Below are positions 1-64,000 of a stretch of DNA of 64,000 nucleotides, in pieces; position 1 is the first letter of the stretch, and every line of letters starts with the position of its first letter. The stretch covers positions 13,659 through 77,658 of the forward strand of contig JBDGYW010000001.1 in the NCBI GenBank assembly GCA_039588935.1, written 5' to 3'. Under the pieces are notes generated by a model that worked only from the letters and a program-made list of their open reading frames with translations, was not told where the DNA came from and ran no database searches. A program made the translations under genes and the position numbers. Origin of the DNA: Gemmatimonadota bacterium (GTDB taxonomy: Bacteria > Gemmatimonadota > Gemmatimonadetes > Gemmatimonadales > GWC2-71-9).

Positions 1-527
1 GCAAACCAGTCCAGATGCTCACGGAAGGGGGCAACCGTCCATTCGATCTGGCGACCGCTTTTGCCGCGGTAATTGAGAAGTCCCGTCCGCACACCCTCGC
101 GCACCGCCCGCTTCGTGAGCCGACAGACGTCGCCAACCCGGAAGCCACGCATGCAGATCATCATGAGCGCTGCTGCTTCTGCTTCCTTGAAGGGAAGTTC
201 GTCGACGGCTGCGATCACGCCGTCCCACTCATCGAGGGTCAGCGGGCGCTTCTCGTGTATCCGCTCCGGTGGCGGGAGCTTCAGGTCATCGAGCGTCTCG
301 AGCAGCGAGGTGTCTTTCGTGTACTTGGCCCAGGCCCGGAGTGCCGCAAGATTCGTGCGCTTGGTCTTTGGCGCGAGCCCGTCGCGGACGAGGCGGCCGG
401 TGAGGCCGCGCCGGTCGGCGAGGCAGTGCGCGACATTGTGTGCGTAGAGTTCCGCCGTCCCCTCCGTTCGGCCGCGGCCGATGAGCCAATCTGAAAACCG
501 CTGGATCTGCGCTTGTTTGGAGGGCAT
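1..527 (-). CDS. int: Tyrosine recombinase / phage integrase, N-terminal ~175 aa (3' end runs off the window)
   Basis: Absent from the ORF track because it has no stop in the window. ATG at 527-525. My translation is MPSKQAQIQRFSDWLIGRGRTEGTAELYAHNVAHCL...LTLDEWDGVIAAV...ALMMICMRGFRVGDVCRL, which gives a SAM-like N-domain followed by the first catalytic Arg box of phage integrases. Confidence 0.8.
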   Translation of the reverse strand, partial: MPSKQAQIQRFSDWLIGRGRTEGTAELYAHNVAHCLADRRGLTGRLVRDGLAPKTKRTNLAALRAWAKYTKDTSLLETLDDLKLPPPERIHEKRPLTLDEWDGVIAAVDELPFKEAEAAALMMICMRGFRVGDVCRLTKRAVREGVRTGLLNYRGKSGRQIEWTVAPFREHLDWF

Positions 528-544
528 CTGAGGATAAATATTGC

Positions 545-557
545 TTTAGATTCGCAA
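545..557. promoter_or_regulatory. 13-bp dyad copy TTTAGATTCGCAA
   Basis: Intergenic. Lies 17 nt upstream of the integrase ATG (opposite strand) and 6 nt upstream of the -35 of the candidate sRNA promoter. Confidence 0.7.
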
Positions 558-562
558 ACTGG

Positions 563-591
563 TTGACGAAAGGCAAGCCGAACCCTAGGAT
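563..591 (+). promoter_or_regulatory. Candidate sigma70-type promoter TTGACG-N17-TAGGAT
   Basis: -35 at 563-568, 17-nt spacer, -10 at 586-591. Divergent from int. A terminator lies about 60 nt downstream of the predicted transcription start. Confidence 0.35.
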
Positions 592-597
592 GTAGCT

Positions 598-684
598 GCA
601 GAACCCTTCGGGAACTCGGATCGTCCTCCTTGCTCCCACCCCGCTTGCGCCCCTGCTTCTTCGCCGTCGTAGGGGCGTTTTTTT
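598..684 (+). ncRNA. Candidate ~85-nt sRNA carrying an anti-RBS box UCGUCCUCCU
   Basis: Bounded by the promoter-like element (563-591) and the intrinsic terminator (648-684). No ORF. 621-630 TCGTCCTCCT is the exact complement of the AGGAGGACGA cassette found upstream of at least 14 genes here. Confidence 0.3.
648..684 (+). terminator. Rho-independent terminator (orphan, no upstream CDS)
   Basis: Stem CGCCCCT (648-654) pairs with AGGGGCG (671-677), 16-nt loop, followed by T7 (678-684). Confidence 0.55.
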
Positions 685-893
685 GCCTTGAAGTCGGCGG
701 CGCTCTTGGGTAGCCTCAATCTGCCGGGCCGATTGGGCGAGGGTTATCATCTTGACCATGAACGCCGAAAGGCATTTCCCTCCCCGCCACTTGCCCGGCA
801 TTGACAACCAGCTCTCCATTTGCCGAACAAAGGCAAAGGGCCCACCGCGAGCCTGAACGTTACAACGCGCGCAGTAGATCGCGAATCGCGGTA

Positions 894-934
894 GGGGACG
901 CCGGCACGTACAAGCAATCACGCACGGCGTCCCC
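894..934 (+). other. Strong hairpin in the int-tRNA spacer
   Basis: GGGGACGCCG (894-903) pairs with CGGCGTCCCC (925-934), a perfect 10-bp stem with a 21-nt loop. No T-run follows. Confidence 0.5.
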
Positions 935-941
935 GCCTTGA

Positions 942-1016
942 TGCGGTGAGGGACGATCCCCAGCTTGGGCTCATAACCCAATGCCCCTTCAGGTTTGACT
1001 CCTGGCGCCGCTACCA
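942..1016 (+). tRNA. tRNA-like element, anticodon CAU, encoded CCA, no canonical D-arm (pseudo- or non-canonical tRNA)
   Basis: Anticodon arm is TTGGG-CTCATAA-CCCAA, with the three G:C pairs next to the loop typical of initiator tRNA. T-arm is TCAGG-TTTGACT-CCTGG. Acceptor TGCGGTG/CGCCGCT pairs at 6 of 7 positions, then A-CCA. The D region is only 14 nt with no 4-bp stem, and the variable region is 7 nt. Confidence 0.35.
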
Positions 1017-1052
1017 AGACCGCGGCCTCTCGGTGGGGGCCTACACGCACCA

Positions 1053-1126
1053 TTCGACTTAGCTCAGCCTGGTAGAGCTCCGAACTAACACTTCGGTGGT
1101 CGAGAGTTCAATTCTCTCAGTCAAAA
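1053..1126 (+). tRNA. tRNA, anticodon AAC (Val by the code)
   Basis: Hand-folded cloverleaf. Acceptor TTCGACT/AGTCAAA pairs at 6 of 7 positions (C3:A70 mismatch). D-arm GCTC-AGCCTGGTA-GAGC. Anticodon arm CCGAA-CTAACAC-TTCGG with U33 and A37. T-arm GAGAG-TTCAATT-CTCTC. 74 nt, CCA not encoded. Confidence 0.75.
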
Positions 1127-1155
1127 CCGCCCCCACCACTCGGCCGCGGTTTTTC
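1125..1155 (+). terminator. Weak terminator-like hairpin after the tRNA
   Basis: AACCGC (1125-1130) pairs with GCGGTT (1146-1151), followed by TTTT. Short stem that overlaps the tRNA 3' end. Confidence 0.3.
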
Positions 1156-1168
1156 TGTTAGGCTCCCC

Positions 1169-1390
1169 GTGATGCGACTGATCGACGCCAACACGGGTTA
1201 CGAGCCTAAAGCAGGCGAGACCTTCAAAAACGTCCTCGGCTACGTGACGATCCTGAAGGTGCGCGAGGGCATCTTCTCGGCCAAGGTGCTGGTCTCGATC
1301 AATGGCGATGACCCGCAGTGGTGGCCGCTCACCGTGCGCTACCTACACCCCGGCTTCCCGTTTCAGAAGGTCGGCTTCCTCAACAGCTAA
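1169..1390 (+). CDS. Hypothetical protein (73 aa)
   Basis: ORF track. GTG 1169 or ATG 1172 start. First ORF after the tRNA and convergent with 1387..2091(-). No domain recognised. Confidence 0.5.
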   Translation: MMRLIDANTGYEPKAGETFKNVLGYVTILKVREGIFSAKVLVSINGDDPQWWPLTVRYLHPGFPFQKVGFLNS

Positions 1391-2091
1391 AGCTCGACGA
1401 CCGCGGCGGAGCCGATGATCCGGTAGGGCCGCCCGCGTGCCTGGCAGAACCTCTTGAAGACATGGTGGGGCAAAGCGTTCTGATTCCACTCGTCCGGCCA
1501 ATCCCAGTCATCGCAGATGATGAGGCCGTGCTCGACCAGGTGGTTGGCGGCGAACTCGAGCTCCCACCTCATATTCGCCGCGCCGTGGTCGGAATCGTGA
1601 ATGAAGAGATCCCACGGCCCAGTTAGAGCCGCAAGTTCTGGGAGCACCTTCTTGCTCTCGCCGGCCAGGAAGGTGAATCGGTCAAAGCCATTGAAGCCCA
1701 GGGTGTCGCGGATGGCATCCATGGCCTGCTTCTGGCTGTAGTGCCTCGGGTCGCAGCTATACAGTGCGCCGTGTCCATTCCGATCGAGCGCGCGAAGGAC
1801 CAGGGACGCGCCCACACCGAAGCGCGTCCCTGTCTCGATGACCTTCTCGGGCCGGAGGATGCGGCAGATCGCATAGACGTAGTCCTGGTAGAGCAACGGC
1901 CCGTGGCTGTGCAGTCGCTTGTGGTCCGGGATCGCCTTGGCCTCGGCGAGAATCGGGCCCGGGTCGACATTGTGGCGGACGGCTAGGTCGCGAACGTAAT
2001 CCCAGTCACGCATCCGGCGAGAATAGCGCACCTTCGAGCGGTGAGGCCTGATGCAGATCGCGAGTCGGTTCGCAAGGAAAATCAGTTGCAT
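1387..2091 (-). CDS. Class I SAM-dependent methyltransferase (CmcI / O-MTase-like)
   Basis: ORF track 1387..2181 trimmed to ATG 2091 (ATG 2013 also possible) so the DnaA-box spacer stays non-coding. Motif I VIETGTRFGVGAS, then LFIHDSDHGAANMRWELE, as in Methyltransf_24/CmcI-type enzymes. Confidence 0.7.
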   Translation of the reverse strand: MQLIFLANRLAICIRPHRSKVRYSRRMRDWDYVRDLAVRHNVDPGPILAEAKAIPDHKRLHSHGPLLYQDYVYAICRILRPEKVIETGTRFGVGASLVLRALDRNGHGALYSCDPRHYSQKQAMDAIRDTLGFNGFDRFTFLAGESKKVLPELAALTGPWDLFIHDSDHGAANMRWELEFAANHLVEHGLIICDDWDWPDEWNQNALPHHVFKRFCQARGRPYRIIGSAAVVEL

Positions 2092-2126
2092 CTCCCACCA
2101 CCTGGTCGTGGAATTTTTCACCAAAG

Positions 2127-2146
2127 TTATCCACAGGTTATCCACA
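2127..2146 (+). promoter_or_regulatory. Two tandem perfect DnaA boxes TTATCCACA
   Basis: 2127-2135 and 2138-2146, 11 bp start to start. Flanked by GGAATTTTT repeats at 2110 and 2164, in the divergent MTase/XRE spacer. Confidence 0.6.
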
Positions 2147-2234
2147 CGGAATTTCGCGCACTTGGAATTTTTTCCCTCCACGTCGGCAGATAACTTGACC
2201 GGCCGTCACGAACCGTGTGAGATTACTATCCGTC

Positions 2235-2489
2235 ATGGAGGACGAGCCGTTGACCCAAGAGGAAGCTGCCCGCCTGCTCCGCGCTGAGCGGAAGCGAGCG
2301 AACCTCACACAGGACGAGATGGCGAAGGCCCTCGGCATCGGCCAGAGCCACTACAGCCTGCTGGAGCGCGGCAAGAGGCGCTACACCGTCGTCTACCTGA
2401 TGAGGGCGAAACGGAGACTTGGCGTCAGCTACGAATCTCTGCTGGGAGAGACCGAGGGGGACGAACAGAAATGCCACGCAGACGGGTAG
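2235..2489 (+). CDS. XRE / Cro-CI family helix-turn-helix regulator
   Basis: ORF track 2217..2489 with the start moved to ATG 2235 (MEDEPL). LTQDEMAKALGIGQSHYSLLERGKR is a canonical HTH_3 motif. Confidence 0.8.
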   Translation: MEDEPLTQEEAARLLRAERKRANLTQDEMAKALGIGQSHYSLLERGKRRYTVVYLMRAKRRLGVSYESLLGETEGDEQKCHADG

Positions 2490-3643
2490 CGGTCCGGCCG
2501 GACAAGCTGTCGCACACGAAGATCACGCCGCGGCTGATGGAGTGGGGCCCCTGGGAGATGATGTCTCCGACCGCGCGCTGTCTATGGATAGGGCTCTACG
2601 CTAGCCCAGAGGCGCGCAGCGTCGCTCCAGGCCTCTGGAGGGGCGGTGTCGCAGTGATGGCCGAGTCCTCGTGCCTGGGAGTCACGGACACACAGAACGC
2701 ACTGAGCGAGCTGAAGGAGCGAGGCGTCCTTCTCTTCGATCCGGCGACCCGCGTCGCCATCTTCACGAGGCTTCCGGACCGTGCAATGCGCCCCGCAAAC
2801 GGCCGCTGCATCGTCCGCTACTACAAGCGATGGGCGGAGCTGCCGGATTGCCTGTTGGTGGATGCCTGGATTCATCTGCTGCTCTGGCTCTGTCACCCCA
2901 TGACGGGGGACCATGAGAAGCACTGGGACAGCACTTTTGGGGACGCGACAGGTGTAATGTCCAGCACAATCCCGATTTTCCCAATTGAAGGCGTCATTAC
3001 GAACTCCGAAAAACCTGTTGTTCTGGCCAGCACAAATGGTCATGACGAAGCCTCCCGTGGAGAACCTGAGGACAAGGTAGCACAAACATCAATGTTTCAG
3101 CAAGGATCCGATACGGTATCCGAGACTGTTGAGGATACCCTACTTATTACTTATAGCTTGTCCGGAGTAAGAGAAGGGGGTGTGGGGGAAGAGAGGACCC
3201 GGGGGCCAGCCAACGGGGCGGACTTCCTGGAGGGGCGCAGGCGGAAACCGCGGCGAAAGCCAGAGCGCCCCTTCGCCATCAAGGACCTCTTCGCGGCGCT
3301 GCGCGAGACCTCGGCCGGGCGGGTCGCAACGACGCCATGGGACGTGAGGATGGCGAAGCCCCTATGGGACGTCATCGAGGCTTGTGGCCAAGCTGAAGTA
3401 ACACTTGAGGACGTGCGGCTGGCCGGCGACTGGCTCGCGGCCGGCGGTCTCGGCTATCGCGATGACCTCGGCATCCCCTGGATCGCGAAGACTGGCGAGC
3501 TCCTCAACGCCGTCGCGAAGGCGCGGCTCTGGGGTGAGGCCGGCCGCGGAAAAGTTGAGAGTCACAAGAAGGGTTCTGGGCGAGGGGTGACGGCCCGCGA
3601 TCTTGCGGACCGAGCCGCCTCACTCGAGGCTGACGGACAGTAG
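2471..3643 (+). CDS. Hypothetical 390-aa protein; possible replication initiator/organiser (inference only)
   Basis: ORF track. GAGGGGGA RBS. Overlaps the XRE gene end. Winged-helix-like segment NALSELKERGVLLFDPATRVAIF. Sits next to the DnaA boxes. Confidence 0.65.
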   Translation: MPRRRVAVRPDKLSHTKITPRLMEWGPWEMMSPTARCLWIGLYASPEARSVAPGLWRGGVAVMAESSCLGVTDTQNALSELKERGVLLFDPATRVAIFTRLPDRAMRPANGRCIVRYYKRWAELPDCLLVDAWIHLLLWLCHPMTGDHEKHWDSTFGDATGVMSSTIPIFPIEGVITNSEKPVVLASTNGHDEASRGEPEDKVAQTSMFQQGSDTVSETVEDTLLITYSLSGVREGGVGEERTRGPANGADFLEGRRRKPRRKPERPFAIKDLFAALRETSAGRVATTPWDVRMAKPLWDVIEACGQAEVTLEDVRLAGDWLAAGGLGYRDDLGIPWIAKTGELLNAVAKARLWGEAGRGKVESHKKGSGRGVTARDLADRAASLEADGQ

Positions 3644-3657
3644 GAGGACGACGGGGC

Positions 3658-3825
3658 ATGATCTGGCACGATGGACCACGGTGTCCGCACTGCGGGCGAA
3701 GGTTTTGGACGGAGGCCGCGCTGTGGAAGCATTACGAGCGCGGATGTCGGAAGACACCAAAACAGAAGTGGGAGAAGCCGAAGGGCCCGCTGTCGCTCTA
3801 CCCTAACAATCGGCGATGTAGTTAG
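3658..3825 (+). CDS. Small zinc-finger protein (55 aa)
   Basis: Below the ORF-track size cutoff. TAGGAGGACGA cassette followed by ATG 3658. My translation is MIWHDGPRCPHCGRRFWTEAALWKHYERGCRK.... It fills the 3644-3834 gap. Confidence 0.55.
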   Translation: MIWHDGPRCPHCGRRFWTEAALWKHYERGCRKTPKQKWEKPKGPLSLYPNNRRCS

Positions 3826-3834
3826 GAGGACGAC

Positions 3835-4074
3835 ATGCGGGAACGAATAGGACGATCGGGATTGCGGCGCGCTGAGCTGGAGCAAGAGTGCGCGATGATT
3901 GGAAGCGCCCTTGGCGACGTACTCAAGGCAAGAACACCTGGCGCTGGGTTCGCGCTTCTTCTTTTCGACTTTGGCGAAAAAGGGAACATTGCCTACGTCT
4001 CGAATGCGAACCGCGAGGACATGATAGAGGCGCTGGGTGAGTTGTTGGGGAATCTGAAGGCGGAGACACGGTAG
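3835..4074 (+). CDS. Hypothetical protein (79 aa)
   Basis: ORF track. TTAGGAGGACGAC-ATG cassette. ORFan. Confidence 0.65.
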   Translation: MRERIGRSGLRRAELEQECAMIGSALGDVLKARTPGAGFALLLFDFGEKGNIAYVSNANREDMIEALGELLGNLKAETR

Positions 4075-4084
4075 GAGGAGGAGG

Positions 4085-4546
4085 ATGGAGGAAAAACCGA
4101 CCGATGCCGCGATCCTGAAAGAGCTTGCGATAAGGATTCGACAACGACTCGACGAGGTTGATGCGGCCGATCGTCGTGCCGAACGGGCGGAGGCCCAGCT
4201 CGAAGGATTCCATGACGCCCTCGCTGCTATTGCCCAGCACGGGCCACAGCCGAGATGCCAGTGTGGATGCAATGAGGTTGGCAACGAATGTGATGCGGAT
4301 TGTGCGGCCCAGATGGTCGGTTTTGCCATGACGGCACTCAGTAAAACTGACTGGAAGGGCGCCGCTGAGCGTCGTGACGAGTGGGAGCGCGGTATCATGG
4401 AACAGCTAAAGAAGCTGTTCGCAGAGGCCGGTGTGAAGATTCTCGTTGGCCCGCGAGCCCCACTTCAAAACCAGATGGAAGGCCGGCTTCAGAGCGAGGA
4501 CGTGAAGCTCTACTTCCGCCTTGAGTTTTCCAGGCGCGGATTCTAG
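4085..4546 (+). CDS. Hypothetical protein (153 aa)
   Basis: ORF track. TAGGAGGAGGAGG-ATG. Cys cluster CQCGCNEVGNECDADC. Confidence 0.7.
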   Translation: MEEKPTDAAILKELAIRIRQRLDEVDAADRRAERAEAQLEGFHDALAAIAQHGPQPRCQCGCNEVGNECDADCAAQMVGFAMTALSKTDWKGAAERRDEWERGIMEQLKKLFAEAGVKILVGPRAPLQNQMEGRLQSEDVKLYFRLEFSRRGF

Positions 4547-4559
4547 GAAGAAGGACGAG

Positions 4560-4889
4560 ATGAAAGAAAGACACACCTCACCGGAGCTGCTTCAGAGGCT
4601 AAACGCCGCGACAAGGGCTGCTGCAGACAAATTGGGCGACGACTGCGGTGCGGTCATCGTTGTCGGAGTAATGCGCGATCCGGACGGTGTCGCATTCCCA
4701 ATCAAGGATCTTTGGAACTCCGCCTTTACCGACGAGAACATCCGTGACATCTACCCGTTGGTTGGCGAGGTATTCAAGCGGTGGATTGCTGGGCAAGCGA
4801 AGGGTGAGCGTGGCGACGAATGCCCCGACTGCATCAATGCCATCAACAGCGGCGAATTGCTATGCAAGCGCCACCTGGATGAGTACTGA
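4560..4889 (+). CDS. Hypothetical protein (109 aa)
   Basis: ORF track 4521..4889 trimmed to ATG 4560 behind GAAGGACGAG. C-terminal CPDC...CKRH. Confidence 0.65.
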   Translation: MKERHTSPELLQRLNAATRAAADKLGDDCGAVIVVGVMRDPDGVAFPIKDLWNSAFTDENIRDIYPLVGEVFKRWIAGQAKGERGDECPDCINAINSGELLCKRHLDEY

Positions 4890-4890
4890 G

Positions 4891-4910
4891 AACAAACAGC
4901 TCTTTATCAT
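4891..4910 (+). promoter_or_regulatory. Early intercistronic motif copy AACAAACAGCTCTTTATCAT
   Basis: Starts right after stop TGA 4887-4889 and ends 1 nt before ATG 4912. Confidence 0.6.
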
Positions 4911-4911
4911 C

Positions 4912-5337
4912 ATGGCTACCAAGTACCCAACCCCATCACGGCAGCGACCAGACGTTTTCAACGTGTGCGTGAAATGCCTCTTCTCGATTCCGAGTACAGA
5001 ACCGATCGGCTTCGAGTTTCTATTTGGTGAGCACTGGGTTACCTGCCACGCCAGCGACAAGGACTGCTTAGACCGTCAGGATAAGTGCAGGGATCGCCAC
5101 AGGCGCGAGATAGCTCATCGCATGAAGTTTCTAGCCGGAGGTCACTTGGTGGTGATACGCGATCTGCTAGGCCACCACTTCGACACCTATGGGAACTACT
5201 ACCTGAAAGTCGAGGAGGGCGCGGACCCGCTTCAGCGAGCCGAACAGTTCATTCGCGCTCAGGATGAGACGTGGGGTTCTCTCGCGGGGAAGTGCGTTCT
5301 CATCGTCGAAGAGATCCTCTCGGACGGCGCTAGCTAA
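4912..5337 (+). CDS. Hypothetical protein (141 aa)
   Basis: ORF track 4687..5337 trimmed to ATG 4912, which directly follows the early motif. No SD. Confidence 0.6.
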   Translation: MATKYPTPSRQRPDVFNVCVKCLFSIPSTEPIGFEFLFGEHWVTCHASDKDCLDRQDKCRDRHRREIAHRMKFLAGGHLVVIRDLLGHHFDTYGNYYLKVEEGADPLQRAEQFIRAQDETWGSLAGKCVLIVEEILSDGAS

Positions 5338-5355
5338 ACCACAGTTTGTTATCAA
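5335..5355 (+). promoter_or_regulatory. Early intercistronic motif copy TAAACCACAGTTTGTTATCAA
   Basis: Begins with stop TAA 5335-5337. Followed by the GGAGGACGA RBS. Confidence 0.65.
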
Positions 5356-5368
5356 CGGAGGACGACAA

Positions 5369-5608
5369 ATGTCACAGCCAATGGATGAGCAAGAGGTGAG
5401 GCGCCGTCGTCAGCACGCCACCGCGGGCGCTCATATAGCTCAAGCTGTTGAGCATCTTGCGCGTGCCCAGGAAGCAGTGGCGGATCTTTGGGCCGGGGGC
5501 CATGCGATTAGCAGCTACTACCTCGACCAGCTCAGCCGCGCGGCGAACGCGCACCTACAGATTGCGGCTCACGGAGACGAGTTAGGAGGACGAGATGGCC
5601 AAGATTGA
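5369..5608 (+). CDS. Hypothetical protein (79 aa)
   Basis: ORF track 5264..5608 trimmed to ATG 5369 behind GGAGGACGA (5357-5365). Confidence 0.65.
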   Translation: MSQPMDEQEVRRRRQHATAGAHIAQAVEHLARAQEAVADLWAGGHAISSYYLDQLSRAANAHLQIAAHGDELGGRDGQD

Positions 5609-5873
5609 CCCCATACCATTCGCGCAGCACCTCGTCGGATACGCCTGCGGCGTGATGCGCGCAATCACCGAGGCGCTCGAGAGTGCCCAGACCAACGAGG
5701 CATACAGCTGCGAGCAGTTCGAGAAGGCTCGCGATTTCATCGATGAGTTTCTCGTGCAGCACAAGACGGAGAACTCCTCAGGGGAGCCCGTGGGGTACGG
5801 TCCGCTTCGATGTGGCGAGTGCCTCGCATGTCGAAAGAATGAACCGTGCTTTGATCCGCCGACGGCTCTTTGA
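5595..5873 (+). CDS. Hypothetical protein (92 aa)
   Basis: ORF track. GGAGGACGA at 5585-5593. Overlaps the previous gene end. Confidence 0.7.
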   Translation: MAKIDPIPFAQHLVGYACGVMRAITEALESAQTNEAYSCEQFEKARDFIDEFLVQHKTENSSGEPVGYGPLRCGECLACRKNEPCFDPPTAL

Positions 5874-5874
5874 G

Positions 5875-5896
5875 AACAAACAACGCTTTATTATCA
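5875..5896 (+). promoter_or_regulatory. Early intercistronic motif copy AACAAACAACGCTTTATTATCA
   Basis: Follows stop TGA 5871-5873 and precedes GGAGGACGA 5898-5906. Confidence 0.65.
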
Positions 5897-5907
5897 CGGA
5901 GGACGAT

Positions 5908-6336
5908 GTGACGGACGTAGAGCGAGAATGGGCGAAAACGATCATCGACGGAGATAGGCTGGCGCTGTGGGCGCTAGATAGCTGCGATGAGTTCGACACC
6001 GACATGTTCGGCGACGAACTTGAATGGCTCAGGTTTCGCTTTGGGGAAACGTGGTACGTCTGGAATCCAGATGACGACTGGGACGGCGAGGGTGTCGCTG
6101 TGGCTATGCTGATGGTGAAGGCGGTCGAGAACTCTCGCGCCGCCGCCGAAGCCGAAATCGAACACCATGTCAGGAAGCGGGTTGAGTTAACGCAGGCGGT
6201 GCGTCCGGCGGTTGAGTGGATGGAATGGTGGCTAGATCAGCAGGAGTGCGAGTGCGAGGGCATCGGCCATAATTGCGGGCGGGATGGCCGCCAGCGCGAA
6301 TACCGGGTGGCACGCGCCGCGCTAGACGGACGCTGA
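5908..6336 (+). CDS. Hypothetical protein (142 aa)
   Basis: ORF track 5683..6336 trimmed to the in-frame GTG 5908 behind GGAGGACGA. Acidic, Trp-rich ORFan. Confidence 0.65.
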   Translation: MTDVEREWAKTIIDGDRLALWALDSCDEFDTDMFGDELEWLRFRFGETWYVWNPDDDWDGEGVAVAMLMVKAVENSRAAAEAEIEHHVRKRVELTQAVRPAVEWMEWWLDQQECECEGIGHNCGRDGRQREYRVARAALDGR

Positions 6337-6349
6337 GTAGGAGGACGAG

Positions 6350-6751
6350 GTGGCTGAATCGAGTGACGAGGTTGCTGAGTGTGCAGGCTGTGGTGGTGAA
6401 GTCCCCTTCATTGACGCAATCGCCGAGAACAACCAGCAGTGGTGTAGTTACATCTGCATCGCGCGCGACGTTTCCACGAAGGCGATCGAACGCGCAGCAG
6501 AGAAGCCAACCCGACTTCGCAAGGGTTGGAGGAGCACCGCGATCGCCTACATTGAGGTCGTCGCGGACGCGGAGACGATCGGTGCGTTCCGCGACTGGAT
6601 GCGAGCGGAGAAGATAACGTTCTACCACAGCTGCTCGCCTTACAACCCCCTGGCCCACAGTGGCTACTTCCGTGAAGCGGAAGCGAAGCGCATCGAGGCG
6701 TGGCTGGGTGCCCACGTCGAGCAGACGTGGCCGCAAGCCGGCCGCGTCTGA
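6350..6751 (+). CDS. Hypothetical protein (133 aa)
   Basis: ORF track. GTG behind GGAGGACGA 6340-6348. N-terminal CAGCGG...C zinc-ribbon-like. Confidence 0.7.
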   Translation: MAESSDEVAECAGCGGEVPFIDAIAENNQQWCSYICIARDVSTKAIERAAEKPTRLRKGWRSTAIAYIEVVADAETIGAFRDWMRAEKITFYHSCSPYNPLAHSGYFREAEAKRIEAWLGAHVEQTWPQAGRV

Positions 6752-6752
6752 G

Positions 6753-6775
6753 AATAAACGACGGGTTTGTTATCA
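6753..6775 (+). promoter_or_regulatory. Early intercistronic motif copy AATAAACGACGGGTTTGTTATCA
   Basis: Follows stop TGA 6749-6751. Together with the stop it forms the imperfect dyad TGAGAATAAAC / GTTTGTTATCA. Confidence 0.65.
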
Positions 6776-6819
6776 GAGGAGGACGGGATGAGTGAGGTCG
6801 ATGAACAGCGAGAGGGGGA

Positions 6820-7086
6820 TTGACGGTGCAGCAAAGAACCAGGTGCCGCGAAATCCTATCGACGCACGCCGGTGCTGTCGAGTGTCGCCGCAACCGCGAC
6901 ACCGGGACCGTAATTACCCTCTATCGAGCCAGTGAGGCGGGCTTGGACGATGATCCATGGACGCCGTGGGCGACCGTTTGTGAGGATCATGGATCTATCG
7001 TGCTTCACCGGACACGAGCGGATGGCCGTTCCGCGATCGCACACCCGGATTGGTGTCGCGAGTGTGCCGAGCTGTACGGGCGGTGA
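6820..7086 (+). CDS. Hypothetical protein (88 aa)
   Basis: ORF track. TTG start behind GAGAGGGGGA (GTG 6826 is an alternative). Start uncertain. Confidence 0.5.
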   Translation: MTVQQRTRCREILSTHAGAVECRRNRDTGTVITLYRASEAGLDDDPWTPWATVCEDHGSIVLHRTRADGRSAIAHPDWCRECAELYGR

Positions 7087-7087
7087 G

Positions 7088-7110
7088 AATAAACGACGGT
7101 TTGTTATCAA
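7088..7110 (+). promoter_or_regulatory. Early intercistronic motif copy AATAAACGACGGTTTGTTATCAA
   Basis: Follows stop TGA 7084-7086. Confidence 0.65.
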
Positions 7111-7128
7111 CGAAAGGAAGGGAAAGAC

Positions 7129-7368
7129 ATGATCTTTAGAGTCGAAAACAAGTGGAGCGGTGCGAGGCTCGTCGAGGCGCATGCCCTGGACGAAGCGATC
7201 TCGAAGGCACGCGACGCAGAGATCGGCGAGTTCAAAACCTCCTACGCGGAGAACGCGATCCCAGGCAAGAACCTCGAGCCGAAGGATCTAGAAGAGGCAC
7301 TGGTAGACTTTCGGCCCGATCTCGAACCATTTCGGGCAGAACTTGTCGCGCAGGAGGTGCTCCGCTAG
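7129..7368 (+). CDS. Hypothetical protein (79 aa)
   Basis: ORF track. GGAAGGGAAAG RBS-like. Codons 3-7 carry a 13-bp dyad copy. Confidence 0.65.
   Translation: MIFRVENKWSGARLVEAHALDEAISKARDAEIGEFKTSYAENAIPGKNLEPKDLEEALVDFRPDLEPFRAELVAQEVLR
7135..7147. repeat. 13-bp dyad copy TTTAGAGTCGAAA
   Basis: Within codons 3-7 of CDS 7129..7368. Confidence 0.55.
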
Positions 7369-7391
7369 CTAAACGACGGGCGTGTTATCAG
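7369..7391 (+). promoter_or_regulatory. Early intercistronic motif copy CTAAACGACGGGCGTGTTATCAG
   Basis: Follows stop TAG 7366-7368. Confidence 0.6.
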
Positions 7392-7401
7392 TGAGGGAGA
7401 C

Positions 7402-7659
7402 ATGCCAGAGACTAAATCCGACGCCACCCAGCCGCTAAAGGCGTGGGCAGTACAGCACGACTCGCACGGGATCTGCGTTGACACGCTCTGTTTTCTGCAG
7501 GAGGGCGACAAACCTGAAGGCGACCTCGCGTGGGTGCGCCTCCCCTGGTTGGATGAGCCGGAGGGCGACGAGAGTCGGTGTTTCGAATGCCGGAGCACCA
7601 ACCTAGAGTTTGAGGAACGGGTCACATGTCGCACATGCGGCAAGGTCAGCCCGTACTAG
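7402..7659 (+). CDS. Hypothetical protein (85 aa), C-terminal zinc ribbon
   Basis: ORF track. GAGGGAGA RBS. CFECRS...CRTCG. Confidence 0.65.
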   Translation: MPETKSDATQPLKAWAVQHDSHGICVDTLCFLQEGDKPEGDLAWVRLPWLDEPEGDESRCFECRSTNLEFEERVTCRTCGKVSPY

Positions 7660-7668
7660 GAGGATGAC

Positions 7669-7962
7669 ATGTACGGGAAAACGGTGAGGAAAAGGGTCCG
7701 CGCGGTACTGGAGGAGACAACTCGCGCGGAGGCTCACGTTGAGGTGGACGTGCCGGTCTATGTCTGCCAAGCCTGCGAAGAGCAGGCGGAGGCGGAGGTT
7801 ACCTCGATGCGACGCCAGGCCGCAGACGAACAGCTCTACGTGAGCGGATGGAAAAAACCGGAGGGGTGGATTGACACGGTGGTGTCGGACGATAAGTCAC
7901 TTTGCCTCTGTGGGGGCTGTCTCTCGATTGCGCTTGCAGCCGTGAGCCTGGAGCTGGAATAG
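7669..7962 (+). CDS. Hypothetical protein (97 aa)
   Basis: ORF track. TAGGAGGATGAC-ATG. CQAC...CLCGGC. Confidence 0.65.
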   Translation: MYGKTVRKRVRAVLEETTRAEAHVEVDVPVYVCQACEEQAEAEVTSMRRQAADEQLYVSGWKKPEGWIDTVVSDDKSLCLCGGCLSIALAAVSLELE

Positions 7963-7971
7963 GAGAACTGG

Positions 7972-8478
7972 ATGAGCACCAAAGAACACCCATACCGGAA
8001 GATCGCCAGACAGGGGGTGAAGTACCGAGATGGTGAGGGGTGGATCGACTCGGGAAGTGGGAGGCTTCTCTGCCCGGGCAACTCTCGGCTTGTGACTCTC
8101 AATCTGAAACTTGGCGGTGTTGTCAACCACTGCGTGCCTATGCGAGATCTGCTCCACATCTTCCAGATATACGCCCTGCCTCCGCCCGGGTGGGAACCAC
8201 CACCGGCTCCCCCAGTCGACGCCTGCGAGGGTGAGATTGCGATTCAATCCGACGCGACAAACACGATCGTCTTTAGCCGATCCGTTCGCGGGCTTGTCGA
8301 CGATTATTGGTCGCGTCTCACGCGCGATGAAGTCCCAATCACGCTTCTACGCCCGCTTAGCTTTTGGCCAAGTGACTCGATCCGCCTCATCGGCCTCGGA
8401 GCACGCGACGGCACTGAGGTGGAACTGCACGGTTGCTTTGACCCCATCCCACCGCGCACAGGCGTGGGCTGGAGCTAA
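7972..8478 (+). CDS. Hypothetical protein (168 aa)
   Basis: ORF track. TAGGAGAACTGG-ATG. ORFan. Confidence 0.7.
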   Translation: MSTKEHPYRKIARQGVKYRDGEGWIDSGSGRLLCPGNSRLVTLNLKLGGVVNHCVPMRDLLHIFQIYALPPPGWEPPPAPPVDACEGEIAIQSDATNTIVFSRSVRGLVDDYWSRLTRDEVPITLLRPLSFWPSDSIRLIGLGARDGTEVELHGCFDPIPPRTGVGWS

Positions 8479-8500
8479 CTAAATACGAGTTTGTTATCAA
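8479..8500 (+). promoter_or_regulatory. Early intercistronic motif copy CTAAATACGAGTTTGTTATCAA
   Basis: Follows stop TAA 8476-8478. Part of the 225-bp duplicated segment. Confidence 0.65.
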
Positions 8501-8506
8501 CGGGGG

Positions 8507-8519
8507 TTGAGACTCTAAA
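8507..8519. promoter_or_regulatory. 13-bp dyad copy TTGAGACTCTAAA
   Basis: Intergenic. Fused to the AAAGGAGG RBS of 8530. Confidence 0.65.
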
Positions 8520-8529
8520 GGAGGTTGGC

Positions 8530-8742
8530 GTGAACGGAGCAATGGAACTGTTTTTCCGCGAGCTGGTAGACGAGTATGGCTCGGAGGGGGTGGCTCGCGT
8601 CCTACTCGAGCGTCTCTACAAAAATTGCCAGGAACAGTGGCCACTCAATACGACGTGGGCCGCCAGTGACGAGGGGATAATGACTCATGTTCGTGGGTGG
8701 CTACGCGAAGCAGCGCAGCGACGAACAGGGGCGGCCGGATGA
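8530..8742 (+). CDS. Hypothetical protein (70 aa), short paralog of the N-terminus of 11284..11880
   Basis: ORF track 8491..8742 trimmed to GTG 8530 behind GGAGG. NGAMELFFRELV...QEQWPLN..WAASDEGIMTHVRGWL is shared with 11284. Confidence 0.7.
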   Translation: MNGAMELFFRELVDEYGSEGVARVLLERLYKNCQEQWPLNTTWAASDEGIMTHVRGWLREAAQRRTGAAG

Positions 8743-8918
8743 CGGCACGCAAGACATTCCGCGGCGAGAAGCGGGCGACGAAGGCCGAACTTAAGAAGGA
8801 AGCACGGGAGATCGCGAAGTTCGTCGAGATGTTGTTGCAATTCTCGCACGAAGGCCGCTTCCGTATTCTCCGCGCGCTGTCGGCCTACTTTCGCAACTAC
8901 AACGGAGACGTGAAATAG
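8739..8918 (+). CDS. Hypothetical basic protein (59 aa)
   Basis: ORF track 8697..8918 trimmed to ATG 8739 (ATGA overlap with the previous stop). Confidence 0.55.
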   Translation: MTARKTFRGEKRATKAELKKEAREIAKFVEMLLQFSHEGRFRILRALSAYFRNYNGDVK

Positions 8919-8927
8919 GAGGACGAC

Positions 8928-9527
8928 GTGAGTTACGAACACTGCGAGAAACACGACGAGGATGCGACCAACGGCTGCATGGCGTGTGAGAAGGAGCGGG
9001 TTGCAGCGCTGACGGACGCTGATGTCATCAGCGAACTCTCCGCCATGGCCAGTGGCAACTATCGCCGGACGCCAGAGGAACCGATGTTTGTCCGCGCCAA
9101 CGAAATTCGGAAGCGCTTGAGCAAGGGGCTTGAGGAAAGCGTGGGTGAGTCGTGCGTCGAGTCGCTACGAAGAATGGCGAAGCAGGCGCGCGACAACCTC
9201 ACCGACAGGGAGCGCGAGATCCTCGACAAGCACTTTACACCTCCGCGTCGAGCGGACTCCACGGCCGCATTGCGCACGGAATTAGGGGAGGGGAAGTACA
9301 CCAGGTGGATGGCGCGGCTTTCGGACGGCGAACTCGTCGGCTTGCTATGGTTGGTCGGGGAGTACGCGGCGAGATCCGACTCCCAGGAGCACGACATCGC
9401 AAAGTTTGATCACCCAGGGGACCGCCGGAAGTATGGCGCGTTGAATGGCATCGCTGCCTTCAAGCGCAAGCCGATGAGCCTCGATCTGGTTCGTCTCTTC
9501 ATGCGCAACTGCGTGAATGGAGAGTAG
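8928..9527 (+). CDS. Hypothetical protein (199 aa)
   Basis: ORF track. GTG behind GGAGGACGA 8918-8926. Confidence 0.7.
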   Translation: MSYEHCEKHDEDATNGCMACEKERVAALTDADVISELSAMASGNYRRTPEEPMFVRANEIRKRLSKGLEESVGESCVESLRRMAKQARDNLTDREREILDKHFTPPRRADSTAALRTELGEGKYTRWMARLSDGELVGLLWLVGEYAARSDSQEHDIAKFDHPGDRRKYGALNGIAAFKRKPMSLDLVRLFMRNCVNGE

Positions 9528-9536
9528 AAGGACGTC

Positions 9537-9647
9537 ATGGAAAATGTCTATATCGCGATAGTCGTCGGCACGACCACGCTCCTGGGCGCGCTCATCGGCG
9601 TTCTCGGCGGGCACTTAGCCTCGCGGCGTCGGGACCGTGGAGACTGA
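9537..9647 (+). CDS. Small single-pass membrane peptide (36 aa)
   Basis: Below the ORF-track cutoff. ATG 9537 lies 10 nt after the previous stop. MENVYIAIVVGTTTLLGALIGVLGGHLASRRRDRGD gives a TM helix plus a basic tail. Confidence 0.4.
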   Translation: MENVYIAIVVGTTTLLGALIGVLGGHLASRRRDRGD

Positions 9648-9651
9648 GAGC

Positions 9652-9671
9652 AAAACATGAAGTTATCTTCA
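9652..9671 (+). promoter_or_regulatory. Degenerate early motif copy AAAACATGAAGTTATCTTCA
   Basis: AAAAC-N5-GTTATC upstream of the GGAGG RBS of 9683. Weaker match than the others. Confidence 0.35.
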
Positions 9672-9682
9672 CGGAGGTCACG

Positions 9683-9913
9683 ATGAAGATCCGCATAGTC
9701 AAGCCATCGCAGCGACTGCTCGACTACATCGGGTCGCTTGTGTCGCTCGAGGAACGGCGAACAATCACCGACGATGAACTGCTCAGGCGAGACCGCGCGT
9801 CCGACGACCTGTGGAACGACCTCTCGGACGAGGAACAGGAAGAGGTTCGATCTGGAACGGTGTCCGAAGCGGAAGCCGAGGGTCTCCTGGCCGCACTGAA
9901 GCGTCGACCTTGA
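9683..9913 (+). CDS. Hypothetical acidic protein (76 aa)
   Basis: ORF track. ACGGAGGTCACG-ATG. Confidence 0.65.
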   Translation: MKIRIVKPSQRLLDYIGSLVSLEERRTITDDELLRRDRASDDLWNDLSDEEQEEVRSGTVSEAEAEGLLAALKRRP

Positions 9914-9914
9914 G

Positions 9915-9937
9915 ACTAAACACCAATTTATTATCAG
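9915..9937 (+). promoter_or_regulatory. Early intercistronic motif copy ACTAAACACCAATTTATTATCAG
   Basis: Follows stop TGA 9911-9913. Confidence 0.6.
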
Positions 9938-9946
9938 GAGGCCGAG

Positions 9947-10411
9947 GTGAAGGAGATCATGAAAAAATCAACGCCACTGACGGTCTACGACTGGGTGGCC
10001 TGTGTCGCTCGAATCGTGCCTGAGGCAACCTTTTCAGCCGGGACTCGCATCAGGGACAATAAGCACCGCGTTGTCGTCGAAACTCCATGGATGAACCTGG
10101 AGTGCGTAGTAGAGGAGGATAAGGCGGAGGCTGTTCGCGATCACTTATACACGAAGCGCCCATGTATCGCATGTGAAGGAAAGGGATATGTGGGAACCGC
10201 ACGGGCTCGATGTGCGCACTGCAATGGGGCAGATCTTGAGAGTCGCAATCGCGAGAGCGAGTGCGGCGATGAGCCGGAGTTCGCGATTTGCAGTCAATGC
10301 GGGCTCGCCATCGTGCTTGCAGCCAAGGAGAGCGGGCGACTGGTCAAACACGAGGACCCGTGTTCGCGAAAGCCCTGCCTGGGCATGGCCTCAACGGGTT
10401 CGCCGAAGTAG
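9947..10411 (+). CDS. Cys-rich protein (154 aa) with DnaJ-type CxxCxGxG-like fingers
   Basis: ORF track. GTG 9947 (ATG 9959 is an alternative). CIACEGKGYV, CAHCNG, CSQCG. Confidence 0.65.
   Translation: MKEIMKKSTPLTVYDWVACVARIVPEATFSAGTRIRDNKHRVVVETPWMNLECVVEEDKAEAVRDHLYTKRPCIACEGKGYVGTARARCAHCNGADLESRNRESECGDEPEFAICSQCGLAIVLAAKESGRLVKHEDPCSRKPCLGMASTGSPK
10236..10248. repeat. 13-bp dyad copy TTGAGAGTCGCAA
   Basis: Inside CDS 9947..10411, read as cTT GAG AGT CGC AAt (LESRN). Confidence 0.7.
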
Positions 10412-10423
10412 GAGGACGACGGC

Positions 10424-10609
10424 ATGGACTGTTTGCTAACTTTGGACGAGTTTGTGGAGGAATTCGTCAGGGAAATGACTCGTGACGCAGATGCTTTCAA
10501 GTTGCACACAGAGGGACAGACGATGGCGCCAGGACGGATGTGCGTCGACGAATGGCATCGCCTGTATGTCGCCTTCCTGGACCAGCGTGGCGACGGTGTG
10601 CGCAACTAG
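10424..10609 (+). CDS. Hypothetical protein (61 aa)
   Basis: ORF track. GGAGGACGA at 10411-10419. Confidence 0.6.
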   Translation: MDCLLTLDEFVEEFVREMTRDADAFKLHTEGQTMAPGRMCVDEWHRLYVAFLDQRGDGVRN

Positions 10610-10618
10610 GAGGACAAC

Positions 10619-11236
10619 ATGGCACAACTAGACCAGGCATGGCCGGAGCCGAAGGAACGCCCAATTTTGTTCAGCGGACCGATGGTGCTGGCGATCCTTG
10701 CGGGCAAGAAGACGCAAACGCGGCGGGTGATTAAACCGTCGTGGTCACGATGTCTCGACTTGGACGATCCGGACGACCGCGAGAAAGCGCGGCTGGGTTG
10801 TCCACACGGCACATCTCGGGATCGGTTGTGGGTCCGTGAGACATTCTACTGCGACGACTACCGCTACCCGAACGCTCCACCAGGAGAACTCTTACAGCTG
10901 ATGGAGTATCGAGCTGACCATGATTGTCGGACGTGGGAGGCGGGTTGTCCATGCTGCGATGAGGAGGGGCGCGCGTCTTGGAGGCCGTCTATTCATATGC
11001 CCCGATGGGCCTCGCGGATCACACTTGAAGTGATCGCTGTGAGGGTTGAGCGAGTGCAGTCGATCAGCGAGCAAGGCGTGCTCGCCGAGGGCATCGAGCC
11101 CGCGATCGTTGCCGGTGCGGCCTGGCACTGGCGACCGTTCCAGCACCTCTGGGACTCGATAAACGCCAAGCGCGGATACCCGTGGGCGGAAAACCCGTGG
11201 GTCTGGGTCGTCGAATTCAAGGTCCAGCGAAACTAA
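10619..11236 (+). CDS. ASCH/PUA-like domain protein (205 aa)
   Basis: ORF track. TAGGAGGACAAC-ATG. The N-terminus PILFSGPMVLAILAGKKTQTRRV is typical of ASCH-type phage proteins. Confidence 0.65.
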   Translation: MAQLDQAWPEPKERPILFSGPMVLAILAGKKTQTRRVIKPSWSRCLDLDDPDDREKARLGCPHGTSRDRLWVRETFYCDDYRYPNAPPGELLQLMEYRADHDCRTWEAGCPCCDEEGRASWRPSIHMPRWASRITLEVIAVRVERVQSISEQGVLAEGIEPAIVAGAAWHWRPFQHLWDSINAKRGYPWAENPWVWVVEFKVQRN

Positions 11237-11254
11237 ACCACGGTTTGTTATCAG
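11233..11254 (+). promoter_or_regulatory. Early intercistronic motif copy CTAAACCACGGTTTGTTATCAG
   Basis: Overlaps stop TAA 11234-11236. Part of the 225-bp duplicated segment. Confidence 0.65.
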
Positions 11255-11260
11255 TTGGGA

Positions 11261-11273
11261 TTGAGACTCTAAA
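11261..11273. promoter_or_regulatory. 13-bp dyad copy TTGAGACTCTAAA
   Basis: Intergenic. Fused to the GGAGGACGA RBS (11274-11282) of 11284. Confidence 0.65.
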
Positions 11274-11283
11274 GGAGGACGAG

Positions 11284-11880
11284 ATGAATGGAGCAATGGA
11301 ACTATTTTTTCGCGAGCTAGTAGGCGAGTACGGCCCGGAGAGGGTAGCCCGTGTTTTACTCGAGCGCCTTTACAGGAATTGCCAGGAACAGTGGCCGCTC
11401 AATGCAACCTGGGCCGCCAGCGACGAGGGAATAATGACCCACGTTCGTGGCTGGCTATCCGAGGGCGACAGACCTGAGCGAGTGGGATGCCCCGGAGCCA
11501 CCCACGGGCAGAACAGAGGTGCGGACTGCGACGCGGGCAGCGGACCCGCACCTCAGCCGCCCGTCATCTTGTTCCATCCTGCAGGCAAGAAGCTGGTCAT
11601 CGACCACTCGACGCACCCAATCACGCTCCTCGGTGAGGATGCGTTGGGTGGCGAAGTCCAGCCAATCGTCAACATGCGGCCAATCAACAAGTATGGCCGC
11701 GTCGTCGAATCGCACATTGTTCTCATTCCGAACGCATCGTCGCTGCAGCTCTCATGGCACCCGGCTTACGTGTGGCCGGGAAACACGGTGTACATACCAA
11801 GTGACGGCATGGACATGGTGACCGTGGTGATGGATCGAGACGGGCGCATGCTTTCGACTGTCACGCGCGACTTTCAATAG
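11284..11880 (+). CDS. Hypothetical protein (198 aa), long paralog of 8530..8742
   Basis: ORF track 11182..11880 trimmed to ATG 11284 behind GGAGGACGA. The first ~58 aa are shared with 8530, followed by a unique C-terminal ~140 aa. Confidence 0.75.
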   Translation: MNGAMELFFRELVGEYGPERVARVLLERLYRNCQEQWPLNATWAASDEGIMTHVRGWLSEGDRPERVGCPGATHGQNRGADCDAGSGPAPQPPVILFHPAGKKLVIDHSTHPITLLGEDALGGEVQPIVNMRPINKYGRVVESHIVLIPNASSLQLSWHPAYVWPGNTVYIPSDGMDMVTVVMDRDGRMLSTVTRDFQ

Positions 11881-11889
11881 GAGAGGCTG

Positions 11890-12312
11890 ATGTCTACAGC
11901 GTGTTCATGTGTGGCCATCTCTGGAGAAGAAGGCTACGATCACTGGGGCGAGGAACTGTGCATCGCCGGCACCGAGCGCCAGTGTGTTGAGTGCAATCGC
12001 CAGATTGATCTCGGCGAAGAGTACGAGTACAGCTGGGGGGCGAGGCTCGACGATAACGAGGAGGTCGAGGAGTTCAACTCGTTCATTACCTGCGTTGACT
12101 GCACGTCGATGCGTCAGGCGTTCTTTTGCGAGAGCTGGTACGTGGGTAGAACCTGGGATGACCTGGAGGAGCACCTGGCCGAGGTCGTGCAGTACGGCGA
12201 CGGCGTGTCGAGCGAGTGCATGGCACAGCTGACGAAGTCCGCACGCGATGACGTGTGCGACATCGTCGAGAAACTCTGGAAGGAGTGGGACGATGATGAG
12301 GAGGCCGCATGA
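11890..12312 (+). CDS. Hypothetical Cys-rich acidic protein (140 aa)
   Basis: ORF track. TAGGAGAGGCTG-ATG. Confidence 0.7.
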   Translation: MSTACSCVAISGEEGYDHWGEELCIAGTERQCVECNRQIDLGEEYEYSWGARLDDNEEVEEFNSFITCVDCTSMRQAFFCESWYVGRTWDDLEEHLAEVVQYGDGVSSECMAQLTKSARDDVCDIVEKLWKEWDDDEEAA

Positions 12313-12569
12313 CCTGCACGCCATTCAAGAACAAGGACGGCAAGGTGATAGCGATCGTCTGCACGCGCGGTGACCGCGGACGCCGGTGCCGCGTGCCTGG
12401 CTGCGACCGCCGCGCGACCAAGCAGTGCGACTACCCGGTTACGAGTCACAAGTCGGGCACCTGCGATATGTACCTGTGCGATGCCCATGCGACCACGAAG
12501 GGCCCAGATTTGGACCACTGCCCGGCGCATGCCAGGGTCCACCAGCAGCAGGAGCTGTTTGCGCCATGA
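12309..12569 (+). CDS. Cys/His-rich small protein (86 aa)
   Basis: ORF track. ATGA overlap with the previous stop. CRVPGCDRRATKQCDY...CDMYLCDAH...CPAH. Confidence 0.7.
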   Translation: MTCTPFKNKDGKVIAIVCTRGDRGRRCRVPGCDRRATKQCDYPVTSHKSGTCDMYLCDAHATTKGPDLDHCPAHARVHQQQELFAP

Positions 12570-12778
12570 AACCGCCTAGAGACATTCAATTAGTCGTCAT
12601 GGGGATACTCGTGATTCTGATAGCCGTTTTCGTGATCGCCTACTCGACCTTCATCTGGAAGAAGCCACTCTGGGCGCGGATGCTTGTGTCTGGTGGCTAT
12701 GGACTATGGGTCTACATCGGGACGTTGTTTTTGCGCGAGGGGCTGCGAAGTGCGGAGGGATGGCATGAAAAAAAGTGA
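12566..12778 (+). CDS. Small membrane protein (70 aa, 2 TM)
   Basis: ORF track 12386..12778 trimmed to ATG 12566 (ATGA overlap). LVVMGILVILIAVFVIAY and GGYGLWVYIGTLFL. Confidence 0.6.
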   Translation: MKPPRDIQLVVMGILVILIAVFVIAYSTFIWKKPLWARMLVSGGYGLWVYIGTLFLREGLRSAEGWHEKK

Positions 12779-13226
12779 AATATCAAAAGTGCTCACAATG
12801 CTACTGGGTGCCTACCCGAACGCCAATGTCACCGAGGAGACGATCGTCGTCTACGAGACCATGTTGTCGGACCTTCCCTCGAATGACGTGGTGCAGATCG
12901 TCTTGGAGCACATCGCGAGCAGTAAGTGGTTCCCGGCGATCGCTGAGATCCGGGAGAAGGTCTTCGACAAACAGCTCGACTTGCCACCTGCCGAGGCAGT
13001 GCTGGCGTGGCTGAGTGATGGGTCAGTCCCAGAGGGCTCGATTCCTCGAGAGGCCGTGAGGCTTTGCGGCGGCTACCATTCCTACCGACACAGTACGAAG
13101 CCGGAGATCTGGCGCGCCGAGTTTCGCGCTACCTACGAAAAATTGCGCAAACGCGAGCGCGCGAAGCTATCGGATGCCGGCCTGAGGACTCTTGTCGAGT
13201 CGTCCTTCAGGGTGCTCAGTGGGTAG
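12765..13226 (+). CDS. G39P-like replicative-helicase loader/inhibitor
   Basis: ORF track 12684..13226 trimmed to ATG 12765. ISKVLTMLLGAYPNANVTEETIVVYETMLSDLP...KWFPAIAEIRE matches the pattern of the loader-and-inhibitor-of-G40P family. Confidence 0.6.
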   Translation: MKKSEISKVLTMLLGAYPNANVTEETIVVYETMLSDLPSNDVVQIVLEHIASSKWFPAIAEIREKVFDKQLDLPPAEAVLAWLSDGSVPEGSIPREAVRLCGGYHSYRHSTKPEIWRAEFRATYEKLRKRERAKLSDAGLRTLVESSFRVLSG

Positions 13227-13449
13227 ACGTCGACACAAGGAGTCGAAGATCCCATGCCACTGTTCGCGTTGCGGGTGTCGCATGGAGATCGAGGCGTGGC
13301 TGCTATCGGCCGCACGCGGATGGAACCAGAATTGGAAGCGCCGTGAGGAAATCACGGCTGATGACATCGCGCTTTGCGAGAAATGCCAGAAGGCCCTCGC
13401 CGAACCACCACATGAACAGCAGGCGCTGTTCAGGAAGGCAGGAGAATGA
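13219..13449 (+). CDS. Small zinc-ribbon-like protein (start uncertain)
   Basis: ORF track 13192..13449. GTG 13219 overlaps the previous TAG. CHCSRCGC...CEKC. Confidence 0.45.
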   Translation: MGRRRHKESKIPCHCSRCGCRMEIEAWLLSAARGWNQNWKRREEITADDIALCEKCQKALAEPPHEQQALFRKAGE

Positions 13450-13793
13450 GTTTTCGCTGTGAATGCTGCGGCGAGCCGCAGGCACCAAGAAAGCGACCGA
13501 ATCGAGTCGTGGTTGAGACTCGCAAGGTGTTCGAGGGTCACGGCTACGATCGAAAGATGCGAACGGAGATTGCCAAGGAGGAAGACCGCTGCGATGTCTG
13601 TGCGGTCGGCACCATCGCGGTCGGCCAAGGCGGTGAGGAGCAAGCATTCAAATCTGGCCTGGTGACGCTTGGCGACCGGATGCAGAATGGCGTGTTCGAC
13701 GCGGTCATGGATCCGGAGATCTTCACCTTCAAGGGACAGGAGGGGCCCGTTGTCGGCTCGCAAGGGACAAAGCTCGTGCCGAGTGAGTCCTAG
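13446..13793 (+). CDS. Hypothetical protein (115 aa)
   Basis: ORF track. ATGA overlap. CECCG...CDVC. Confidence 0.65.
   Translation: MSFRCECCGEPQAPRKRPNRVVVETRKVFEGHGYDRKMRTEIAKEEDRCDVCAVGTIAVGQGGEEQAFKSGLVTLGDRMQNGVFDAVMDPEIFTFKGQEGPVVGSQGTKLVPSES
13513..13525. repeat. 13-bp dyad copy TTGAGACTCGCAA
   Basis: Inside CDS 13446..13793, read as gTT GAG ACT CGC AAg (VETRK). Confidence 0.7.
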
Positions 13794-13806
13794 GAAGCGC
13801 CGGCCC

Positions 13807-13962
13807 GTGATCGACGAGGCTGACGAATTCCTCGGCAAGGTGTGGTGGAGTCCCGCCATCGACCATCGCTTCTGTAAGCGCTGCAAGCCGCATGCGATGG
13901 AGTTGGCCTCGATCGTCGGGCGGGCAATCGCTCTCATTGAGGGCCTGCGAGGTGTGCGATGA
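13807..13962 (+). CDS. Hypothetical small protein (51 aa, start uncertain)
   Basis: ORF track 13669..13962 trimmed to GTG 13807, after the stop of 13446..13793. CKRCKPH. Confidence 0.4.
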   Translation: MIDEADEFLGKVWWSPAIDHRFCKRCKPHAMELASIVGRAIALIEGLRGVR

Positions 13963-14657
13963 GTGACGAGAAAGCACTGGCGGAGCGCGTGGAGCGCGAG
14001 TATATCGAATGGCGCCGTGCAAACAACGCCTATCAGGCCGAGTTGGCAAGGGGCTTCAACGTCGTAGAGCGCGGTAAGGATGAGAAGCGCGCCCGAGATG
14101 TTTACGGACTAACCTCATTCGACGCCGCGCCCGAACTCGCCCGAGCCTACCTCGACCTGTACGAGGAAAGCATCAAGCTCAAATGTTGGCAGGACGGCCC
14201 AGCGACGCATAGGCTGATACGCCAAGAACGCGACTCCCTCCGCGAGCAGCTCGACGCGAAGCAGAAGGTGATCAACGCCAAGAACCGCGACCTCGACTAC
14301 AAGCTAGAGCAGCTCGCCACCGCCCGCGCCAAGGTCGAGCGCCTGGAGGCAGATGTCACCATGCGCATGGACAACCTCGATTCGCTCACACGCCACTGGG
14401 ATCAGCTTGAGAGCAAGTGGGCGCGCGAAAACGAGCGCCTGCGCGGGGCGTTGGAGGAAGGGTGCCATCGCGTCTCGCGTTACGTTTGCGTCGAAGACGA
14501 GGTGGACGAAACGCGCGTATGGCAAGGCGCATCGGAGGGTGACCGAGAGGCGTCGGAGCTCGAAACGCTGGAAGCAAAGGCCGATTGCTGGCCTGTCGGC
14601 TCCGTGATCGTGGCCTACGAACCAGACACCCGCGCCGCGCTCGGTGGGGAGGGGTAA
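13959..14657 (+). CDS. Coiled-coil protein (232 aa)
   Basis: ORF track. ATGA overlap. Long heptad-like stretch REQLDAKQKVINAKNRDLDYKLEQLATARAKVERLEADV. Confidence 0.7.
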   Translation: MSDEKALAERVEREYIEWRRANNAYQAELARGFNVVERGKDEKRARDVYGLTSFDAAPELARAYLDLYEESIKLKCWQDGPATHRLIRQERDSLREQLDAKQKVINAKNRDLDYKLEQLATARAKVERLEADVTMRMDNLDSLTRHWDQLESKWARENERLRGALEEGCHRVSRYVCVEDEVDETRVWQGASEGDREASELETLEAKADCWPVGSVIVAYEPDTRAALGGEG

Positions 14658-15403
14658 TGGTTGTGAGTCTCAAGACCTGCCAGGTCAACTGCTGCATGAA
14701 CGCGCCGCGCGTGGAGTTGGCGGTTGGCCCTGGCCTTGTGCTCGACGTCTGCCGAAAGTGCGCGACCGACGAGACCGCGAAGGCCTTCGAGTCGGGACAG
14801 AACATTGGGCTCTACACCTACAACGGGAAGCGTGTTGTGCTCCCGTGCGAGGGCGATCCGCCCGTACCGCGCGAGGTCGCCTTCGAGATGGGCATCCCGC
14901 GTTGGTGCGAGGCGCCCCCGACGTGGTCGGCCTACATGCTGCCCTGCTATCTCTGCCAGGAGGAGTTCGCGCACGACCCGACCGGCCGGCTGGGCCGTAG
15001 GTCGATCCTCTGCGCCGAGTGCGGCCAGCAGGAGGAGGCGCCCGCGATCACGCCGCCGATCACCGAGGAGCAGGCCGCGGCAGAGGCTCACGAGTACGCA
15101 AGTACGCAAGTACGCGAGTACGCAAGTACGCGAGAGGAGGAGTCCGTGAGCGCGAAGGACGACGTCGGTAATTTCGATCAGCACAAGCCGCCATGGGGTG
15201 AGAAGAAGCCGCTCTGGGAGCAGCTCGAGGACCCTCGGCACCGTCAGGCCGCGAAGGAGGCCTACGACGAACGCGCCGCGATCATGGAGCACGACGGCGA
15301 GCAGCCGAAGCTGGTCGCCGAAGATGAGGCCTACAGGGAGGTCGCCGACAAGGCGGTAGACGCCAAACTCGTAACACATGAGCAGCTCGGGCTGTTCGGC
15401 TAG
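14657..15403 (+). CDS. Hypothetical protein (248 aa) with an internal 8-bp tandem repeat
   Basis: ORF track 14585..15403 trimmed to ATG 14657 (TAATG overlap). Cys-rich N-half and acidic C-half. Confidence 0.7.
   Translation: MVVSLKTCQVNCCMNAPRVELAVGPGLVLDVCRKCATDETAKAFESGQNIGLYTYNGKRVVLPCEGDPPVPREVAFEMGIPRWCEAPPTWSAYMLPCYLCQEEFAHDPTGRLGRRSILCAECGQQEEAPAITPPITEEQAAAEAHEYASTQVREYASTREEESVSAKDDVGNFDQHKPPWGEKKPLWEQLEDPRHRQAAKEAYDERAAIMEHDGEQPKLVAEDEAYREVADKAVDAKLVTHEQLGLFG
14661..14673. repeat. 13-bp dyad variant TTGTGAGTCTCAA
   Basis: Codons 2-6 of CDS 14657..15403. Two deviations from the consensus. Confidence 0.45.
15092..15131 (+). repeat. Five tandem copies of the 8-mer RAGTACGC
   Basis: GAGTACGC AAGTACGC AAGTACGC GAGTACGC AAGTACGC inside CDS 14657..15403, encoding EYASTQVREYASTR. 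Confidence 0.85.
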
Positions 15404-15411
15404 GAGAAAAC

Positions 15412-15873
15412 ATGAGGATCATCGGGTACATCATCGGATTTCTGTGGTGCCTGCCACACACTCTGTTCGCGCTGTTGGTCATGCTCTGGTACCGGCCGCA
15501 CGGCATCCGCTGGAGTGACGGGTGCATCGAGTTCATTGCGGGTCGCAAGCGAGACAAGGACGGCAACGACCGCACGCGCATCTGGGGGAAATTTGCAGCG
15601 CAGTCATTCGCCTGTCCGGTGATCGGCTACGCCACGGAGGCCGACCGGGCGAATCCGGTCTACCGACGTCATGAGCGAACCCACACGCTCCAGGGCATGG
15701 TGCTAGGTCTCTTGTTCGGACCCATCTACGGCATCATCTGGGCGGCCATCGCCATCTTCGCGATGCCCGACGAGCCGACCCATTGGCCTGGGTGGAGACG
15801 CTCCTACTACGAGATCCCGTTCGAGCGGCAAGCGCGGCGGCGCGGCGATGACATTACGGCCTGGGGGACATAG
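15412..15873 (+). CDS. Integral membrane protein (153 aa)
   Basis: ORF track. TAGGAGAAAAC-ATG. Hydrophobic segments IIGYIIGFLWCLPHTLFALLVMLW and GMVLGLLFGPIYGIIWAAIAIFA. Confidence 0.7.
   Translation: MRIIGYIIGFLWCLPHTLFALLVMLWYRPHGIRWSDGCIEFIAGRKRDKDGNDRTRIWGKFAAQSFACPVIGYATEADRANPVYRRHERTHTLQGMVLGLLFGPIYGIIWAAIAIFAMPDEPTHWPGWRRSYYEIPFERQARRRGDDITAWGT
15536..15548. repeat. 13-bp dyad copy TTGCGGGTCGCAA
   Basis: Inside CDS 15412..15873, read as aTT GCG GGT CGC AAg (IAGRK). Confidence 0.6.
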
Positions 15874-16293
15874 GTGAGCGCAGTCGGCGAGCTGCTACGC
15901 GACGGGCGCCGGTGTGACCGCGGAGGGAAACTCTGGAAGGAGTTCCTTGCATTCCATGACGAGAACCCGTGGGTCTACACGCGACTCAAGCAGATTGTTC
16001 AGCAACTCCGCGAGAAGGGCTTCAAGCGCTACTCGACCAGGACCCTCATCGCAGTGCTGCGTTTCGAGTGGGATCTGCAGACGACGGGCGAGGACGTCAA
16101 GCTCGAGGGTGAGCTGCGGAAGGTGAAGCTGAATGATCACCACACGGCCTACTACGCCCGCATGCTCATCGAGGAACGGCCGGAGCTATGGGAGTTCTTC
16201 GAGCTGCGATCGGCCGAGGGGGATCCTGAAGACCCAGACATTCCCGAGGTGCTGCAGGCCGTATGGGACGGACGGCAGCGCGCACTTTTCTAG
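15874..16293 (+). CDS. Hypothetical protein (139 aa)
   Basis: ORF track. GTG immediately after the previous TAG. Confidence 0.65.
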   Translation: MSAVGELLRDGRRCDRGGKLWKEFLAFHDENPWVYTRLKQIVQQLREKGFKRYSTRTLIAVLRFEWDLQTTGEDVKLEGELRKVKLNDHHTAYYARMLIEERPELWEFFELRSAEGDPEDPDIPEVLQAVWDGRQRALF

Positions 16294-16309
16294 AACGGAG
16301 GACGAGAGA

Positions 16310-16750
16310 ATGCCAGGAGTAAACCCAAAAACTGGCCGACCAGGGCCAGCGCCAAATCCACCGCGCGATGGAGACAAAATCCAGGCGCGACAACGGATCA
16401 ACGTCGAAGTCAAGGGGGGAAGGCGACCGCACCCCAACGAACTTCCATGTGCCGACTGTGGACATGTTTGGTCGCCCGGCGAGCGCCGGCACGAATATGA
16501 CCACCACCTCGGATACTCACCCGAGCACCACTATGACGTGCAGTCCGTCTGCACGCTGTGCCATGCCAAAAGGGACAGTGGGAAGAAGGCGCAAACCCAC
16601 TGCGTTCATGGGCACGAGTTCACAGATGAGAACACCAAGTACAGGGCAAACGGAACCCGTGAGTGCATAGCGTGCCGAAGGAGAATAGACAGGGACCGGC
16701 GCGACGCGGCGTGGTGGCGGGAGTACAGAAGGAGGCGTCAAAATGGGTGA
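16310..16750 (+). CDS. HNH endonuclease-like protein
   Basis: ORF track 16133..16750 trimmed to ATG 16310 behind GGAGGACGA 16297-16305. CADCGH...HEYDHHLGY...VCTLCHAKRD plus a second Cys/His cluster. Confidence 0.65.
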   Translation: MPGVNPKTGRPGPAPNPPRDGDKIQARQRINVEVKGGRRPHPNELPCADCGHVWSPGERRHEYDHHLGYSPEHHYDVQSVCTLCHAKRDSGKKAQTHCVHGHEFTDENTKYRANGTRECIACRRRIDRDRRDAAWWREYRRRRQNG

Positions 16751-17546
16751 GAACAGCAATATTCCATGGACCGACGACACGTTTAACACGCACTGGGGAT
16801 GCACGAAGGTAGCCCCGGAATGTCAAAACTGCTACGCCGAGAAGGTGGGCAAGCGGTTCGGGACGTCATGGGGACCGAAGGCCTTCCGCCGCTTCTTCGG
16901 CGACAAGCACTGGAACGAGCCGCGTAAGTGGCAGCGTAGGGCCGAGAAGGAGGGTCGCCGACGCCGCGTCTTCTGCGGCTCGATGTGTGACGTCTTCGAG
17001 GGCCGCGACGACCTGAACGAGCACCGCGAGCGGCTCTGGACGTTGATCGAAGAGACGCCAAACCTAGACTGGCTCCTGCTCACGAAGAGGCCAGAGAACA
17101 TGCAGGCGATGCTGCCCGGCTCCTGGCTGGAGTACCCGCGCTACAACGTCTGGCTTGGCACCACGTCCGGAACGCAGAAGTCTGCAGACAAGAACATCCC
17201 GCATCTCTTGAACACGCCGGCCCTCGTCCACTTCGTCAGTTGCGAGCCGATTCTCGAACCAGTCAACTTCGAGGCTTACTTCGCGAGGGCCGAGGAGTTG
17301 ATCAAGCCGCACTACCCCTGGGTCATCGTCGGCGATGAGTCCGGCTACCACCGCCGGCCGGCGAAGATCGAGTGGGTGCGAGACATCCAAAAGCAGTGCG
17401 AGCAGGCCGGTGTGCCGTTCTTCTTCAAGCAATTCCACCGCCCGTCGATCATGCGCGGCGACCGCGACCTCGGAAACGTGATCAAGGTCGAGTGCCCAGA
17501 CCTGGACGGCAAGGCCTATCGAGAGTTCCCGCACGTCGTCGTCTGA
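16743..17546 (+). CDS. DUF5131 (phage Gp37/Gp68) family protein
   Basis: ORF track. NIPWTDDTFNTHWGCTKVAPECQNCYAEK carries the family-typical IxWTD...GC-x6-C-xx-CYA three-Cys N-terminus. Confidence 0.8.
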   Translation: MGENSNIPWTDDTFNTHWGCTKVAPECQNCYAEKVGKRFGTSWGPKAFRRFFGDKHWNEPRKWQRRAEKEGRRRRVFCGSMCDVFEGRDDLNEHRERLWTLIEETPNLDWLLLTKRPENMQAMLPGSWLEYPRYNVWLGTTSGTQKSADKNIPHLLNTPALVHFVSCEPILEPVNFEAYFARAEELIKPHYPWVIVGDESGYHRRPAKIEWVRDIQKQCEQAGVPFFFKQFHRPSIMRGDRDLGNVIKVECPDLDGKAYREFPHVVV

Positions 17547-18025
17547 TGGCCAGTCGGACCAAAGACCACTGGACGACGCCCGGGGTCGTCGTCGAGCTGC
17601 TCCACAAGTTCTGGGACGGCCCGCCGTTCCTGGACCCCTGCTCGAACCCGCGCTCGATCGTCGGCGCGAAGGTGGAGTGGTACGGGCCACCGCATGGCAA
17701 GGACGGCCTGGTCCTGCCCTGGACAGTGGGCGGTCTCGTCTACTGGAATCCGCCCTACTCCGACAAACCGAGCTGGGCGCGACGAGCCACTGAGCAGTTC
17801 ATCTACGCGAAGGTTGAGTCCATCGGACTGATCCCCGCGGACACCGATACCGACTGGTTCTTCCGCTACTGCTGGACCGCGCCCAGGCGCTCCTTCTGGA
17901 AAGGGCGTCTAAAATTTGGTGGTGATACGTCCTATGGTGCGAGATTTCCAAGCGTTTTGGTCTACCACGGGCGCCGCGTCTCCAGGTTCAACTCCTACTT
18001 TTGGAAGCTAGGCCACTGTTGCTAG
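17546..18025 (+). CDS. Phage-type DNA N6-adenine methyltransferase
   Basis: ORF track 17372..18025 trimmed to ATG 17546 (TGATG overlap). DHWTTP..., LDPCSN, catalytic NPPYS motif. Confidence 0.8.
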   Translation: MASRTKDHWTTPGVVVELLHKFWDGPPFLDPCSNPRSIVGAKVEWYGPPHGKDGLVLPWTVGGLVYWNPPYSDKPSWARRATEQFIYAKVESIGLIPADTDTDWFFRYCWTAPRRSFWKGRLKFGGDTSYGARFPSVLVYHGRRVSRFNSYFWKLGHCC

Positions 18026-18104
18026 GGCTTTGAATTTTGGTGTGGATCCGCTAACCTAGCGGACAACGCCCTGCCACAGAGGCTCTCCGGCTGCTGGTGC
18101 GGGC

Positions 18105-18767
18105 ATGGGGAGCACCAGCATGGCCAAGCGGACTGCCTCGAGCAAGCTATCCCGCAAAGTTGCGAGTCGCAAGAGCCGGAAGAAGCGGAACCTCAAGAAG
18201 CGCTCCAACCCGTCGGCGGTAGCCAAAGAGGCTGACGGCATTATCTCTCACACCTGGGCGGAGCTCGCCACCATGGCGCTTCCCGGACTCGGTGGTTATG
18301 CTGGCGGTCGTGCAGCCGGGTGGCTTACCTACCGCGTTCTGAAAAAGCGATCGCCGAGACTCGCCAAACACGCCGGACCACTCGGATCTGTGGCCTTCGC
18401 GATCGGCGCCTCCTACGCAACCCGTCGATTCGAGTCGCTGCAGAAGTACGACCTGCCGATCATCGTCGGCGCCTGGATCGCCGCGCTCCAAAGTGGTCTC
18501 CAGACCTACGCTCCAGCCATGTCCTGGGTTCTCGGCGACTGGAACATGACCGAGTTCCTCGCGCCGGCCAAGGCCGCAGCGAGAGCGAACGCCGCACAAG
18601 TCGAGCAGCTCGAGGGCTACGACCAGGCCTACGCGGAAGCCTTCGAGAGCGCGCCCGCGGCAGAGCCGCTGCCGGCAACCAGCGGCGAGGACACCTTCGA
18701 CGACATCCCTGGTCTCAATGACGAGGGGGTGAGGACGGGGATCTTTGCCGGCGGGCTGTCGAACTAG
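18105..18767 (+). CDS. Basic-hydrophobic-acidic protein (220 aa), short paralog of 48682..50211
   Basis: ORF track (ATG 18120 behind GGGAG is an alternative start). K/R-rich N-terminus, hydrophobic core, and a C-terminal TGIFAGG shared with the 509-aa basic protein. Confidence 0.7.
   Translation: MGSTSMAKRTASSKLSRKVASRKSRKKRNLKKRSNPSAVAKEADGIISHTWAELATMALPGLGGYAGGRAAGWLTYRVLKKRSPRLAKHAGPLGSVAFAIGASYATRRFESLQKYDLPIIVGAWIAALQSGLQTYAPAMSWVLGDWNMTEFLAPAKAAARANAAQVEQLEGYDQAYAEAFESAPAAEPLPATSGEDTFDDIPGLNDEGVRTGIFAGGLSN
18160..18172. repeat. 13-bp dyad, perfect palindrome TTGCGAGTCGCAA
   Basis: Inside the 5' part of CDS 18105..18767, read as gTT GCG AGT CGC AAg (VASRK). Confidence 0.75.
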
Positions 18768-18787
18768 CGGCCTCCCTTCCCGACTTC

Positions 18788-18800
18788 TTTAAAGCCGCAA
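18788..18800. promoter_or_regulatory. 13-bp dyad copy TTTAAAGCCGCAA
   Basis: Intergenic. Fused to the GGGAGGAG RBS of 18814. Confidence 0.6.
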
Positions 18801-18813
18801 GGGAGGAGAGCCG

Positions 18814-20076
18814 ATGGCCAACCTGTTCACGAATCTTGCCGTGCCGGCCGGCGACGGCGTGGGCGCGTCTGTAGACACGCGGGCCTACGGTCGCAAGCGG
18901 ACTATCACAATCCAAGGGAATTTTGTCGCGACGCTAACGATCGAGTTCTCGCAGGACAACACCAACTTCTTTCCGCTGATGAGCTTTACTAATGCCGGCC
19001 GAAAGACGGTTGACATCGCAGCTGCGTACATGCGCGTTCGCAGATCAGGTACGGTCGGCGGCACAGCAAACGTCGATGTCGGCTCCGACGATTCCGGTGG
19101 CGAGTACGTTGCTCTCCCGGTTCCGGCCAACGATGGCGCCGGCGCAGCCGTAGACGTGCTTGCCTTCGGCACGTTCAACACGGTAGTGGCATCGGGGACG
19201 TTCACCGGAACGATCACCATCGAGATCAGCGAGGACAATACCGTCTGGGCTCAGAAGATGTCGTTCAATGGCCCGGTCTCCTGGGCCTCGATGGAGTTCG
19301 TGGCGCGCTACATGAGGGTGCGCCGTGTTGGGACTGATCCCCTCCTCCTCGGCACAGGAACCGTTTTCGTCGGCGCTATCAACGACGACAAGGTCGCTGC
19401 CGCACTCGGTTGGCTCGCAGCAACCGACGAAAAGGACAGCGCCTACAACGCGGTCCTGAACGACCTCGTTCAGTGTGACACGAGCGGTGGCGCGTTCAAC
19501 GTCACGCTGCCCCTGGCCGCTGCTTCGGCCGTGGTGACGCCGACGCGCACCTATGGCGGCCACATAGCCGTCAAGGTGACAACGGGCACCAATGTTGTCA
19601 ACGTCGTCCGGTCCGGTGCAGACACCATCGACGGTGCAACCAGCGTGAGCATCCCGGAGGATGGCTGCGTCATCTTCGTATCTGATGGGGTAAGCGCCTG
19701 GCGCATGGTCGCGATCAACCGCGAGACCATGCTCAACCAGGCCAATAACTATAGCGGCGACCAGGGAAGCGGCCCGATCGATCTGGTTGACGAGAACAAC
19801 TTCGCCACCCCTTGCGTTCAGGGTAACTACTTCCGCCTCACGGCCACCGGCAGCCACACGATGGCGGCGCCGACTGGCCCGACCGCCGGCCATACGTACA
19901 TGTGGCGCTTCGTTAGCTCGGGGGCCGGCCGCGTGATCACCTTTCCAGGGGCATTCAAGTTCCCGAATGGAGCTGGTTTCACAACGGGTAGCGGTGGGGC
20001 TGGCAGCGTTGACATCGTTACCGCTGCCTATAACGGGACCAACTTCGACTGCGTCGGGCAGCCGAATATGTCGTAG
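18814..20076 (+). CDS. Fibre/adhesin family member A (420 aa): tandem N-terminal beta-domains plus a fibre-like C-terminus
   Basis: ORF track. N-terminus MANLFTNLAVPAGDGVGA. Two ~90-aa repeats, each ending in YMRVRR.G. The C-terminal part (CDTSGGAFNVTLP...) resembles phage tail-fibre distal domains. Confidence 0.8.
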   Translation: MANLFTNLAVPAGDGVGASVDTRAYGRKRTITIQGNFVATLTIEFSQDNTNFFPLMSFTNAGRKTVDIAAAYMRVRRSGTVGGTANVDVGSDDSGGEYVALPVPANDGAGAAVDVLAFGTFNTVVASGTFTGTITIEISEDNTVWAQKMSFNGPVSWASMEFVARYMRVRRVGTDPLLLGTGTVFVGAINDDKVAAALGWLAATDEKDSAYNAVLNDLVQCDTSGGAFNVTLPLAAASAVVTPTRTYGGHIAVKVTTGTNVVNVVRSGADTIDGATSVSIPEDGCVIFVSDGVSAWRMVAINRETMLNQANNYSGDQGSGPIDLVDENNFATPCVQGNYFRLTATGSHTMAAPTGPTAGHTYMWRFVSSGAGRVITFPGAFKFPNGAGFTTGSGGAGSVDIVTAAYNGTNFDCVGQPNMS

Positions 20077-20089
20077 TCGAGACTCGCAA
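20077..20089. promoter_or_regulatory. 13-bp dyad copy TCGAGACTCGCAA
   Basis: Starts 1 nt after stop TAG 20074-20076 and ends exactly at GTG 20090. No SD in between. Confidence 0.7.
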
Positions 20090-22096
20090 GTGTTTCTAAA
20101 CCCAGTTTGTCATTGGGCAGGTAGACAGGCTCCGTGCCAGGGCGATCTACTCACCCTCGATTACACCAACGGGCCACCGGTGCAGGTCTTTCCAGCAACG
20201 GCGGCTGCAATGGCGACGCAGCTCGGAATCCCGGCCGCGACCCCGTCGCACATTTGGAACTTTGAGGAGACGAGTGGGGACGCTCTCGATCTGGTCGGAT
20301 CCGTTGATCTGACGCCCAATGGCTATGGTGCGGTGCCGATTTTGCGCAACAGGAATGCGTCTGGGTTCGGCAACGGCGCCGGCATTCTCACGGGCAATAA
20401 GCGCGCAATCGAGATGCAGGCGAATACCAACCAGCGCTGGGAGGCCGGCAGCAACAACGACCTCGATCAGGGTTTGAACGACAGCTTCGCGTTCATCGTC
20501 GTGGTGCGTGCCGCCTGGGAAAACCAGGGCGAGTGGCAAATCTTCTCCAAGCACACCGGGGGCGCTAACCCGGGCTACCTCCTTGGACTTGGTACCGCTG
20601 GTCAGTTCTTCTGGAGGCTTTGGGGTGCGGCAGGTAGCGCGAACTCCAACACCCTCTCGCTGCACGGCCGAGGTGCCTGGCACTGCCTGATCATCAGCGT
20701 CAATCGCACCACGGACCAGATGTACATCCGTAGTAGCTACAGGGGCTACGACGTGGATGCTATTGGAGCGGTCACGTCTCCGTCGAATGCGACGACCTTT
20801 CGAGTCGGCGGTGGTCCAGCAAGCGGCGGCTCTCTGGCGAGTACCCGATGCCAGATTGCCTACTGCGCGGAATTCGAGGGGGCTGCGGCCGAGGCGCTCG
20901 GCGATGGCTCTGCGGCGATGGCCGCCCTCTGGACGCACGACGACGATCCGAACGGCAAGATCTCTAGCCTTGAGGTCATCAACAACGGCGTCATGTCGAT
21001 CATCGACGAGCAGGCGGACATCGGGGTCCGGATCCACGACTGGCACGTGAAGAGTTTCCCGTACGGTTACCACAGCCCCTTCCTGCACGGTGGAAAACTG
21101 GGCCTCTTCGTTCCGTATCTCGACACCACGCAGCACATCGTCAACACCGACCGCTTCACACAGCCTACTTGGACCAAGGTCAACATCGCCACTACCGCGT
21201 CCATCACACTCATGGACGACTCACCGCGCGACTGGAAGGAGGCCGAGCAGGTCAGCGCGACGGCGGATAACGGCTATCTCTACGACCAATTCAACTCGGT
21301 GGCCGGTCGTCTTTACTGCCTGTCGATTTTCGTCAAGAGGCACTCCACGCAGGGCAGCGACGTGGCTGGTCGGCTTATTTTCTGGAACGCTAGCGCCGCC
21401 GGGGAACGTGCCGGGCAAGATTTTCTAGCTACCGATCAGTGGAAGGAGATCCGCATCGTGACCACCGCCGCGGTTGGTCAGATCTCAAGCCAGCTTCGCG
21501 TACGCATAGACACGAACGGTGAAAAAATCTCCCTATCACGCTGCACGGCGACTGACAACACAAACTACCCGCAGGGTTGCTACGCTGGTGGCAGCGTAGC
21601 AACCCTCAACGGCTACCAGTTCGATGGTCTGATGCCATCGACGGAGGAGTGGTTCCACAGCGACGAGGGCGAGGTCTACATTCTGTTTGGCACCGTGACG
21701 AACGTCCAGGAGTACGTCGCCCAGCCGTTCAATGTGCGAGGAACCGCCAACAACAAGGACCGCCACTACGGAGTGATCAACACGAGTGAGCAGATCGGCT
21801 ACGTCATCTATGATGATGTTCCGGCGGTTGTTGCAAACTACTACACTGCCGCGGTCCCGGATCTCTCGGCCAGGCATGTGCTTCGCTACCAGTGGGATGC
21901 CGGGAGCGCCAGCCTCGGTGGCTTCCATGCGAGAACGATTCTCGACGGCGTGATCACGAATGGACCAGCCGTCGGCTGGACTCCCGACGGGAATGAGCTG
22001 GACCACTTCTATGTGGGCATGAGCTATGTCTACACCACACCGCTCGGAGGCTTCATCGCCGGTATCTGTGTCTATTCGACGCCGCAGCCCTTATGA
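20090..22096 (+). CDS. LamG/concanavalin-A-like lectin domain protein with a C-terminal CBM-like domain (668 aa)
   Basis: ORF track 19967..22096 trimmed to the in-frame GTG 20090, after the stop of 18814..20076 (ATG 20210 is an alternative). FAFIVVVRAAW...WQIFSK...GYLLGL...FFWRLWG...WHCLIISVN is a LamG-type signature. Confidence 0.7.
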   Translation: MFLNPVCHWAGRQAPCQGDLLTLDYTNGPPVQVFPATAAAMATQLGIPAATPSHIWNFEETSGDALDLVGSVDLTPNGYGAVPILRNRNASGFGNGAGILTGNKRAIEMQANTNQRWEAGSNNDLDQGLNDSFAFIVVVRAAWENQGEWQIFSKHTGGANPGYLLGLGTAGQFFWRLWGAAGSANSNTLSLHGRGAWHCLIISVNRTTDQMYIRSSYRGYDVDAIGAVTSPSNATTFRVGGGPASGGSLASTRCQIAYCAEFEGAAAEALGDGSAAMAALWTHDDDPNGKISSLEVINNGVMSIIDEQADIGVRIHDWHVKSFPYGYHSPFLHGGKLGLFVPYLDTTQHIVNTDRFTQPTWTKVNIATTASITLMDDSPRDWKEAEQVSATADNGYLYDQFNSVAGRLYCLSIFVKRHSTQGSDVAGRLIFWNASAAGERAGQDFLATDQWKEIRIVTTAAVGQISSQLRVRIDTNGEKISLSRCTATDNTNYPQGCYAGGSVATLNGYQFDGLMPSTEEWFHSDEGEVYILFGTVTNVQEYVAQPFNVRGTANNKDRHYGVINTSEQIGYVIYDDVPAVVANYYTAAVPDLSARHVLRYQWDAGSASLGGFHARTILDGVITNGPAVGWTPDGNELDHFYVGMSYVYTTPLGGFIAGICVYSTPQPL

Positions 22097-22109
22097 TCTA
22101 ACCAGGCTC

Positions 22110-22122
22110 TTTAGAGCCACAA
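22110..22122. promoter_or_regulatory. 13-bp dyad copy TTTAGAGCCACAA
   Basis: Intergenic. Embedded in the palindrome GGCTCTTTAGAGCC, 2 nt upstream of the GGAGGA RBS of 22136. Confidence 0.65.
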
Positions 22123-22135
22123 TCGGAGGAACCCA

Positions 22136-23518
22136 ATGGCAAATCTATTTTACAGTCTCGCCGTTCCTGCCGCCGATGGCGTAGGAGCCGGAACGAGCGT
22201 TTCAGCGGCCGGAAACAAGAAAACCATTTCCGTGACCGGCACCTGGGTCGGCACGATCACTGTCGAGGTGAGCATCGACGGTACCAACTACTTTCCCCTG
22301 AAGAGTTACACTCACCCGGACGAGATTACGGTGGATGCTCCGTGCGCAAATATGCGTGTTAGAAGATCCGGAACCCTGAGCGGCACCCCGGCCGTGGGGG
22401 TCTCCGCCGAAGACGACGGGACCGAGAGCAACACGCTGAACATGCCGGTTGCAGACGGGGTCGGAACGGCTATGGACGTCAGCGATTGGGGCAACACGGT
22501 TGGCCTGCTCTTGACTGGCACCTGGACCGGGACGGTGACGATCGAAATCAGCGAGGACGGCACGAGCTGGGCGCAGATCAAGAGTTTCACCGCGAATGAC
22601 TACGTGGTGATGACCTTCATCGCGAGGCGGATGCGCGTCCGTCGTTCGGGCAACAGCACCGGAACTCCGCAGGTGGACATTGCCGCTGGAAACGACGCGG
22701 ACACGCTCGTGAACATCTTCGGCGATGGCTCGGACGGCGACGTCACGCTCGGAAGCAACACCACGCTGACGCGCGATATGTACTACAACTCGCTGAGCAT
22801 GGCCGGCTACGACCTCACGACCGCTGGCTATCGGGTCTTTGTCAAGGAGTCTCTGCTCATCCCGGCGCTCTCGAGTATCCACAACTCGGGCGCTAGCGGC
22901 GTCGCTGACGCGGCCGGGGCTGCGGTCTCGGCCGCGATGCTCGGTGGCTCTGGTGCGGGTGGTGCAGGTCAGACAGGCGCTGGATCGGCCGGCGGTGCGA
23001 TCGCACAGTGCATTGGCGGCGCGGGCGGTGCAGGTGGCGCGGGCGGCGGCGGTGCCCAGGCTGGAGGCGCGGCCGGCGCCAAGACGGCGCCAACCGCCAC
23101 GGAGCCGCTCCCCCGTGCCCTTCCAGTCATTGCTCTCGGTCAGTACTTCACACCCGGTTCCAATCCCGACGTGCTCAAGGGTGGTACCGGAGGCGGCGGG
23201 GGTGGTGGTGACGGTGCGGCCGACGAAGGCGGCGGCGGCGGAAGCGGCGGCGGCGTCGTACTGGTCGCTGCCAACCGTATCGAGATCGCCGCGACTGGTT
23301 CAATCCAGTCGCGTGGTGGCAATGGCGCGGCTGGTACCGCGACGGGCTGTGGCGGCGGCGGTGGTGGTGGTGGCGGCAGCGTAATAGTCGTCTACCGCGC
23401 GCTTCAGAACGCCGGCTCGATCAACGCAACCGCCGGAAGTGGCGGAGCAAGCGGCGGCGGAACCGGAGCACAGGGTGCCTCAGGCAGCGACGGGAACATC
23501 TATCAGAATCAGGTCTAG
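22136..23518 (+). CDS. Fibre/adhesin family member B (460 aa) with a glycine-rich C-terminal domain
   Basis: ORF track. MANLFYSLAVPAADGVGA, two N-terminal repeats, then GDGSDGDVTL...YYNSL and long GGxGG tracts (glycine-rich beta-helix-like). Confidence 0.85.
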   Translation: MANLFYSLAVPAADGVGAGTSVSAAGNKKTISVTGTWVGTITVEVSIDGTNYFPLKSYTHPDEITVDAPCANMRVRRSGTLSGTPAVGVSAEDDGTESNTLNMPVADGVGTAMDVSDWGNTVGLLLTGTWTGTVTIEISEDGTSWAQIKSFTANDYVVMTFIARRMRVRRSGNSTGTPQVDIAAGNDADTLVNIFGDGSDGDVTLGSNTTLTRDMYYNSLSMAGYDLTTAGYRVFVKESLLIPALSSIHNSGASGVADAAGAAVSAAMLGGSGAGGAGQTGAGSAGGAIAQCIGGAGGAGGAGGGGAQAGGAAGAKTAPTATEPLPRALPVIALGQYFTPGSNPDVLKGGTGGGGGGGDGAADEGGGGGSGGGVVLVAANRIEIAATGSIQSRGGNGAAGTATGCGGGGGGGGGSVIVVYRALQNAGSINATAGSGGASGGGTGAQGASGSDGNIYQNQV

Positions 23519-23548
23519 CGACCCACCCTATCGACAGCAACCTGGCTC

Positions 23549-23561
23549 TTTAGAGCCACAA
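23549..23561. promoter_or_regulatory. 13-bp dyad copy TTTAGAGCCACAA
   Basis: Intergenic. Same GGCTCTTTAGAGCCACAA context as at 22110, upstream of 23576. Confidence 0.65.
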
Positions 23562-23575
23562 CCGGAGGAACAATA

Positions 23576-24958
23576 ATGGCAAATCTCTTCTATAGTCTCG
23601 CCGTTCCTGCCGCCGATGGCACGGGGGCCTGGACCAATGTCGCAGCGTCCGGAACGAAGAAGACCATCAACGTTCAGGGAACCTGGGTCGGCACGATTAC
23701 CGTCGAGGTGACCAACGACGCTGGCACCGGCTACCACGCTCTCAAGTCCTTTACTTCGCCTGGTGAAGTGACGCTCGATGCGCCATGTCAGTCCATGCGC
23801 GTTCGTCGCAGCGGGACCGTCAGCGGCACGCCGACTGTCGGTGTGTCCGCCGAGGACGATGGCACGGAAGTCGCGAACCTGCCGGTATCGGCCGGTGATG
23901 GTGTCGGCGCTGGTGTCGATGTCTCCGACTACGGCAACACAATGTCGATCCTGATCGCCGGCACCTGGACGGGAGTCGTTACGATCGAGATCAGCGAGGA
24001 TGGCACCAACTGGGCGCAGATCAAGAGTTTCACCGCGAATGACTACGTGGTGATGACCTTCATCGCGAGGCAGATGCGCGTTCGGCGTTCGGGCAATAGC
24101 GGTGGGACTCCCAATGTGGACGTCGCCGCTGGCAACGACGCCGACACGCTGGTGAACCTGTTCGGTGACGGCTCGGACGGTGACGTGACGCTGGGCGCGC
24201 CAACCACGCTGACCCGCGACATGTACTACAACTCGCTAAACACGGGGGCCTTCGCCCTCAACTGCGCGGGCTACAGGGTCTTCGTCAAGGAAACCCTGAC
24301 TGTCGCAGCGGGCGGATCGATTCACCGCAACGGCAACGCGGCTGCGGCCGAAGTTGCTGGCGCTGCCCTGGCCGCGGCCATGCTTGGCAACTCGGGCGCT
24401 GGCGGAACGGGCGTGAGCGGCAACGGCGCGGCCGGTGGCGCGATTGCCCAGTGCATCGGTGGTGCCGGTGGCGCTGGCGGTACTGGAAACGGTGGGGCGA
24501 CTACGTCTGGCGCTGCTGGGGCTGCGACTGTCCCGACCGCGACAGAGCCGCTCCCACGCGCTCTGCCCGTGATGCTGCTCGGCCAGTACTTCACGCCTGG
24601 CGCTGCGCCTGACGTCCTGAAGGGCGGCTGCGGCGGCGGTAGCGGCGGTGGTGACGGCGCTGCCAACGAAGGCGGTGGCGGTGGCGGTGGCGGTGGCGTT
24701 GTTTTGATCGCGGCCAATAAGATCGACATCGTCGCAACCGGCTCGATCTCTGCGCAAGGCGGCGCCGGCGCTGCCGGAACCGCGGCCAACTGCGGCGGTG
24801 GTGGTGGCGGCGGCGGCGGTGGCATCATCCTCGTCTACCGCGCTCTACAGAACGCGGGTACCATCACGGTGGCTGGTGGCGCTCTCGGTGCTGGCGTATC
24901 CAACGGAACGGACGGAACTGCCGGCGCTGTCGGCGACATCTACCAGAACCAGGTCTAG
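23576..24958 (+). CDS. Fibre/adhesin family member C (460 aa), tandem duplicate of B
   Basis: ORF track. Collinear with 22136..23518 over the full length and contains a 62-bp run identical to B. Confidence 0.85.
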   Translation: MANLFYSLAVPAADGTGAWTNVAASGTKKTINVQGTWVGTITVEVTNDAGTGYHALKSFTSPGEVTLDAPCQSMRVRRSGTVSGTPTVGVSAEDDGTEVANLPVSAGDGVGAGVDVSDYGNTMSILIAGTWTGVVTIEISEDGTNWAQIKSFTANDYVVMTFIARQMRVRRSGNSGGTPNVDVAAGNDADTLVNLFGDGSDGDVTLGAPTTLTRDMYYNSLNTGAFALNCAGYRVFVKETLTVAAGGSIHRNGNAAAAEVAGAALAAAMLGNSGAGGTGVSGNGAAGGAIAQCIGGAGGAGGTGNGGATTSGAAGAATVPTATEPLPRALPVMLLGQYFTPGAAPDVLKGGCGGGSGGGDGAANEGGGGGGGGGVVLIAANKIDIVATGSISAQGGAGAAGTAANCGGGGGGGGGGIILVYRALQNAGTITVAGGALGAGVSNGTDGTAGAVGDIYQNQV

Positions 24959-24982
24959 CAACCCACGCGACGGAGACGGGCG

Positions 24983-25216
24983 ATGAGCTACGTACCAACC
25001 GGCTTCAACCTTCAAGAGGAGACCGAGATTCTCACTGGTCAGCGGACCGCGAAGGACAAGCTGGACGAGATCATCGCACGTCTAAAGGCCGAGGAGAGGC
25101 AGCGCCGATGGACCTTGATTGTCGGGTCCATCGGCGTCCTCTTCGCCGCGATCAAGCTTGGGGTGCTCGTCATTCCGAGTGTGCGCGTGCGCAGCCGGAA
25201 GCTCGGCAGGCTCTAG
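24983..25216 (+). CDS. Small single-pass membrane protein (77 aa)
   Basis: ORF track. TM segment WTLIVGSIGVLFAAIKLGVLVIP followed by a basic tail. A holin-like role is speculation. Confidence 0.6.
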   Translation: MSYVPTGFNLQEETEILTGQRTAKDKLDEIIARLKAEERQRRWTLIVGSIGVLFAAIKLGVLVIPSVRVRSRKLGRL

Positions 25217-25218
25217 CT

Positions 25219-25446
25219 GTGATCAGCGTACCGAAGGGCGACAGCCCGACGCGCAAGGGCACCTGGTGGCCGCTCGGCCACAATAACGGCCGCTCAGCCA
25301 GCTTCTGCTGCCCGAGCTGCGGTCTGATGGGCGTACTCACTGAACACGAGATCGGCGATCGCGGCTCCGTGACACCAAGCGTGGTCTGTCCAGCCGATGA
25401 CTGCGACTTCCACGACTACATCTGCCTCGAGGACTGGGCTGCCTAG
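25219..25446 (+). CDS. Hypothetical Cys-rich protein (75 aa)
   Basis: ORF track 25108..25446 trimmed to GTG 25219, after the previous stop. CCPSCG...CPADDC. Confidence 0.5.
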   Translation: MISVPKGDSPTRKGTWWPLGHNNGRSASFCCPSCGLMGVLTEHEIGDRGSVTPSVVCPADDCDFHDYICLEDWAA

Positions 25447-25733
25447 TACAGCTCGCCCTTCAGCGCAGCTGCGGCCCACGGCAGAATGGTCGATGGGTGC
25501 TTCGTGAGGACATGCCGCTTGATCCGCGCCGCGGCCTCGACGAGGTGATCACCGCAGAACTGCACGGTGAACGGCTCCCCCTCCTTCTCGCCCTCTTCGA
25601 TCAGCGCTTCACAGACCTTGCAGTGGTGCATGAGCGCGCCGTTTTTGTGGCAGCCCTTCTTGAAGCAGGGGCCGTGGTGCGCCTTGGTGTCCGCGCGCTT
25701 GGGTTTGCCCTTCAGGGCCCGGGGCTTGCTCAC
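25443..25733 (-). CDS. Hypothetical Cys/His-rich protein (96 aa); last gene of the leftward array
   Basis: ORF track. GTG start 25733. Its stop shares the CTAG tetranucleotide with the stop of 25219..25446(+). Confidence 0.6.
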   Translation of the reverse strand: MSKPRALKGKPKRADTKAHHGPCFKKGCHKNGALMHHCKVCEALIEEGEKEGEPFTVQFCGDHLVEAAARIKRHVLTKHPSTILPWAAAALKGELY

Positions 25734-26389
25734 TGGCCATTCCTCCGCTTGAGACTCGAAAGTAGCAGGCCAGCCTGAAAGGGGCCGGCTGCGTGGTCCT
25801 GGACCTTGTCCGGCGCCTGGAAGTGGAGCACGATAGTTGTTTGCCTTCTCCCCGTGCCTTTCGTGACCACGCCCAGGACATCAGAGCGGACGACGAGGTC
25901 GTCCTTCTTCGGTTTGTATCTCGCACAGTCCACTAGGAACTCCGCAACCTGTTTCGGATCCTCCACGCGGGCACACTGGAACTCGAAGGCCTGGATGTCG
26001 AAGTCCGCGTACTTCATCTCGATGACGGCCTCGATCATCGCCTTCTGGAAGTCCTCGACGGTCTTGGGTTTGAGCTTCTCGACTGTGGGGAGCTCGACCA
26101 GGCGCGCCTCGCACGGCTCGAACCAGCCCGACTGCGGGTCGGTGTAGCGATTGCACTGGATTGCGTTGCCATTGAGGTAGCTGTGTCCGAGCACGTTGCC
26201 GGTCTTCCTGGCAACGATCTCCACGGACAGGTCGCCAGGCTTCGCGTAGACCCACGACGGCATGTCGGTCCGCATGTGCGGCTGCTCGCCCAGGCACGAC
26301 CTGGAGACCGCATGCTCAGTTGCGACCCGCAAGACCTGGCCACCGCGGCAATGGGTGCAACCGAACTTCTTCTCGAGGGAGAGTTTCAC
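25730..26389 (-). CDS. Hypothetical protein (219 aa)
   Basis: ORF track. GTG start. GTGA overlap with the downstream gene. Confidence 0.7.
   Translation of the reverse strand: MKLSLEKKFGCTHCRGGQVLRVATEHAVSRSCLGEQPHMRTDMPSWVYAKPGDLSVEIVARKTGNVLGHSYLNGNAIQCNRYTDPQSGWFEPCEARLVELPTVEKLKPKTVEDFQKAMIEAVIEMKYADFDIQAFEFQCARVEDPKQVAEFLVDCARYKPKKDDLVVRSDVLGVVTKGTGRRQTTIVLHFQAPDKVQDHAAGPFQAGLLLSSLKRRNGQ
25749..25761. repeat. 13-bp dyad copy TTGAGACTCGAAA
   Basis: In the last codons of 25730..26389, 16 nt upstream of the start of 25443..25733. Confidence 0.55.
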
Positions 26390-26401
26390 GTTGACGACTC
26401 C

Positions 26402-26653
26402 TTAGCTTGGCTCGCTTCGCTCGGCCTTGGAGGCCGCTTCCAGTATCTCATGTCCATAGGCAGGCGCCAGCTCAACGCCACGTAGAAGGATGCTCCACCT
26501 CTCGTCGTCGGTAGCGAGTTCGTTCATCGCCATGACCGCACTGCGAACGCAGCCTTCGCAGAACCCGAGTCGGAGTAGGCCCCCGATTGTCACCCCCAAA
26601 TACTCGTTGAGGGCGCGGAAGTCATCGGCGTGCTTCTCTTGGTCACTGCTCAT
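26402..26653 (-). CDS. Hypothetical protein (83 aa)
   Basis: ORF track 26402..26755 trimmed to ATG 26653 behind GGGAAGGAGA. Confidence 0.65.
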   Translation of the reverse strand: MSSDQEKHADDFRALNEYLGVTIGGLLRLGFCEGCVRSAVMAMNELATDDERWSILLRGVELAPAYGHEILEAASKAERSEPS

Positions 26654-26733
26654 AGCTGTCTCCTTCCCGCGGCCGAGACTAGCACGGCCGCCAGCACACG
26701 CGCGGCCGTGATGATGATGGCGGCCGTGGTCAT
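26650..26733 (-). CDS. Micro-ORF, hydrophobic peptide (27 aa)
   Basis: Tail of track ORF 26650..26865. MTTAAIIITAARVLAAVLVSAAGRRQL. ATGA-coupled to both neighbours. Confidence 0.35.
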   Translation of the reverse strand: MTTAAIIITAARVLAAVLVSAAGRRQL

Positions 26734-26810
26734 CGCCGCGAGCCGAGCACGCCAAGAAGAAACCCAGGCAGCACTGCGATTCCCGTGACGATCCAGGTGC
26801 CAGTGGTCAT
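26730..26810 (-). CDS. Micro-ORF, hydrophobic peptide (26 aa)
   Basis: Not in the ORF track. My translation is MTTGTWIVTGIAVLPGFLLGVLGSRR. ATGA-coupled to both neighbours. Confidence 0.35.
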   Translation of the reverse strand: MTTGTWIVTGIAVLPGFLLGVLGSRR

Positions 26811-27544
26811 ACCTTGATGCCCCCCTTGAGGGCGTTCCCGAGGATGCCGGCACCCAGCGCGCCAAGGCCGCTACCGATTGCGCTCACGGTGCCAGCACTC
26901 TTCGTGCGGCGCGCGAGCAGCCAGATCGCGGCAGCTAGCTCGGAAATACCAGCGACACCAGCGGTCGGCCCATAGTCTTCGGCGTCGGCTAGCATGTGCT
27001 CCGTCATTTTGCACAGGTGCTGGTCAACGCGCTCCTCCAGTTTGCCGAGGCGGATCTTCTCCAGCCTGAGCTGGTCGCAGCCGATGGCGACAGCGCGCAA
27101 ATGGTCACACACGGTCTGCTTCAGCGGAGGGTGATACGTCATCGGATCGCGCGCGGCGCTGTGGTCCCCTTGCGCCTCCAGCTTATCGGCGAGCTCCTCG
27201 AGGAACACGCGATCTTCACTCGGGTCTCCATCGAGGGGGTTGGAGTCGGCTTGCGACTCTGAACTCGGCTGCTCGCCCAGACCCTCGAAGTGCTGCTCGA
27301 CGATCGCAAGCATCTTGTCAGCCTCGGCGTAGTCGCTGGGCTTCTCGCTGCCGGGCAGGTCGGAAAACTTGGTCACCATCTGTCTACGCCAACGCACACA
27401 ACTTTCCGGTGCGATGGTCACGGCGCCATTGTCGTGGGTTTGAGAGCGCTCGCTCGAGAACATGTAGCGCATCCAGCCAGACCAGGCTTCGTGGGCATAG
27501 TCGGCCAGGGCGGTGCGGAGGTCTTGGTTTTTGAAATTAGGCAT
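26807..27544 (-). CDS. Hypothetical protein (245 aa) with a Gly-rich hydrophobic C-terminus
   Basis: ORF track. AGGAGAACCCTA-ATG-type RBS. C-terminal GISELAAAIWLLA...GSGLGALGAGILG. Confidence 0.7.
   Translation of the reverse strand: MPNFKNQDLRTALADYAHEAWSGWMRYMFSSERSQTHDNGAVTIAPESCVRWRRQMVTKFSDLPGSEKPSDYAEADKMLAIVEQHFEGLGEQPSSESQADSNPLDGDPSEDRVFLEELADKLEAQGDHSAARDPMTYHPPLKQTVCDHLRAVAIGCDQLRLEKIRLGKLEERVDQHLCKMTEHMLADAEDYGPTAGVAGISELAAAIWLLARRTKSAGTVSAIGSGLGALGAGILGNALKGGIKV
27251..27263. repeat. 13-bp dyad copy TTGCGACTCTGAA
   Basis: Inside CDS 26807..27544. Confidence 0.55.
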
Positions 27545-27569
27545 TAGGGTTCTCCTTTGTCGTGATTGG

Positions 27570-28001
27570 TTATTGAACGTTGCGTGCTATCAGGCCGCCG
27601 ATGCAGCGACGAACCATTTTTGCTTCCTCGGCTTTCTCTGCCGGCGACTTCCTCTCCCAGCGCTCCCGCGCCTCCTTTTGTTTCTGGAGCTGTTCGGCGT
27701 GGTAGGACTTGCAGGAATCACACTCCTCTTGGTAGTCGATGCGCAGCTCGCGCCGCGGCCGGGCGCAGTTGCAGCAGATGGCCGGTGGCGTTGGCAACCC
27801 GCGCTCGGCCAGGGCGCCCATGAGCATCGCTTCGATCTCGAGGCAACTCTCGTCGTCATCTCGCTCGTAGGCCCGTTCGTGCATGCGGACCAGCGGCAAG
27901 AAGAACGAAGTGCGGCGCAGACTTGCGAATCGCAACCGCAGGCGCTCGCTGACGCTCAGCGCGACGATGGTGGTGATGGCTGGGGTCAGTTCCTCGGACA
28001 T
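27570..28001 (-). CDS. Hypothetical protein (143 aa)
   Basis: ORF track 27570..28100 trimmed to ATG 28001 behind CAGGAGAAAG. CCNC...CDSC. Confidence 0.6.
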   Translation of the reverse strand: MSEELTPAITTIVALSVSERLRLRFASLRRTSFFLPLVRMHERAYERDDDESCLEIEAMLMGALAERGLPTPPAICCNCARPRRELRIDYQEECDSCKSYHAEQLQKQKEARERWERKSPAEKAEEAKMVRRCIGGLIARNVQ

Positions 28002-28300
28002 GGCTTTCTCCTGGCGTCGAATGCTGCGGTCTTCGCAGCCGTGCAATCTTCGCAGATCAACCCAGCGTCGTGGTCGTTTGTCCAGCCCGGAGGCATCCAC
28101 TCATTCCAGTCTGGGCCAGGCCAGAGGAACCCCCCGTCCAACCCCTCGGCCTGCTTCGCCTTCACATACTCGATCAGCACGTCGTGCGTGGGTCGCGGCG
28201 TCTCTTTGCCGCAGACGCCGCAGTCATGATAGCCGATGGTGACCCCCGAAGTGACCGTGTAGCTGACTTCGGTCGAGGTTTCTTCGAGCCGGTGCGCCAT
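27986..28300 (-). CDS. Hypothetical protein (104 aa)
   Basis: ORF track. CGVCG...CEDC. Confidence 0.65.
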   Translation of the reverse strand: MAHRLEETSTEVSYTVTSGVTIGYHDCGVCGKETPRPTHDVLIEYVKAKQAEGLDGGFLWPGPDWNEWMPPGWTNDHDAGLICEDCTAAKTAAFDARRKPCPRN

Positions 28301-28302
28301 CG

Positions 28303-28572
28303 CTAGACCCTCGGCGGCCAGGTCCAGTGCCCGCGCTTGAATTCGGACGAGAACGGCACATCGCGCATGTTGAACTCGCCGTCCTCGTAGAAAATGTGGA
28401 GCGAGACGGAGTAGTGCCGCTCATCCTCCTCTTTGTGACTGCCCTCCTCGACTCCGCGATCGAGATCAATGCGAACCTTGGTGATGATCGCGGCCTGCTG
28501 CGCGGGCGGGTAGCGTCCGTCCGCGTCGCCTAGATTGGTGTAGTGGACGATCCTTCCAACTGTCGGTTTCAT
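28303..28572 (-). CDS. Hypothetical protein (89 aa)
   Basis: ORF track 28303..28614 trimmed to ATG 28572 (ATGA overlap with the upstream stop). Confidence 0.65.
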   Translation of the reverse strand: MKPTVGRIVHYTNLGDADGRYPPAQQAAIITKVRIDLDRGVEEGSHKEEDERHYSVSLHIFYEDGEFNMRDVPFSSEFKRGHWTWPPRV

Positions 28573-28754
28573 GGCTGTCCTCTCTCTTCGAGTTTGCGCA
28601 CCTGACTGAGCCACCAGCGGGTGGCGTTGATCTTGGTCTCGACGAGCCTTCTACCGTCGTCGGTTATTTGGTGCGGTGGGTTCTCGTCTGCAAGCAGCTC
28701 CTTGAAGCGCTTGATGCTCTTCTCCATTTCGGCTTCTAGATCGCGGATTTTCAC
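28569..28754 (-). CDS. Hypothetical protein (61 aa)
   Basis: ORF track. GTG start. 4-nt overlap on both sides. Confidence 0.6.
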   Translation of the reverse strand: MKIRDLEAEMEKSIKRFKELLADENPPHQITDDGRRLVETKINATRWWLSQVRKLEERGQP

Positions 28755-29083
28755 GGCTTCGCTTCTCCCTTCAAGGCCTCAATGCGAGCGATCCAGCGCT
28801 CGGTTGCTTTGAGCGCCCTATTCAACACCTTCGCCTTGAAGGGGTTCCCCTCCAACTGGAGCAGCAGCTTGATGTCGGTGATTGAGGCTCTCATCTCCTT
28901 GACGAGCTCGTCGACTGGGAACGCGGGCAGCTCGGCCAGGTGCTCGGCCTCGGCGGCTTGCTTTGCGTGCCGGCGCATCGCCGCGTGTCGCTCCTCGCAC
29001 TCCGTGCACTCCCATGGAGGCTTCTCGTGGATGCAGATGCTCTGCAAGACCTGGACGGGCTCGACGCGCGGTTTGCCGCCCAT
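28751..29083 (-). CDS. Hypothetical protein (110 aa)
   Basis: ORF track. C-terminal segment (KATERWIARIEALKGE) similar to that of 28569..28754 (INATRWWLSQVRKLEE). Confidence 0.65.
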   Translation of the reverse strand: MGGKPRVEPVQVLQSICIHEKPPWECTECEERHAAMRRHAKQAAEAEHLAELPAFPVDELVKEMRASITDIKLLLQLEGNPFKAKVLNRALKATERWIARIEALKGEAKP

Positions 29084-29086
29084 GGC

Positions 29087-29548
29087 TTAGTCCTCTTGCG
29101 CTGCTTTCGAGTACCGGCCGCCGAAAACCGTGACTCGAATCGGCGCTGGCTGCCTGGGCTGGAAGAACGGATCGATGCGGACGTGCCACGGCCGTTCGGG
29201 CATAATCAGGATGGGCACGAATAGCTGGTGCCTGGACGCCGCGACCTCGATGGGGATCGGATCTGATGCGAACTGCTCGCCGACCACAATACTGACCAAT
29301 CCGTCGAAGAGGGCAGTTTCCTGGACGTAGATGCCCGTGAGAACGATCTTGCGCTCGGCAGGGACGTGGCCGTTCGGTTCGCAGACGCTGGTCTCGTGGC
29401 GCTTCCCCGTCTCGGCGCAACGTCGCACTCGAGCCTCGAATTCTTCGCCAGCGAACGCATAGGTCGCCAGGGACGCTCCGGGCCGGACGATCGGCGTGTC
29501 CCAGAAGGCGGTCGACCGAATCTTCCGTATAAAGTGCAGCTTCGGCAT
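29087..29548 (-). CDS. Hypothetical protein (153 aa)
   Basis: ORF track. Abuts its neighbours. Confidence 0.7.
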   Translation of the reverse strand: MPKLHFIRKIRSTAFWDTPIVRPGASLATYAFAGEEFEARVRRCAETGKRHETSVCEPNGHVPAERKIVLTGIYVQETALFDGLVSIVVGEQFASDPIPIEVAASRHQLFVPILIMPERPWHVRIDPFFQPRQPAPIRVTVFGGRYSKAAQED

Positions 29549-29551
29549 GGC

Positions 29552-29932
29552 TCAGCCCAGGGGCTCGAGGATGACGATCGCGCGGTAGCGCTGCTGGACG
29601 CGCACCCTTGCCCCGTTGTGGTTGCCGTGCTGGAGTGCCGGGTCCAAGCAGACGCGGTAGTTGATCGCCTGGAAGTTCAGGTAGGCGTCCACCTCGGTGT
29701 CCTTCTGGTCGAAGTGCTGCTGCGGCAGCTCGAACGTCGTCGCGAAGACGTGCTCGGCGCGCTCCAGGAGCGGTCCTGCGCCGCCCTGGAGCGCCTGGAT
29801 GCCTTCCTTGGCGTCTCTCAGGAGCGAGAGAGCGTCCTGGAGGGCGTTCTGGAGGCGCGTATCGGCCTCGGCCGCGGCGTTCTCCACGGCCTGGACGGCG
29901 ATCGCGGGGTCGAAGTTCTTCAGCTCGCACAT
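29552..29932 (-). CDS. Hypothetical protein (126 aa)
   Basis: ORF track. AAAGGAGAACCCG-ATG. First gene downstream of the 168-bp spacer 29933-30100. Confidence 0.7.
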   Translation of the reverse strand: MCELKNFDPAIAVQAVENAAAEADTRLQNALQDALSLLRDAKEGIQALQGGAGPLLERAEHVFATTFELPQQHFDQKDTEVDAYLNFQAINYRVCLDPALQHGNHNGARVRVQQRYRAIVILEPLG

Positions 29933-30085
29933 CGGGTTCTCCTTTAGATGGGTGCGCTCGCGCGCGGTGATGGGCTTCTCTCCCGGGGTTTTCGGCCGGT
30001 TTTATGCCGGCGCACGCCAATTTTGGCTCGAAACCCCCATTGAAACACGACGTAAGTACTTGAAATCATTAGGTTATGCGTGGGG

Positions 30086-30114
30086 TTTGATAACAAACTA
30101 CTATTTATTATCAA
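30086..30114. promoter_or_regulatory. Palindromic double copy of the early motif TTTGATAACAAAC-TACTA-TTTATTATCAA
   Basis: 11-bp arms match at 10 of 11 positions. It reads as an early motif on both strands, overlaps the stop codon of 30101..30427, and heads the only sizeable spacer inside the leftward array. Confidence 0.7.
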
Positions 30115-30427
30115 CGTGGTGAGCGCGCGATCGCGCCGAAATCGGCTCCAGAAGCACAGCCAGGGCGCGCAGCGGCGCGTCGCGCTCCACCCAGTCGGCC
30201 GCGGCGTCCAGGCGCGCCGGCTCCTCGTACCCGTGGTTCCACATGGTCCGGATGACGGTCTCCTGCCAGCAGTCAGGCTCCGCGGCGCCGGCCTCCCAGC
30301 GGCACACCTGTCCCTGGCTGGAGTGGACCATGAGGGCGAAGAAGCGCTGCGTGGCGCCGATCCGGCCGCGGAGCAGCCGCGTGATGCGCTGGATCGTCAT
30401 CCCGCCGCGGATGCGGGTCTCGGCCAC
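30101..30427 (-). CDS. XRE-family HTH regulator (108 aa)
   Basis: ORF track. MTIQRITRLLRGRIGATQRFFALMVHSSQGQVCRWEAG. Paralog of 30841..31149 (both end ...ALAVLL.P). Confidence 0.7.
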   Translation of the reverse strand: MAETRIRGGMTIQRITRLLRGRIGATQRFFALMVHSSQGQVCRWEAGAAEPDCWQETVIRTMWNHGYEEPARLDAAADWVERDAPLRALAVLLEPISARSRAHHVDNK

Positions 30428-30430
30428 GGC

Positions 30431-30844
30431 TCAGCCCCTCCTCCGATAGAGCTTCGAGCGGCCGTCCTGGGCGTCGAGAACCTCGACGAGGCCGTGATGA
30501 GCCATCGCGGCCAGACGCCGGCTTGCCGTCGAGATATGCGTTCCGGTCGCCGCGGCGACCTCGGTCGGACATTGAGGTCCCCTCGCGAGGCAGTCGAAGA
30601 CGTCCTCCCATCCGATTGGCCACCGTGCCGCGATCGCGTGCCACCCAGCCGAGAACGCGGCGACGACGTCCAGGAGCGCGTCGCGATAGCCCTCCGCGTA
30701 CTCGCTCACCGGATCTAGAGCCACCGCGCCAGCCCGGAACGCCGCCAGCTCCTCCTGGTTACGCTTCACCATGGCATGTCCGACGTCGCGGCCCGACCGC
30801 CTTTCTCCTTCGCGAACGCGCGGGAGTGTCCTATCGAGTTTCAT
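30431..30844 (-). CDS. Winged-helix (MarR/ArsR-like) regulator (137 aa)
   Basis: ORF track 30431..31018 trimmed to ATG 30844. CPTEVAAATGTHISTASRRLAAMAHHGLVEVLDAQDGRSKLY is a typical wHTH recognition helix plus wing. Confidence 0.65.
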   Translation of the reverse strand: MKLDRTLPRVREGERRSGRDVGHAMVKRNQEELAAFRAGAVALDPVSEYAEGYRDALLDVVAAFSAGWHAIAARWPIGWEDVFDCLARGPQCPTEVAAATGTHISTASRRLAAMAHHGLVEVLDAQDGRSKLYRRRG

Positions 30845-31149
30845 CGCGGCCCCCAATTCGAGGGCGCGAGCAGCACGGCCAGGGCCGCGTGGGGCTGCCC
30901 GGAGCGGACGAGCTCCTTGGCGACCTGCATGCGGTCTGGGTAGGTGACCAGGTTGCGGCTCGCAAGTCTGAGGGCGGCCGTCTGCCACTCGTCGGGGCGG
31001 CCGACGCCACGCTCCCACTTGCTGATCGTGACCCAGTGGGCATTCAGCATGCGGCCGAGCTGGCCCTGGGTGGCCTCGAGCGCGGTTCGAAGCCTCCTGA
31101 GGCGACGCCTGTTCATCGAATCGAGGTCTGTGTTCATGGATCGGGCCAT
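30841..31149 (-). CDS. XRE-family HTH regulator (102 aa)
   Basis: ORF track 30841..31293 trimmed to ATG 31149 behind AGGAGGGGGGA. LEATQGQLGRMLNAHWVTISKWERG. Confidence 0.75.
   Translation of the reverse strand: MARSMNTDLDSMNRRRLRRLRTALEATQGQLGRMLNAHWVTISKWERGVGRPDEWQTAALRLASRNLVTYPDRMQVAKELVRSGQPHAALAVLLAPSNWGPR
30953..30965. repeat. 13-bp dyad copy TTGCGGCTCGCAA
   Basis: Inside CDS 30841..31149 (coding strand CTT GCG AGC CGC AAC). Confidence 0.55.
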
Positions 31150-31153
31150 TTGT

Positions 31154-31372
31154 TCACCGATTCCCCCTCCTGTGCAGCCGCTTGGCGCGGATGACGAGAA
31201 CGTCGACCAGGTGCTGGCGTCCTGCCTGCTGAATGTCGTCGAGCTGGCGCCCGTCGAGCAGGTAGTAAAGTAGCGGGCCGTGAAGCGTCTCATACGTTTT
31301 GTCCGAGATGAGATCGGCAGCGCTGACCGTGAGGGTGCCCTCGCTGTCAGCGTCGGCGAAGACCTTGGTCAT
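31154..31372 (-). CDS. Hypothetical protein (72 aa)
   Basis: ORF track 31154..31531 trimmed to ATG 31372 (ATGA overlap with the upstream stop). Confidence 0.55.
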   Translation of the reverse strand: MTKVFADADSEGTLTVSAADLISDKTYETLHGPLLYYLLDGRQLDDIQQAGRQHLVDVLVIRAKRLHRRGNR

Positions 31373-31617
31373 ACGCCCTCCTTTCGCGCAGCATCCCAGC
31401 CAGCGTCGTAGCCGCGGTCGTACGCCTCCTGCACGGGCGACTTGAGACCCTCGACGCTGTCCATGTAGCAGCCGACGCAGGCCGTCCTGGTCATCGGCTG
31501 CTTGATGCGTCGCCACATCGCGTGGCCGCACTCAAGAACGTGAAGGATTAGCGTTCCTCCGCGCGGGCCGCTGAAGGTGCGCGCCTCAACGACGTCTCGC
31601 ATGGGGGTCTCGCTCAC
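31369..31617 (-). CDS. Hypothetical protein (82 aa)
   Basis: ORF track 31369..31998 trimmed to GTG 31617 (GTGA overlap; ATG 31602 is an alternative). CGH...CVGC. Confidence 0.5.
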   Translation of the reverse strand: MSETPMRDVVEARTFSGPRGGTLILHVLECGHAMWRRIKQPMTRTACVGCYMDSVEGLKSPVQEAYDRGYDAGWDAARKEGV

Positions 31618-31823
31618 AGCTCCGATCCGTGCTTTTGGGCGTAGTCGTCTGCCGCCTTGCAGCACACCGGACAGAGCCAGTTCCCGCACGGCTGTCGCTC
31701 CCAGCCAATGAACTGCGCCTCGACCAGTGTGATGCCGCCCTCCTCGTTGCCGGCGACGATCGCCTGCGACCGCTTGCACTCGGCGCAGACCACGTACTCT
31801 CCTGCCTTGTCGTCCATCGTCAT
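31614..31823 (-). CDS. Zinc-ribbon protein (69 aa)
   Basis: ORF track 31614..32030 trimmed to ATG 31823 (ATGA overlap). CAEC...CPVCC. Confidence 0.6.
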   Translation of the reverse strand: MTMDDKAGEYVVCAECKRSQAIVAGNEEGGITLVEAQFIGWERQPCGNWLCPVCCKAADDYAQKHGSEL

Positions 31824-32128
31824 CTCCACAGCGCCTGGCAGTCGGGGTGGTGGAAGGTTCGCTTGCCCTCTTCCCATGCGACTTTGAGATCGCGAGCGAC
31901 CATGCCGTAGACCGCGAGCCAAAGACTGCCTTCGCCGGCATCGAGTTCTCTGCACTTGCAGTTGAACCGCGGCGCCATGAGGCTGGCCATCTTCGCAATC
32001 GTGGCGAGAAGATTCGCTCGGTTCGGACACAACTTCTTTCGACCGAACGGCTCGATAATCACGTAGCTCCCGTCGTCGTAGGCGATGATGCCATCGCAGA
32101 TTGTCGTCTCCGTGTGTTCGTCACCCAT
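31820..32128 (-). CDS. Hypothetical protein (102 aa)
   Basis: ORF track. Confidence 0.65.
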   Translation of the reverse strand: MGDEHTETTICDGIIAYDDGSYVIIEPFGRKKLCPNRANLLATIAKMASLMAPRFNCKCRELDAGEGSLWLAVYGMVARDLKVAWEEGKRTFHHPDCQALWR

Positions 32129-32549
32129 TGTGCCAACCTGCCAAGAATCGCTCCCACCAGGGCTGGTTCGACTTCGCCTCGGCCTGGTTGAGCGACGTCG
32201 TTAGACTCGCAACCATCGACCTGAGTTCCCGGATGATCTCGAGGTGCTCGTTGATCACCTCGCGGGACTCATCGAGCTCGTCGCGTAGAGCGGCTGTTGG
32301 GTCATTCACCAGCTGCTCGAACAGACGAACCAGGTCTCCCTCCGGCTGCTTGTCCTCGATCGCAACGCGGAGAGCCCACAGCTCGTAGCCATCGAGCGAC
32401 TCGACGTAGTCGATCTGCTCTTGGAAATGTCCGTTGATGACGCGCTCGATCTTGTCGATCCGCGTCCGCAGCCTGTTCTCTTGCCGCTCGAACGTTCCAA
32501 GATCCTCCTTGGCCTTCTTCAGTTCCTGCTCCAGTGCCCTCACCATCAC
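32121..32549 (-). CDS. Coiled-coil protein (142 aa)
   Basis: ORF track. MMVRALEQELKKAKEDLGTFERQENRLRTRIDKIERV. Confidence 0.7.
   Translation of the reverse strand: MMVRALEQELKKAKEDLGTFERQENRLRTRIDKIERVINGHFQEQIDYVESLDGYELWALRVAIEDKQPEGDLVRLFEQLVNDPTAALRDELDESREVINEHLEIIRELRSMVASLTTSLNQAEAKSNQPWWERFLAGWHNG
32200..32212. repeat. 13-bp dyad variant GTTAGACTCGCAA
   Basis: Inside CDS 32121..32549. Confidence 0.5.
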
Positions 32550-32845
32550 TGTCCCCCTCTCGCTTCGCGCTCTTCCGCCTCGTGAGGCAGCCCGTTCTGG
32601 TTGAGGTACTCCTCCAGCGCGTCGGCCGTGGTTTCCTTCTCGTACATGTCGAGATGGTCGCGCCCCTCGTCGTCGAGGGCCCAGCGGCCCTCTTCCACGG
32701 TCAGCTCTCCGTAGAAGTGTGTGTCCTCTTGGCCGTTCTTTCGCGACTCCTCGACGTGGACCATGTCGTCGGTGTAGTAAGTGATCGCGAAGTCAACACC
32801 ATCGGCGGTGAAGTGCCAGGTGGTCTTTCGTCGGTAGGCCGCCAT
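32546..32845 (-). CDS. Hypothetical acidic protein (99 aa)
   Basis: ORF track. ATGA overlap. Confidence 0.7.
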   Translation of the reverse strand: MAAYRRKTTWHFTADGVDFAITYYTDDMVHVEESRKNGQEDTHFYGELTVEEGRWALDDEGRDHLDMYEKETTADALEEYLNQNGLPHEAEEREARGGQ

Positions 32846-33168
32846 TACATCTTCTCCACGATCAGTTTGACGAGCTCATCCAGCGTTCCGACGAACGCCG
32901 CCTTTCTGTCCGGGCCAATGGAGGGCTCCGCGAGTAGCTGTTCGCGTAGTTTTCCAGCTGTCTTGCACAGATTCTCGTCGCTCAGTTTTCCGAAGCCAGG
33001 GTGGATCCCTTGCTGCTTGAGAGTCGCAACAATTCCGTCGTACTGGTCCTTGACGAGGCGAACCAACTCCTTTCTGGTCACCCCGTACTCGATGTAGGAA
33101 CCGATACAGGTGCCCAGCATCATTCCGACGATGTGCGGGCCGAAGTTCTTCTCGTCCGATTTGCCCAT
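32845..33168 (-). CDS. Hypothetical protein (107 aa; longer forms up to 33309 possible)
   Basis: ORF track 32845..33309. I prefer ATG 33168 behind AAGGAGATACAAG. The in-frame upstream ATGs 33240 and 33309 lack an RBS. Confidence 0.55.
   Translation of the reverse strand: MGKSDEKNFGPHIVGMMLGTCIGSYIEYGVTRKELVRLVKDQYDGIVATLKQQGIHPGFGKLSDENLCKTAGKLREQLLAEPSIGPDRKAAFVGTLDELVKLIVEKM
33017..33029. repeat. 13-bp dyad copy TTGAGAGTCGCAA
   Basis: Inside CDS 32845..33168 (coding strand GTT GCG ACT CTC AAG). Confidence 0.7.
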
Positions 33169-33269
33169 CTTGTATCTCCTTGTCGTAAATTCGTCCTCGG
33201 TCATCGGACAACGCATGCAATGGCCGGTAGCGCCGAACATGTGGTAGTCCAAACAGAGGAACTGGATCT

Positions 33270-33437
33270 TCAGTCGCGGTGAACCGTCTTGCCGATCGCC
33301 TGCTGCCATGCTCTCAGTCCTCCTTGCAGGTTGTCGCAGCAGTCGAAATCATGGCAGCGGTGGCAGTTCTGGACGCCCTGTCGCACACAGAGAAACTTCA
33401 CGACGATGGCTTCCAGAACTGCCTGCAGCCAGCTCAT
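33270..33437 (-). CDS. Small Cys/His-rich protein (55 aa)
   Basis: ORF track 33270..33605 trimmed to ATG 33437, 2 nt after the upstream stop. CVRQGVQNCHRCHDFDCC. Confidence 0.45.
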   Translation of the reverse strand: MSWLQAVLEAIVVKFLCVRQGVQNCHRCHDFDCCDNLQGGLRAWQQAIGKTVHRD

Positions 33438-33439
33438 CC

Positions 33440-33823
33440 CTAGCTCGTGATCTTCTCGAGCTTTCGCCCGTTGTTCTTGTCCTCGACGATCTTGACGCCG
33501 GGCACGAAGGTGAGCGCCTCGGCGACCTGGTCGTCTTGCTGGGTCGTGACCTGCACGATGCAGCCGACGCGCTCGATGTACATCGCCTTGGTCGACTTCA
33601 TCCACCTCTCGCGCCTCGACGAAGCCTTACAGAGCAATTGGAACATGTCGGTGTTTCCAACCGCCTTGATGTCGGGCACTTGGTCCCTCGCGTGCGCCTG
33701 GGTGCTGCTGTCGAGCGTCTTGGCGTGTTCGACGTCCTCGGCGCTCGCGAGCCGCTCGGCTTTCATGTGAGCCGCGCTGGCTTCTCGATCGTAGACTGGT
33801 TTTCCATTGTTCTCGTCACCCAT
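33440..33823 (-). CDS. Hypothetical protein (127 aa)
   Basis: ORF track 33440..33907 trimmed to ATG 33823 behind GAAAGGAACATC. Confidence 0.65.
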   Translation of the reverse strand: MGDENNGKPVYDREASAAHMKAERLASAEDVEHAKTLDSSTQAHARDQVPDIKAVGNTDMFQLLCKASSRRERWMKSTKAMYIERVGCIVQVTTQQDDQVAEALTFVPGVKIVEDKNNGRKLEKITS

Positions 33824-33845
33824 GATGTTCCTTTCGGTTGTGGTT

Positions 33846-34085
33846 CTAAACTGCGTCGTAGGTGTGGTGGCACCGCGGGCAGCACCGTCGAGTGAGGGTT
33901 GACTCATCAGGATTTGGACAGCGCTTCCTCAGTTCCCGGATCGCGCGGTCGGCCGTGTCGAGCGACATCGCGAACGGCTCCGCGCAGTCCGGCTCCTTGA
34001 CCAGCGCGCAAAAAGCTGACTCGAAGCAACGTTCCCAGAAGGCCCTTTCGGCGGGGGTTAGGCAGAGTGGCTTCCGGTCGGCCAT
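33846..34085 (-). CDS. Hypothetical Cys-rich protein (79 aa)
   Basis: ORF track. Confidence 0.6.
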   Translation of the reverse strand: MADRKPLCLTPAERAFWERCFESAFCALVKEPDCAEPFAMSLDTADRAIRELRKRCPNPDESTLTRRCCPRCHHTYDAV

Positions 34086-34288
34086 CAGCTCACTTCCTTG
34101 ATGTCAACGGTTATCGAGACCGCGACTTTGCGCGCACCCTCGCTGCAGATGCCGGGGTCGGTGAAGACAACACTCGATGGATCGAACTCGACGCCGGCAG
34201 ACTTCGCGCCGTCGATCACCTTGTCGGTTGTGTCTTCGGAGACGGGCACGTAGCCAGTGGCCCTGAATGTTCGTCGCTTGAAGCCCAT
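34085..34288 (-). CDS. Hypothetical protein (67 aa)
   Basis: ORF track. 1-nt overlaps on both sides. Confidence 0.6.
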   Translation of the reverse strand: MGFKRRTFRATGYVPVSEDTTDKVIDGAKSAGVEFDPSSVVFTDPGICSEGARKVAVSITVDIKEVS

Positions 34289-34911
34289 CAGTCTTCTCCT
34301 CGCTCCAACTCGTCCAGGTACGCATCGTCCAGGCCCTCGCCGCCGATGCTGGATTCCGACAGGAAGCTCCGCTCCTCGCCGTCCTGGAGCGAGTCGAGCT
34401 GGGAGTTATCGGGGGCATCGAGCCGCGGCCTGGGCGGTTCGCGCATCTCGCCCTGGATCTGCGGGGCCTGCGGCGCTTGCAGTGCGAGCTGGTGACCCTT
34501 CTTCTTGAGACCCTTGATCTCCTCCAGGGTCGGCAGGTCGGCCGGGTCGGGCAGCGCCAGGAGCATCTCGTCCTCCGCGCGCAGGCCCAGGCGCTGGTCT
34601 CGGGCATCGGCCGCGGCCGAGAGTTTCAGCCGCATGTCCGCGAAGTCCGGTATGTCCAGATCTTCGGCGGCCGGATGGTCGACCACGCGAGCGCCGAGGC
34701 ATTCTGGGCAGGAGGTCCCGAGTGAGCCCGCGTAGATCGAGCCGGCGCCGCCGCACTCGGGGCAGGGCATCTTCATGGTTTTCAGGTAGGCCAGACGCTC
34801 CCAGATGGTCTGCGCCTCATGCAGGGCGCGTAGCCGATCATCGACGTCGTCGAGTTCGGAAAAATCGTCCTCGTCAGGGTCCTCCCCTGGGGTTCGGTAC
34901 GGATGGTCCAT
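34288..34911 (-). CDS. Acidic protein with a DnaJ-type zinc finger (207 aa)
   Basis: ORF track 34288..35115 trimmed to ATG 34911 behind GGAGGACGA (34913-34921). CPECGGAGS...CPECLGARV. Confidence 0.7.
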   Translation of the reverse strand: MDHPYRTPGEDPDEDDFSELDDVDDRLRALHEAQTIWERLAYLKTMKMPCPECGGAGSIYAGSLGTSCPECLGARVVDHPAAEDLDIPDFADMRLKLSAAADARDQRLGLRAEDEMLLALPDPADLPTLEEIKGLKKKGHQLALQAPQAPQIQGEMREPPRPRLDAPDNSQLDSLQDGEERSFLSESSIGGEGLDDAYLDELERGED

Positions 34912-35293
34912 GTCGTCCTCCTCTCGGCCGCGGCCGGTCAGGAATGTGAGGCGGGCGAGCCCGCCAGGGAACTGTACGCGCGACAGCATCGAGCGCACGT
35001 TGAATGTCGGTAGCTCGCTTATGGCAGACATCGATGTCCTCGGCCAGGACGGCGAGCTTGCCCTGGGACGCGGTGACGGCCACGCTGTTCTCTTCGACCG
35101 TCGTCTGCATGTCAATGTCGAGTAAGTCCTTTAGAGTCGCAACTTCAGCCTCGAGCCGCCTGGCCTTAGCCTTCAGCTCTCGGATCTCACCAGTGTTGTA
35201 GCCGATCGCATAGCCGAGAAAGACCACGCCAAGCACGTACCAGATCCAGAGCGGTCGAAGATCGCGAGGCGGCCGGCCGGCCCATTCATCCAT
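34874..35293 (-). CDS. Membrane-anchored coiled-coil protein (139 aa)
   Basis: ORF track 34874..35326 trimmed to ATG 35293, which overlaps the upstream stop. TM segment LWIWYVLGVVFLGYAIGY followed by ELKAKARRLEAEVATLKDLL. Confidence 0.6.
   Translation of the reverse strand: MDEWAGRPPRDLRPLWIWYVLGVVFLGYAIGYNTGEIRELKAKARRLEAEVATLKDLLDIDMQTTVEENSVAVTASQGKLAVLAEDIDVCHKRATDIQRALDAVARTVPWRARPPHIPDRPRPRGGRHGPSVPNPRGGP
35130..35142. repeat. 13-bp dyad copy TTTAGAGTCGCAA
   Basis: Inside CDS 34874..35293 (coding strand GTT GCG ACT CTA AAG). Confidence 0.7.
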
Positions 35294-36017
35294 CGATGAG
35301 CCCCGTATTCCGCTCGTCCCAGGCATGACGGTCTAACTCTGGCAAGAGGTCGCGGACGTCGGCGTCGGTGTCGATGTCGTTCGTCCAGTCGGAAATAACG
35401 GTCATCAGCTCCTCGGCGTACTCATGCAGGGTCGATGGCTTCAGGCCAAGGAACTGCATCCAGATCCAGAGCAAATTCCGAAGATGCCCAGCCTGCCCCC
35501 TGTCGAACTGAAGTTTTCGACACTCCACTCGCATGAGCAGCTCGGCCGTCGTGTTCACGGCCGCTCCGGCCATGGTGTAGGCGAATAGCTCTCCCGTGGC
35601 TCGGTTGAGGTCGTCCGTGCCGAAGAACATAACGTCTTCGTCGCAAGATAGGATGGTGTCCATCGCCGCGCGCGAGTAGACGACATCCCCAAGAAGGAAA
35701 ATGTTCCGGTGGGCACTCCAGTGCGGGTCGGTCCCGTGCATGCCGTCAAGGATGCAGGACCCGGCGTAGCGCAGCGTGAGTAGCTCGCAGCCGTACTCCT
35801 GTTCGACTAGCGTTGAGAAATCCGGCCAGCCCACGACAGTTGGCTCCATCGTCATCGACGTGGGTGCGTCGACGGGCATGTACCAGTGCGACCTGACAAG
35901 ACCGATCGTCCTGGCGAGGATCGGCTGGCCGCCAACGCGCAGGAGCTGCTTCCGGAACTTCAAGCCGGTCATGCGGGATTGCATCCCCTGCGCCATGATG
36001 AATATTCTGGTGCTCAT
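35286..36017 (-). CDS. Nucleotidyltransferase (NTP_transferase / MobA-like fold)
   Basis: ORF track. N-terminus IFIMAQGMQSRMTGLKFRKQLLRVGGQPILARTI matches the G-x-G-x-R...K signature of sugar-nucleotidyl/cytidylyl-transferases. Confidence 0.7.
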   Translation of the reverse strand: MSTRIFIMAQGMQSRMTGLKFRKQLLRVGGQPILARTIGLVRSHWYMPVDAPTSMTMEPTVVGWPDFSTLVEQEYGCELLTLRYAGSCILDGMHGTDPHWSAHRNIFLLGDVVYSRAAMDTILSCDEDVMFFGTDDLNRATGELFAYTMAGAAVNTTAELLMRVECRKLQFDRGQAGHLRNLLWIWMQFLGLKPSTLHEYAEELMTVISDWTNDIDTDADVRDLLPELDRHAWDERNTGLIDG

Positions 36018-36322
36018 GTCTTCAGGATCACCCCTCGCAGGTCTTCCTGCTTCGGAAGGAAGCCGCGCAGCCAGCCGAAGTAGAGAATGTTGGAGTGCGC
36101 ACCGAAGCAGCGCTGGCGTAGTCTCCGCTGGGCAGTATCGAAGTCGGGGCCGCGCTCCTTACTGAACAGGCACTGGCAAGTCCCCATGTTGATTTGGGTC
36201 ATTGGGTACTCGCTGCTGATGTCGGCTCGCTTCAAGAGTCCCGTCCGGATGTCGATGTGACCGACGAGGTAGGCCGTAGCCCTATTCTTCTTCAGTCGGA
36301 GTCTCGTCCACGTCTTCCTCAT
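36014..36322 (-). CDS. Hypothetical protein (102 aa)
   Basis: ORF track 36014..36355 trimmed to ATG 36322 behind GGAGGACGA (36325-36333). Overlaps the end of the upstream gene by 41 nt. Confidence 0.5.
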   Translation of the reverse strand: MRKTWTRLRLKKNRATAYLVGHIDIRTGLLKRADISSEYPMTQINMGTCQCLFSKERGPDFDTAQRRLRQRCFGAHSNILYFGWLRGFLPKQEDLRGVILKT

Positions 36323-36575
36323 CGTCGTCCTCCCCGATCGAGAAGTCCTCGGCATCCATCTCCTTCATGGCGTTCTGCGCCTTGGAGATCGCGATCGCCG
36401 CAGTGTGGCAGAAAAGGAATGACGTATCAATCTCATCGGCGCGCACCGCCCCATCTGCGTCCTCCTCGGGATCGCAGAAGTATGACTGCACTAGCTCGAT
36501 CGAGGCCCGCGCATCCCGCAGGTTCACGTCGGCCGCCACCAGCCGCGCCATGGCTTCATCCCGTTTGGTCGTCAT
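36282..36575 (-). CDS. Hypothetical acidic protein (97 aa)
   Basis: ORF track. TGATG overlap with the upstream gene. Confidence 0.6.
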   Translation of the reverse strand: MTTKRDEAMARLVAADVNLRDARASIELVQSYFCDPEEDADGAVRADEIDTSFLFCHTAAIAISKAQNAMKEMDAEDFSIGEDDDEEDVDETPTEEE

Positions 36576-36802
36576 CAGTTTTTCCTCACTATCTCTGCCT
36601 CAAGGCCCCGTGTGGTGAGTGTGATCTTCACGTCCGCGCGCGACCCGGAGGGTAATTCGACAGTTGTGAATCGCAATTGGCAGCTGGTGCTGACCAGCTT
36701 GCCCTTCTTGAGTTGCCCGCACTGCCGCCGCCGACGCACGAAACTCCCGTCCACGCGGGACTCGATCACGTGCGTCGGCGCACCGCAGCGCGGGCAGAGC
36801 AC
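36575..36802 (-). CDS. NrdR-like zinc-ribbon protein without an ATP-cone (75 aa)
   Basis: ORF track. MLCPRCGAPTHVIESRVDGSFVRRRRQC...CQLRFTTVE parallels the NrdR N-terminus (CPxC..T.V.DSR......RRRR.C..C..RFTT.E). Confidence 0.6.
   Translation of the reverse strand: MLCPRCGAPTHVIESRVDGSFVRRRRQCGQLKKGKLVSTSCQLRFTTVELPSGSRADVKITLTTRGLEAEIVRKN
36664..36676. repeat. 13-bp dyad variant TTGTGAATCGCAA
   Basis: Inside CDS 36575..36802. Confidence 0.45.
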
Positions 36803-37159
36803 CTACTTGCCCCGGTCCTTGTTCATCTCAGCCCAGACCTCGCCGGCCTCGAACTCAGCCCGCTCCTCGTCGGTCTGGACGTGCGTGAATTCCCCCGCAT
36901 CGGCCTTGGATTTCCGCAGCCGAACCAGGACGGGTCGATCGACGGCGACGATCTGAAACCGCTTGCCACAGCCGATGTCCTCCTCGTACTCATTGCCGAA
37001 CTCGTCCTTCTTCGGGACCTTGCGCTCACAGGCGAAAACCGGCTTCTGGTTGTCAGGAATCAGCAGGTAATCGAAGGCCGTCAGGTCGTTCGGCACACCG
37101 CAGTGGGGGCACTTGGCCTTCGCCCACCGCATCCACTTGGTCCACTTCTCGGGCATCAC
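36803..37159 (-). CDS. Hypothetical zinc-ribbon protein (118 aa)
   Basis: ORF track. CPHCG...C...CGKRF. Confidence 0.65.
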   Translation of the reverse strand: MMPEKWTKWMRWAKAKCPHCGVPNDLTAFDYLLIPDNQKPVFACERKVPKKDEFGNEYEEDIGCGKRFQIVAVDRPVLVRLRKSKADAGEFTHVQTDEERAEFEAGEVWAEMNKDRGK

Positions 37160-37485
37160 TGAGGCCTTTGCGGAATGTCCCCGGGGTGTGCGAGGGTGAT
37201 GTTGCTCTGCTCCTGCTCCTTCATGATCCGCTGGACCGCGTCGGCCTCGAAGAACATGGAGACGGCCAGCAGCTGCTCCTTGGGGAGTCGCTGAGCGATT
37301 TGCTGCGGCACATCGGCCGGCGCGCTCCAGGTCAGCATCTCGTAGAGACCATCGAAGCCCTTGACCCTGCGCACAGCTCCCGCGTTGGCGCCCATGCCGG
37401 GCTGGAAGATGATCTGCATCTCGACACCATCGCCACCTCCTTCATCGAGAAGATGGTCGAGGTAGGCCTTCATGGGTGTGCTCAT
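37156..37485 (-). CDS. Hypothetical protein (109 aa)
   Basis: ORF track. ATGA overlaps on both sides. Confidence 0.65.
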   Translation of the reverse strand: MSTPMKAYLDHLLDEGGGDGVEMQIIFQPGMGANAGAVRRVKGFDGLYEMLTWSAPADVPQQIAQRLPKEQLLAVSMFFEADAVQRIMKEQEQSNITLAHPGDIPQRPQ

Positions 37486-37631
37486 TTCCGGTTCTCCTTT
37501 CGTGGCCGCAGATAGCGCTCTAGCGCTCGACAGACGATCTTGGTTCGAGTGACCCCCTCGGCCTCGGCCTTGCGGCTCAGGCTGGCCCAGAGTTTCTCAG
37601 GTATCAGGATGTGTGTGTTGTGGAGTTTCAC
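37482..37631 (-). CDS. Ribbon-helix-helix (CopG/Arc-like) protein (49 aa)
   Basis: Below the ORF-track cutoff. GTG 37631 (GTGA overlap with the GT1 stop) and stop TGA overlapping the next ATG. My translation is MKLHNTHILIPEKLWASLSRKAEAEGVTRTKIVCRALERYLRPRKENRK, a typical RHH pattern. Confidence 0.65.
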   Translation of the reverse strand: MKLHNTHILIPEKLWASLSRKAEAEGVTRTKIVCRALERYLRPRKENRK

Positions 37632-38815
37632 AAAGCCTCCAAAAGGCGTCGAAATTCTGCTCCGATGCTCGCGTACGAGTACCGTTTCAGGAAGTCGGCC
37701 CTGGCCTGGCAGACCCGGTCGGCGCCCCAGGTCTCATCGGTCGGATCGCGACCGGCTCGGGACTCGAAGAGATGCCGCATCCGTGTCTGGAGCATGGCCA
37801 GGTCGGGCTCTAGCCAGTGCTGCGTAGCATCGACTCCCTTCGGTGCGATCGATTCGATCGCTTTGAGCTTCATGACCTGGCCGCCCATCGCGATCGTTTT
37901 GGCCGAGATCGACGCAGTCCAGATCGCAGGCGTTCGGAAGGTGCGAACCAGGTGCTTCTGTCCCTTGTAACTCGACAAAAACTCCACCTGGCCGCCCTCG
38001 CCAGGCGCGATCACAGGCGCCCCGAGCGCGCAGGCCTCGAAGGCCCCCAGGCCGAAGCCCTCCCCGCGGGTGGCGGTGACGTAGCAATCGCAGGCCTGGT
38101 GAAACTCCAGCAGCTCCGCCTCGGTCAGCCAGCTGTCATCGAAGCTGACCGCTGGGAACTCTCTCAGGTTGGTCCCGAGCTTTAGAGCCTCAAGCGTCGC
38201 CTTGTCCACCTGGTTGGTTTTCAGGTAGAGCTCGACGTTCTCGCGAATGGTGAACTCCGTCAGATAGGCCTTGAGCAGACCCAGTAGATTTTTCCGCTCG
38301 CCCCAGGCGCCGATAGAGTAGAAGGCATAGGGCTCATCGCTGCCGTAATTCCAATTACGGGTCTCGCCCCAGAGCGGCCCGATCGCGTGCGGCAGCACTT
38401 CGACCCGGACGTCCATGTCGGCCTCGACGGTCGCCGCCTTCGCATACGCGCTGGGCATAAGGACCAGGTCGAAGACCTCGCTGAGCGGTCCGGCGAGGGT
38501 AGTCGGCAATCGGCTCGTCTCCCAGGTGGTCACGCAGATCTTCGCGCGGCACTCTGGCATGTAGAGCTGGATGTCACGGACATCGGACGGCATCGCGTGG
38601 ACGATCCAGATGTCATCCGCGGTGTCCTTCGGCCAGCCCGGGGTTGTGATCGCAGCGAGCGGTTCGTAATGCGGCTCCAGGTCGTCGGTATCGCACTCGA
38701 ACATCGGGATGATCCGGAGATCGACCCCGGCCTCGAGAAGGGACATGCAGTAGTCCTGGGCGGCGCGGGCAACACCGTTCGGCTGTGCGAAGGGGCAGAG
38801 GTAGTTAACTTTCAC
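37628..38815 (-). CDS. GT-B fold glycosyltransferase (GT1/GT4-like)
   Basis: ORF track. CYVTATRGEGFGLGAFEACALGAPVIAPGEGGQVEF is the EX7E-type C-terminal sugar-donor motif. Confidence 0.8.
   Translation of the reverse strand: MKVNYLCPFAQPNGVARAAQDYCMSLLEAGVDLRIIPMFECDTDDLEPHYEPLAAITTPGWPKDTADDIWIVHAMPSDVRDIQLYMPECRAKICVTTWETSRLPTTLAGPLSEVFDLVLMPSAYAKAATVEADMDVRVEVLPHAIGPLWGETRNWNYGSDEPYAFYSIGAWGERKNLLGLLKAYLTEFTIRENVELYLKTNQVDKATLEALKLGTNLREFPAVSFDDSWLTEAELLEFHQACDCYVTATRGEGFGLGAFEACALGAPVIAPGEGGQVEFLSSYKGQKHLVRTFRTPAIWTASISAKTIAMGGQVMKLKAIESIAPKGVDATQHWLEPDLAMLQTRMRHLFESRAGRDPTDETWGADRVCQARADFLKRYSYASIGAEFRRLLEAL
38181..38193. repeat. 13-bp dyad copy TTTAGAGCCTCAA
   Basis: Inside the GT1 CDS (coding strand CTT GAG GCT CTA AAG). 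Confidence 0.5.
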
Positions 38816-39024
38816 TTGACTTTCCTGAGTGGCAGACCGAAGAAGTGTCTGGCGTTGCGTAGGCGTTTGCGCTGGGCGAGGTCTTCCCTGCGATACCTGT
38901 TCAGTGTTTCAAGAAGCGCGTCCGCTCGACGTCGCGCCTCATCGCGTTCTCGCCGAACCCGCGCATTGTCTCGGGTTAGTGTCTTGATCATCGCCTCGTA
39001 GACGCTTCCGAGCACCTTCGCCAT
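38812..39024 (-). CDS. Hypothetical basic coiled-coil protein (70 aa)
   Basis: ORF track 38812..39108 trimmed to ATG 39024 (overlaps the upstream stop). Confidence 0.55.
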   Translation of the reverse strand: MAKVLGSVYEAMIKTLTRDNARVRRERDEARRRADALLETLNRYRREDLAQRKRLRNARHFFGLPLRKVK

Positions 39025-39203
39025 CAGGCATCTCCAGCTTCCCGAGCGTGGGTGTCTTCGCTGGCTTGTGAATCTGAGTCGCAAACCGTACCAGTTTCGA
39101 GGTGGCACTCATCACAGTAATCGAACGGGCACAGGCAGTCCGGGGACATGCGCCGATAGCAGCGTTTGCAGCGCCGCCAGCGCTTCTTTTGCCGACTAGG
39201 CAT
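39024..39203 (-). CDS. Small Cys-rich protein (59 aa)
   Basis: ORF track 39024..39215 (ATG 39203 or 39215). CKRC...CLCPFDYCDEC. Confidence 0.45.
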   Translation of the reverse strand: MPSRQKKRWRRCKRCYRRMSPDCLCPFDYCDECHLETGTVCDSDSQASEDTHAREAGDA

Positions 39204-39789
39204 CCCCGCGTCCATCGATCATCGCGAGGACTTCCGCAACATCCCCCGTCAATTCCTCGGGTGACAGCGCGAAGGCCGAGACCCCAAGTGCAAGTAACTC
39301 GATGGCATCCTTCTTGGCGGGCGTGATCACCGTGTCATACCGCTTTAGAGCCGCAATTTCAGCGTTGTTTGGGGCCTTTGGCGCGGTGCCAGTGATTGCG
39401 ATGTTGCGCAGGCCTTCAGTCCAGTAGTGGCCGAGGGCGTAGCCAGGCTCGTAGACGATCTCGTCGGCGTTCTCGATCGGCGGTGCGTTGGCTGGCAGGA
39501 AGTTCCCACGTTTCATCTGCCGACCAGTCTCTATGCCGGCCGGACAGCAGACCACATTCAGAGGTCGCTCGCTGACCGGCACCTGCATGCAGTCGCTGAC
39601 GGCCTCCCAGTGTTTCCAGGCCGGGTCGTGGGTCTGGAAGTGGGCGAACCCAATCGGGATCAGTCGAACCTCGAAGCCGCGGCGGAAGGCCACCAGGTAC
39701 TCGTAGCTGAGATCTGGCCACCAGCGGTCCTGGCTTTGCGAGCGAGGGCCGATCAGGGCGAAGTAGCGAACCATCGCAGACATGTACAT
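39196..39789 (-). CDS. Hypothetical protein (197 aa)
   Basis: ORF track. Three candidate ATGs lie within the ATGTACAT palindrome. No domain recognised. Confidence 0.65.
   Translation of the reverse strand: MYMSAMVRYFALIGPRSQSQDRWWPDLSYEYLVAFRRGFEVRLIPIGFAHFQTHDPAWKHWEAVSDCMQVPVSERPLNVVCCPAGIETGRQMKRGNFLPANAPPIENADEIVYEPGYALGHYWTEGLRNIAITGTAPKAPNNAEIAALKRYDTVITPAKKDAIELLALGVSAFALSPEELTGDVAEVLAMIDGRGDA
39344..39356. repeat. 13-bp dyad copy TTTAGAGCCGCAA
   Basis: Inside CDS 39196..39789 (coding strand ATT GCG GCT CTA AAG). Confidence 0.6.
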
Positions 39790-39801
39790 AGTATGTACAT
39801 G
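39781..39801. promoter_or_regulatory. AT-rich palindrome CATGTACAT-AGT-ATGTACATG
   Basis: Perfect 9-bp inverted repeat (two copies of the self-complementary ATGTACAT) at the junction between the kinase-like gene and 39196..39789. Confidence 0.6.
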
Positions 39802-39817
39802 CTGCCGATCGACCGCG

Positions 39818-40504
39818 TCAACCCCTTTCGAGTCGAAACAGGCGCTTCACGATAGGTTTCGCGACCTTCTCATCGACCCGTTCCATCAGGATCTCCGTCT
39901 GTAGATCCATCGCTACGTCGCTCGGACTCCCCTGGTAGGGATCTCGCTTCCCGGAGGCGACGTCCCTGGCGTACTTGAGCATGCCGATCCCGATTCGGAT
40001 GGGGAAGCTGGCATCGACGAGCGTTGCGCTTCCGTCATCGCCGATGATGTAGGAGTCCGTCTTGAACTCGGGCATCTTCCAGCCGGCCTTCTCCATGGCC
40101 GGCGCCATCTCTTCATAGTGAAGCTCCTGAAGGCGCTTTGTGTCCGCCCAGCCGCCTGGCCGGCCGACTGGACAGGTTCTGACGATGACGAGCTCGTCGA
40201 GGTCCAGTTCAACCGGCTCGGAGACCGGAAGGCCGATGCTGAAGGCTTCCTCAAGCCACTCGAACTCGCGCTGGAACGTACCGCGGCTGTGGTCGTCCTG
40301 GTAGTGAGCGACCTTGTAGGCCAGCGATTGCGCGTCGCAAAACACGCTGCCGGTCATACCGCTGCCGACCCACTCCAGCGGCGGCTCGGCGCCTACATTG
40401 AGCGCACGCTGAACCTCATCCTGGAGGCGGTCGGTGCCGACGTGGTACCTGACGTCCTTTGGGATCTCGTCCCAGTTCTCGACGATGTCGAGGACCGTCG
40501 TCAT
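39818..40504 (-). CDS. Protein-kinase-like fold protein (tentative, 228 aa)
   Basis: ORF track. Gly-rich loop VGSGMTGSVF followed by AYKV (Lys). Later LVDASF is DFG-like. No clear HRD loop, so the call is weak. Confidence 0.45.
   Translation of the reverse strand: MTTVLDIVENWDEIPKDVRYHVGTDRLQDEVQRALNVGAEPPLEWVGSGMTGSVFCDAQSLAYKVAHYQDDHSRGTFQREFEWLEEAFSIGLPVSEPVELDLDELVIVRTCPVGRPGGWADTKRLQELHYEEMAPAMEKAGWKMPEFKTDSYIIGDDGSATLVDASFPIRIGIGMLKYARDVASGKRDPYQGSPSDVAMDLQTEILMERVDEKVAKPIVKRLFRLERG
40328..40340. repeat. 13-bp dyad copy TTGCGCGTCGCAA
   Basis: Inside CDS 39818..40504. Confidence 0.5.
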
Positions 40505-40896
40505 CAGCAGCGGCGCGGTTTCGGTGCTCCGAAGTCCTGGCCGAAGCAGGAGACCACCAGCGAGGTCTTTGGCAGAGCGAAGCCCATGCCGGCCCAGACG
40601 GCCGCCCAGAAGATGGACCGGTTGCGCTTGTAGCCGTGGTAGAGCATCGCGAGCGCCGTGAGGCGGCGCCCGAGCGGAGAGGTGAAGAACGCAATCAGCT
40701 CCTCACCCTCGTAGCCGAGACCGTCGAGGTCGCCGACCTTCATGAGCGTGTCCACGCCGCGCACCGGCTGCGGCTCGTACTCGAGGTCGAGGCCCAGGCC
40801 GGGCAAGTCCGCTCCGTACTCCTGCTCTGCCATGCGCTTCCAGGTCTCCCCGGAGTAGATGTTCATCTGCTGTGGTTTGGTGAGCATGCCTGCCAT
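40504..40896 (-). CDS. Hypothetical protein (130 aa) with a C-terminal hydrophobic segment
   Basis: ORF track. 1-nt overlap with the downstream gene. Confidence 0.65.
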   Translation of the reverse strand: MAGMLTKPQQMNIYSGETWKRMAEQEYGADLPGLGLDLEYEPQPVRGVDTLMKVGDLDGLGYEGEELIAFFTSPLGRRLTALAMLYHGYKRNRSIFWAAVWAGMGFALPKTSLVVSCFGQDFGAPKPRRC

Positions 40897-40911
40897 CGTA
40901 TCCTCCCAGGC

Positions 40912-41316
40912 TCAGCGGGAGCGCTTCTTGCGCTTGAGGCTCTTCTTGCCGGCCCTCTTCTCCATCGGCGTTCCGCGAGTCACTCTGATATTCTTGACCC
41001 CGCGCCCCTTGAACATCTTGCGAAGTTCCTCCGCCCTCTTCTTGCTGTAGACAATCCATCCCTTCCTATTGCCGTACGGCGTCGTGTAGGTGATGGACCA
41101 GGCCTGGCTTCTGCTTGTCTTCGCAGGAGCGGTCTTTTTTCGGCCAGGGTTTTTCCGCTTCTTCTTGCCGGTCAGCTTGATGGCCAGGAGGCCAATACCG
41201 ACAAGAACGACCATCGGGAGCCAGCCCTTCAGCTTCTCGCCGATGCTGACTGCGCCGGTTGGCAGCGGTGCGGTGAGTTCGGTGCCGCGGTAGGATCCTG
41301 TGCTGTGGTAACTCAT
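40912..41316 (-). CDS. Single-pass membrane protein with a K/R-rich C-domain (134 aa)
   Basis: ORF track 40912..41442 trimmed to ATG 41316 behind GGAGAAGCGCACC. TM segment WLPMVVLVGIGLLAI followed by KLTGKKKRKNPGRKK. Confidence 0.6.
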   Translation of the reverse strand: MSYHSTGSYRGTELTAPLPTGAVSIGEKLKGWLPMVVLVGIGLLAIKLTGKKKRKNPGRKKTAPAKTSRSQAWSITYTTPYGNRKGWIVYSKKRAEELRKMFKGRGVKNIRVTRGTPMEKRAGKKSLKRKKRSR

Positions 41317-41384
41317 GGTGCGCTTCTCCGAAAAGGCTTGGGGTCGATAGCTGGTCTTGGGTGGGAGCTCCGTGAAGTACGGAC

Positions 41385-41397
41385 TTGCGGGTCGCAA
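41385..41397. promoter_or_regulatory. 13-bp dyad copy TTGCGGGTCGCAA
   Basis: In the 122-nt spacer upstream of ATG 41316 (it would be coding only if the long form of the ORF were real). Confidence 0.55.
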
Positions 41398-41438
41398 CCT
41401 CGTCGCGTCCCAGGCGTAGCCCGCGTAGTGTCGACGCC

Positions 41439-41654
41439 TCACTTCTTCCGCCTCCGTCTGCGGAAGCCGAGGTACTCCTTGAAGCCGAAGAAGGTAAAGA
41501 GCGGGATGGCGACGGTCGCCACCTGGGCGGCCGTCTTCCAGAACGTGCTCTTCGAGGCCTCGTATTCCGCCAGGTCTACTTCGCGCTTCCGCAGTGCGAT
41601 GTACTCACTGCGGAATTCGTCCTCGGAGAGACCCTGTGCTATGTACCCCATCAT
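41439..41654 (-). CDS. C-terminally anchored small membrane protein (71 aa)
   Basis: ORF track. N-terminus MMGYIAQG. TM segment AAQVATVAIPLFTFFGF followed by RRRRRKK. Confidence 0.6.
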   Translation of the reverse strand: MMGYIAQGLSEDEFRSEYIALRKREVDLAEYEASKSTFWKTAAQVATVAIPLFTFFGFKEYLGFRRRRRKK

Positions 41655-41671
41655 GCCCCATCGGCTGGCGG

Positions 41672-42037
41672 CTAGACGTCAATCATCTGGTTCCGCTCGA
41701 CCCTGACATGGAGGCCGCAGCCATCCCAGGTGCAGCGGAATTCCTCGATGTTGATCTCGCCGCCGGTTCGGTCATTGCGCTGAAAGCGGATGGCCTTCAT
41801 CTTGTCGGTGATCCGCAGTGCATTGCTGCAGCGCGGACAGTAGAGGTGGAGAAACAGCTCCCCATCGGCGGCGTAGACATCTGGAGTGGTGATCCGGTCG
41901 CCGTAGCGGATGCGCGGATGGCCGATCGCCGTCTTCGTGAGGTCGACTTCGGCCGACACGCCCCTGGCTCCGCTGCCGGCAGGATCCGGAACGTCACCCT
42001 TGATCTCGTAAAGGTCTTCTGGTCGTGAATTGGTCAT
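41672..42037 (-). CDS. Hypothetical zinc-ribbon protein (121 aa)
   Basis: ORF track. CPRC...CTWDGC. Confidence 0.65.
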   Translation of the reverse strand: MTNSRPEDLYEIKGDVPDPAGSGARGVSAEVDLTKTAIGHPRIRYGDRITTPDVYAADGELFLHLYCPRCSNALRITDKMKAIRFQRNDRTGGEINIEEFRCTWDGCGLHVRVERNQMIDV

Positions 42038-42046
42038 GCGACCAGT

Positions 42047-42361
42047 CTACTTCTTTTTCTTGCCCTTGAGCACGACGGCGATGATGACGAGGCCGCCGCC
42101 GATGACGATGTAGGGCAGGTACTTCTCGACTGCCGAGGGAGGCCGGTAGGCGACGCCAGGCTGCTGGCCCTTCTGCGCCAGGCCGGCGCCGTAGGCTTTC
42201 GCGCCGCCCGTCAGAACGTCCTTGATGAAGCCGAAGACACCACTGTCTGTCTTCGGGGCCGGCGTAGCGGTTGCCGCTGGCTTCTTCTCTTCCGGCTTGG
42301 GCAGGTACTCATCCCAAAAGGCGCCGAGGCCATTGGTCGGGGTTCCGGTGAAGTAGGGCAT
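42047..42361 (-). CDS. C-terminally anchored membrane protein (104 aa)
   Basis: ORF track 42047..42637 trimmed to ATG 42361 behind AGGAGAACCC. TM segment YIVIGGGLVIIAVVL followed by KGKKKK. Confidence 0.65.
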   Translation of the reverse strand: MPYFTGTPTNGLGAFWDEYLPKPEEKKPAATATPAPKTDSGVFGFIKDVLTGGAKAYGAGLAQKGQQPGVAYRPPSAVEKYLPYIVIGGGLVIIAVVLKGKKKK

Positions 42362-42369
42362 GGGTTCTC

Positions 42370-42948
42370 CTATTTTGCTGCGGGCTTCTTGCGCCGCTTC
42401 TTCCAGATGATGAGCCCGGCCAGGGCAGCAGCACCCAGGCCTCCGAGAATGAGTAGTTTTCTGCGCTTGCGACTCGCAACTAGGGCTTGCTCCTGGGCGA
42501 TCTGCGCCTGTTCGGCCGCGCTGGCCTGGGCGGCGAGCTCCGCGATGACCTTGTCGATCTCGGAAAACGGGATCCCCTGCTTTCGACCGTCGATGCAGAC
42601 CTCGAGCGACTGGCCCGTGTAGCCTCGGTCGGCGCACAGCTTGGCGATGGCGAAGTCGTCGTAGGGCCTACCCGCTCCCACCCAGGAGATGCACTCCTTC
42701 CAGGCCTCCCCGCGGAAGGCGGAGCACTTCTTCCGCTCAGCGTCCGCAGGCGTCTCCCTAACGGTCACAGCGCCGTTGACCGGCCCGCACGGATTCTGCC
42801 CGTCAGCCCGCTTCCGGGCGCAGTAGCCTGCCTTACCGGCGGCTGGCGGGCACCAGACCTTGCCGGCCCCACAGAGTGTCGCGGCGATGCGCTCTGGGGT
42901 CATCACCGTGAATCCGGCTTTCGTTGCGCCTGTTCCCACGTATCCCAT
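42370..42948 (-). CDS. Cys-rich, C-terminally anchored membrane protein (192 aa)
   Basis: ORF track 42370..43128 trimmed to ATG 42948. N-terminus MGYVGTGA. 10 Cys. TM segment LLILGGLGAAALAGLIIW followed by KKRRKK. Confidence 0.7.
   Translation of the reverse strand: MGYVGTGATKAGFTVMTPERIAATLCGAGKVWCPPAAGKAGYCARKRADGQNPCGPVNGAVTVRETPADAERKKCSAFRGEAWKECISWVGAGRPYDDFAIAKLCADRGYTGQSLEVCIDGRKQGIPFSEIDKVIAELAAQASAAEQAQIAQEQALVASRKRRKLLILGGLGAAALAGLIIWKKRRKKPAAK
42467..42479. repeat. 13-bp dyad, perfect palindrome TTGCGACTCGCAA
   Basis: Inside CDS 42370..42948 (coding strand GTT GCG AGT CGC AAG). Confidence 0.75.
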
Positions 42949-42950
42949 GA

Positions 42951-43538
42951 CTAGCTCCCCCAGATGGCGTAGGCCGCGGCGAGGGCCGCTGCGCCAATAA
43001 GCGCTATAGTGCCAACCCCCGTTTTCTTCTTCGGCGGTGCGGCCGGCTCGATTTCCGCCTCGTCGAGAAGCTCGTCGACGATCTCCTGCGGTGATTTTGC
43101 CCCGGCCCAGCTCTCGTCGGTCCACCACTGGCTGGCTCCCGCGCCTGATGGGTCGATGACCGGCTGCGGCGGAGGGGCCACGGGCGGAGGAGGCGGAGGG
43201 GAAGGCGCGGTCGTGAACCGCGGAGGCTGGCTGATTATCCTTGGCTCCTTGGTAACGAGCGGCTCCTTCGTCGGCCGGATCGGCGCCGCCTCGAGGACGG
43301 TGATTCCACCCTTGTCCCTGGACACCTCGGGCGAGGGGAAGAGCGTTCTCGTACCAGTCGGGAGCGGGGGGGGCTTCTCCAGCACGAGGGCGCCACCTCC
43401 ATAGATGGGTCGAGTGACCCTGGTCGGGGAGACGATCCTCGGGCTCTTCTTGACGACACGCCCAGTGAGTTCCGTTTCCTGCGCACCGGTCCCGAAGGTC
43501 CGCGACCGCGTGATAGCACCTGTTGCGACGTAGCCCAT
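42951..43538 (-). CDS. Pro-rich, C-terminally anchored membrane protein (195 aa)
   Basis: ORF track. N-terminus MGYVATGA. SPPPPPPVAPPPQP linker. TM segment VGTIALIGAAALAAAYAIW. Confidence 0.7.
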   Translation of the reverse strand: MGYVATGAITRSRTFGTGAQETELTGRVVKKSPRIVSPTRVTRPIYGGGALVLEKPPPLPTGTRTLFPSPEVSRDKGGITVLEAAPIRPTKEPLVTKEPRIISQPPRFTTAPSPPPPPPVAPPPQPVIDPSGAGASQWWTDESWAGAKSPQEIVDELLDEAEIEPAAPPKKKTGVGTIALIGAAALAAAYAIWGS

Positions 43539-43546
43539 GTCGGCTC

Positions 43547-44176
43547 CTAGGATTCGAGTTTCTTGGCTACCTTCTTGAGCAGCGGTGGTCCGAGGATGAA
43601 GACAGCGACAGCGACAGCGCCCCAGATGAGGAGCTTCTTCACGCCGCTACCAACGACATCAGTCGCCAGCGCGATTCCGCCGGCAATGTTCTCCGGCAGC
43701 TCCGCGACGGACTCGATGATCGCTTCGCGCGCCATCGTCCACTTCCCCTGGACCATGCCGGCAGCATTGCGAGCCATCGCGTATCGATTCGCAGTCTCCC
43801 AGAACTCCGTGTTCCAGGGATACTCTTCGTTCATCGCAGACTTGGCCGCGAGCAGCGCCGGTGCGGTCATTGGGTTTTGCCGCCAGAGCTTCACGAACGG
43901 CAGTTGAGACTCGAAAGCCATCCGCGCCGATTTATAGGAGTGGGTCTCGACAAACTTCTTTGGACAGTCGAGATTCCTGTCGAGCTGCATCTCACGAACG
44001 TTGCACGCGAGAGATGCGTAGTTCGAGGTCTGCGCAAGAAAGGCAGCTCCAAACATGTAGACATCCCGCCAGGTCGTCTTCGGGATCGCCTTCCCGCGTG
44101 GGCCGCGCGTGCCGCCGCGCAGTCCGACGTAGCGACGCTTCTCACGGAGGAAGACATCTAGTGCGTTGAAGGCCAT
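43547..44176 (-). CDS. C-terminally anchored membrane protein (209 aa)
   Basis: ORF track. TM segment LLIWGAVAVAVFILGPPLL followed by KKVAKK. Confidence 0.7.
   Translation of the reverse strand: MAFNALDVFLREKRRYVGLRGGTRGPRGKAIPKTTWRDVYMFGAAFLAQTSNYASLACNVREMQLDRNLDCPKKFVETHSYKSARMAFESQLPFVKLWRQNPMTAPALLAAKSAMNEEYPWNTEFWETANRYAMARNAAGMVQGKWTMAREAIIESVAELPENIAGGIALATDVVGSGVKKLLIWGAVAVAVFILGPPLLKKVAKKLES
43904..43916. repeat. 13-bp dyad copy TTGAGACTCGAAA
   Basis: Inside CDS 43547..44176. Confidence 0.55.
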
Positions 44177-44194
44177 CGCGATCCCCTTCCGGCG

Positions 44195-44812
44195 CTAGCG
44201 CGCCATCCTCCTGGCGAGAAAGAGCCCGATTGTGCCGGCGATGCCGATATTGCGGAGCTTCGGCTTGTTCGTGAACCAGCCGAAGGCCATGAGGGCCATG
44301 GCGCCGAAGTTGGCGATGTCGATAGCATCGACCGTCGAAACACCCTGCACGGCGAATAGCTCGCCACGCTCCGTCCACGCGCGGGTGTCGCGGCCCTTGT
44401 GGCTGGGGCGTCCGACACGCTCGACACCCTTGTCGATGATGCAGTTCGTGCCGAAGATGCGCCGGCCGTTCATCTCGATCTCGCAGAGGCCGGTCTCGGC
44501 GCCCTCGGGAACCACGACGGACGCCATGGTCGGGCCCATCATCTGCGGGTAGAGCCAACTCGTGCCCTGGAACTTGACGCGGACCTGGCCCTGGCCGAAG
44601 CCACCGAACGGCCCGGTCACGTTAACCACGTCCCCAACCCGCGTGTGCGTTGGGAAGATGCCGCCAGGCGTGGTCGGGCCCGGGGCGCCGGGGTGGGGCG
44701 CGATCGGACCGGGTAGGCCTCCAGGGAAGCCCGGCCAGCCGCCGGGCAGATTGAACTGGCCCAGCTCGGTGAGGAGACCACGTTCGCCGCGGCCGGTTTG
44801 CTTGTAGCTCAT
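44195..44812 (-). CDS. Gly/Pro-rich protein with an IPT/TIG-like beta domain and a C-terminal anchor (205 aa)
   Basis: ORF track 44195..44920 trimmed to ATG 44812 behind GGAGGAAAGCGGC (ATGA overlap). GDVVNVTGPFGGFGQGQVRVKFQG...VVVPEGAETGLCEIEMNG. Confidence 0.65.
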   Translation of the reverse strand: MSYKQTGRGERGLLTELGQFNLPGGWPGFPGGLPGPIAPHPGAPGPTTPGGIFPTHTRVGDVVNVTGPFGGFGQGQVRVKFQGTSWLYPQMMGPTMASVVVPEGAETGLCEIEMNGRRIFGTNCIIDKGVERVGRPSHKGRDTRAWTERGELFAVQGVSTVDAIDIANFGAMALMAFGWFTNKPKLRNIGIAGTIGLFLARRMAR

Positions 44813-45162
44813 GCCGCTTTCCTCCGCTTGCCGGCCTTGTAGCCGACGAGAAAGGTCAAGCCCAGAACCCCGGCAACGACGGTCGGCAGGAGCCATGGGT
44901 GCTGGCGCTGGTAGATCCAAATCTTGAGTGGCGTCACGGCGAACCGAAGGCCGATTCCCCTCTTGACAGCCGCGGTGCTCAGACCCACCGTAGTTCTACA
45001 CGGAGCCCCGGGTGCCTGGCCGCGCTCGACCTTTGCGAGTCGCAACACCTCGCAGGTGAACTGCGGGAGATAGGGATCGTCCAGGACGTTCTTGCCGACC
45101 TCCAGTGCCGAGGCTACCTTGCCCCAATCTGCTCCGAGTGCTTGACGTTTCCTGTAACTCAC
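44809..45162 (-). CDS. C-terminally anchored membrane protein (117 aa)
   Basis: ORF track 44809..45243 trimmed to GTG 45162 behind AGGGGGG. TM segment LLPTVVAGVLGLTFLVGY followed by KAGKRRK. Confidence 0.55.
   Translation of the reverse strand: MSYRKRQALGADWGKVASALEVGKNVLDDPYLPQFTCEVLRLAKVERGQAPGAPCRTTVGLSTAAVKRGIGLRFAVTPLKIWIYQRQHPWLLPTVVAGVLGLTFLVGYKAGKRRKAA
45033..45045. repeat. 13-bp dyad, perfect palindrome TTGCGAGTCGCAA
   Basis: Inside CDS 44809..45162. Confidence 0.75.
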
Positions 45163-45369
45163 AATGGACCCCCCTGAGTCGCCCGCTGGCCTGCCTCGCG
45201 AGGCTTGTCGGTCGGACTCTCCGGTTGTTTCCGACCGCGGCAATCACGCCGTGAGCTGGCGGAAAGGAGTAAGCGCCAGCTGGGACTCGTTTGGTTGGCT
45301 CTGCAGACCATGGGTTTTGATGCCCCCCTCATGACTAGGCCAGCGGGCCACGCAGAGGGGTCCGTTGTG

Positions 45370-45522
45370 TCAGTCGCCCTTGAGCGCGCTCCAGATGAGG
45401 ATGCCGACCGCTGCGTAGATCCCAAGCTTCATGATATTGGAGAAGTCGGGGACCGCCGCGAGCGGTGCTGGTTTCCTCTTCGGTGCGTAGAGAGACGCAC
45501 CGCTGCAACCCGCGCAGGGCAT
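45370..45522 (-). CDS. Small membrane peptide (50 aa)
   Basis: Not in the ORF track. ATG 45522 lies 2 nt after the upstream stop. My translation is MPCAGCSGASLYAPKRKPAPLAAVPDFSNIMKLGIYAAVGILIWSALKGD. Confidence 0.4.
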   Translation of the reverse strand: MPCAGCSGASLYAPKRKPAPLAAVPDFSNIMKLGIYAAVGILIWSALKGD

Positions 45523-45524
45523 CG

Positions 45525-45749
45525 CTAGCAGAGGCTCCCGTAGCCGCAGCTACTGAGGCTTCCGAGGCTGCCACCGCCGAGCGTGCCCAGGCCGTCGCTC
45601 GAGAGCGAGCCCAGGCCGCTCGGGGCCTGCTTGCCCGCCGCGGGTGCCGGAAGCTTCGCTGCAGCCTTCTTCTTGTGGACCAAGAAGTAGTAGCCGAGCG
45701 CGAGGCCGGCGAGGCCCAGACCGATCTTGGTTTTCTTGCTGAGTTTCAT
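45525..45749 (-). CDS. N-terminally anchored Gly/Ser-rich small protein (74 aa)
   Basis: Tail of track ORF 45525..46409. ATG 45749 behind CAGGGAGTCAGCA. MKLSKKTKIGLGLAGLALGYYFLV... Confidence 0.6.
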   Translation of the reverse strand: MKLSKKTKIGLGLAGLALGYYFLVHKKKAAAKLPAPAAGKQAPSGLGSLSSDGLGTLGGGSLGSLSSCGYGSLC

Positions 45750-45776
45750 TGCTGACTCCCTGTTGAGCTGACTCGC

Positions 45777-45789
45777 TTGCGACTCGCAG
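45777..45789. promoter_or_regulatory. 13-bp dyad copy TTGCGACTCGCAG
   Basis: Intergenic, between stop 45796 and start 45749. Confidence 0.6.
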
Positions 45790-45795
45790 GCGGTG

Positions 45796-46440
45796 CTACA
45801 TGTTGACGATGCGATAGCCGGGGAAGCCGACGACCAGTGTTCCCTGCGTGGTGGCCGGCGTCTCGACCGAAAAGAGGATCCGCTGATAGATCGGCGTGAA
45901 GTTGACGACGGTGTTCGGCGTCCAGAGCGTCGGCACCGGCAGTGGGATCGCATTGCCCGGCATCGACAGGAGCGGAGGCCGCTCGGAGTTCTGGAAGTTC
46001 CGCTGCGAACCGCCATCGCTGATCTCATAGGAGATCGCGATGATGTCCTCATCGAAGTCGACCGCGCCGTTGGCCTGGTCGGGCAGCGGCCAGCCGGCCC
46101 AGACCGGACGCCAGAAGCCCCAGTAGACACCGTTGGACGGAAGCGACGGATACCACATGCAGACCGGGTAGTGCGTCCCAATGAACGGACCATCCTGCGA
46201 GACCTGCATGGGGATCGGGTTCCCGCGGAGCCCATTCTGGGCGATGGCGAAGGTCTGCTCACCGCAGAGCATGTACTCGACCCGGCGACCCGGGATCTTG
46301 TCGATCTCGTCGGTGATGCTCTTGGGGCCCTTGCGAAGCTCCTCGACCTGTTTGGAGAGCTGGTCGACCTCGGCATTGAGGTTCGCGATGCTCTGCATCG
46401 CCTTACCAATTACTGCTCTTACGTATTCCTGTAGTCCCAT
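45796..46440 (-). CDS. Coiled-coil plus beta-rich protein, candidate capsid/vertex component (214 aa)
   Basis: ORF track 45796..46491 trimmed to ATG 46440, whose first 22 nt match the start of 50389..50850 (MGLQE.V). The C-terminal ~150 aa are beta-rich (ISYEISDGGSQRNFQN...). Confidence 0.65.
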   Translation of the reverse strand: MGLQEYVRAVIGKAMQSIANLNAEVDQLSKQVEELRKGPKSITDEIDKIPGRRVEYMLCGEQTFAIAQNGLRGNPIPMQVSQDGPFIGTHYPVCMWYPSLPSNGVYWGFWRPVWAGWPLPDQANGAVDFDEDIIAISYEISDGGSQRNFQNSERPPLLSMPGNAIPLPVPTLWTPNTVVNFTPIYQRILFSVETPATTQGTLVVGFPGYRIVNM

Positions 46441-46521
46441 TGGGGTACCCCTTGGTCGGGCTTGGGTTGGGGTGGCTTTTGCCCTCGGCATGGCAGGCCC
46501 GAGCTACCTGGCCGGATTCAG

Positions 46522-46534
46522 TTGAGAGTCGTAA
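46522..46534. promoter_or_regulatory. 13-bp dyad copy TTGAGAGTCGTAA
   Basis: Intergenic, 3 nt from the stop codon of 46538..47893. Confidence 0.6.
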
Positions 46535-46537
46535 GTG

Positions 46538-47893
46538 CTAGTCGCTTAACTCCAGAATCGTGCCGAACCGTTGGGCTCGGTAGTGAAGGTCAGAGGAAAG
46601 AAGTGCCAGGTTCGCTGCTGGCGTCCCGGAACCCTTACCCGTGTCGTAGGTGTCCAGCACGTTGGTGCCTTCGCGGATCAAGTAAAGAAACAGGCAGGTC
46701 GATGGCGTTGGGCTGGCCGGCGCGTTGATCACTGCGATCTCCGCAATCTTGTGCTTGTAGATCTCGCCGTTAGCGACCGCCATCGTCGCTGTAAATGGCG
46801 TCCAACTAGCGACGGCTGGCACGGGTGAGAAGTTGACCGGTGCCCAGGTGTAGTAGCCGGAGAAGTAGGCGTTCTCAGTGGACGCTGGATCGGCAAGCGG
46901 CATGACGTGGAGATGGACGCGAACAGCAGTCGTTGTCCTCCACTTGTGGGGAAGCTGGTAGACGTAGTGCAGGCTGTCGTCCTGGTCATGCCGAAAATGG
47001 AGCAGGAGGAGCGCCGTGTCGCGAAACACCTCTTGCGTCAGCGCCGCAGCGCGGTTGCCGATGTCGGGAGCGCCTATGAGGTCGTCCCAGCGGCCCTGCG
47101 TCTGGGCGATCCAATAGCCACCGTCCTGGGCGGCGATGATCTCGAGCCCATCTGGCGTGTACGGGCCGCCGAGTTTGGTGAGCGTGTAGAGGTCGTCCAT
47201 GGTGCGAACGTAAGCGACCGAGCCGTCCTTGAGAGGGTCGGAGTTTACGTTTCCAAGCGCAGTCACGTCCTCGACATTGATGAGCGTCTCTCCGTCGTTG
47301 CCGGACACGGGCGGGTTGACGGCCACGGTGTAGACAACAGGCGTGCCGCTGCTTCCACCGCTTCGTCTGACGCGCATGTACTGCGCGACGATCGATCTAC
47401 TGAAGTGCCCGGGCTCTGCGAAGCTCTCGATTTCCTGCCATGCCGTGTTGTCCTGGCTGATCTCAATATGGACCGTGCCCGCAGTCAGGGTGCCCCCAAT
47501 GACAACCGTATTGAAGGTGCCGAGGGCACTCACGTCGGAAGCTGCGCCCGCACCGTCTCCGGCGGGCACGACGAGCTGGGCATACTGAGTGCCGTCGTTC
47601 GTTGCACCTACATCCACGTTCGCAGTCAGGACCATGCCGGTGCCGGCGAGAAATCCAGAGATGCGAACGCGCATGTAGCGCGCAGCGAGCTCAAAGGTCT
47701 TCTGCCCTGGTTTCGAGAAGGTCCAGAGCGGTCGCCAGTTCGCGTTGTCCGGCGAGAATTCGATCGTGAGCGCGGGGCCGGAGAGGCCGCCGCCGATTGT
47801 AATCGTCTTGACGCGCCCCATAATGGACACATCAGTCGACGCACCGACGCCATCGGCGGCGGGTACGGCGAGGTTGACGAAAACGTTCGACAC
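46538..47893 (-). CDS. Fibre/adhesin family member D (451 aa)
   Basis: ORF track. GTG start. MSNVFVNLAVPAADGVGAS, the same two N-terminal repeats (YMRVRISG / YMRVRRSG), and a unique C-terminal ~250 aa. Confidence 0.85.
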   Translation of the reverse strand: MSNVFVNLAVPAADGVGASTDVSIMGRVKTITIGGGLSGPALTIEFSPDNANWRPLWTFSKPGQKTFELAARYMRVRISGFLAGTGMVLTANVDVGATNDGTQYAQLVVPAGDGAGAASDVSALGTFNTVVIGGTLTAGTVHIEISQDNTAWQEIESFAEPGHFSRSIVAQYMRVRRSGGSSGTPVVYTVAVNPPVSGNDGETLINVEDVTALGNVNSDPLKDGSVAYVRTMDDLYTLTKLGGPYTPDGLEIIAAQDGGYWIAQTQGRWDDLIGAPDIGNRAAALTQEVFRDTALLLLHFRHDQDDSLHYVYQLPHKWRTTTAVRVHLHVMPLADPASTENAYFSGYYTWAPVNFSPVPAVASWTPFTATMAVANGEIYKHKIAEIAVINAPASPTPSTCLFLYLIREGTNVLDTYDTGKGSGTPAANLALLSSDLHYRAQRFGTILELSD

Positions 47894-47906
47894 TTGCGAC
47901 TCTCAA
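47894..47906. promoter_or_regulatory. 13-bp dyad copy (minus-strand reading TTGAGAGTCGCAA)
   Basis: Ends exactly at GTG start 47893. No SD. Confidence 0.7.
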
Positions 47907-47947
47907 TATAAGAACGGCCGCCCCTCCACCAAGGGAGAGGCGGCCGT
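47905..47947 (-). terminator. Rho-independent terminator downstream of the candidate major capsid gene
   Basis: 14-bp stem 47914-47927 / 47934-47947 with 1 mismatch and a 6-nt loop. On the minus strand it is followed by TCTTATATT. Confidence 0.6.
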
Positions 47948-47987
47948 GCCAGTCAGGTGGAGTGAACTAGCTGACCGACAGCAAGCT

Positions 47988-48569
47988 CTACTGGACGTCT
48001 CGGGTCTGGAGGCCGTCGATCATGAACATGATGACCTTCTGGTCATCGGTCGCACCGCTGTTCAGGATCGTCAGCGCGTTCGTCGCCCCGATCGCGAAGA
48101 ACTCCATGTTCACGTTGAAGTTCTGGCGCACGGGCACGACGATGGGACGGGCCAGCTTGAGGATCGCCTCCTGGCTCGGTTCACCGAGGTTGAAGATCGA
48201 AGTCGCGCTGGTGCCGTCGAAGCCCCAGAGGCCGCCGCCCGTCGGTACGTACCAGATGGGCGCCTGGAACTGAGGCTTATCGCCCAAATTCAAGGTGAAG
48301 TACAGCTGCGAGGTGACCTGCACGTAGTTCTGGCGATGGTTGGTGCCCTCGAAGAAGAGGTAGCAACGTAGCGACAGAATCACATATGTTTGATCCGATG
48401 CCAACTGGCCAGCCACCTGCAGATTGGTGAGTGCTAGCGTCCCCACGTTGGCGTTGCCAAACAGTCGGGTGCTCGCACCGATCGCGGTTGCGGGGTTGCC
48501 AGTGGTGCGGACGAGGGTGTCCCAGAAGGGCTGGTGGCGGCGTTCGCGTACGCCATGAAGTCTCGGCAT
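47988..48569 (-). CDS. Candidate major capsid protein, small beta-rich (193 aa)
   Basis: ORF track. AGGAGAGAAAA-ATG RBS. Dyad copy upstream and a strong terminator downstream. Beta-strand-like alternating pattern (TYVILSLRCYLFF, LYFTLNL, FNVNMEFFAIG). The function is inferred. Confidence 0.6.
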   Translation of the reverse strand: MPRLHGVRERRHQPFWDTLVRTTGNPATAIGASTRLFGNANVGTLALTNLQVAGQLASDQTYVILSLRCYLFFEGTNHRQNYVQVTSQLYFTLNLGDKPQFQAPIWYVPTGGGLWGFDGTSATSIFNLGEPSQEAILKLARPIVVPVRQNFNVNMEFFAIGATNALTILNSGATDDQKVIMFMIDGLQTRDVQ

Positions 48570-48590
48570 TTTTCTCTCCTGTACGTAGTG

Positions 48591-48603
48591 TTTCGGCTCT
48601 AAA
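48591..48603. promoter_or_regulatory. 13-bp dyad copy (minus-strand reading TTTAGAGCCGAAA)
   Basis: Intergenic, 21 nt upstream of ATG 48569 and just upstream of its RBS. Confidence 0.6.
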
Positions 48604-48681
48604 GCCAGGTCGGGTGTCGTCCCGCCTTGGGTTGATGGCGTGAGGGAGTCGAAAGGGAGGAGTCAGGAGGGAAACGCGAGC

Positions 48682-50211
48682 CTAGAAGCCGCCCGCGAAG
48701 ATTCCGGTGTAGAGGTTGGCCATCTTGTCGTAGCCGGGGCCGACCTTCGGCACCTGGCGCACGAAGCTGCGAGAGGGCACCGGGGCGACCATCGCGCGAC
48801 GCGGGACGGCCTTGAGCATGGCGGGGTTCTGCGTGCCGATGCCGGTGCCGATGTTGGAGCCGCCGAGCGCTTCCTCGAAGCCCTCGCCCATCTCCTCCAT
48901 CATGCCGAGCTCCTCTTCGGCGCCCATGTCGATGTACTCGCCCATCTCCTCCTCGTAGCCGCCGACATCGATGTACTCGCCGACGTCCACGTACTCGCCC
49001 ATGGCCGAGTCGTAGATGCCCTCGTCACCGGACAGACCGATGGTGCCGAGCCAGTTCGCCGGCACGTACGAGGTGAGGACGATCTCGATGAAGTTCAGGC
49101 CGAGGCCCATGAGGACTTCCTGCCGGTACTTCCGCAGGAGTGCCACCTTCTTGGTGGCGAAGCTGCCCGCGAGCAGCATCAGGCCGGCGCCGGCCGGCGC
49201 CGCGTGCTGGCCGAGGCTCGAGAGTCCGGGGACCATCGGGAGGACTTTGCGAGCCACAACCCGGCCACCGTACATCGCCGCGGCGACGGGGATCGCCTTC
49301 TTGACGGCATCGACGACGCCACCCTGGACGTTCGCGCGCATCTTGTAGCGGCGCATGAAGGCCTTGGAGCCGGAGCTGCCGTGAGCCTTCTGGAACTTGA
49401 TGGTCTTGCGAGCGCGCTTCACGCTCTTGGAGACGCGGCGCTTGCCCTTCCACTTCCGGCTCTTGAACTTCCGCTTCAGGCTCTTGCGATGGGCCTTGCG
49501 GGTGCGACGCCAGGACTTGATCGCCTTGGTTCCGCCTTTCCGCTTTCGCTTGCGCCATCCCTTGAGGGCCGCACGCCGACGAGCGGCCTTGGTCGTCTTG
49601 CTCTTCTTCTTGGCCACAGTCTTCCTCCTGGTGGTCTTGGCGGCGGTCTTCCTCTTGGTTGTCTTCCGCCTGGTCGTGGTGGTCTTGCGGGCCCGCTTCT
49701 TCGCGGTGGCTTTCCGCTTCCGGGTCGCGGCGGCCTTCTTGGCGGCGGCGCTCCGCTTGCGAGCCTTCGTGGCCCGGGTCGCGGCGGCCTTCTTGGCGGC
49801 GCGCTTCCGCATGGCGGAGATGGCGCGCGGCGTCTTGGCCTTCTTGGCGGTCTTCCGCTTCTTGGCCGGCTTCCGCTTCTTGCCTCCCCAAGTCGCGCCC
49901 TTCGTGATGCGCGGCTTGTACTTGGCCTTCATCTTCACGCCGACCGGGTTTTTGCGACGAGCCTTCGCGAGACTCTTGAGCCGGGCCTTGCGAGCAGCGC
50001 CGTGCAGCTTGCTCAGCGGGGTCTTCCGCTTGGCCACTTTTCGTTTGGCCTTGGGCATTCGCTTCCCTCCTGGGTTCTTGACAGACTGAGGAACTCCCGG
50101 CGGTCGACCTTTCCTAACGGGCTTGCGTCGGCCCGAGGCAGCCTTCTGCTTCGGGATGTACCGTTTCGTCGATCGTCGCGTAGTTCGCGGGTTGACGTAG
50201 AAAAGGGGCAT
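48682..50211 (-). CDS. Hyper-basic protein (509 aa): ~300-aa K/R/A/T low-complexity region, hydrophobic core, acidic tract, C-terminal TGIFAGGF
   Basis: ORF track. Repeated KKAA.TRK.K motifs. The C-terminal ~200 aa are paralogous to 18105..18767. Confidence 0.75.
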   Translation of the reverse strand: MPLFYVNPRTTRRSTKRYIPKQKAASGRRKPVRKGRPPGVPQSVKNPGGKRMPKAKRKVAKRKTPLSKLHGAARKARLKSLAKARRKNPVGVKMKAKYKPRITKGATWGGKKRKPAKKRKTAKKAKTPRAISAMRKRAAKKAAATRATKARKRSAAAKKAAATRKRKATAKKRARKTTTTRRKTTKRKTAAKTTRRKTVAKKKSKTTKAARRRAALKGWRKRKRKGGTKAIKSWRRTRKAHRKSLKRKFKSRKWKGKRRVSKSVKRARKTIKFQKAHGSSGSKAFMRRYKMRANVQGGVVDAVKKAIPVAAAMYGGRVVARKVLPMVPGLSSLGQHAAPAGAGLMLLAGSFATKKVALLRKYRQEVLMGLGLNFIEIVLTSYVPANWLGTIGLSGDEGIYDSAMGEYVDVGEYIDVGGYEEEMGEYIDMGAEEELGMMEEMGEGFEEALGGSNIGTGIGTQNPAMLKAVPRRAMVAPVPSRSFVRQVPKVGPGYDKMANLYTGIFAGGF

Positions 50212-50327
50212 TCGATCCGACTTGCGTTAGGTTGTGTCGTCCGAGCCGGAGAGCCCCCTGACGAGTAGCCTCGATGATGCGGGAGAAAGTCGTGACCTGT
50301 CAAGGACTTCGGGCGCGCCCGGGCGAC

Positions 50328-50340
50328 TTGCGACTCTCAA
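50328..50340. promoter_or_regulatory. 13-bp dyad copy (minus-strand reading TTGAGAGTCGCAA)
   Basis: In the 177-nt spacer upstream of 48682..50211. On the minus strand a TTGACA hexamer (50303-50298) follows about 24 nt downstream. Confidence 0.65.
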
Positions 50341-50388
50341 CAGGGCCAGCGTGTAGGCCCCGGAGTGAAACACCAGTGCTAGCGGTTT

Positions 50389-50850
50389 TCAGCGTCCGCG
50401 GCGCCGCAAAAGAAGGTCGAGTTTTTCAGTGTTGGTCTGCTGCGACTGTTTGATCAGGCCCTGTTCGGTCCTCACATCCTTTATAAGGCCCTTCTGCTCG
50501 CCGATCTCACCGCGCAGTTCACTGATATCCCGGCGCGTCGTCTCATGACCGTTTTTGTCGTGTTGGATCATCACGTCGCGGAGCTGCGAGGTGGTCGGCC
50601 TGTCCGCGAGCATGCTCGAGAGCGCCCACAGCGCGCCTGACAGAATCACGAAGGCACCGAAGGTGATCGACACGACCCGCAAGATCGATGGCGGCTTCGG
50701 TGTGGTCTTATGCTCCACTTCCGTGATCCTGGCGTCCTGCTTGGAGAAGACCTCGCTGCCGTTCTCAAGCCGGACTCGGTGCTCCACTGCGGCGTCTCGT
50801 AGTTTTCTAACTGCGAGCTGCAAACCAGCCACGTCTTCCTGTAGTCCCAT
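50389..50850 (-). CDS. Coiled-coil single-pass membrane protein (153 aa)
   Basis: ORF track. N-terminus MGLQEDV. TM segment ILRVVSITFGAFVILSGALWALSSML. Confidence 0.7.
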   Translation of the reverse strand: MGLQEDVAGLQLAVRKLRDAAVEHRVRLENGSEVFSKQDARITEVEHKTTPKPPSILRVVSITFGAFVILSGALWALSSMLADRPTTSQLRDVMIQHDKNGHETTRRDISELRGEIGEQKGLIKDVRTEQGLIKQSQQTNTEKLDLLLRRRGR

Positions 50851-50856
50851 TGACGA

Positions 50857-51345
50857 TCATCCCACGAGGCCCTGCGGTTTCCAATCGAGTTCTCCACCCC
50901 AGATGATCGCTACGAGTTTCCGGCGGTTGCGAATGAGCAAGAGGGCCTTCCCCTGTGGGTGCCAGTACCACTTGCAGCCTGCCGCCGTCGCGTCAACGAG
51001 CTCCCCGTCTCCCCCCCGATACCCAAATCCGAGAGCCTTCTTATTCAGACCCACCAGCGTCGTGTTGTCGCAGATTCGTTTCGGAACCCGACGCTTGCGA
51101 GAGGTTTTCTGACCTACCAGCCCAACAACGACGCGCGGAAAGGACTCGATGTCATGCACGTAGTCGTGCGTGCCGTCCTTCCACTTGTCGCTGCGGTAGG
51201 TCACATAGACACAGGGCCCTGCGTAGTAGACAGAAGTAGGGATCGCGACGCTCGACGGGAGGCGTTTGGCGTCCTTCACGTCGTAGGCGTGGAAGTCCTC
51301 GAACAGCCTAATAGCCCTGCGAAAGCCTGGCGGGCAGCTGGGCAT
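50857..51345 (-). CDS. Hypothetical protein (162 aa)
   Basis: ORF track. YVTYRSDKWKDGTHDYVHD motif. No family assigned. Confidence 0.7.
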   Translation of the reverse strand: MPSCPPGFRRAIRLFEDFHAYDVKDAKRLPSSVAIPTSVYYAGPCVYVTYRSDKWKDGTHDYVHDIESFPRVVVGLVGQKTSRKRRVPKRICDNTTLVGLNKKALGFGYRGGDGELVDATAAGCKWYWHPQGKALLLIRNRRKLVAIIWGGELDWKPQGLVG

Positions 51346-51678
51346 CTACTTCTTGGCTTCCTCGCTGAACACGTACTTCCAGAGGAGGTAGCCGGCGATC
51401 CCGAGCATAAGCAATTCCTTGTTGCTGATGTCGAGGGTGATTCCCGCGAGCGGATTGCCGCTCTTGCGAGTCGCAATCGAGCCCCTTGGATAGAGTCCTT
51501 TTCCGATCAAGACAGCCCCCATGGGTAGCGGTTGTGCGGCGTCGTCGGGCGCAACGCCCAGTTTTCCTCCGCCGCGGATCTTCGGTTTCTTGGCGAACAC
51601 TCCGTCGCGCAGCTCTCCAGAGGCGCGATAGTAATCGTAGCCCTTGCCATTCCAAACGGAGTAGTCGGCCATGATCAT
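51346..51678 (-). CDS. C-terminally anchored membrane protein (110 aa)
   Basis: Tail of track ORF 51346..52449. ATG 51678 (ATGA overlap). TM segment LLMLGIAGYLLWKYVF. Confidence 0.65.
   Translation of the reverse strand: MIMADYSVWNGKGYDYYRASGELRDGVFAKKPKIRGGGKLGVAPDDAAQPLPMGAVLIGKGLYPRGSIATRKSGNPLAGITLDISNKELLMLGIAGYLLWKYVFSEEAKK
51464..51476. repeat. 13-bp dyad, perfect palindrome TTGCGAGTCGCAA
   Basis: Inside CDS 51346..51678 (coding strand ATT GCG ACT CGC AAG). Confidence 0.75.
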
Positions 51679-51908
51679 CTCCCGCCGATCGCGTCGACGA
51701 CGGTTCGGTCGAAGAAGGTCTTCCCGCGCTTGTCCTTGCGGATGAAGACCAGGTAGGCGCCGATCCCGAGGAACGCGAGCGGCAGCACCGACCCTGCGAG
51801 CTTCGCATCCCCGAACTGCATCATCGGCGGCTTCGTCGATGGCATTGGGTAGCCCTTCCAGTTGTACTCGTATTGGTAGGGCTGGGCTCCGTATCTGTAG
51901 TAGCGCAT
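51675..51908 (-). CDS. Tyr-rich single-pass membrane protein (77 aa)
   Basis: ORF track. MRYYRYGAQPYQYEYNWKGY. TM segment LAGSVLPLAFLGIGAYLVFI. Confidence 0.65.
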   Translation of the reverse strand: MRYYRYGAQPYQYEYNWKGYPMPSTKPPMMQFGDAKLAGSVLPLAFLGIGAYLVFIRKDKRGKTFFDRTVVDAIGGR

Positions 51909-51917
51909 CGCGCCCTC

Positions 51918-52823
51918 CTAGAAGATGCCCTTGAGGAGCTTGGGTGGCTTGAGCTTCTTGCCCTTCTTCTTGGACTCGTAGTAGTAGAGACCACCGACGA
52001 CCGCCAGGCCGATGCCGACCAGGGCGAGGTTGCTCTGCTGCACGCGCTGGAGCAGCGGCAAACCCGCGACGATCTGATCGCGGGGCGGGTTCACGACACC
52101 GCCGGTGCCAGACGGGGGCGCCTTCGGCGGAGGCGACGGGACCTTGGTCGCGACGTTGAGCTGGTTGGCCTGACTGTGGAGTTTCTCCATCGCGAGGTCG
52201 GCCGTCAGTGCCAAACCATCGACATCGGAGAAGGTCGGCGCGGGGATCTTTGCCAGGCACTTGTTCACGAGCGACAGCGTACCGGACCCGAGGCGCCCAT
52301 CCACCGCGATGCGAGACCAACCATAGGAGCTGGCAACCCGATTGGCCTGATTCTGCACGGCCTTGAAGAGGTTCGCGGTCTCGATCGTCATCGGCAGAAC
52401 GATGCCGCGAATCGGTTTGCAGTTGCCCTGCGGGTTCTTCGTGCTGCACCAGTTGGGCTGCAAGACGAGGCCCATCGAAGAGTAGCCCATGCCCATTGCT
52501 CCAGTCGGCGACGCGGAGTGGTTGCCTCGGTACAGCACGTCGCCATAGAGCTGCAGCCAGGTTTTGGATTTCCAGTTCGGACCGCTGAGTTCCCGCATCG
52601 CAGCGGCAGTGGCCTTGTCTACGAAACCGTCCTGGCGGTTTGGGTAGCCAAGCGTCGCCAGCTTGTGCTGAAGCGTCTCCACGATCATGATCGTCACCGG
52701 ATTGTAGACGTCCGTGGTGGCAGCCATCAGCCAGAGCTGCGGGACGGCCATCCCGGCATTCACGCGATCCATCCCCATTTCCATGGCGACGGTCACGGCA
52801 TCGTAGGTGTCATAGTCGGACAT
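51918..52823 (-). CDS. Membrane-anchored protein with two peptidoglycan-binding-like repeats (301 aa)
   Basis: ORF track 51918..52850 trimmed to ATG 52823 behind AAGGAG. LQHKLATLGYPNRQDGFVDKATAAAMREL resembles PG_binding_1. C-terminal TM segment ALVGIGLAVVGGLYYY followed by KKKGKK. Confidence 0.65.
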   Translation of the reverse strand: MSDYDTYDAVTVAMEMGMDRVNAGMAVPQLWLMAATTDVYNPVTIMIVETLQHKLATLGYPNRQDGFVDKATAAAMRELSGPNWKSKTWLQLYGDVLYRGNHSASPTGAMGMGYSSMGLVLQPNWCSTKNPQGNCKPIRGIVLPMTIETANLFKAVQNQANRVASSYGWSRIAVDGRLGSGTLSLVNKCLAKIPAPTFSDVDGLALTADLAMEKLHSQANQLNVATKVPSPPPKAPPSGTGGVVNPPRDQIVAGLPLLQRVQQSNLALVGIGLAVVGGLYYYESKKKGKKLKPPKLLKGIF

Positions 52824-52833
52824 CGATTGCTCC

Positions 52834-53823
52834 TTACTTGAGAGCCACAACCGCGATCAGGAGGACCGCTCCGCCTGCCACCAGGACTGGAACGAGCGGG
52901 AAGGGTTTCGCCGGGGCGGCATAGGCAGCACCGGGCTGGTCCGCACAGGCCGACGCGACCAGGTTTGCACCCTTCTGGCCAACCTCCGGCGGTGCGCCGG
53001 CTGCCGCGGCACCTCCGGAAGCAGCGAGCTGGCCCACCCTCGAGCCAGCGACATTGCAGGCCAGGCTACCGATCGAGCTGATGACCCCCTTGCCCCATTC
53101 GGCGGCCTTCATACCGGCAGGCGCCGCGGTCGCGGTCGCCTTGCTTACGCCCTTCGCAACCCAGGACAGCGGGTTGTACCAGGCGCCGAGTGCGCCCTGC
53201 ATGCCCTCCAGGACGACGATCTCGGAGGCCTCCCCGTAGGCGGCCAGGCCGAGCATCGACTTGACCTCGACACGGCCGGTCTGGCCGGCCCGGATGAACT
53301 CCTCAAGAAGGCCCATCGAGGTACTCGCGGCGATCGCCTGGTGGAGCGCGTGCTTCGGCGGCAAACCTTGTCGCTCGAACTTCCTACCCTGTGCGGCGAC
53401 GCGGCCCCAGAGCTTCGGATCGAGCTGATCGAAGACTGCCTTGAGGGCTGGCTTTCGCTCCTCGACTGGAAGCTGCCGGATGCTCGACATGATGCGGCTG
53501 GCCACCTGCTGTCCAAAGTTGGCGATCGGGTCCTTGCCCTGAACTGCGCCGGGCTCGTCGTCGCCCAGATACTTCGGGACCAGGACGTCGATGGATTTCC
53601 GCGGGTAGTACTTCGTGCGGTGAACCCCACGCCCGATCGGCTCCTGGCCAACGTAGTTCGGATAGGCGTAGCCCGGCTGCCACGGTGTCGGGATCGCTGG
53701 GTTGTCGATGCTCTTGCGACGCCGATACTTCGTGGTCGCCGTGCCGCGGCCAGGTGGCTCTGCCATCACATAGTCGGGAATAGCGTACTGCCCATCCCAC
53801 GGGTGCGGTTTGCGAAAGAACAT
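52834..53823 (-). CDS. C-terminally anchored protein with an N-terminal duplicated 28-aa motif (329 aa)
   Basis: ORF track. YAIPDYVMAEPPGRGTATTKYRRRKSID / YAYPNYVGQEPIGRGVHRTKYYPRKSID. TM segment LVPVLVAGGAVLLIAVVAL. Confidence 0.7.
   Translation of the reverse strand: MFFRKPHPWDGQYAIPDYVMAEPPGRGTATTKYRRRKSIDNPAIPTPWQPGYAYPNYVGQEPIGRGVHRTKYYPRKSIDVLVPKYLGDDEPGAVQGKDPIANFGQQVASRIMSSIRQLPVEERKPALKAVFDQLDPKLWGRVAAQGRKFERQGLPPKHALHQAIAASTSMGLLEEFIRAGQTGRVEVKSMLGLAAYGEASEIVVLEGMQGALGAWYNPLSWVAKGVSKATATAAPAGMKAAEWGKGVISSIGSLACNVAGSRVGQLAASGGAAAAGAPPEVGQKGANLVASACADQPGAAYAAPAKPFPLVPVLVAGGAVLLIAVVALK
52838..52850. promoter_or_regulatory. 13-bp dyad copy TTGAGAGCCACAA
   Basis: In the last codons of 52834..53823. 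On the minus strand it reads TTGTGGCTCTCAA-GT-AAGGAG, directly upstream of the RBS of 51918..52823. Confidence 0.6.
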
Positions 53824-53831
53824 GGATCCTC

Positions 53832-54362
53832 CTAGGCGACCGGCCAGACTTTGGCGGCCACGACGCGGCTGAGCATACGCTTGGTTCGACTGGCGGCGAC
53901 TGGATCGAGCGCGATCCAGCGATTGGTTTGTGGCTCTAAAGCCTCGGTGAAGACGTGCGAGAACTGGCGCTGCCCATGATGGAACATGTGCCGAAACGCA
54001 ACGGTGACGATTCGCGCCCGGCCGCCCCCCATGAGCACCATGGCCGTGAGCAGCGCGCAGGAATCATCGCAGTCGAGGGACGGCTTCTTGCCACTCACAA
54101 GTTCGCGAGCGACCACGTAGGGAGCCCTGACGAGCTCGACGGTCCTGGGGTCCCGCATGTAGCGGGTGTTGCCCAGGACGAAGTAGTAGTAGGCGAGGTA
54201 CTCGTCGAGGTAGGCCTTTCCCGGCAGACCCGCGACGATCTGCTCGAGGAAGAGACGCAGGTTATAGTCACGCTGCGAGGAGAGCGCAGCGTCGATGATC
54301 ACGCCGACTGTCTGTGGAGCACCGCGGTACGGAAACTTCAGTACTCGATCGTGGCCTCGCAA
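53832..54362 (-). CDS. Transglutaminase-like cysteine peptidase fold protein (176 aa)
   Basis: ORF track. Cys-His-Asp arrangement SLDCDDSCALLTAMV ... FSHVFTEA ... IALDP, as in the transglutaminase core. Confidence 0.65.
   Translation of the reverse strand: MRGHDRVLKFPYRGAPQTVGVIIDAALSSQRDYNLRLFLEQIVAGLPGKAYLDEYLAYYYFVLGNTRYMRDPRTVELVRAPYVVARELVSGKKPSLDCDDSCALLTAMVLMGGGRARIVTVAFRHMFHHGQRQFSHVFTEALEPQTNRWIALDPVAASRTKRMLSRVVAAKVWPVA
53928..53940. repeat. 13-bp dyad copy (minus-strand reading TTTAGAGCCACAA)
   Basis: Inside CDS 53832..54362. Confidence 0.6.
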
Positions 54363-54363
54363 C

Positions 54364-56070
54364 TCATGTTTCTTCTACCGGAGAGTCGTCGGGAGGGGTC
54401 TCGGGGTCGCCGAGGTCGTCGGGAAGGTCGTCGGTCAGATCGTCTGGAGCCTCTTCGTCTGGCTCCTCCGCTGGCTCTGGCTCCTCACTGATTTCGCCAG
54501 TGAGCAGGAACTCGGCGACCTGCCTGACCCAAACTCGACCGGGTACCGTCGCAAGCGGCGAGCCCGTCTGTATTTTAGCCATCTTACCAAGGAAGACGTC
54601 AACCCCGAGCCGACGCAGGCCGTCGAGAATGTCGTCCGGCAGCATGTTGCGTGCCGTAGCGGCAAAGACGGCAGGAGGCGTGTTATTTCGGATAGCTGTC
54701 TCCATGAAGGCCACGGCCTTGGCCATGTCCTCGTCGGAAACCTCAGGGATTTCGGGCTCGCCGGCCGCGCGGCGCGCCTCCCTCTCGGCCTGTTTGGCAG
54801 CCTGCTGCTCGCGCATCTTGTCCACCACGCCCTTGGGCATCTCGACGACCCGACCGTCCTGGAGGCGCACCTGCACGAGCTGCTCGTCCTCTTCCCCCTC
54901 CGCCCCTACTCCGGCCGCCGCCCCTGCGACGCGCCCGGCGATGGCTCCGGCAATCGGCGAGTTCGTGACCATTTCCAGTGCGCGCTCCCATCCGGCCTTG
55001 TCGCCGCCGCCGCTTGGCACCAGGGCCTCGAAGGCTTCCTTGACGGTCACGAGATTCTGGATCTGATCGATTGGCCCCTGCTCCTTTCGCGTGCGGAGCG
55101 CGACTGTCTCGGTCTCGGCCTTGTTGACCTCGCGCTCCAGACGCTTCTGGATGTCCCTTAGTCCATCGATCCGCATCTCGAATCCGTGCCGCTGGGAGTC
55201 CATCGCCTGCTGGTGCGCCGACTTCAGAGTATGAACTTCTCGCTGGCAGGCCGATCGGACCTCAGCGAGTTCTCGCTCAAAGCGAGCCTCATAGCGCTTC
55301 AGCTCCTCGAGGTGGAAGTCTTCACGCCGCGCCATCCTCGCCTCGTACTGCTGGCGGATCGCTTCCAAATTGTTGGAGTGCGTGGCTTCCTTGCTCTCCA
55401 TGATCCCGAACAGGCGCTCCTGGCCGGTGTTGTCGGGCTCCTTGTTGAGAGCCTCAACCAGGCGGTCGTCCTTGTCGGCCAGGCGCTCGCGGAGTGCCTT
55501 CATCTCCTCGCGCATCGGGGCGAGGATCAACTCCAACATCTCCAGGTCCTTACCTCCGCTATCGGCGCGGCTATCACGGAGTTGTCGCGCTTCTTCGCGG
55601 GATTCACGTACTTGCTGGGTCATGACGTTCATCGCCTGGCTCGCGAGGCCCTGATTCTCGCCGTTGCTGCTCGCCTGCTGCTCGTCTTCTTCGTCGTCGG
55701 CGTTGAGTAGGGAGTCCAGTTTTGGCGCTCCGGCAACGTCGAAGGTCCGACCCTCGATGTAGCCCCACCGACGTTTCTTGGTCTTCGGGTCCCTGCGGTA
55801 GCCCTCGACCCGAATCTGGAACTTGCCACCACCGTGTTCTTCCTTGATGCGATCGACGGTGACCGGTTCCTGGTAGGTTTCGAGTGCGCCGTCGACCTTC
55901 ACGCCGCGGTGTTTCGTCGGCGACAGGCGTGCGAGCCGCACCTTGATTTCGCCCGTGGCCCCGAACTGCTGGATCCACTCGTAGAGATCCTTGTCGGTTT
56001 CGCGCTGGATGTCACCGATCGGGTCATCCTTCGCGTCTGGTTCGTCAGTCTTTTGCGTCGTCGCTGCCAT
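54364..56070 (-). CDS. Large coiled-coil protein with an acidic C-terminus (568 aa), scaffold-like (inference)
   Basis: ORF track 54364..56112. ATG 56070 (MAATTQ) preferred. About 250 aa of heptad-like E/R/K/L sequence and a D/E/P-rich tail. Confidence 0.7.
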   Translation of the reverse strand: MAATTQKTDEPDAKDDPIGDIQRETDKDLYEWIQQFGATGEIKVRLARLSPTKHRGVKVDGALETYQEPVTVDRIKEEHGGGKFQIRVEGYRRDPKTKKRRWGYIEGRTFDVAGAPKLDSLLNADDEEDEQQASSNGENQGLASQAMNVMTQQVRESREEARQLRDSRADSGGKDLEMLELILAPMREEMKALRERLADKDDRLVEALNKEPDNTGQERLFGIMESKEATHSNNLEAIRQQYEARMARREDFHLEELKRYEARFERELAEVRSACQREVHTLKSAHQQAMDSQRHGFEMRIDGLRDIQKRLEREVNKAETETVALRTRKEQGPIDQIQNLVTVKEAFEALVPSGGGDKAGWERALEMVTNSPIAGAIAGRVAGAAAGVGAEGEEDEQLVQVRLQDGRVVEMPKGVVDKMREQQAAKQAEREARRAAGEPEIPEVSDEDMAKAVAFMETAIRNNTPPAVFAATARNMLPDDILDGLRRLGVDVFLGKMAKIQTGSPLATVPGRVWVRQVAEFLLTGEISEEPEPAEEPDEEAPDDLTDDLPDDLGDPETPPDDSPVEET

Positions 56071-56497
56071 CGGGCTCCTCCTCCTCCTCGTCCTCTTCTT
56101 CCACCAGAACATCGTCGACCATCTGGATCATGACGGCCGCCGAGTCACGGAAGGTCTGGATGAGCATCATCAGCTCTGGCTCGGGTGGATTCTCTGGGCT
56201 CGCACCCTTGGTCGCGTACTCGCAGAGCTGCATGCCGAGCGCAACCGTTGTTTGAATTCGGGCCGCGAGCCGTTGATGGATTCGATCATCGCTGCCGGTG
56301 ATCATCTCCGCGACTGCTCCCTCGCAGAGGTCTAGCCGCTCATTGACGTTCTTCTCCAGCTTGGCTTGGCTCTGCGCGAGCAGTTTCAGGAGCGGGTAGA
56401 CATTTCCGAGAAACTCGGCCTTCTGATCGATGATCGCGGCGTTACTCAGCCTGCTGATCGACGCATCGATCTCCGTCTGAATCGTCTCTGCTTTCAT
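56045..56497 (-). CDS. Hypothetical acidic helical protein (150 aa)
   Basis: Tail of track ORF 56045..56785. ATG 56497 behind GGAGGACGA (56503-56511). Confidence 0.65.
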   Translation of the reverse strand: MKAETIQTEIDASISRLSNAAIIDQKAEFLGNVYPLLKLLAQSQAKLEKNVNERLDLCEGAVAEMITGSDDRIHQRLAARIQTTVALGMQLCEYATKGASPENPPEPELMMLIQTFRDSAAVMIQMVDDVLVEEEDEEEEEPDGSDDAKD

Positions 56498-57011
56498 TCT
56501 CGTCGTCCTCCTCCTCGTCGTCGTCCAGGTCGAGGTCGTCGTCCAGGTCGGGCAAGTCCGTTGGACGTACGGGTCGGTGTTTCGGGTGCTGGGCGAAGTA
56601 CTTCTTGCGCCGCTTCTCCAGCTTGCGCAGCTCGCGCTTGGTGAACGGATCCCAGCGGTCACAGTCCAGGACTGGCGAATCTCCTGATAGCTCCAGGTAG
56701 ACGCCTGGCTGGATGATGCAGCAGCGGTGATGTTCTTGTGGCCGGTAGTCCTCGAGCCCGAGGGCCTCGAAGGTACCGCCCGCATTGCCGTGATCGAAGT
56801 GCGACATGACGTGTAGGTAGTAGCGGCAGTTTCGCTCGCAGGGGCAGTTCTGTGGGGTGTGGGGTGGCCCTGGCTCCGGCGGACTGATGAGGTTCACGGC
56901 CTCCGGCGTTGGGCCTCCGTCCGGCGCGGGCGGTCCCCAGGTCGCTGGCTCCCCCTCTTCGAGTGCTCCGGCAGGTCGAGCTACCCCATCAGGATCATCG
57001 TGTCCCTTCAT
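56442..57011 (-). CDS. First gene of the leftward array: Cys/His-rich N-half, basic then poly-acidic C-half (189 aa)
   Basis: ORF track 56442..57032 trimmed to ATG 57011 behind GGAAGGAGATCC. Overlaps the next gene by 56 nt. Confidence 0.6.
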   Translation of the reverse strand: MKGHDDPDGVARPAGALEEGEPATWGPPAPDGGPTPEAVNLISPPEPGPPHTPQNCPCERNCRYYLHVMSHFDHGNAGGTFEALGLEDYRPQEHHRCCIIQPGVYLELSGDSPVLDCDRWDPFTKRELRKLEKRRKKYFAQHPKHRPVRPTDLPDLDDDLDLDDDEEEDDENESRDDSDGDRCVDQQAE

Positions 57012-57047
57012 GGATCTCCTTCCGCCGGCCAATGTACACGACCTGAG

Positions 57048-57060
57048 TTCAGACTCGCAA
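57048..57060. promoter_or_regulatory. 13-bp dyad copy TTCAGACTCGCAA
   Basis: 37 nt upstream of ATG 57011 (opposite strand). Confidence 0.6.
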
Positions 57061-57066
57061 GCACCC

Positions 57067-57122
57067 CCCGCAGTTCAGCCGCACATTATCTGCAAAAGAT
57101 CCGCAGATCACCCGCAGTTCAG
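57067..57122 (+). repeat. 12-bp direct repeat CCCGCAGTTCAG x2 flanking the small palindrome ATCTGC-N9-GCAGAT
   Basis: Copies at 57067-57078 and 57111-57122. Confidence 0.7.
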
Positions 57123-57208
57123 ATGACAGTCGGGCGTCTCTGACTTTGAAGACGACCGAGGGATGCGTCTCGCGCCGTTCCTGCGGGCCGCAAGACGCAC
57201 CTCTCCCG

Positions 57209-57638
57209 CCCGGTTTTGAGCCGTCTTACCGGGGCCCGCAACCACCGGAATCCGCAGGGTCAGCGGCCAGGGCCCGCGGTCGCACCGGGGACACCCCCAC
57301 CGGGAGGCACAAAAACCGACATGTCGGATACGCTCGCCCGGTGGCCACCCGTAGCAAGAACTATGCCAGCCCGGTTTAGACTCGCAATCGCCCCACACCA
57401 GCCTACACTGGCCCCGGTTGAGGATTCGTCACTTCCCGGTGAGAATTCACCACAAATCCGGTGAAAAGTTGACACCTACAGGTAGGCGCCCGGTGATTAC
57501 GCGGGGTTACCCGGTTGGTCCCCGGATTGCACTACCCTTGGTTGGACCCATGTCCCACCTTTACCGACAGCTGGCCCCGGTGGCCAGTTCCCGCCCCCCG
57601 GTAACGCGCTGCGTTACCCCTGGTGTGGGCCCCGGTGC
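57209..57638 (+). repeat. Array of 12 same-orientation CCCGGT-type hexamers, preceded by 4 inverted copies
   Basis: Direct copies start at 57209, 57337, 57370, 57413, 57435, 57457 (TCCGGT), 57489, 57510, 57521 (CCCGGA), 57576, 57597 and 57631. Inverted ACCGGR copies start at 57228, 57244, 57284 and 57299. Confidence 0.8.
57375..57387. promoter_or_regulatory. 13-bp dyad copy TTTAGACTCGCAA
   Basis: Inside the non-coding control region, overlapping CCCGGT copy 57370. Confidence 0.6.
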
Positions 57639-57670
57639 AATGGGTGGGGAATTGTCCTGCATCCCCGGGC

Positions 57671-57782
57671 GCGCCCCATGCGCCCCACGACGCGCCCCGA
57701 CCGACCGCCCCCCCGCGGTCAGCGGTCGGGCCCCGCGCGCGTCGTGGGGCCTGTGGGGGGCCCCACGGGGGCCTGTGGGGGG
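57671..57782 (+). repeat. G/C-rich direct repeats: GCGCCCC x3 and GGGGCCTGTGGGGGG x2
   Basis: GCGCCCC at 57671, 57680 and 57692. GGGGCCTGTGGGGGG at 57746-57760 and 57768-57782. A partial inverted copy CCCCCACAGG lies near 57861. Confidence 0.75.
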
Positions 57783-57896
57783 CGCGTTGCCCCCTACCCC
57801 TACCGCGCAACTCGACGCGACGCGGCAACTGTAGGGGTTTGTCATACATGCCGCAACCGTCCCCCACAGGGGGGCGGCGATAGGAGGGTTCTGCAA

Positions 57897-58160
57897 ATGT
57901 CCGATACCAAGAAGTCCGATACCAAGAAGTCCGACAGCGAGACTACCCTGGCAAAGGCTCCCGCTCTGTTGTCAGAGGTACGCCCGGCCCGCGTGATTGC
58001 CGCGGACGCGGTTCTTTTCGCCCCGGTGGGGGACGGTTCCGTTTCCGTCGAAATCAGCGGTTCCGACCTGAAACGGCTGACGCTGCGCGCCCTGTCGGCC
58101 GAATTCGTGCGGCCCGGCGTTCGCGCCGCTGTCGAAGCCTGGAAGGCCTCCAAGAAGTAG
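57897..58160 (+). CDS. Hypothetical protein (87 aa) with an N-terminal SDTKK tandem repeat
   Basis: ORF track 57678..58160 trimmed to ATG 57897 behind TAGGAGGG. Followed by a strong terminator. Confidence 0.6.
   Translation: MSDTKKSDTKKSDSETTLAKAPALLSEVRPARVIAADAVLFAPVGDGSVSVEISGSDLKRLTLRALSAEFVRPGVRAAVEAWKASKK
57900..57929 (+). repeat. Perfect 15-bp tandem duplication TCCGATACCAAGAAG x2
   Basis: Codons 2-11 of CDS 57897..58160. A third partial copy follows. Confidence 0.85.
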
Positions 58161-58200
58161 GCGCGCCTACATAGCCCGCGACCGGCCCGCTCCCGCGACT

Positions 58201-58232
58201 GGCCCGCCCCTTACCGGGGGGCGGGCCTTTTT
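58201..58232 (+). terminator. Rho-independent terminator
   Basis: GGCCCGCCCC (58201-58210) pairs with GGGGCGGGCC (58218-58227), followed by TTTTT (58228-58232). Confidence 0.75.
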
Positions 58233-58339
58233 CGTGGGCTAACGCCGGGGCGCGCCCGGGAATTGCACCGGGGCGCCCCGGGGTTGGCCCACCCGTGCGC
58301 CTATGGGGGGCGCACAAACGGCCGTTGGAGGGTTCTATC

Positions 58340-58522
58340 ATGGCGAAACTGCCCAAGAAAACCACGGTTGCGCGGGCGATTCAGGACTTCTTCGGCTGCA
58401 ACCGGCGCGAGATTCTTGCGCTCACGCGCCGCGAACGGCTGGATTTGGCACGCGCCGCTGCCGAGGTGCGCGGCGAGCTGCTCAAGGACGCGGACGAGTA
58501 CCCCGTTGCCGACCCGGCGTAG
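58340..58522 (+). CDS. Hypothetical protein (60 aa)
   Basis: ORF track 58295..58522 trimmed to ATG 58340 behind GGAGGGTTCT, the same leader as 57897. Confidence 0.6.
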   Translation: MAKLPKKTTVARAIQDFFGCNRREILALTRRERLDLARAAAEVRGELLKDADEYPVADPA

Positions 58523-58534
58523 TACCATCTGCGC

Positions 58535-59476
58535 ATGGCACGCCGCGACGACGACCCCCGCGCTCACCTGAAACGCATCCAACGGCAGCTGGCGCGCGGC
58601 GGCCGTCCGAAACTCAAGCCAGCCAGCAAGCTGGCGCGTCTCTACGATGACTTGCGCGACCAGGCCGTCGCCGATTGGGCCGAGTCCCAACGGAAACGCG
58701 CCCTCGACGGCCTCGAGCCGGAAGCCCCGGCCGCTGTGCGCGAGCGCCAGGAGGTGGAGCGGATCTCCGCCTCCGACTTCCTGGACGTGCTCGCCGACCA
58801 GGGCGAGGCAATCTCCGGCGCGCTGACGTCGGCGATGCTCGATCCCGAGGTGGCGGAGCTCTATCGGCCATGGGTCGAAAACGCCGAACACCCGGTGCTC
58901 GCTTTCGAGGCAGTGATCAGCCAGCCATTCGAGGCCTGGACGGGCGACATCGTACTCGGCGATCCGCCCGACCCCAATCGGCTCAAAGCCTACCTCTTGC
59001 AGCACGCGATCGAGTTGCGCGCGACTCTCGAAGAACGGCCCGCGAAGGAACTCGCCGCGGAGCTGTCCGCGATCCTCGCTGAACCGGAGTACGAACCGAA
59101 GCGTGGGCCATCGATGCTTGCGCCTGGACAGTGGCGCGGGCTTCCGTCAGGCATCGGCAAAGATCCGGGAACCTACTCCGTTTTCCTCGCCCCCGATGAC
59201 AAGCGCTTTTGGGCCTACGCCAAGCGAGTCCGCTCACGTGAGCAACGCCGCGCTCGCGACCGCCAGAAGGTCTTCGACAAGGCACTCGCGGAAATCCGCT
59301 CGAAGGGGGGCGACGAGCGGCGCGCGATCTTCTGGGTGCGCGTCCACAACCGCATGATGCAGCTCGCCGACAGGCTCGCCCGCAAGCGGCGTAAGCACAA
59401 GCGGGAGTACTTCGGAGGCATGTCGCGCGCTGGGACCTATCACGCAGGTCATCGCCGCAAACGCAAGCGGCGCTAA
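58535..59476 (+). CDS. Hypothetical protein (313 aa) with a very basic C-terminus
   Basis: ORF track. The C-terminal 60 aa are rich in R/K (KRRKHKREY...HRRKRKRR). Confidence 0.7.
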   Translation: MARRDDDPRAHLKRIQRQLARGGRPKLKPASKLARLYDDLRDQAVADWAESQRKRALDGLEPEAPAAVRERQEVERISASDFLDVLADQGEAISGALTSAMLDPEVAELYRPWVENAEHPVLAFEAVISQPFEAWTGDIVLGDPPDPNRLKAYLLQHAIELRATLEERPAKELAAELSAILAEPEYEPKRGPSMLAPGQWRGLPSGIGKDPGTYSVFLAPDDKRFWAYAKRVRSREQRRARDRQKVFDKALAEIRSKGGDERRAIFWVRVHNRMMQLADRLARKRRKHKREYFGGMSRAGTYHAGHRRKRKRR

Positions 59477-59567
59477 CGTTCGGCCGTGGTGGGCAGAACG
59501 GGCCCGCGAGCGCAGTCTAGCTCCTACTGCGTTCGCGGGCTCACTTGTGTCGACCAAGGAGGACAAA

Positions 59568-60044
59568 ATGGCAGAAAATAGAGGCTGGAAGGTGATCGGC
59601 CGTGGGAAGAACGGCTGGCACGCGGACAACGGGACCACATCGCTATCCGGCGCCTACGCGGAGGGACGTGGCATCGAGCTGGCCGCGGAGGCCGCCGAGG
59701 GCGCGCTGGTCTACGACGCGAAGGACGCCGACGAGGGCCAGTTCATCAGACTGGTCATGGCCGGACCGATGTGCTGCTGCAAGCTCGATCCCGACAGCTA
59801 CGACAAGCTCGACGGCAAGACGCGCAAGGCAGCCTTGCGCATGGCCCCGCTCATGGAGGGGTCGTTCAAACAGTACGCGCTCATGGCACAGAACCCCAGG
59901 TTCGGTGGGCTCGACCAGGTCGGCGTGCATATCTACGAGGGTCTGCTTCGCCAGGTCGACGGCATGCGTATCGGTCACGTCAAGAACGGCGAGATCGTCT
60001 GGGAAGAGCCAGGGCCGGAAGCGCAGTTGGAGCTTCTGTCATGA
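59568..60044 (+). CDS. Hypothetical protein (158 aa)
   Basis: ORF track 59547..60044 trimmed to ATG 59568 behind AAGGAGGACAAA. Confidence 0.7.
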   Translation: MAENRGWKVIGRGKNGWHADNGTTSLSGAYAEGRGIELAAEAAEGALVYDAKDADEGQFIRLVMAGPMCCCKLDPDSYDKLDGKTRKAALRMAPLMEGSFKQYALMAQNPRFGGLDQVGVHIYEGLLRQVDGMRIGHVKNGEIVWEEPGPEAQLELLS

Positions 60045-60241
60045 AGATGCACCCGTCGATCACGAGCGAGCGCGTCATGTCGGCTGTGCGCGAGTCGATG
60101 TTCGACCTTGCCAACCCGGGCTTCTGCATCAATTGCGGCGCGGACGCGGATGGATGCGAGCCGGACATGCGCCGAGGCAAGTGCGATAGCTGCAATACCT
60201 ACAAGGTGTACGGCGCGGAAGAACTGCTGATCTACATCTAG
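60041..60241 (+). CDS. Small zinc-ribbon protein (66 aa)
   Basis: Tail of track ORF 59771..60241. ATG 60041 (ATGA overlap). CINCG...CDSC. Confidence 0.6.
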   Translation: MKMHPSITSERVMSAVRESMFDLANPGFCINCGADADGCEPDMRRGKCDSCNTYKVYGAEELLIYI

Positions 60242-60258
60242 ACCGGGGTTGCGGGCAC

Positions 60259-60271
60259 TTGTGGCTCGCAA
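60259..60271. promoter_or_regulatory. 13-bp dyad copy TTGTGGCTCGCAA
   Basis: Intergenic. Its right half begins the left arm of a 21-bp inverted repeat. Confidence 0.55.
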
Positions 60272-60360
60272 CTGCGCGCGGGGCCCAAACTGACGATAGG
60301 CGTTGTGCCTGTTCGCCAGAATTTAAAGTTGGAATGAGATTGGGCCCCGCGCGGAGTTGC
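60268..60360 (+). other. Long inverted repeat (21-bp arms, 1 mismatch, 51-nt loop)
   Basis: GCAACTGCGCGCGGGGCCCAA (60268-60288) pairs with TTGGGCCCCGCGCGGAGTTGC (60340-60360). Ends 3 nt before the AAGGAGGAC RBS region of 60379. Confidence 0.7.
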
Positions 60361-60378
60361 GAAATCAAGGAGGACACC

Positions 60379-60822
60379 ATGAGAGAGTATGAGATACACG
60401 GCCGAATCGGCTGCTGGGATGATTTGCGAGGCCTCGGGATTCACGCACTGACCGGCGAAGCGTGCGGCTGGAGCCTGCGATTGCTCTGCGACGTGACCGC
60501 GCGCGGAAAACAGGTGGTCGAACGCTTCCTCGGTGGGAACGTGACGATCGCGGCCGAAAGCAACTGGAACGGCGGATCGGACGGCGAGGAGCACGTCGGA
60601 AGCGTCATGCTGCCCTGCAGCATCCTGCCGGAGCTGGCTGCGTTTGCGCTCGCGTTCCGCGGGCCCCACGGAGTTGTGATCACCAAGGACGGCGATGCAG
60701 TCGAGTACACGGGGCACTGGGACCAGGAGTTCTACCCGATTCGCCGCATCGTCCGCTTACCCGAGAAGCCCGCGCAGCTTGGCGACCGCAATGAGCACGC
60801 CATGAGCGGCCGGGTAATCTGA
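60379..60822 (+). CDS. Hypothetical protein (147 aa)
   Basis: ORF track 60259..60822 trimmed to ATG 60379 behind AAGGAGGACACC. Confidence 0.7.
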   Translation: MREYEIHGRIGCWDDLRGLGIHALTGEACGWSLRLLCDVTARGKQVVERFLGGNVTIAAESNWNGGSDGEEHVGSVMLPCSILPELAAFALAFRGPHGVVITKDGDAVEYTGHWDQEFYPIRRIVRLPEKPAQLGDRNEHAMSGRVI

Positions 60823-61118
60823 TGCCCTGGATCATCGATCGCGACTACATCTCGTCCGGCGAAGATCGCGTTCCGTCCAAGAAGGGAACGAATGCCTTCG
60901 CCGTTGGCGTCTGTTCGCGCTCCTGGCTGAAGCTCACTTCCGAGCAACGCAAGAAGGCGACCGCGCGGTTCCGCATGCTCGATGACGACGGCAACGTCTA
61001 CTACGGTGGGCGCTGCACTGCCGACGTTGAGTTTCAGCCGCTCGACGACTTTGGCATGCCGAATGCCGGCTGCACGACGATCCAATTTCGCGAAAACGGA
61101 GAGTGGAGGACACTGTAA
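60822..61118 (+). CDS. Hypothetical protein (98 aa)
   Basis: ORF track. 1-nt overlap (TGATG). Confidence 0.65.
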   Translation: MPWIIDRDYISSGEDRVPSKKGTNAFAVGVCSRSWLKLTSEQRKKATARFRMLDDDGNVYYGGRCTADVEFQPLDDFGMPNAGCTTIQFRENGEWRTL

Positions 61119-61315
61119 TGAAACGCTACTGGATCCTGTGGACTTACATTGCCAACTACAATTCGATTCCGCTGACGGTGACTGCGGATTCACCAATGCG
61201 CGCCGCCGAAGTGGTCTTCGAGGGCTTCAGTGAGGAATTTCGCGAGAAGGCAACCCTTCACATCTTCGATCGCCCCCCCGCGATGACCATTCGCAAAGGA
61301 GTGACCAATGGCTAG
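61118..61315 (+). CDS. Hypothetical protein (65 aa)
   Basis: ORF track 61103..61315 trimmed to ATG 61118 (TAATG overlap). Confidence 0.6.
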   Translation: MKRYWILWTYIANYNSIPLTVTADSPMRAAEVVFEGFSEEFREKATLHIFDRPPAMTIRKGVTNG

Positions 61316-61496
61316 TCGCCAATTCGCACTCACAATCAAGCTGGGCAACGATGCGATGCGGACCCTGGAGGATGTTGCCGATGCGCTCGAAAGCGTTGCC
61401 AGAAGCCTCCGGGTCGGAACCTGCTACGGACAAACGCGCCCCATCCACGACATCAACGGCAATCGGGTCGGTGAGTGGAAGTGGCCGGAGAGGTAG
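61308..61496 (+). CDS. Hypothetical protein (62 aa)
   Basis: ORF track. Overlaps the previous gene end by 8 nt. Confidence 0.6.
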   Translation: MASRQFALTIKLGNDAMRTLEDVADALESVARSLRVGTCYGQTRPIHDINGNRVGEWKWPER

Positions 61497-61507
61497 GGTG
61501 ACATCCA

Positions 61508-61870
61508 ATGATCGAATATCCATACGGCGATGACGCCTGGGTCAAGTGCTCCTGCTGCGGAGCGCTGATCGAGAACGATCCCGACCACAACGTCTACCTG
61601 CACGAACCAGACGGCTCGCCCTACCCGAGCGATGACGGCTTTGGGATGTGCATCCCCTGCGGCGGCGATCCCAAGGCCGATCGCAGCGACACCTCCGAGG
61701 CGAATCTCAGAAAACGCCTCGGCTGGGGCATGCAGTGCTTCTACGACACGCGCATCGAGACGCTGGAGAAGAGTCTCAACGAGAAGAACGCTGCCAAGTT
61801 CAAGGCGATGCCCTATGGGGAGAAGGTCGCGTTCATCATGGCCGCGATCGAAGACGGGATCATGTTCTGA
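61508..61870 (+). CDS. Hypothetical protein (120 aa)
   Basis: ORF track. CSCCG...CIPCGG. Confidence 0.65.
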   Translation: MIEYPYGDDAWVKCSCCGALIENDPDHNVYLHEPDGSPYPSDDGFGMCIPCGGDPKADRSDTSEANLRKRLGWGMQCFYDTRIETLEKSLNEKNAAKFKAMPYGEKVAFIMAAIEDGIMF

Positions 61871-61880
61871 GGAGGATTCC

Positions 61881-62108
61881 ATGGCCGACGTCTACAAGCC
61901 CGAAGCGAGCTACGAATTCATGCGCGAGCTTGCCCTCGTTGCCAAAAACAACGGCGACGCCTACCGCGATGGAAAGAACGCGGAGCGCGCGGTAGAGGAG
62001 GCCTTCCGTGATTACCAGCATCGCAAACGCGAGCAGGAGCGGGAGGATCTTTCCCTCTGCAGGGATGCTCTCATTCGCGAACTGGCCGACTACTGGTCAG
62101 AGCACTAA
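61881..62108 (+). CDS. Hypothetical protein (75 aa)
   Basis: Tail of track ORF 61632..62108. ATG 61881 behind GAGGAGGATTCC. Confidence 0.65.
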   Translation: MADVYKPEASYEFMRELALVAKNNGDAYRDGKNAERAVEEAFRDYQHRKREQEREDLSLCRDALIRELADYWSEH

Positions 62109-62115
62109 CCGCGAC

Positions 62116-62128
62116 TTGCGAGTCGCAA
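62116..62128. promoter_or_regulatory. 13-bp dyad, perfect palindrome TTGCGAGTCGCAA
   Basis: Intergenic, 4 nt upstream of the GGAGGACGA RBS (62133-62141) of 62143. Confidence 0.75.
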
Positions 62129-62142
62129 TCAAGGAGGACGAG

Positions 62143-62421
62143 ATGGGATCGAAACCACGGGCCGCACCGGGCCTACCCGACAAAGTGCGCGAGAATCTGC
62201 CGACCTACGTGCAGCTGCTGCTTGACAACCTGGGCGAGGAGGATCTCGCCGAGGGGAATTTCGAGGCGGCCAACGATGAGGACGACGATGATGTCAGCTA
62301 TGGCTTCGCAGTCGGCTACATCAACTGCTGCGCGGACATCTGCGGCGTTGCCTTCAACGAGTTCGTCGAGCAGATCGCCGTCGAGGCTGAGTTAATCGAG
62401 AAGGGCGACGGCGATGGGTAG
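62143..62421 (+). CDS. Hypothetical acidic protein (92 aa)
   Basis: Tail of track ORF 62008..62421. ATG 62143 behind GGAGGACGA. Confidence 0.65.
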   Translation: MGSKPRAAPGLPDKVRENLPTYVQLLLDNLGEEDLAEGNFEAANDEDDDDVSYGFAVGYINCCADICGVAFNEFVEQIAVEAELIEKGDGDG

Positions 62422-62761
62422 GGGCGACTTCGACATCCCGGACGGTCTGTCGGATCGCGGACACAAAGCAGCCGAGCAGATCGTCGCGCTTGCCCGCAAT
62501 CACTTCGGGGCGGATTCGTCCGGCGGCGGATGCCGCGCGTTCTACACGCCGGCTGAGTGGCGCGAGCGGAGCGAGGAGTACGGACTGGAGAGCGAGCTTA
62601 TCGTCGTCCATGACGGCGGCGATCTCGCGCCGTTCTTCAACTACGACTATCTCGTCTACACGCTCATTGAGAAGATGGACGGCCGTCTTCGCGCCATCGA
62701 CTGCTACGCACAGAACTGCACTTGCTGGTACACGGCGATCTATAGGAGTAGCGATGCCTGA
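62414..62761 (+). CDS. Hypothetical protein (115 aa)
   Basis: ORF track. Overlaps the previous gene end by 8 nt. Confidence 0.65.
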   Translation: MGRGDFDIPDGLSDRGHKAAEQIVALARNHFGADSSGGGCRAFYTPAEWRERSEEYGLESELIVVHDGGDLAPFFNYDYLVYTLIEKMDGRLRAIDCYAQNCTCWYTAIYRSSDA

Positions 62762-62945
62762 TCTGAAGAAGTTGACCCAGGAGGAGTTCGACGCGCTGCT
62801 TGAGGAGATCGTGAGCGAAGAGGGCCACAACCTCCTGTCTGTCCCCGGCGTCTACGAGATTGTGGCGGAGCACTTCAACAACGAGGTGCTCCGAAAATGG
62901 GAGGACAGCCAGGAGGACGAGGAGGACGAGGATGGCGATTCCTGA
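62754..62945 (+). CDS. Hypothetical acidic protein (63 aa)
   Basis: Tail of track ORF 62490..62945. ATG 62754 behind TAGGAGTAGCG. Confidence 0.6.
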   Translation: MPDLKKLTQEEFDALLEEIVSEEGHNLLSVPGVYEIVAEHFNNEVLRKWEDSQEDEEDEDGDS

Positions 62946-63192
62946 ACACCACCGAACCAACTTCGGCACGCTACAGACGGCATTCGACTCGCGCGACGTC
63001 GTCCTGGTCGAGTGCACCTCCACAAAGACGGGGGAGCCGGTCTACATGCTCTGCATCGCCTATCGCGACGGTGATGATCGCTACGTGCTCCGTCCATTCG
63101 CAAAGCTGATGGAGGATCCGTTCGAGGAGGTGGATCCTCCGGGGCTCAATCAGCCGCGTGTTCCCGATCGCGCGCTCGGGGAATCGCCATGA
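62932..63192 (+). CDS. Hypothetical protein (86 aa)
   Basis: Tail of track ORF 62860..63192. ATG 62932. Confidence 0.6.
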   Translation: MAIPEHHRTNFGTLQTAFDSRDVVLVECTSTKTGEPVYMLCIAYRDGDDRYVLRPFAKLMEDPFEEVDPPGLNQPRVPDRALGESP

Positions 63193-63509
63193 AGTGCTCC
63201 GTCTGCGGCGGCGAGCTCCAGCTGCTCGGTCAACTCGGCCGCGTGAAGCATCTGCGCTGTCGCCAGTGCGGCGGCGAGTGCAGCTACGAGCCAGCGGACT
63301 ACTACTGCGAGGCGTGCGGAGAAGACAAGCAGGTTTTCCCGATCACCTTTCGCGGGCAGAATGGCGAGCTGAAGAAGCACTATGACCCGTTCGGCTGGAT
63401 CGAGGGCTGGTGCATCCACTGTGAACACACCGCATTGAAGCGCAAAGGCGCAAGCGAGGAGGAGGAATGTACGACTTCCAAGGACCGCAAGGGCGTCCCT
63501 GCGGCGTAG
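63189..63509 (+). CDS. Multi-zinc-ribbon protein (106 aa)
   Basis: ORF track. ATGA overlap. CSVCGG...CRQCGGEC...CEACG...CIHC. Confidence 0.65.
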   Translation: MKCSVCGGELQLLGQLGRVKHLRCRQCGGECSYEPADYYCEACGEDKQVFPITFRGQNGELKKHYDPFGWIEGWCIHCEHTALKRKGASEEEECTTSKDRKGVPAA

Positions 63510-64000
63510 AAGCGCGCGATCTGCGTCGCAATCTCACGATTCCGGTTGCGGCTGCCATCATCGCTTCCCGGTTTCGACCGCTATCCAAACCGGGAAAGAT
63601 GCCGGGATTTGCATGGGGAATCCCTGCATTTCAGTGTAAGCGAGGTGAGCAACTAGCGCAGGAACCGGGAACGGTGTGCCATGCCTGCTATGCGCGAATC
63701 GGATGGTACTGTGCGCGCAATGTCGCCAAGACCCAGTACGCTCGCATGGAGGGTCTCGCGCATCCCCGCTGGGCCGACGCGATGACTTACCTCATCAAGC
63801 ATTGCGTCGATGGCTGGTTTCGCTGGTTCGATAGCGGAGATCTGCAGTCCCTCGGGCACCTGGCGCAAGTCGTTCGCATCTGCGAGGACACGCCGAAGAT
63901 CCGACACTGGCTTCCCACCCACGAGCCGTACATGATTGGCGACTTCCTGGACCAGGGCGGCGAGTTCCCGCCGAACCTCTGCATCAGGATTTCTGCCGAC
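63468..64000 (+). CDS. GP88-family protein, N-terminal 177 aa (runs off the right edge)
   Basis: Absent from the ORF track because it has no stop in the window. ATG 63468 behind GAGGAGGAGGA. My translation contains ...IPAFQCKRGEQLAQEPGTVCHACYARIGWYCARNV...FRWFDSGDLQSLGHL...RHWLPTHEP, the pattern I associate with the phage gene-product-88 domain. Confidence 0.6.

Follow-up and report, generated by a model that had tools for sequence, protein, structure and literature searches.

The analysed window is a stretch of 64,000 nucleotides from a virus of about 80 kb, which is temperate because it carries a tyrosine integrase. The integrase gene runs off the left window edge, by which it is cut to its 5′ part (1..527, minus strand, ATG at 527). 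A 13-bp dyad (TTTAGATTCGCAA, 545..557) is located 17 nt upstream of this ATG, as had been described, and a plus-strand promoter-like site (TTGACG-17-TAGGAT) is found 5 nt downstream of the dyad. The consensus of this 13-mer is TT[G/T][C/A/T]G[A/g]-S-[T/c]C[G/T/A][C/A]AA with the half-site TT-K-H-G-A. All 39 copies listed in the preliminary description bear the sequence given there (39/39), including the five perfect palindromes at 18160, 42467, 45033, 51464 and 62116. The motif is real, but the count was too low: a symmetric position weight matrix (at least 12 bits) detected 53 sites in the window versus 2.1 in dinucleotide shuffles. Allowing up to two mismatches, TTGCGASTCGCAA gave 34 matches in the window (2.1 expected), and TTNNGASTCNNAA gave 25 (0.3 expected). 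Both flanks of the same genome have the density of the window and add 13 sites; the whole virus genome (~80 kb) holds roughly 65, about 1.2 kb apart (~0.8 per kb).

The enrichment between genes was confirmed, with 19 of the 53 sites in the non-coding 12% of the window (2.45 per kb versus 0.60 per kb). At gene boundaries, TTTAGAGTCGAAA (7135..7147) covers codons 3-7 of ORF 7129-7368, and TTGTGAGTCTCAA (14661..14673) covers codons 2-5 of ORF 14657-15403, right after the upstream stop codon. TTGAGACTCTAAA is used twice: at 8507..8519, preceded by a GTTTGTTATCAA hairpin repeat, it adjoins a GGAGG Shine-Dalgarno sequence with 10 nt to the start codon, and at 11261..11273 it adjoins the Shine-Dalgarno sequence of gene 11284. 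Gene 11284 is a paralogue of gene 8530. The weakest site, TTTAAAGCCGCAA (18788..18800, 12.3 bits), stands upstream of the ATG of gene 18814, an adhesin/fibre paralogue, at a distance of 13 nt. This gene (18814-20076) ends in a TAG stop that TCGAGACTCGCAA (20077..20089) directly adjoins, and GTG 20090 follows TCGAGACTCGCAA without a gap; the label 'LamG' formerly given to the gene at 20090 finds no Pfam support. TTTAGAGCCACAA stands 13 nt before ATG 22136 (22110..22122) and, in a duplicate of this junction, 14 nt before ATG 23576 (23549..23561). Two sites are formed by final codons on the minus strand, namely 25749..25761 in 25730-26389, with 15 nt to the start of 25443-25733 (also minus), and 52838..52850 in 52834-53823, 14 nt before ATG 52823. 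TTGTGAATCGCAA (36664..36676) is intergenic, TTTAGAGTCGCAA (35130..35142), previously assigned to a coding frame, falls into a gap between the present gene calls, and TTGTGGCTCGCAA (60259..60271) follows a stop codon by 17 nt. The palindrome at 62116..62128 precedes ATG 62143 by 14 nt, with the Shine-Dalgarno sequence AAGGAGGA.

Other copies are intragenic: TTGAGAGTCGCAA at 10236..10248 (frame 1) and 33017..33029, TTGAGACTCGCAA at 13513..13525, TTGCGGGTCGCAA at 15536..15548 and 41385..41397, TTGCGACTCTGAA at 27251..27263, GTTAGACTCGCAA at 32200..32212, TTTAGAGCCGCAA at 39344..39356, TTGCGCGTCGCAA at 40328..40340, TTGAGACTCGAAA at 43904..43916 and TTGTGGCTCTAAA at 53928..53940, together with the perfect palindromes at 18160..18172 (TTGCGAGTCGCAA), 42467..42479 and 45033..45045. 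TTGCGGCTCGCAA (30953..30965) is situated within the HTH_31 gene 30841-31149 (minus) and TTTAGAGCCTCAA (38181..38193) within the glycosyltransferase gene 37628-38815 (minus). The 14 sites absent from the earlier list are TTACGAGCCTAAA (1198..1210, weaker, in ORF 1172-1390), TTGAGAGTCACAA (3555..3567, in ORF 2471-3643), the intragenic TTGTGACTCTCAA (8090..8102), TTACGAGTCACAA (12439..12451), TTGCGACCCGCAA (26320..26332) and TTGCGAATCGCAA (27923..27935), the weak sites TTGAGGCTCTCAT (28882..28894) and TTGAGACCCTCGA (31442..31454) with 12.9 bits each, the intergenic TTTTGGCTCGAAA (30021..30033), TTGTGGTTCTAAA (33838..33850, 14 nt before ATG 33823, minus), TTTCGAGTCGAAA (39826..39838, at a gene end and 36 nt before the start 39789, minus), TTGCGAGCCACAA (49247..49259, within the basic-protein gene), the weak or hybrid TTGCCACTCACAA (54088..54100) with a left half of the TTGCCA type, and TTGAGAGCCTCAA (55445..55457, within a 568-aa coiled-coil gene).

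Codon shuffling, proposed earlier as a check, left 3.6 sites when synonymous codons were shuffled and 1.05 when the codon order was, versus the 34 observed in coding sequences, and this excess bears out the idea of a DNA-level signal running through coding sequence. Selection acts on the motif at the DNA level. The shared reading frame noted before is to be corrected: frame 1 is used by 21 of the 34 coding sites, but also by 235 of 301 chance matches in codon-shuffled genes, and since the chance matches show the same preference it is a by-product of codon usage. The even spacing was reproduced, with a coefficient of variation of the gaps of 0.55, a value as low as in none of 20,000 random placements, and a minimum gap of 160; it recurs in the relatives L001, L012, L020 and L021. 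The motif is dyad-symmetric, as had been stated. Complementarity between its halves is close to that expected for independent halves (positions 3/11, 33 vs 30.7; 4/10, 19 vs 20.3; 6/8, 32 vs 35.9); the halves thus vary independently and the motif is not a hairpin. Relative to transcription, neither the half-sites nor the centre base show an orientation bias, and isolated half-sites are not in excess in count. Judged by their sequence, the dyads look like double-stranded DNA sites to which a protein dimer would bind.

For comparison we used relatives among metagenomic, MAG and IMG/VR contigs, about ten distant ones of which bear the motif. Its density is 0.44-0.9 per kb in L001, L006, L012, L015, L019, L020, L021, L024, L031 and L094. 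It is nearly invariant among relatives whose proteins share just 40-60% identity, which makes it unlike immunity operators. Single positions are kept as well: the sites at 41385 and 42467 are syntenic with L012 16298 and 13843, respectively. The palindrome at 51464..51476 within a 108-aa gene encodes I-A-T-R-K, and the same codons are kept in L001, L006, L012, L015, L019 and L020 via the rare ATT and ACT; four motif-rich genomes have the rare ATT together with ACT or GGT, and the motif-poor L004 encodes I-A-T with ATC and ACC.

The fibre region provides further examples. A dyad 6 nt past a stop codon (...ATGTAG; 45777..45789) is syntenic with L012 9964, L019 17585 and L021 20420; in L012 the motif runs right up to the start of the next gene, and in L021 that gene overlaps the last base of the motif. 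The dyad 46522..46534, 3 nt past the stop of the fibre gene 46538-47893 (minus), corresponds in synteny to L012 9229. At 47894..47906, a dyad directly follows the intrinsic terminator of a 193-aa gene (47914..47947, minus; 14-bp stem and T-run) and is flush with GTG 47893 of the fibre/adhesin gene, a start proposed before and now backed by N-terminal homology with paralogues and relatives. This arrangement of terminator, dyad and fibre start is also present in L001, L006, L012, L015, L019 and L021. The ultra-conserved 193-aa gene itself has a dyad (48591..48603) 21 nt before its ATG 48569 (minus), common to L012, the left half being lost in L001, L004 and L006. In the 0.9-kb divergent control region, the proximal dyad (57048..57060) lies 36 nt upstream of ATG 57011, where the structural operon begins with its first gene, an arrangement recurring in L001 (1514), L006 (2152) and L019 (857). 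The distal one (57375..57387) is 327 bp apart; the corresponding distances in L001, L006 and L019 are 320, 357 and 316 bp, respectively.

Upstream of the basic-protein gene, the true start of which is ATG 50211 with a conserved MPLFYVNP, a dyad (50328..50340) is found 24 nt upstream of the -35 element TTGACA (50303) of a sigma-70-like promoter (TTGACA-18-CATCAT, 50274..50303, minus). The site is kept in L001, L004, L006, L012 and L019-L021; L018, L029 and L030 hold a TTGCCACTGGCAA-type dyad (TTGCCA-C-TGGCAA, 6-1-6) in its place instead. The specificity of the motif switches between sister clades at a fixed place upstream of the promoter. Hybrid half-sites occur in motif-rich genomes, and the homologous gene in L006 bears a hybrid site (5253) like that at 54088.

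About 8 kb past the right edge of the window, which is why it was missing from the preliminary description, the same genome encodes an orphan ParB-like protein (L022 10752-11732) with ParB_N (a CTPase fold, 3.8e-7) and HTH_ParB (2.6e-8) domains and a KorB domain at 23.7 bits (cut-off 22.3). In the PDB it matched Spo0J and Noc at 1e-9, its GGRRLRA box is intact, and its HTH is closest by sequence to P1 ParB and Noc, not to KorB. The ParA-binding motif LG[KR]GL, as defined in PMC12704722, is absent from this protein, and a partner resembling KorA or ParA was not recognised. The parB gene holds two sites, a number that does not exceed the expectation from the average density, and no ParBs of the virus family were among the matches listed.

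As the best explanation we tentatively suggest, at somewhat less than even chances, that a clade-specific homodimeric protein, most likely this ParB/KorB/Noc-like clamp, uses the dyads throughout the genome as sites for binding or loading. The link between protein and motif is circumstantial; binding of the motif, action as a CTP clamp and the effect of binding are what we infer. Each monomer would read one half-site TT-K-H-G-A, and by analogy with KorB of RK2 and Noc of B. subtilis the roughly 65 sites would serve the protein as nucleation points, from which it would spread or slide and so cover the whole 80-kb genome. Its likely purpose would be transcription control, in which operons of the lysogen would be silenced or insulated and the late promoter timed, and/or genome organisation.

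A different reader could be another, unrecognised small DNA-binding protein. The HTH proteins had been proposed as binders, and the one tested (30841-31149) lacks homologues in any other genome and therefore cannot read a clade-wide motif. The ParB-like protein might also serve another end, as phage ParB-fold proteins often do, for example as activators of T-dioxygenases, but those lack an HTH (PMC13229309). Around 10-12 sites adjoin a Shine-Dalgarno sequence or start codon, and the motif could have a role at gene starts, one which the sliding-clamp model does not require. A host-wide REP or uptake sequence is a further alternative. Among 120 IMG/VR stretches with the exact 14-mer, high density was seen in the family member L094 only, and within our sample the motif is specific to this virus family. 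CcrM-type methylation, suggested earlier from the central GANTC, is not supported, as GANTC is present in 32 of the 53 sites (60%), a central W is avoided and the GANTC frequency is ordinary, neither enriched nor depleted (o/e 0.88 under a higher-order expectation). CcrM is indifferent to the N of GANTC.

The likeness to stoperators pointed out in the preliminary description stands for the dispersed arrangement, the similar density and the temperate element. However, stoperators proper lack dyad symmetry and are aligned with the direction of transcription (PMC6550527), and this reading is not supported here since the dyads are symmetric and without orientation bias. The open list of that description also contained repressor sites and a DNA-organising site, which include the reading favoured here. 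The KorB operator is likewise a 13-bp 6-1-6 dyad with a central C/G (PMC2680271), and that of RK2, TTTAGC-S-GCTAAA, has the same architecture as the dyads of this virus. KorB, a CTP sliding clamp, exerts silencing over long distances (PMC11790492), and Noc nucleates on NBS sites scattered round the chromosome (PMC8429893).

All 39 copies of the 13-bp dyad listed in the preliminary description were found where it had placed them, and its five perfect palindromes (18160, 42467, 45033, 51464 and 62116) were confirmed. However, 14 sites had been overlooked: a symmetric position weight matrix (PWM), iterated from the sites until convergence and applied with a cut-off of at least 12 bits, detects 53 sites in the window against 2.1 expected. 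The pattern TTGCGASTCGCAA with at most two mismatches occurs 34 times, compared with 2.1 times in dinucleotide-preserving shuffles, and the invariant skeleton TTNNGASTCNNAA 25 times, compared with 0.3 expected. The consensus can be written as T-T-(G>T)-(C/A/T, never G)-G-(A>G)-S-(T>C)-C-(G/T/A)-(C>A)-A-A, with a central A or T avoided (4/53 sites). It is a 6-1-6 dyad and thus a palindromic, dimer-type site within the 13-16 bp known from parS, OB and NBS sites. The arms are complementary at positions 3/11, 4/10 and 6/8 in 33, 19 and 32 of the 53 sites, where 30.7, 20.3 and 35.9 are expected under independence. Since the two halves vary independently, a hairpin of DNA or RNA is excluded, and the symmetry matches a homodimer on double-stranded DNA. 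No orientation bias relative to transcription was observed (G or C as centre base 30:19, p = 0.15), the upstream and downstream halves are equally strong (p = 0.5), and isolated half-sites show no excess in the window.

The motif acts at the DNA level. A codon-shuffled control, suggested in the preliminary description, leaves 3.6 sites in the coding sequences after synonymous shuffling and 1.05 after shuffling of the codon order, compared with 34 actually present. A preference for one reading frame had also been remarked on; it exists (21 of the 34 sites lie in frame 1), but chance matches in codon-shuffled genes show the same bias (235/301). The preference is therefore a by-product, frame 1 being the cheapest frame under the codon usage of this genome, and a frame-specific coding signal was rejected. 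The reported enrichment between genes was confirmed, with 2.45 sites per kb of non-coding against 0.60 per kb of coding DNA, a roughly fourfold difference. Altogether 64% of the sites are intragenic and about 20% abut a Shine-Dalgarno sequence or a start codon. The even spacing that had been noted holds as well: gaps are under-dispersed (mean 1184 bp, CV 0.55, minimum 160 bp), none of 20,000 random placements gave a value as low, and the same is found in the relatives L001, L012, L020 and L021. In what is presumably the early region (57.9-64 kb together with 0-7 kb), sites are sparser, at about 0.37 per kb counted from the site list.

The viral genome extends beyond the window. The source contig comprises 80,611 bp, and both flanks were examined, the left one (L023) being 100% identical over the overlap and the right one (L022) about 93% identical over an overlap of 2.6 kb, from which we take it to be the same or a near-identical genome. 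The dyads go on at equal density in both flanks, where 13 further sites bring the whole genome to about 65. Two divergent gene arms start from a 0.9-kb control region (57.0-57.9 kb). A tyrosine integrase is encoded on the minus strand at 1-527, cut by the window edge and continued in the left flank, and the element is therefore temperate. Site 545 lies 17 nt from the integrase ATG (527), as had been described. The integrase is adjoined by a tRNA-Val (1053-1128, plus strand), which is complete and has an unusual anticodon, AAC; this stretch is likely the attP region. Almost no matches to Pfam, PHROGs or NCBIfam were obtained for genes of the window, in which no terminase, portal, polymerase, sigma factor or partition ATPase was recognised; the tRNA is the sole Rfam match in the window, and INPHARED phages gave no match by DNA or by protein. 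Searches of IMG/VR with the basic protein, a 568-aa protein, the ParB-like protein and the beta-clamp-like protein, and of GTDB genomes with the 568-aa protein, also yielded none. DNA-binding proteins of the Xre, winged-HTH and RHH types are encoded. Two of the Xre-type HTH proteins (30101-30427 and 30841-31149, both minus strand) are paralogues with a common C-terminal ALAVLLxP, located on either side of a winged-HTH gene (30431-30844).

The most conserved gene encodes a 193-aa protein (47988-48569, minus strand) without family annotation. At least 723 metagenomic homologues with 72-96% identity were found on contigs of 66-111 kb, and the protein seems to be a marker of a large virus family not represented in reference phage collections. 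Its AlphaFold model is of low confidence (pLDDT 60), and the weak structural matches are nearly all single jelly-roll capsids (E >= 0.012). A second protein of interest, encoded at 48682-50211 (minus strand), comprises 509 aa: about 270 N-terminal residues are histone-H1-like and rich in Lys, Arg and Ala, followed by hydrophobic segments and an acidic tail rich in Glu, Gly and Tyr. Its true start is the ATG at 50211 and not at 50058, given that the sequence MPLFYVNP is kept in relatives, and the 5' leader of the gene carries an invariant element, GGGGGCTCTCCGG. Downstream of this basic-protein gene, the intergenic stretch 48570-48681 is conserved among relatives at the nucleotide level (GGCGGGACGACACCCGACCTGG ... 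CCGAAAnACTACGTACAG) and may be an RNA element or the promoter of the 193-aa gene. Several proteins of the structural module have C-terminal membrane-like segments.

Besides the dyads, a second repeat family is present in the small-gene region 4886-11254, consisting of inverted repeats TTGAGAACAAAC-N4-GTTTGTTATCAA with a 10-bp stem and a 4-nt loop. They occupy at least seven intergenic spacers (5344, 5870/5886, 6748/6765, 7083/7099, 8489, 9910/9926 and 11243); another repeat of this type is located at 30085-30114, and two members of the family lie directly upstream of a 13-bp dyad. Over the whole window, several 6-bp palindromes are strongly avoided relative to a Markov expectation (observed/expected: ACGCGT 0/14, TTCGAA 2/14, GTGCAC 2/9.5, CACGTG 3/12.4), which suggests restriction avoidance.

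The comparison with relatives (metagenomic, MAG and IMG/VR contigs, numbered with the prefix L) allowed us to follow the dyad through the virus family. It occurs at 0.44-0.9 copies per kb in L001-L003, L006, L012, L015, L019, L020, L021, L024, L031 and L094. GC content in these genomes runs from 58% to 66%. Compared with the window, their proteins other than the 193-aa protein show 35-60% identity, and the motif hardly varies among them. Many copies are syntenic: two in the control region (57048 and 57375) lie 316-357 bp apart across relatives, the copy at 50328 precedes the conserved -35 element (TTGACA) of the basic-protein gene by 4-24 nt, and the copy at 47894 follows directly on the intrinsic terminator of the 193-aa gene, 0-19 nt before the start of the fibre gene (46538-47893, minus strand). 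At the intragenic site 51464, located in a gene for a 108-aa protein, four motif-rich genomes use the rare codons ATT and ACT/GGT for Ile-Ala-Thr/Gly; in the motif-poor L004, Ile-Ala-Thr is spelled with ATC and ACC. An exact 14-mer search of IMG/VR gave at least 120 listed stretches, and among these only L094, a member of the family, is dense in sites.

The motif is absent from L010, L014, L016-L018, L025-L030 and L032-L034. In L018, L029 and L030, the TTGAC promoter of the basic-protein gene is preceded at the corresponding position by another 6-1-6 dyad, TTGCCA-C-TGGCAA. On this basis, the sequence comparison indicates that the whole family has an operator of dyad type at this promoter and that the specificity of this operator has been switched between clades. 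The sister clades carry dyads at about 0.15-0.2 per kb; L027 has TTCCA-S-TGGAA and L017 TTCCG-NN-CGGAA, and hybrid half-sites (TTGCCA with TCGCAA) occur in the motif-rich genomes. In the clade of the window, the dyad has been multiplied to about one per 1.2 kb. A further candidate, GAACG-N6-CGTTC in L025, L026 and L032, was rejected as a dispersed dyad, as it derives from a tandem repeat unit of about 125 bp that is apparently coding. The tandem repeats of these distant relatives, each with GAACGGCGTCTCGTTC, are located at L025 19477-20464, L026 19853-20354 and L032 17226-18108; they are probably coding for a repeat-domain protein and are unrelated to the dyads.

With respect to gene borders, the spacing between motif end and start codon shows clusters at 0 and 10-16 nt across the window and its relatives. 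Genes starting with GTG, TTG or ATG flush with, or overlapping, the last base of a dyad are found at 47893, at 7864 and 9964 of L012 and at 20420 of L021, all of them without a separate Shine-Dalgarno sequence. The GAG within the motif, 6 nt upstream of such starts, may serve as a weak ribosome-binding site, or the mRNAs may be leaderless. Three of the syntenic copies (20077, 45777 and 46522) are flush with stop codons. Four paralogous adhesin or fibre genes (18814, 22136 and 23576 on the plus strand, 46538-47893 on the minus strand) have the N-terminus M-A/S-N-L/V-F-x-N/S-L-A-V-P in common; dyads stand at their borders and none inside, and the junctions 22110 and 23549 are duplicates of each other. 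An association with sigma-70 promoters was rejected, promoter-like sites being no commoner than in shuffles and the -35 element lying at a variable distance of 4 to 24 nt from the motif.

These data call for a clade-specific homodimeric protein that is predicted to bind duplex DNA genome-wide. To our knowledge, the ParB family is the only protein class documented to use many dispersed palindromic sites. A gene for such a protein is present on the same replicon, about 8 kb to the right of the window end, in the flank of the same or a near-identical genome: profile matches identify an orphan ParB_N and HTH_ParB protein at L022 10752-11732 (HTH_ParB 2.6e-8; ParB_N 3.8e-7; KorB domain 23.7 bits, with a Pfam cut-off of 22.3). 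It carries GGRRLRA where the GERRxRA box is expected. Its best solved relatives in the PDB are Spo0J and Noc at about 1e-9, and its HTH is nearer to those of P1 ParB and Noc than to that of KorB. The ParA-binding motif LG[KR]GL, as defined in PMC12704722, is absent from the N-terminus, where no amphipathic helix is obvious by eye. Neither ParA nor KorA, TrbA or IncC could be recognised as a partner within the window and its two flanks, which together reach about 81 kb and span all but at most a few kb, at a contig end, of the genome. A C5 DNA methylase, a ScoMcrA_N protein and a beta-clamp-like protein are encoded in the same right flank. A scan of IMG/VR with ParB profiles gave only unrelated phages among the matches listed. 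Orphan ParB-like proteins with a canonical HTH are carried by prophages and are uncharacterised (PMC12704722).

Because the genome encodes exactly such a protein class, the ParB-like protein is the most likely reader of the dyads. Its relatives offer a mechanism: KorB slides along DNA as a CTP-dependent clamp and silences promoters over long range (PMC11790492), and Noc, which brings DNA to the membrane, nucleates at NBS sites distributed round the chromosome, from where it spreads as a CTP clamp (PMC8429893). By analogy, ParB-like clamps loading at sites about 1.2 kb apart would cover the whole genome, and the main output would be transcriptional silencing or insulation in the lysogen. This output is suggested by where sites are found: before the late promoter, after a terminator and within the divergent control region. 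Beyond the presence of a ParB-like gene in the genome, we infer every step of this scheme. A bold extension, to which we attach little probability, is that an orphan ParB/Noc-like clamp on about 65 dyads both silences the prophage and gathers or tethers the genome (on an internal membrane or an H1-like core) for encapsidation, within an undescribed family of temperate, possibly non-tailed membrane-containing viruses of about 70-90 kb, its 'zip code' specificity having been switched between clades (TTGCGA-S-TCGCAA, TTGCCA-C-TGGCAA, TTCCA-S-TGGAA).

The preliminary description had likened the dyads to the stoperators of cluster A phages. On a reading of this kind, they would be operators of a prophage repressor of the Xre, winged-HTH or RHH type which blocks elongating RNA polymerase genome-wide in the lysogen. 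The element is temperate and encodes such proteins, many sites lie between genes, behind stop codons or behind terminators, the dyad sequence differs between clades, and 13 bp at about one copy per 1.2 kb resembles these systems (PMC6550527). Nevertheless, we consider this reading unlikely. Real stoperators are asymmetric and oriented with transcription (PMC6550527); both features were tested, and the sites turned out to be symmetric and free of orientation bias, so they are not members of the stoperator family. Immunity operators diversify, whereas this motif stays nearly constant within a clade whose proteins are only 40-60% identical; no immunity repressor was recognised. Of the HTH proteins previously proposed as binders, the HTH_31 protein (30841-31149) has no homologue outside its own genome, and the antitoxin-like RHH protein (37482-37631) is only 35% identical in L020; both were rejected as readers. 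Furthermore, the intergenic region that separates the Xre-type HTH gene (2235) from the divergent methyltransferase-family gene (1387-2181) contains no dyad. An unspecified reader in the structural module was rejected likewise, as the presence or absence of the window's proteins fails to separate motif-rich from motif-free relatives. Alternatively, the even sites might anchor or nucleate DNA condensation for genome organisation or encapsidation, for example on the H1-like basic protein or an internal membrane, comparable to the membrane tethering by Noc or to dispersed packaging signals. Regular spacing in several genomes, placement wherever coding allows, the Lys/Arg-rich 509-aa protein with its hydrophobic and acidic tails, the membrane-like C-terminal segments, the weak jelly-roll matches of the 193-aa protein and the lack of a recognised terminase or portal in the window are compatible with this, and a ParB relative, Noc, does bring DNA to the membrane (PMC8429893). 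Still, we rate it as quite unlikely: the presumed early region is sparser in sites, the ParB-like N-terminus shows no obvious amphipathic helix, and the capsid assignment comes from a low-confidence model. The key sites hold fixed positions relative to promoter and terminator, which suggest a role in transcription, and together with the low density on which the sister clades get by they argue against condensation or encapsidation as the primary role.

A host factor, such as a global regulator or nucleoid protein, or a host-wide repeat shared by the virus, such as an uptake sequence, seems decidedly improbable to us. The sigma-70-like late promoter implies that host machinery is used, uptake sequences occur at a density comparable to that of the dyads, and the proposed viral reader of the sites is a candidate. 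However, positional conservation with clade variants at the same place fits a co-inherited viral factor better, the relatives fall into MAG bins of four unrelated lineages, which points to no consistent host, and the dyads lack the hairpin potential of REPs. It is very improbable that the motif is a promoter or initiation element that sets starts just downstream via a virus-specific factor, giving leaderless mRNAs or leaders made up of a Shine-Dalgarno sequence only. This idea draws on the clustered motif-to-start distances, on the flush starts without Shine-Dalgarno sequence (47893; 7864 and 9964 of L012) and on fibre genes starting 13-32 nt past a strong terminator with only the motif in between. 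Yet a palindrome is directionless and no orientation bias exists, most sites are intragenic, the site of the basic-protein gene stands at a variable distance upstream of a conventional TTGACA promoter, and no RNA polymerase or sigma factor was recognised. As an extremely improbable case, the dyads could be hairpins (terminators or processing sites) or CcrM-type GANTC methylation signals. Perfect copies could fold into a 5-bp stem with a 3-nt loop, but the missing arm covariation (at positions 4/10, complementarity is just below chance) largely refutes this reading, and a hairpin or RNA element was rejected on this ground and by Rfam. Concerning methylation, the preliminary description was right that GANTC stands at many centres and that an N6-adenine methyltransferase is encoded, which we confirmed as a Dam-family enzyme at 17546-18025; but only 32 of the 53 sites contain GANTC, and nothing ties this enzyme to the motif. 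CcrM ignores the central base of GANTC, whereas A and T are avoided there in the dyads. The frequency of GANTC is ordinary, with observed/expected ratios under a higher-order Markov model of 0.88 in the window and 0.92-1.29 in relatives. An apparent depletion (209 against 350 in dinucleotide shuffles) vanished under this higher-order expectation and is thus an artefact of composition.

We rate dispersed sites of the ParB/KorB/Noc type, or at least dimer operators, in this number and regularity as unprecedented in a virus. If the ParB-like protein reads them, this would be a virus with a KorB/Noc-type CTP clamp acting on the entire genome from about 65 loading sites, far more than in any plasmid KorB system. 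The clade-wise switches of specificity at a fixed position upstream of a promoter form a natural series; in that case, the evolution of specificity in the ParB family, the travel distance of a clamp (at a spacing of about 1.2 kb) and the purpose of dyads in other phages, e.g. of Cluster O, would become testable. Even without the link to ParB, the dyads are an unusually clear case of DNA-level selection within coding sequence, with rare codons kept across 40-60% protein divergence, in a virus family that appears uncharacterised.

Among known systems, the KorB operator OB of the IncP-1 plasmids RK2/RP4, TTTAGC-C/G-GCTAAA, is likewise a 13-bp 6-1-6 dyad with central C/G and a T-rich outer half-site (PMC2680271). 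The dyads of the virus read TTTAGA-S-TCTAAA or TTGCGA-S-TCGCAA instead. In both cases, many copies are spread over a mobile element of 60-80 kb, some by promoters and some far from any, and the virus encodes a ParB-fold and HTH protein above the Pfam threshold for the KorB domain. However, RK2 has 12 KorB operators and the virus about 65 sites, mostly intragenic; KorA, TrbA or IncC partners were not recognised, the replicon is no plasmid but a temperate virus carrying an integrase, the HTH is nearer to P1 ParB and Noc, and binding is predicted here. Noc of Bacillus subtilis resembles the viral protein as an orphan ParB-family member without ParA that acts as a CTP clamp on many scattered palindromic sites (PMC8429893), and it is among its best PDB matches (1.2e-9). 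On the other hand, NBS sites have 16 bp and another sequence and are scattered over 4 Mb of chromosome, Noc carries at its N-terminus an amphipathic membrane helix that is not evident in the viral protein, and Noc functions in the control of cell division.

Among phages, Cluster A stoperators agree with the dyads in having 13 bp, about one copy per 1.5-2 kb in and between the genes of temperate phages, and motifs that differ between lineages (PMC6550527), but they are asymmetric, transcription-oriented and bound by the immunity repressor, whereas the dyads are symmetric, orientation-free and near-invariant in a broad clade. The start-associated sequences of Cluster K and the 21-nt intergenic repeats of T1/TLS-like phages are short, conserved and placed just upstream of gene starts too (PMC4351075; PMC11447400); they are directional and exclusively intergenic, unlike the palindromic and largely intragenic dyads. 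The 17-bp dyads of Cluster O mycobacteriophages such as Corndog show a similar distribution, with more than 30 copies genome-wide, about one third of them intragenic and many at gene junctions; they have no orientation relative to transcription, a dimeric binder is predicted, and proteins with ParB-like domains are present (PMC4351075). Their sequence, TGTTCGGNNNCCGAACA, differs in its 7-3-7 architecture and in arms that are invariant, where ours are degenerate at positions 3 and 4, and the phages are not obviously temperate and are unrelated to the virus studied here. Accordingly, among known systems the 17-bp dyad of Cluster O comes nearest in its distribution; in terms of site architecture and of the candidate reader, KorB and its operator come nearest.

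Follow-up and report, generated by a model that had tools for sequence, protein, structure and literature searches.

Next to the integrase gene (int) of an uncultivated phage of about 80 kb, on the opposite strand, lies a short promoter-to-terminator unit. Its core is the exact complement of a ribosome-binding sequence placed before many of the phage's own genes. Does this unit encode a small RNA, and could such an RNA control those genes together? To figure out whether the sequence supports this idea, we analyzed a 64-kb stretch of the phage (64,000 nucleotides, hereafter the window) and compared it with related phage loci, which are designated below by L numbers.

The observation behind the original prediction was confirmed: the promoter, the complementary segment and the terminator hairpin are all present where they had been placed. 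Its interpretation, an RNA of about 85 nt acting as a global translational brake from the lysogeny end of the genome, was supported only in part.

Features of the unit and of its complementary motif

The features found in the window are collected in the table. The promoter was the only sigma-70-like site that a scan found in positions 1-3000 on either strand (0.3 expected). The hairpin was not listed by a terminator scan, because its loop exceeds the 8-nt limit of that scan. The 13-bp sequence between the promoter and the int start codon, noted in the original prediction, is a real member of a repeat family. This family has 55 hits at up to 3 mismatches, against 6.9 expected.

Three statements of the original prediction had to be corrected. 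The exact 10-mer AGGAGGACGA, the complement of the core, was claimed to precede at least 14 genes, but has 12 sense copies in the window (0.25 expected). The 9-mer GGAGGACGA, called the cassette here, has 18 sense copies. Seventeen of them lie 1-6 nt before ATG or GTG, and one lies before the TTG start of an HTH gene. At least 3 more are found in the part of the phage outside the window. The core was described as single-stranded, but this is only partly so in the predicted fold: UCGUCC is predicted to be unpaired (P >= 0.98), while the following UCC pairs with an upstream GGA. The spacer was said to contain no ORF. Mechanical ORFs do overlap it, but no gene is called there in the identical contig L001.

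The claim that the complementarity extends beyond the generic Shine-Dalgarno (SD) core does hold. ACGA follows GGAGG in 15 of 49 GGAGG-type ribosome-binding sites (RBSs), and no other 4-mer occurs more than twice. ACGA cannot pair with the conserved 16S rRNA tail. In contrast, "global" overstates the reach of the motif. About 20 genes carry it, mostly early or non-structural, and most structural genes have other RBSs. Of ten cassette-bearing proteins annotated with PHROGs, only an HTH regulator and an HNH endonuclease were recognized, and no functional theme emerged beyond "early/non-structural". Lysogeny of this phage is itself uncertain; it carries ParB and a small XerD-like recombinase.

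Table. Coordinates of the unit and of the cassette copies in the window
Position	Strand	Feature	Observations
545-557		Copy (TTTAGATTCGCAA) of the genome-wide 13-bp near-palindrome family TTGMGA-N-TCGCAA	Between the int start codon and the -35; possible shared operator (inferred)
563-568	+	-35 hexamer TTGACG	TTGAC invariant in 10 of 11 homologues
586-591	+	-10 hexamer TAGGAT, 17-nt spacer	TA at 16-19 nt spacing in all 11 homologues (TAC in 7)
598-684	+	Predicted transcript of about 87 nt	5' end inferred from the -10, 3' end in the T-run; RNAfold -28.8 kcal/mol, z = -2.2; homologous predicted transcripts 79-110 nt
610-637	+	Predicted seed hairpin	Lower stem GGGA 610-613 / UCCC 634-637; upper stem GGA 618-620 / UCC 627-629; apical loop UCGUCC 621-626
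621-629	+	Invariant 9-nt seed TCGTCCTCC, complement of GGAGGACGA (SD plus spacer)	T630 extends it to 10 nt in this phage (TCGTCCTCCT, 621-630); 9-bp duplex -15.9 and 10-bp duplex -17.5 kcal/mol
647-684	+	Intrinsic-terminator-type hairpin and T7	Stem CGCCCCT 648-654 / AGGGGCG 671-677, extended by RNAfold to 647-656 / 669-678; T7 678-684
2237-2245	+	Cassette before TTG 2250	79-aa HTH regulator, first gene of the rightward early block
3643-3651	+	Cassette, 6 nt before ATG 3658	
3825-3833	+	Cassette, 1 nt before ATG 3835	
5357-5365	+	Cassette, 3 nt before ATG 5369	
5585-5593	+	Cassette, 1 nt before ATG 5595	
5898-5906	+	Cassette, 1 nt before GTG 5908	
6340-6348	+	Cassette, 1 nt before GTG 6350	
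8918-8926	+	Cassette, 1 nt before GTG 8928	
10411-10419	+	Cassette, 4 nt before ATG 10424	
11274-11282	+	Cassette, 1 nt before ATG 11284	Directly preceded by a 13-bp dyad copy (11261-11273)
16297-16305	+	Cassette, 4 nt before ATG 16310	HNH endonuclease-like, 146 aa
62133-62141	+	Cassette, 1 nt before ATG 62143	With the upstream CAA, a 12-nt match to the sRNA; 13-bp dyad copy (62116-62128) 4 nt upstream
62912-62929	+	Two tandem cassettes before ATG 62932	
56503-56511	-	Cassette, 5 nt before ATG 56497	
36325-36333	-	Cassette, 2 nt before ATG 36322	
34913-34921	-	Cassette, 1 nt before ATG 34911	
34568-34576	-	Cassette, 1 nt before an in-frame internal ATG (34566) of the same ORF	Possible internal start

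Conservation, predicted structure and strand of the unit

To test whether the unit is conserved, we looked for it in related phages. No close relative was found by DNA or protein in cultured-phage and plasmid collections, and the phage family is known only from metagenomic contigs. Scans of GTDB genomes and IMG/VR with the single integrase protein returned nothing, and profile scans found only distant integrases (37-51%) without the element. A scan of IMG/VR for TAGGAGGACGANATG, meant to find cassette-rich contigs, listed only single, apparently random matches and no multi-hit contigs, and was uninformative. Cluster metadata gave nothing useful on the host.

The same unit was found upstream of int, on the opposite strand, in 11 distinct lineages: the window, L002, L003, L006, L007, L019, L020, L021, L023, L065 and L066. 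The integrases of the 10 other lineages are 47-64% identical to that of the window. The order is a -35 TTGAC[CG] (10 of 11), the TA of the -10, then 20-50 nt, then the seed, then 10-20 nt, then a GC-rich hairpin whose sequence differs in every lineage. In the MAFFT alignment, the invariant columns are, with three isolated exceptions, the -35, the nine consecutive seed positions and the GGG of the terminator, while the mean column identity is 48%. The flanks are otherwise unalignable. The signals are not equally strong everywhere. The -10 box is weak in 7 of 11 homologues and meets a strict sigma-70 criterion in only 3. The U-tail after the hairpin is strong in 6 of 11 but poor in L002, L007, L019, L020 and L066. 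In L002 and L007 the transcript may run on for about 130 nt to a second hairpin plus T7 just before a tRNA-like gene, so the RNA could be part of a longer precursor.

MAFFT could not align the sequence-divergent hairpins in register, and structure was therefore assessed for each sequence. In all 11 lineages the local fold puts UCGUCC in an apical loop of 6-8 nt closed by GGA/UCC. The unpaired probability is 0.83-0.96 for seed positions 1-6 and 0.13-0.38 for positions 7-9. The non-conserved flanks form a lower stem better than shuffled flanks do (Stouffer Z = -3.8). The terminator hairpins are on average 2.5 kcal/mol more stable on the + strand, with 16 G-U pairs against 3 (Wilcoxon p = 0.03), and T-runs follow the hairpin on the + strand only. 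No promoter-like site was found on the int strand in any homologue.

The element and the cassette also co-occur by clade. The cassette count is 19 in the 64-kb window and 19 in 69.8 kb of loci from the clade that carries the element, against 2 in 198 kb of loci with more distant integrases, which also lack the element. The 86-kb IMG/VR group L008, L009 and L011 is among the relatives that lack the element. The cassette is kept at the orthologous HTH and ParB genes of L002, and occurs at RecT in L006 and at int itself in L003. However, L007 has the element but no cassette in the 6.8 kb available, and L013 (51% int identity) and L022 (47%) lack the element in the flanks of roughly 3 kb that were examined.

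No Rfam 15 family matched the unit. In the whole window only the tRNA passes its gathering threshold, and a search of positions 500-1200 at E <= 10 gave nothing credible over 563-684. Six homologous loci searched at E <= 1 gave only tRNAs and one sub-threshold hit to the Rhizobiales sRNA model Atu_C7 (RF02501). This hit, in L019 only, scored 23.5 bits against a threshold of 45, and the match also covers the promoter region.

Interpretation as a candidate regulatory RNA

These results strongly support a real, conserved, + strand small non-coding unit whose functional core is the anti-cassette sequence. Our best reading, which we consider about as likely as not, is that 598-684 encodes a short (about 80-110 nt) trans-acting regulatory RNA. 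In this view, the RNA is transcribed from a host-type promoter lying back-to-back with int, and ends at the intrinsic-terminator-type hairpin. Its only invariant part, UCGUCCUCC, would be held in a hairpin, with UCGUCC in the apical loop and UCC paired with the conserved GGA. The loop would nucleate pairing with GGACGA, and the duplex would extend to the full GGAGGACGA, which is the SD core plus four spacer bases before the start codons of about 20 genes, including the first HTH regulator and ParB. The 9-10 bp duplex (about -16 to -17.5 kcal/mol) would out-compete the 5-6 bp contact with the 16S rRNA tail (about -10 kcal/mol), so that 30S binding is blocked and the gene set is repressed together. 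Because transcripts entering int from upstream must cross the gene in antisense, the same RNA may also be a cis-antisense partner of the int-operon leader.

The anatomy, the conservation, the predicted structure, the strand bias, the complementarity and the cassette distribution rest on the analysis itself. In contrast, transcription, pairing in vivo, the sign of regulation (repression), its timing and expression in lysogens are inferred from sequence alone, without expression data of any kind. The unit may belong to the generic class of intrinsically terminated, promoter-driven trans-sRNAs, which have their own promoter, no conserved ORF, a conserved short single-stranded seed and a 3' GC hairpin with a U-tail. 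The promoter-like -35 and TA and the hairpin are present in 11 of 11 lineages, no gene is called in L001 and the seed is conserved, but many -10 boxes are weak and several U-tails poor, as described above. When a 28-nt C/U-rich region of the RNA was used for duplex prediction against all initiation regions, the energies for cassette and non-cassette regions overlapped (-25.7 against -18.4, sd 5.2). This prediction was too permissive, and specificity therefore rests on the 9-10 nt seed alone. All 11 seeds are identical, so there is no seed/target co-variation to exploit. In addition, one sRNA would have to titrate about 20 mRNAs.

Other readings of the unit can be proposed. The RNA may mainly be a cis-antisense regulator of int, controlling its processing, stability or translation in the way lambda OOP acts on cII, with the match to the cassette being secondary. 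Leftward transcripts that reach int must cross the element, so the + strand RNA would be fully complementary to the int-operon leader. The element is directly upstream of int in 9 of 11 lineages. Its -35 is only 14-46 nt from the int start codon in the five lineages inspected, so any int transcript must start inside or beyond it. In L003 an upstream gene on the int strand ends 126 nt before int, the whole element lies in that gap, and int itself uses the cassette as its RBS. However, a cis-antisense RNA is complementary whatever its sequence, which does not explain an invariant 9-mer amid unalignable flanks or why it equals the complement of the cassette. In L019 and L066 the element is 0.5-1.2 kb from int with small genes between. 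We regard this reading as unlikely to be the main function, although it is compatible with the one above. It is less likely still that the int strand is the functional one, with GGAGGACGA in the int-operon leader serving as a standby or decoy site recognized by a phage RNA-binding protein or the ribosome. This copy does have the same orientation as int, just as every other copy matches its own gene, and a protein factor has been suggested for the unexplained start-associated motifs of Cluster K mycobacteriophages (PMC3203893, PMC11373665). But such a reading does not explain the conserved + strand -35/-10 at a fixed distance, the + strand T-runs, or the + strand bias in hairpin stability and G-U pairs, and no promoter-like site was found on the int strand. 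An RBS for a small ORF on that strand was rejected, because no start codon follows the motif within 14 nt in 4 of the 5 homologues examined.

Two further readings appear very unlikely. The motif could be an asymmetric DNA site for a phage protein, comparable to the 13-bp stoperators of Cluster A mycobacteriophages, which are asymmetric, numerous, intergenic and oriented with transcription (mentioned in PMC3203893). The separate, highly repeated 13-bp near-palindrome next to many starts makes dense DNA-level control plausible here. However, the motif contains a full SD core at a distance from start codons that is set by the ribosome, not by a promoter, and the loop presentation and strand-biased hairpins around the reverse copy point to RNA. 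The element could instead be the leader or attenuator of a non-coding RNA operon, in which the hairpin modulates read-through and the CCUCC-rich segment has no trans role. The spacer downstream (685-1130) is indeed conserved non-coding sequence ending in a tRNA-like gene and a tRNA on the same strand, and in L002 and L007 the first hairpin lacks a U-tail while the second hairpin plus T7 directly precedes the tRNA-like gene. But ARAGORN found no tRNA or tRNA-like gene in L003, which has the element, and the strong T7 terminators in the window, L003, L006 and L065 argue for a separate short RNA. The exact, invariant complementarity to the cassette is also not explained.

A broader reading is possible but tentative. 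Some phages may mark a chosen set of genes with a private extension of the SD sequence and control the set with one small RNA, whose loop imitates the 3' tail of 16S rRNA (GGAUCGUCCUCCUU here; GGAUCACCUCCUU in 16S) but reads the private extension as well. This would be an RNA-based, phage-specific translation channel, and the first concrete candidate for the kind of trans-acting factor behind start-associated sequences, which have been unexplained in Cluster K mycobacteriophages since 2011.

If the RNA works as proposed, one transcript of roughly 90 nt would hold about twenty phage genes under common translational control through a tag built into their RBSs. The phage regulatory RNAs c4, sar, OOP and P4 CI act on one or two neighbouring targets. 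The parallel with start-associated sequences would give a specific hypothesis for those motifs that existing mycobacteriophage RNA-seq data can address, and the short orthogonal tag/anti-tag pair could serve as a compact tool for multiplex translational control.

Comparison with known systems

The proposed mechanism works like that of the anti-SD trans-sRNAs of alpha-proteobacteria (the alpha-r14 family/NfeR1; AbcR1/2). In these, an ultraconserved 9-nt C/U-rich anti-SD motif is shown in unpaired hairpin regions whose stems differ in sequence, and many mRNAs are silenced by RBS occlusion (PMC10746234). The conservation pattern here is the same, and the seed of L019 falls in the CCUCC loop of the weakly aligned Atu_C7 model. 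The unit nevertheless does not fit the feature definition of the alpha-r14/NfeR1 RNAs. It has one seed hairpin rather than three, and its motif differs (UCGUCCUCC against CCUCCUCCC) and extends into the spacer, not along the SD. It is phage-encoded next to int, and its predicted targets are the phage's own genes.

The P1/P7 c4 antisense RNA, like P22 sar and P4 CI RNA, is a phage immunity RNA. It is a small phage RNA whose loop sequences pair around an RBS, that of ant, and block translation (PMC12197685). c4 acts on one target, icd-ant, which lies downstream of it and is transcribed in the same operon, with two loop segments complementary to the target RBS region. Here there is a single complementary segment, the gene downstream is a tRNA-like RNA and not an antirepressor, and about 20 dispersed predicted targets share a short motif. 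There was also no sequence or structure match to any family in Rfam, a library that probably includes a C4 family.

The cassette resembles in architecture the Start-Associated Sequences (SAS/ESAS) of Cluster K mycobacteriophages, whose function is still unknown (PMC3203893, PMC12699233, PMC11373665). These are short asymmetric motifs with the SD core plus conserved bases unable to pair with 16S rRNA. They occur in 11-19 copies, 3-7 bp before start codons, in one orientation and in non-structural genes, and often overlap the stop codon of the preceding gene. A second repeat (ESAS) lies just upstream of some copies, and a single reverse-oriented copy exists. The cassette likewise lies a few nucleotides before start codons, in the orientation of the gene and mostly at non-structural genes, with conserved bases beyond those that pair with rRNA, and it has one reverse copy and a 13-bp dyad just upstream of some copies. 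The sequence is unrelated (GGAGGACGA against GGGATAGGAGCCC, differing at more than 2 positions, the mismatch limit for SAS), as are the phage lineage and probably the host phylum. In mycobacteriophage Anaya the reverse SAS (coordinate about 59,870-59,882) lies in a 385-nt non-coding gap, in which we saw no convincing promoter-terminator unit, and it remains only a lead.

In effect, the proposed RNA would be a counterpart of a protein translational repressor such as T4 RegA, the only familiar multi-gene translational repressor in phages. RegA is one phage-encoded factor that represses many early mRNAs by binding at their initiation regions. RegA is a protein that recognizes a loose A/U-rich site, whereas the factor proposed here is an RNA that would recognize an exact 9-10 nt sequence by base pairing.

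Elements between the integrase gene and the tRNA

The window starts inside a tyrosine-recombinase gene on the minus strand, and a tRNA-Val(AAC) lies on the plus strand behind it. All of the elements listed in the original prediction were found between these two genes, and the observation is confirmed. The promoter-like site is the only sigma-70-like site reported by the scan in 1-3000 on either strand.

To figure out how the core sequence relates to gene starts, we counted its copies in the window. AGGAGGACGA occurs 13 times, against 0.25 expected. Twelve copies are in the sense orientation of a downstream gene, and one, in the spacer, is the reverse copy. The 9-mer GGAGGACGA has 18 sense copies, of which seventeen lie 1-6 nt before an ATG or GTG and one precedes the TTG start of the HTH gene. 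At least three more lie in the part of the phage outside the window, including the ParB gene. Very often the motif overlaps the stop codon of the preceding gene, as TAG-GAGGACGA-n-ATG. Among about 49 genes with GGAGG within 12 nt of the start, 15 have ACGA next, and no other 4-mer occurs more than twice. ACGA cannot pair with the conserved 16S tail. The cassette is therefore a distinct class of initiation region. It is concentrated in the rightward early block (2.2-11.3 kb) and in the 62-63 kb block, while most of the structural-gene RBSs are different. Only an HTH regulator and an HNH endonuclease were recognisable among ten cassette-bearing proteins.

A second repeat, the 13-bp near-palindrome family TTGMGA-N-TCGCAA, has 55 hits in the whole window at up to 3 mismatches, against 6.9 expected. 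Several copies examined lie within about 15 nt of a gene start and are oriented with the gene, at both cassette-bearing and structural genes. This family is reminiscent of the ESAS or stoperator repeats of mycobacteriophages. One copy sits between the int start and the -35 and may be a shared operator, which is an inference. The int gene itself has no Shine-Dalgarno sequence before its ATG (..TATTTATCCTCAG-ATG), and TATTTA 7 nt upstream could be a -10 box for a leaderless mRNA.

Coordinates of the features in the window and in other sequences (L numbers denote fetched sequences: L002, L006, L007 and L019 encode integrase homologues, L069 is Mycobacterium phage Anaya)
Sequence	Position	Strand	Feature
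Window	527	-	ATG of the tyrosine-recombinase gene (int)
Window	528-545	-	Region before the int ATG, with TATTTA
Window	545-557		13-bp near-palindrome copy between int start and -35
Window	563-568	+	-35 TTGACG
Window	586-591	+	-10 TAGGAT, after 17 nt
Window	598-684	+	87-nt stretch, folds at -28.8 kcal/mol, z = -2.2
Window	621-630	+	TCGTCCTCCT, reverse copy of the cassette
Window	647-678	+	GC hairpin, running into the T7
Window	657-668	+	Loop of the terminator hairpin
Window	678-684	+	T7
Window	685-940	+	Conserved non-coding rest of the int-tRNA spacer
Window	943-1016	+	Uncalled tRNA-like gene
Window	1053-1128	+	tRNA-Val(AAC)
Window	11261-11273, 18160-18172, 20077-20089, 22110-22122, 47894-47906, 62116-62128		Further examples of the 13-bp near-palindrome
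Window	34568-34576	-	Cassette before an in-frame internal ATG (34566) of the ORF that starts at 34911, suggesting a possible shorter isoform
Window	62912-62929	+	Two cassettes in tandem before ATG 62932
L002	9709-9637	-	tRNA-like gene
L007	2655-2584	-	tRNA-like gene
L006	about 2584-2515	-	tRNA-like gene
L006	2852-2590		Aligned with window 685-940
L019	778-629	-	Sub-threshold Rfam hit to Atu_C7
L069 (JF704106)	34871-34883 (record about 59,870-59,882)		Single reverse-oriented SAS of Anaya

Conservation in related phage lineages

The integrase is 100% identical to a protein on an 80.6-kb contig. L001, a contig of the same phage, shows phage genes on both sides of int and no called gene in the spacer. 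No relatives were found among cultured phages or plasmids. This is an uncultivated phage family of about 80 kb, which carries ParB, RecT/ERF-type recombination genes and a small XerD-like recombinase.

The decisive evidence is comparative. Contigs that encode integrase homologues were fetched, and the same unit was found on the strand opposite int in ten further distinct lineages, with integrases 47-64% identical (L002, L003, L006, L007, L019, L020, L021, L023, L065 and L066). The -35 is TTGAC[CG] in 10 of 11, and L021 has TTGCCA. The 'TA' of a -10 follows at 16-19 nt (TAC in 7), then 20-50 nt of unrelated sequence, the invariant TCGTCCTCC, another 10-20 nt of unrelated sequence, and a GC-rich hairpin whose stem sequence differs in every lineage. 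In the alignment the invariant columns are, apart from three isolated ones, TTG-C of the -35, the nine seed positions and GGG of the terminator stem, whereas the mean column identity is 48%. The loop of the terminator hairpin carries a recurring GCGCCA(A) motif in several homologues (L020, L023, L065 and L066, also L003 and L019) although the stems differ, and this may be a second conserved single-stranded element.

The element is present even in L003, where the whole gap before int is 126 nt and int itself uses AGGAGGACGAacgATG as its RBS. In contrast, about fifty loci with more distant integrases (45% or less, plus L013 at 51% and L022 at 47%) lack the element in the flanks available. They also lack the cassette, with 2 copies in 198 kb, compared with 19 in 69.8 kb for the loci that carry the element and 19 in the 64-kb window.

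The rest of the spacer is conserved non-coding sequence in alignment with L006, L002 and L007. It contains an apparent long-range helix that co-varies (CCGCGA...TCGCGG in the window; CCGAGA...TCTCGG in L002 and L007), and a conserved GGTAGGGG hairpin precedes the tRNA-like gene. This may be a further structured RNA or a tRNA-precursor leader. The tRNA-like gene has a cloverleaf with a 6-7 bp acceptor stem, a miniature D-arm (GGG..CCC), the anticodon loop CUCAUAA (CAU), a T-arm and a 3' ACCA. ARAGORN calls the L002 and L007 versions 'tRNA-Met' but misses those in the window and L006. Compensatory changes occur in the acceptor and T stems between lineages. The anticodon AAC of the phage tRNA-Val is unusual for bacteria, and this tRNA also has a C-A mismatch in the acceptor stem. 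The relative L006 has a tRNA-Met(CAT) at the equivalent position with nearly identical arms.

Predicted structure, strand and possible mechanism

In all 11 sequences the local minimum-energy fold puts UCGUCC in a 6-8 nt apical loop, which is closed by a conserved GGA paired with the last three seed bases (UCC). A lower stem is made from the non-conserved flanks. Mean unpaired probability is 0.83-0.96 for seed positions 1-6 and 0.13-0.38 for positions 7-9. The flanks are more complementary than shuffled flanks (Stouffer Z = -3.8, not corrected for relatedness). In these predicted folds the loop therefore displays the part that reads GGACGA, which includes the phage-specific spacer bases.

The strand evidence favours the plus strand. 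The downstream hairpins are on average 2.5 kcal/mol more stable as + strand RNA, and they contain 16 G-U pairs against 3 on the other strand (p = 0.03). T-runs follow the hairpin on the + strand only. No promoter-like site was found on the int strand in any homologue, and GGAGGACGA on the int strand is not followed by a start codon in 4 of 5 homologues examined. The + strand RNA is therefore the best-supported functional form, although the -10 passes a strict criterion in only 3 of 11 and five homologues have a weak U-tail. In L002 and L007 a second hairpin plus T7 lies about 130 nt further on, just before a tRNA-like gene, and the RNA may be cut from a longer precursor there.

The seed/cassette duplex is 9 bp (-15.9 kcal/mol), or 10 bp in this phage (-17.5 kcal/mol), while the generic 16S tail on the same initiation region gives about -10 kcal/mol. 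Pairing would cover the SD and the spacer up to 1-6 nt from the start codon, so it should exclude the 30S subunit. This is the canonical mechanism of anti-SD sRNAs. Specificity would rest on the seed, because with a 28-nt window of this C/U-rich RNA the predicted energies for cassette and non-cassette genes overlap. The sRNA -35 is only 14-46 nt from the int start codon in the five lineages inspected. Any int transcript must therefore begin within or beyond the element, and the RNA is then probably also antisense to the int-operon leader. That role alone would not explain an invariant 9-mer.

Taken together, the interpretation in the original prediction, a small RNA that could mask many RBSs at once, is supported in part. 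The existence of a conserved non-coding element built around the anti-cassette is very well supported by the sequence comparison, and that it is a + strand small RNA is well supported by the same comparison, with its transcription inferred from sequence alone. Repression of the cassette-bearing genes by pairing is inferred from sequence alone. It is the most economical reading, and we hold it with moderate confidence.

Comparison with known RNAs and start-associated motifs

No Rfam family matches the element. One homologue, L019, aligns below threshold to the Rhizobiales sRNA Atu_C7 (23.5 bits; gathering score 45), with its seed in the CCUCC loop of that model (UUUCCUCCCUC) and the terminators aligned. 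This hints at an alpha-proteobacterial host or at convergent architecture.

The target cassette most resembles the Start-Associated Sequences (SAS) of Cluster K mycobacteriophages, whose function was still unknown in 2024-2025. The shared properties include an SD core plus conserved bases that do not pair with rRNA, 11-19 copies 3-7 bp before starts in non-structural genes, one orientation except a single reverse copy that is not at a gene start, and a second repeat just upstream of some copies (PMC3203893). We located the reverse SAS of phage Anaya (GGCCTCCTATCCC on the + strand) in a 385-nt non-coding gap between gp96 and gp97. A TTGACC lies 10 nt upstream of it, but no convincing terminator and no clear promoter-terminator unit were seen there. 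This parallel is a lead rather than a result.

Functionally, the closest known RNAs are the alpha-proteobacterial anti-SD sRNAs. The alpha-r14/NfeR1 family has an ultraconserved CCUCCUCCC in loops and stems that vary in sequence, and it silences by RBS occlusion (PMC10746234). P1/P7 c4 RNA also blocks an RBS from loop sequences (PMC12197685). The element is not a member of any described family. Anti-SD trans-sRNAs and phage immunity RNAs are already known, and what would be unusual here is the many-target, self-directed logic.
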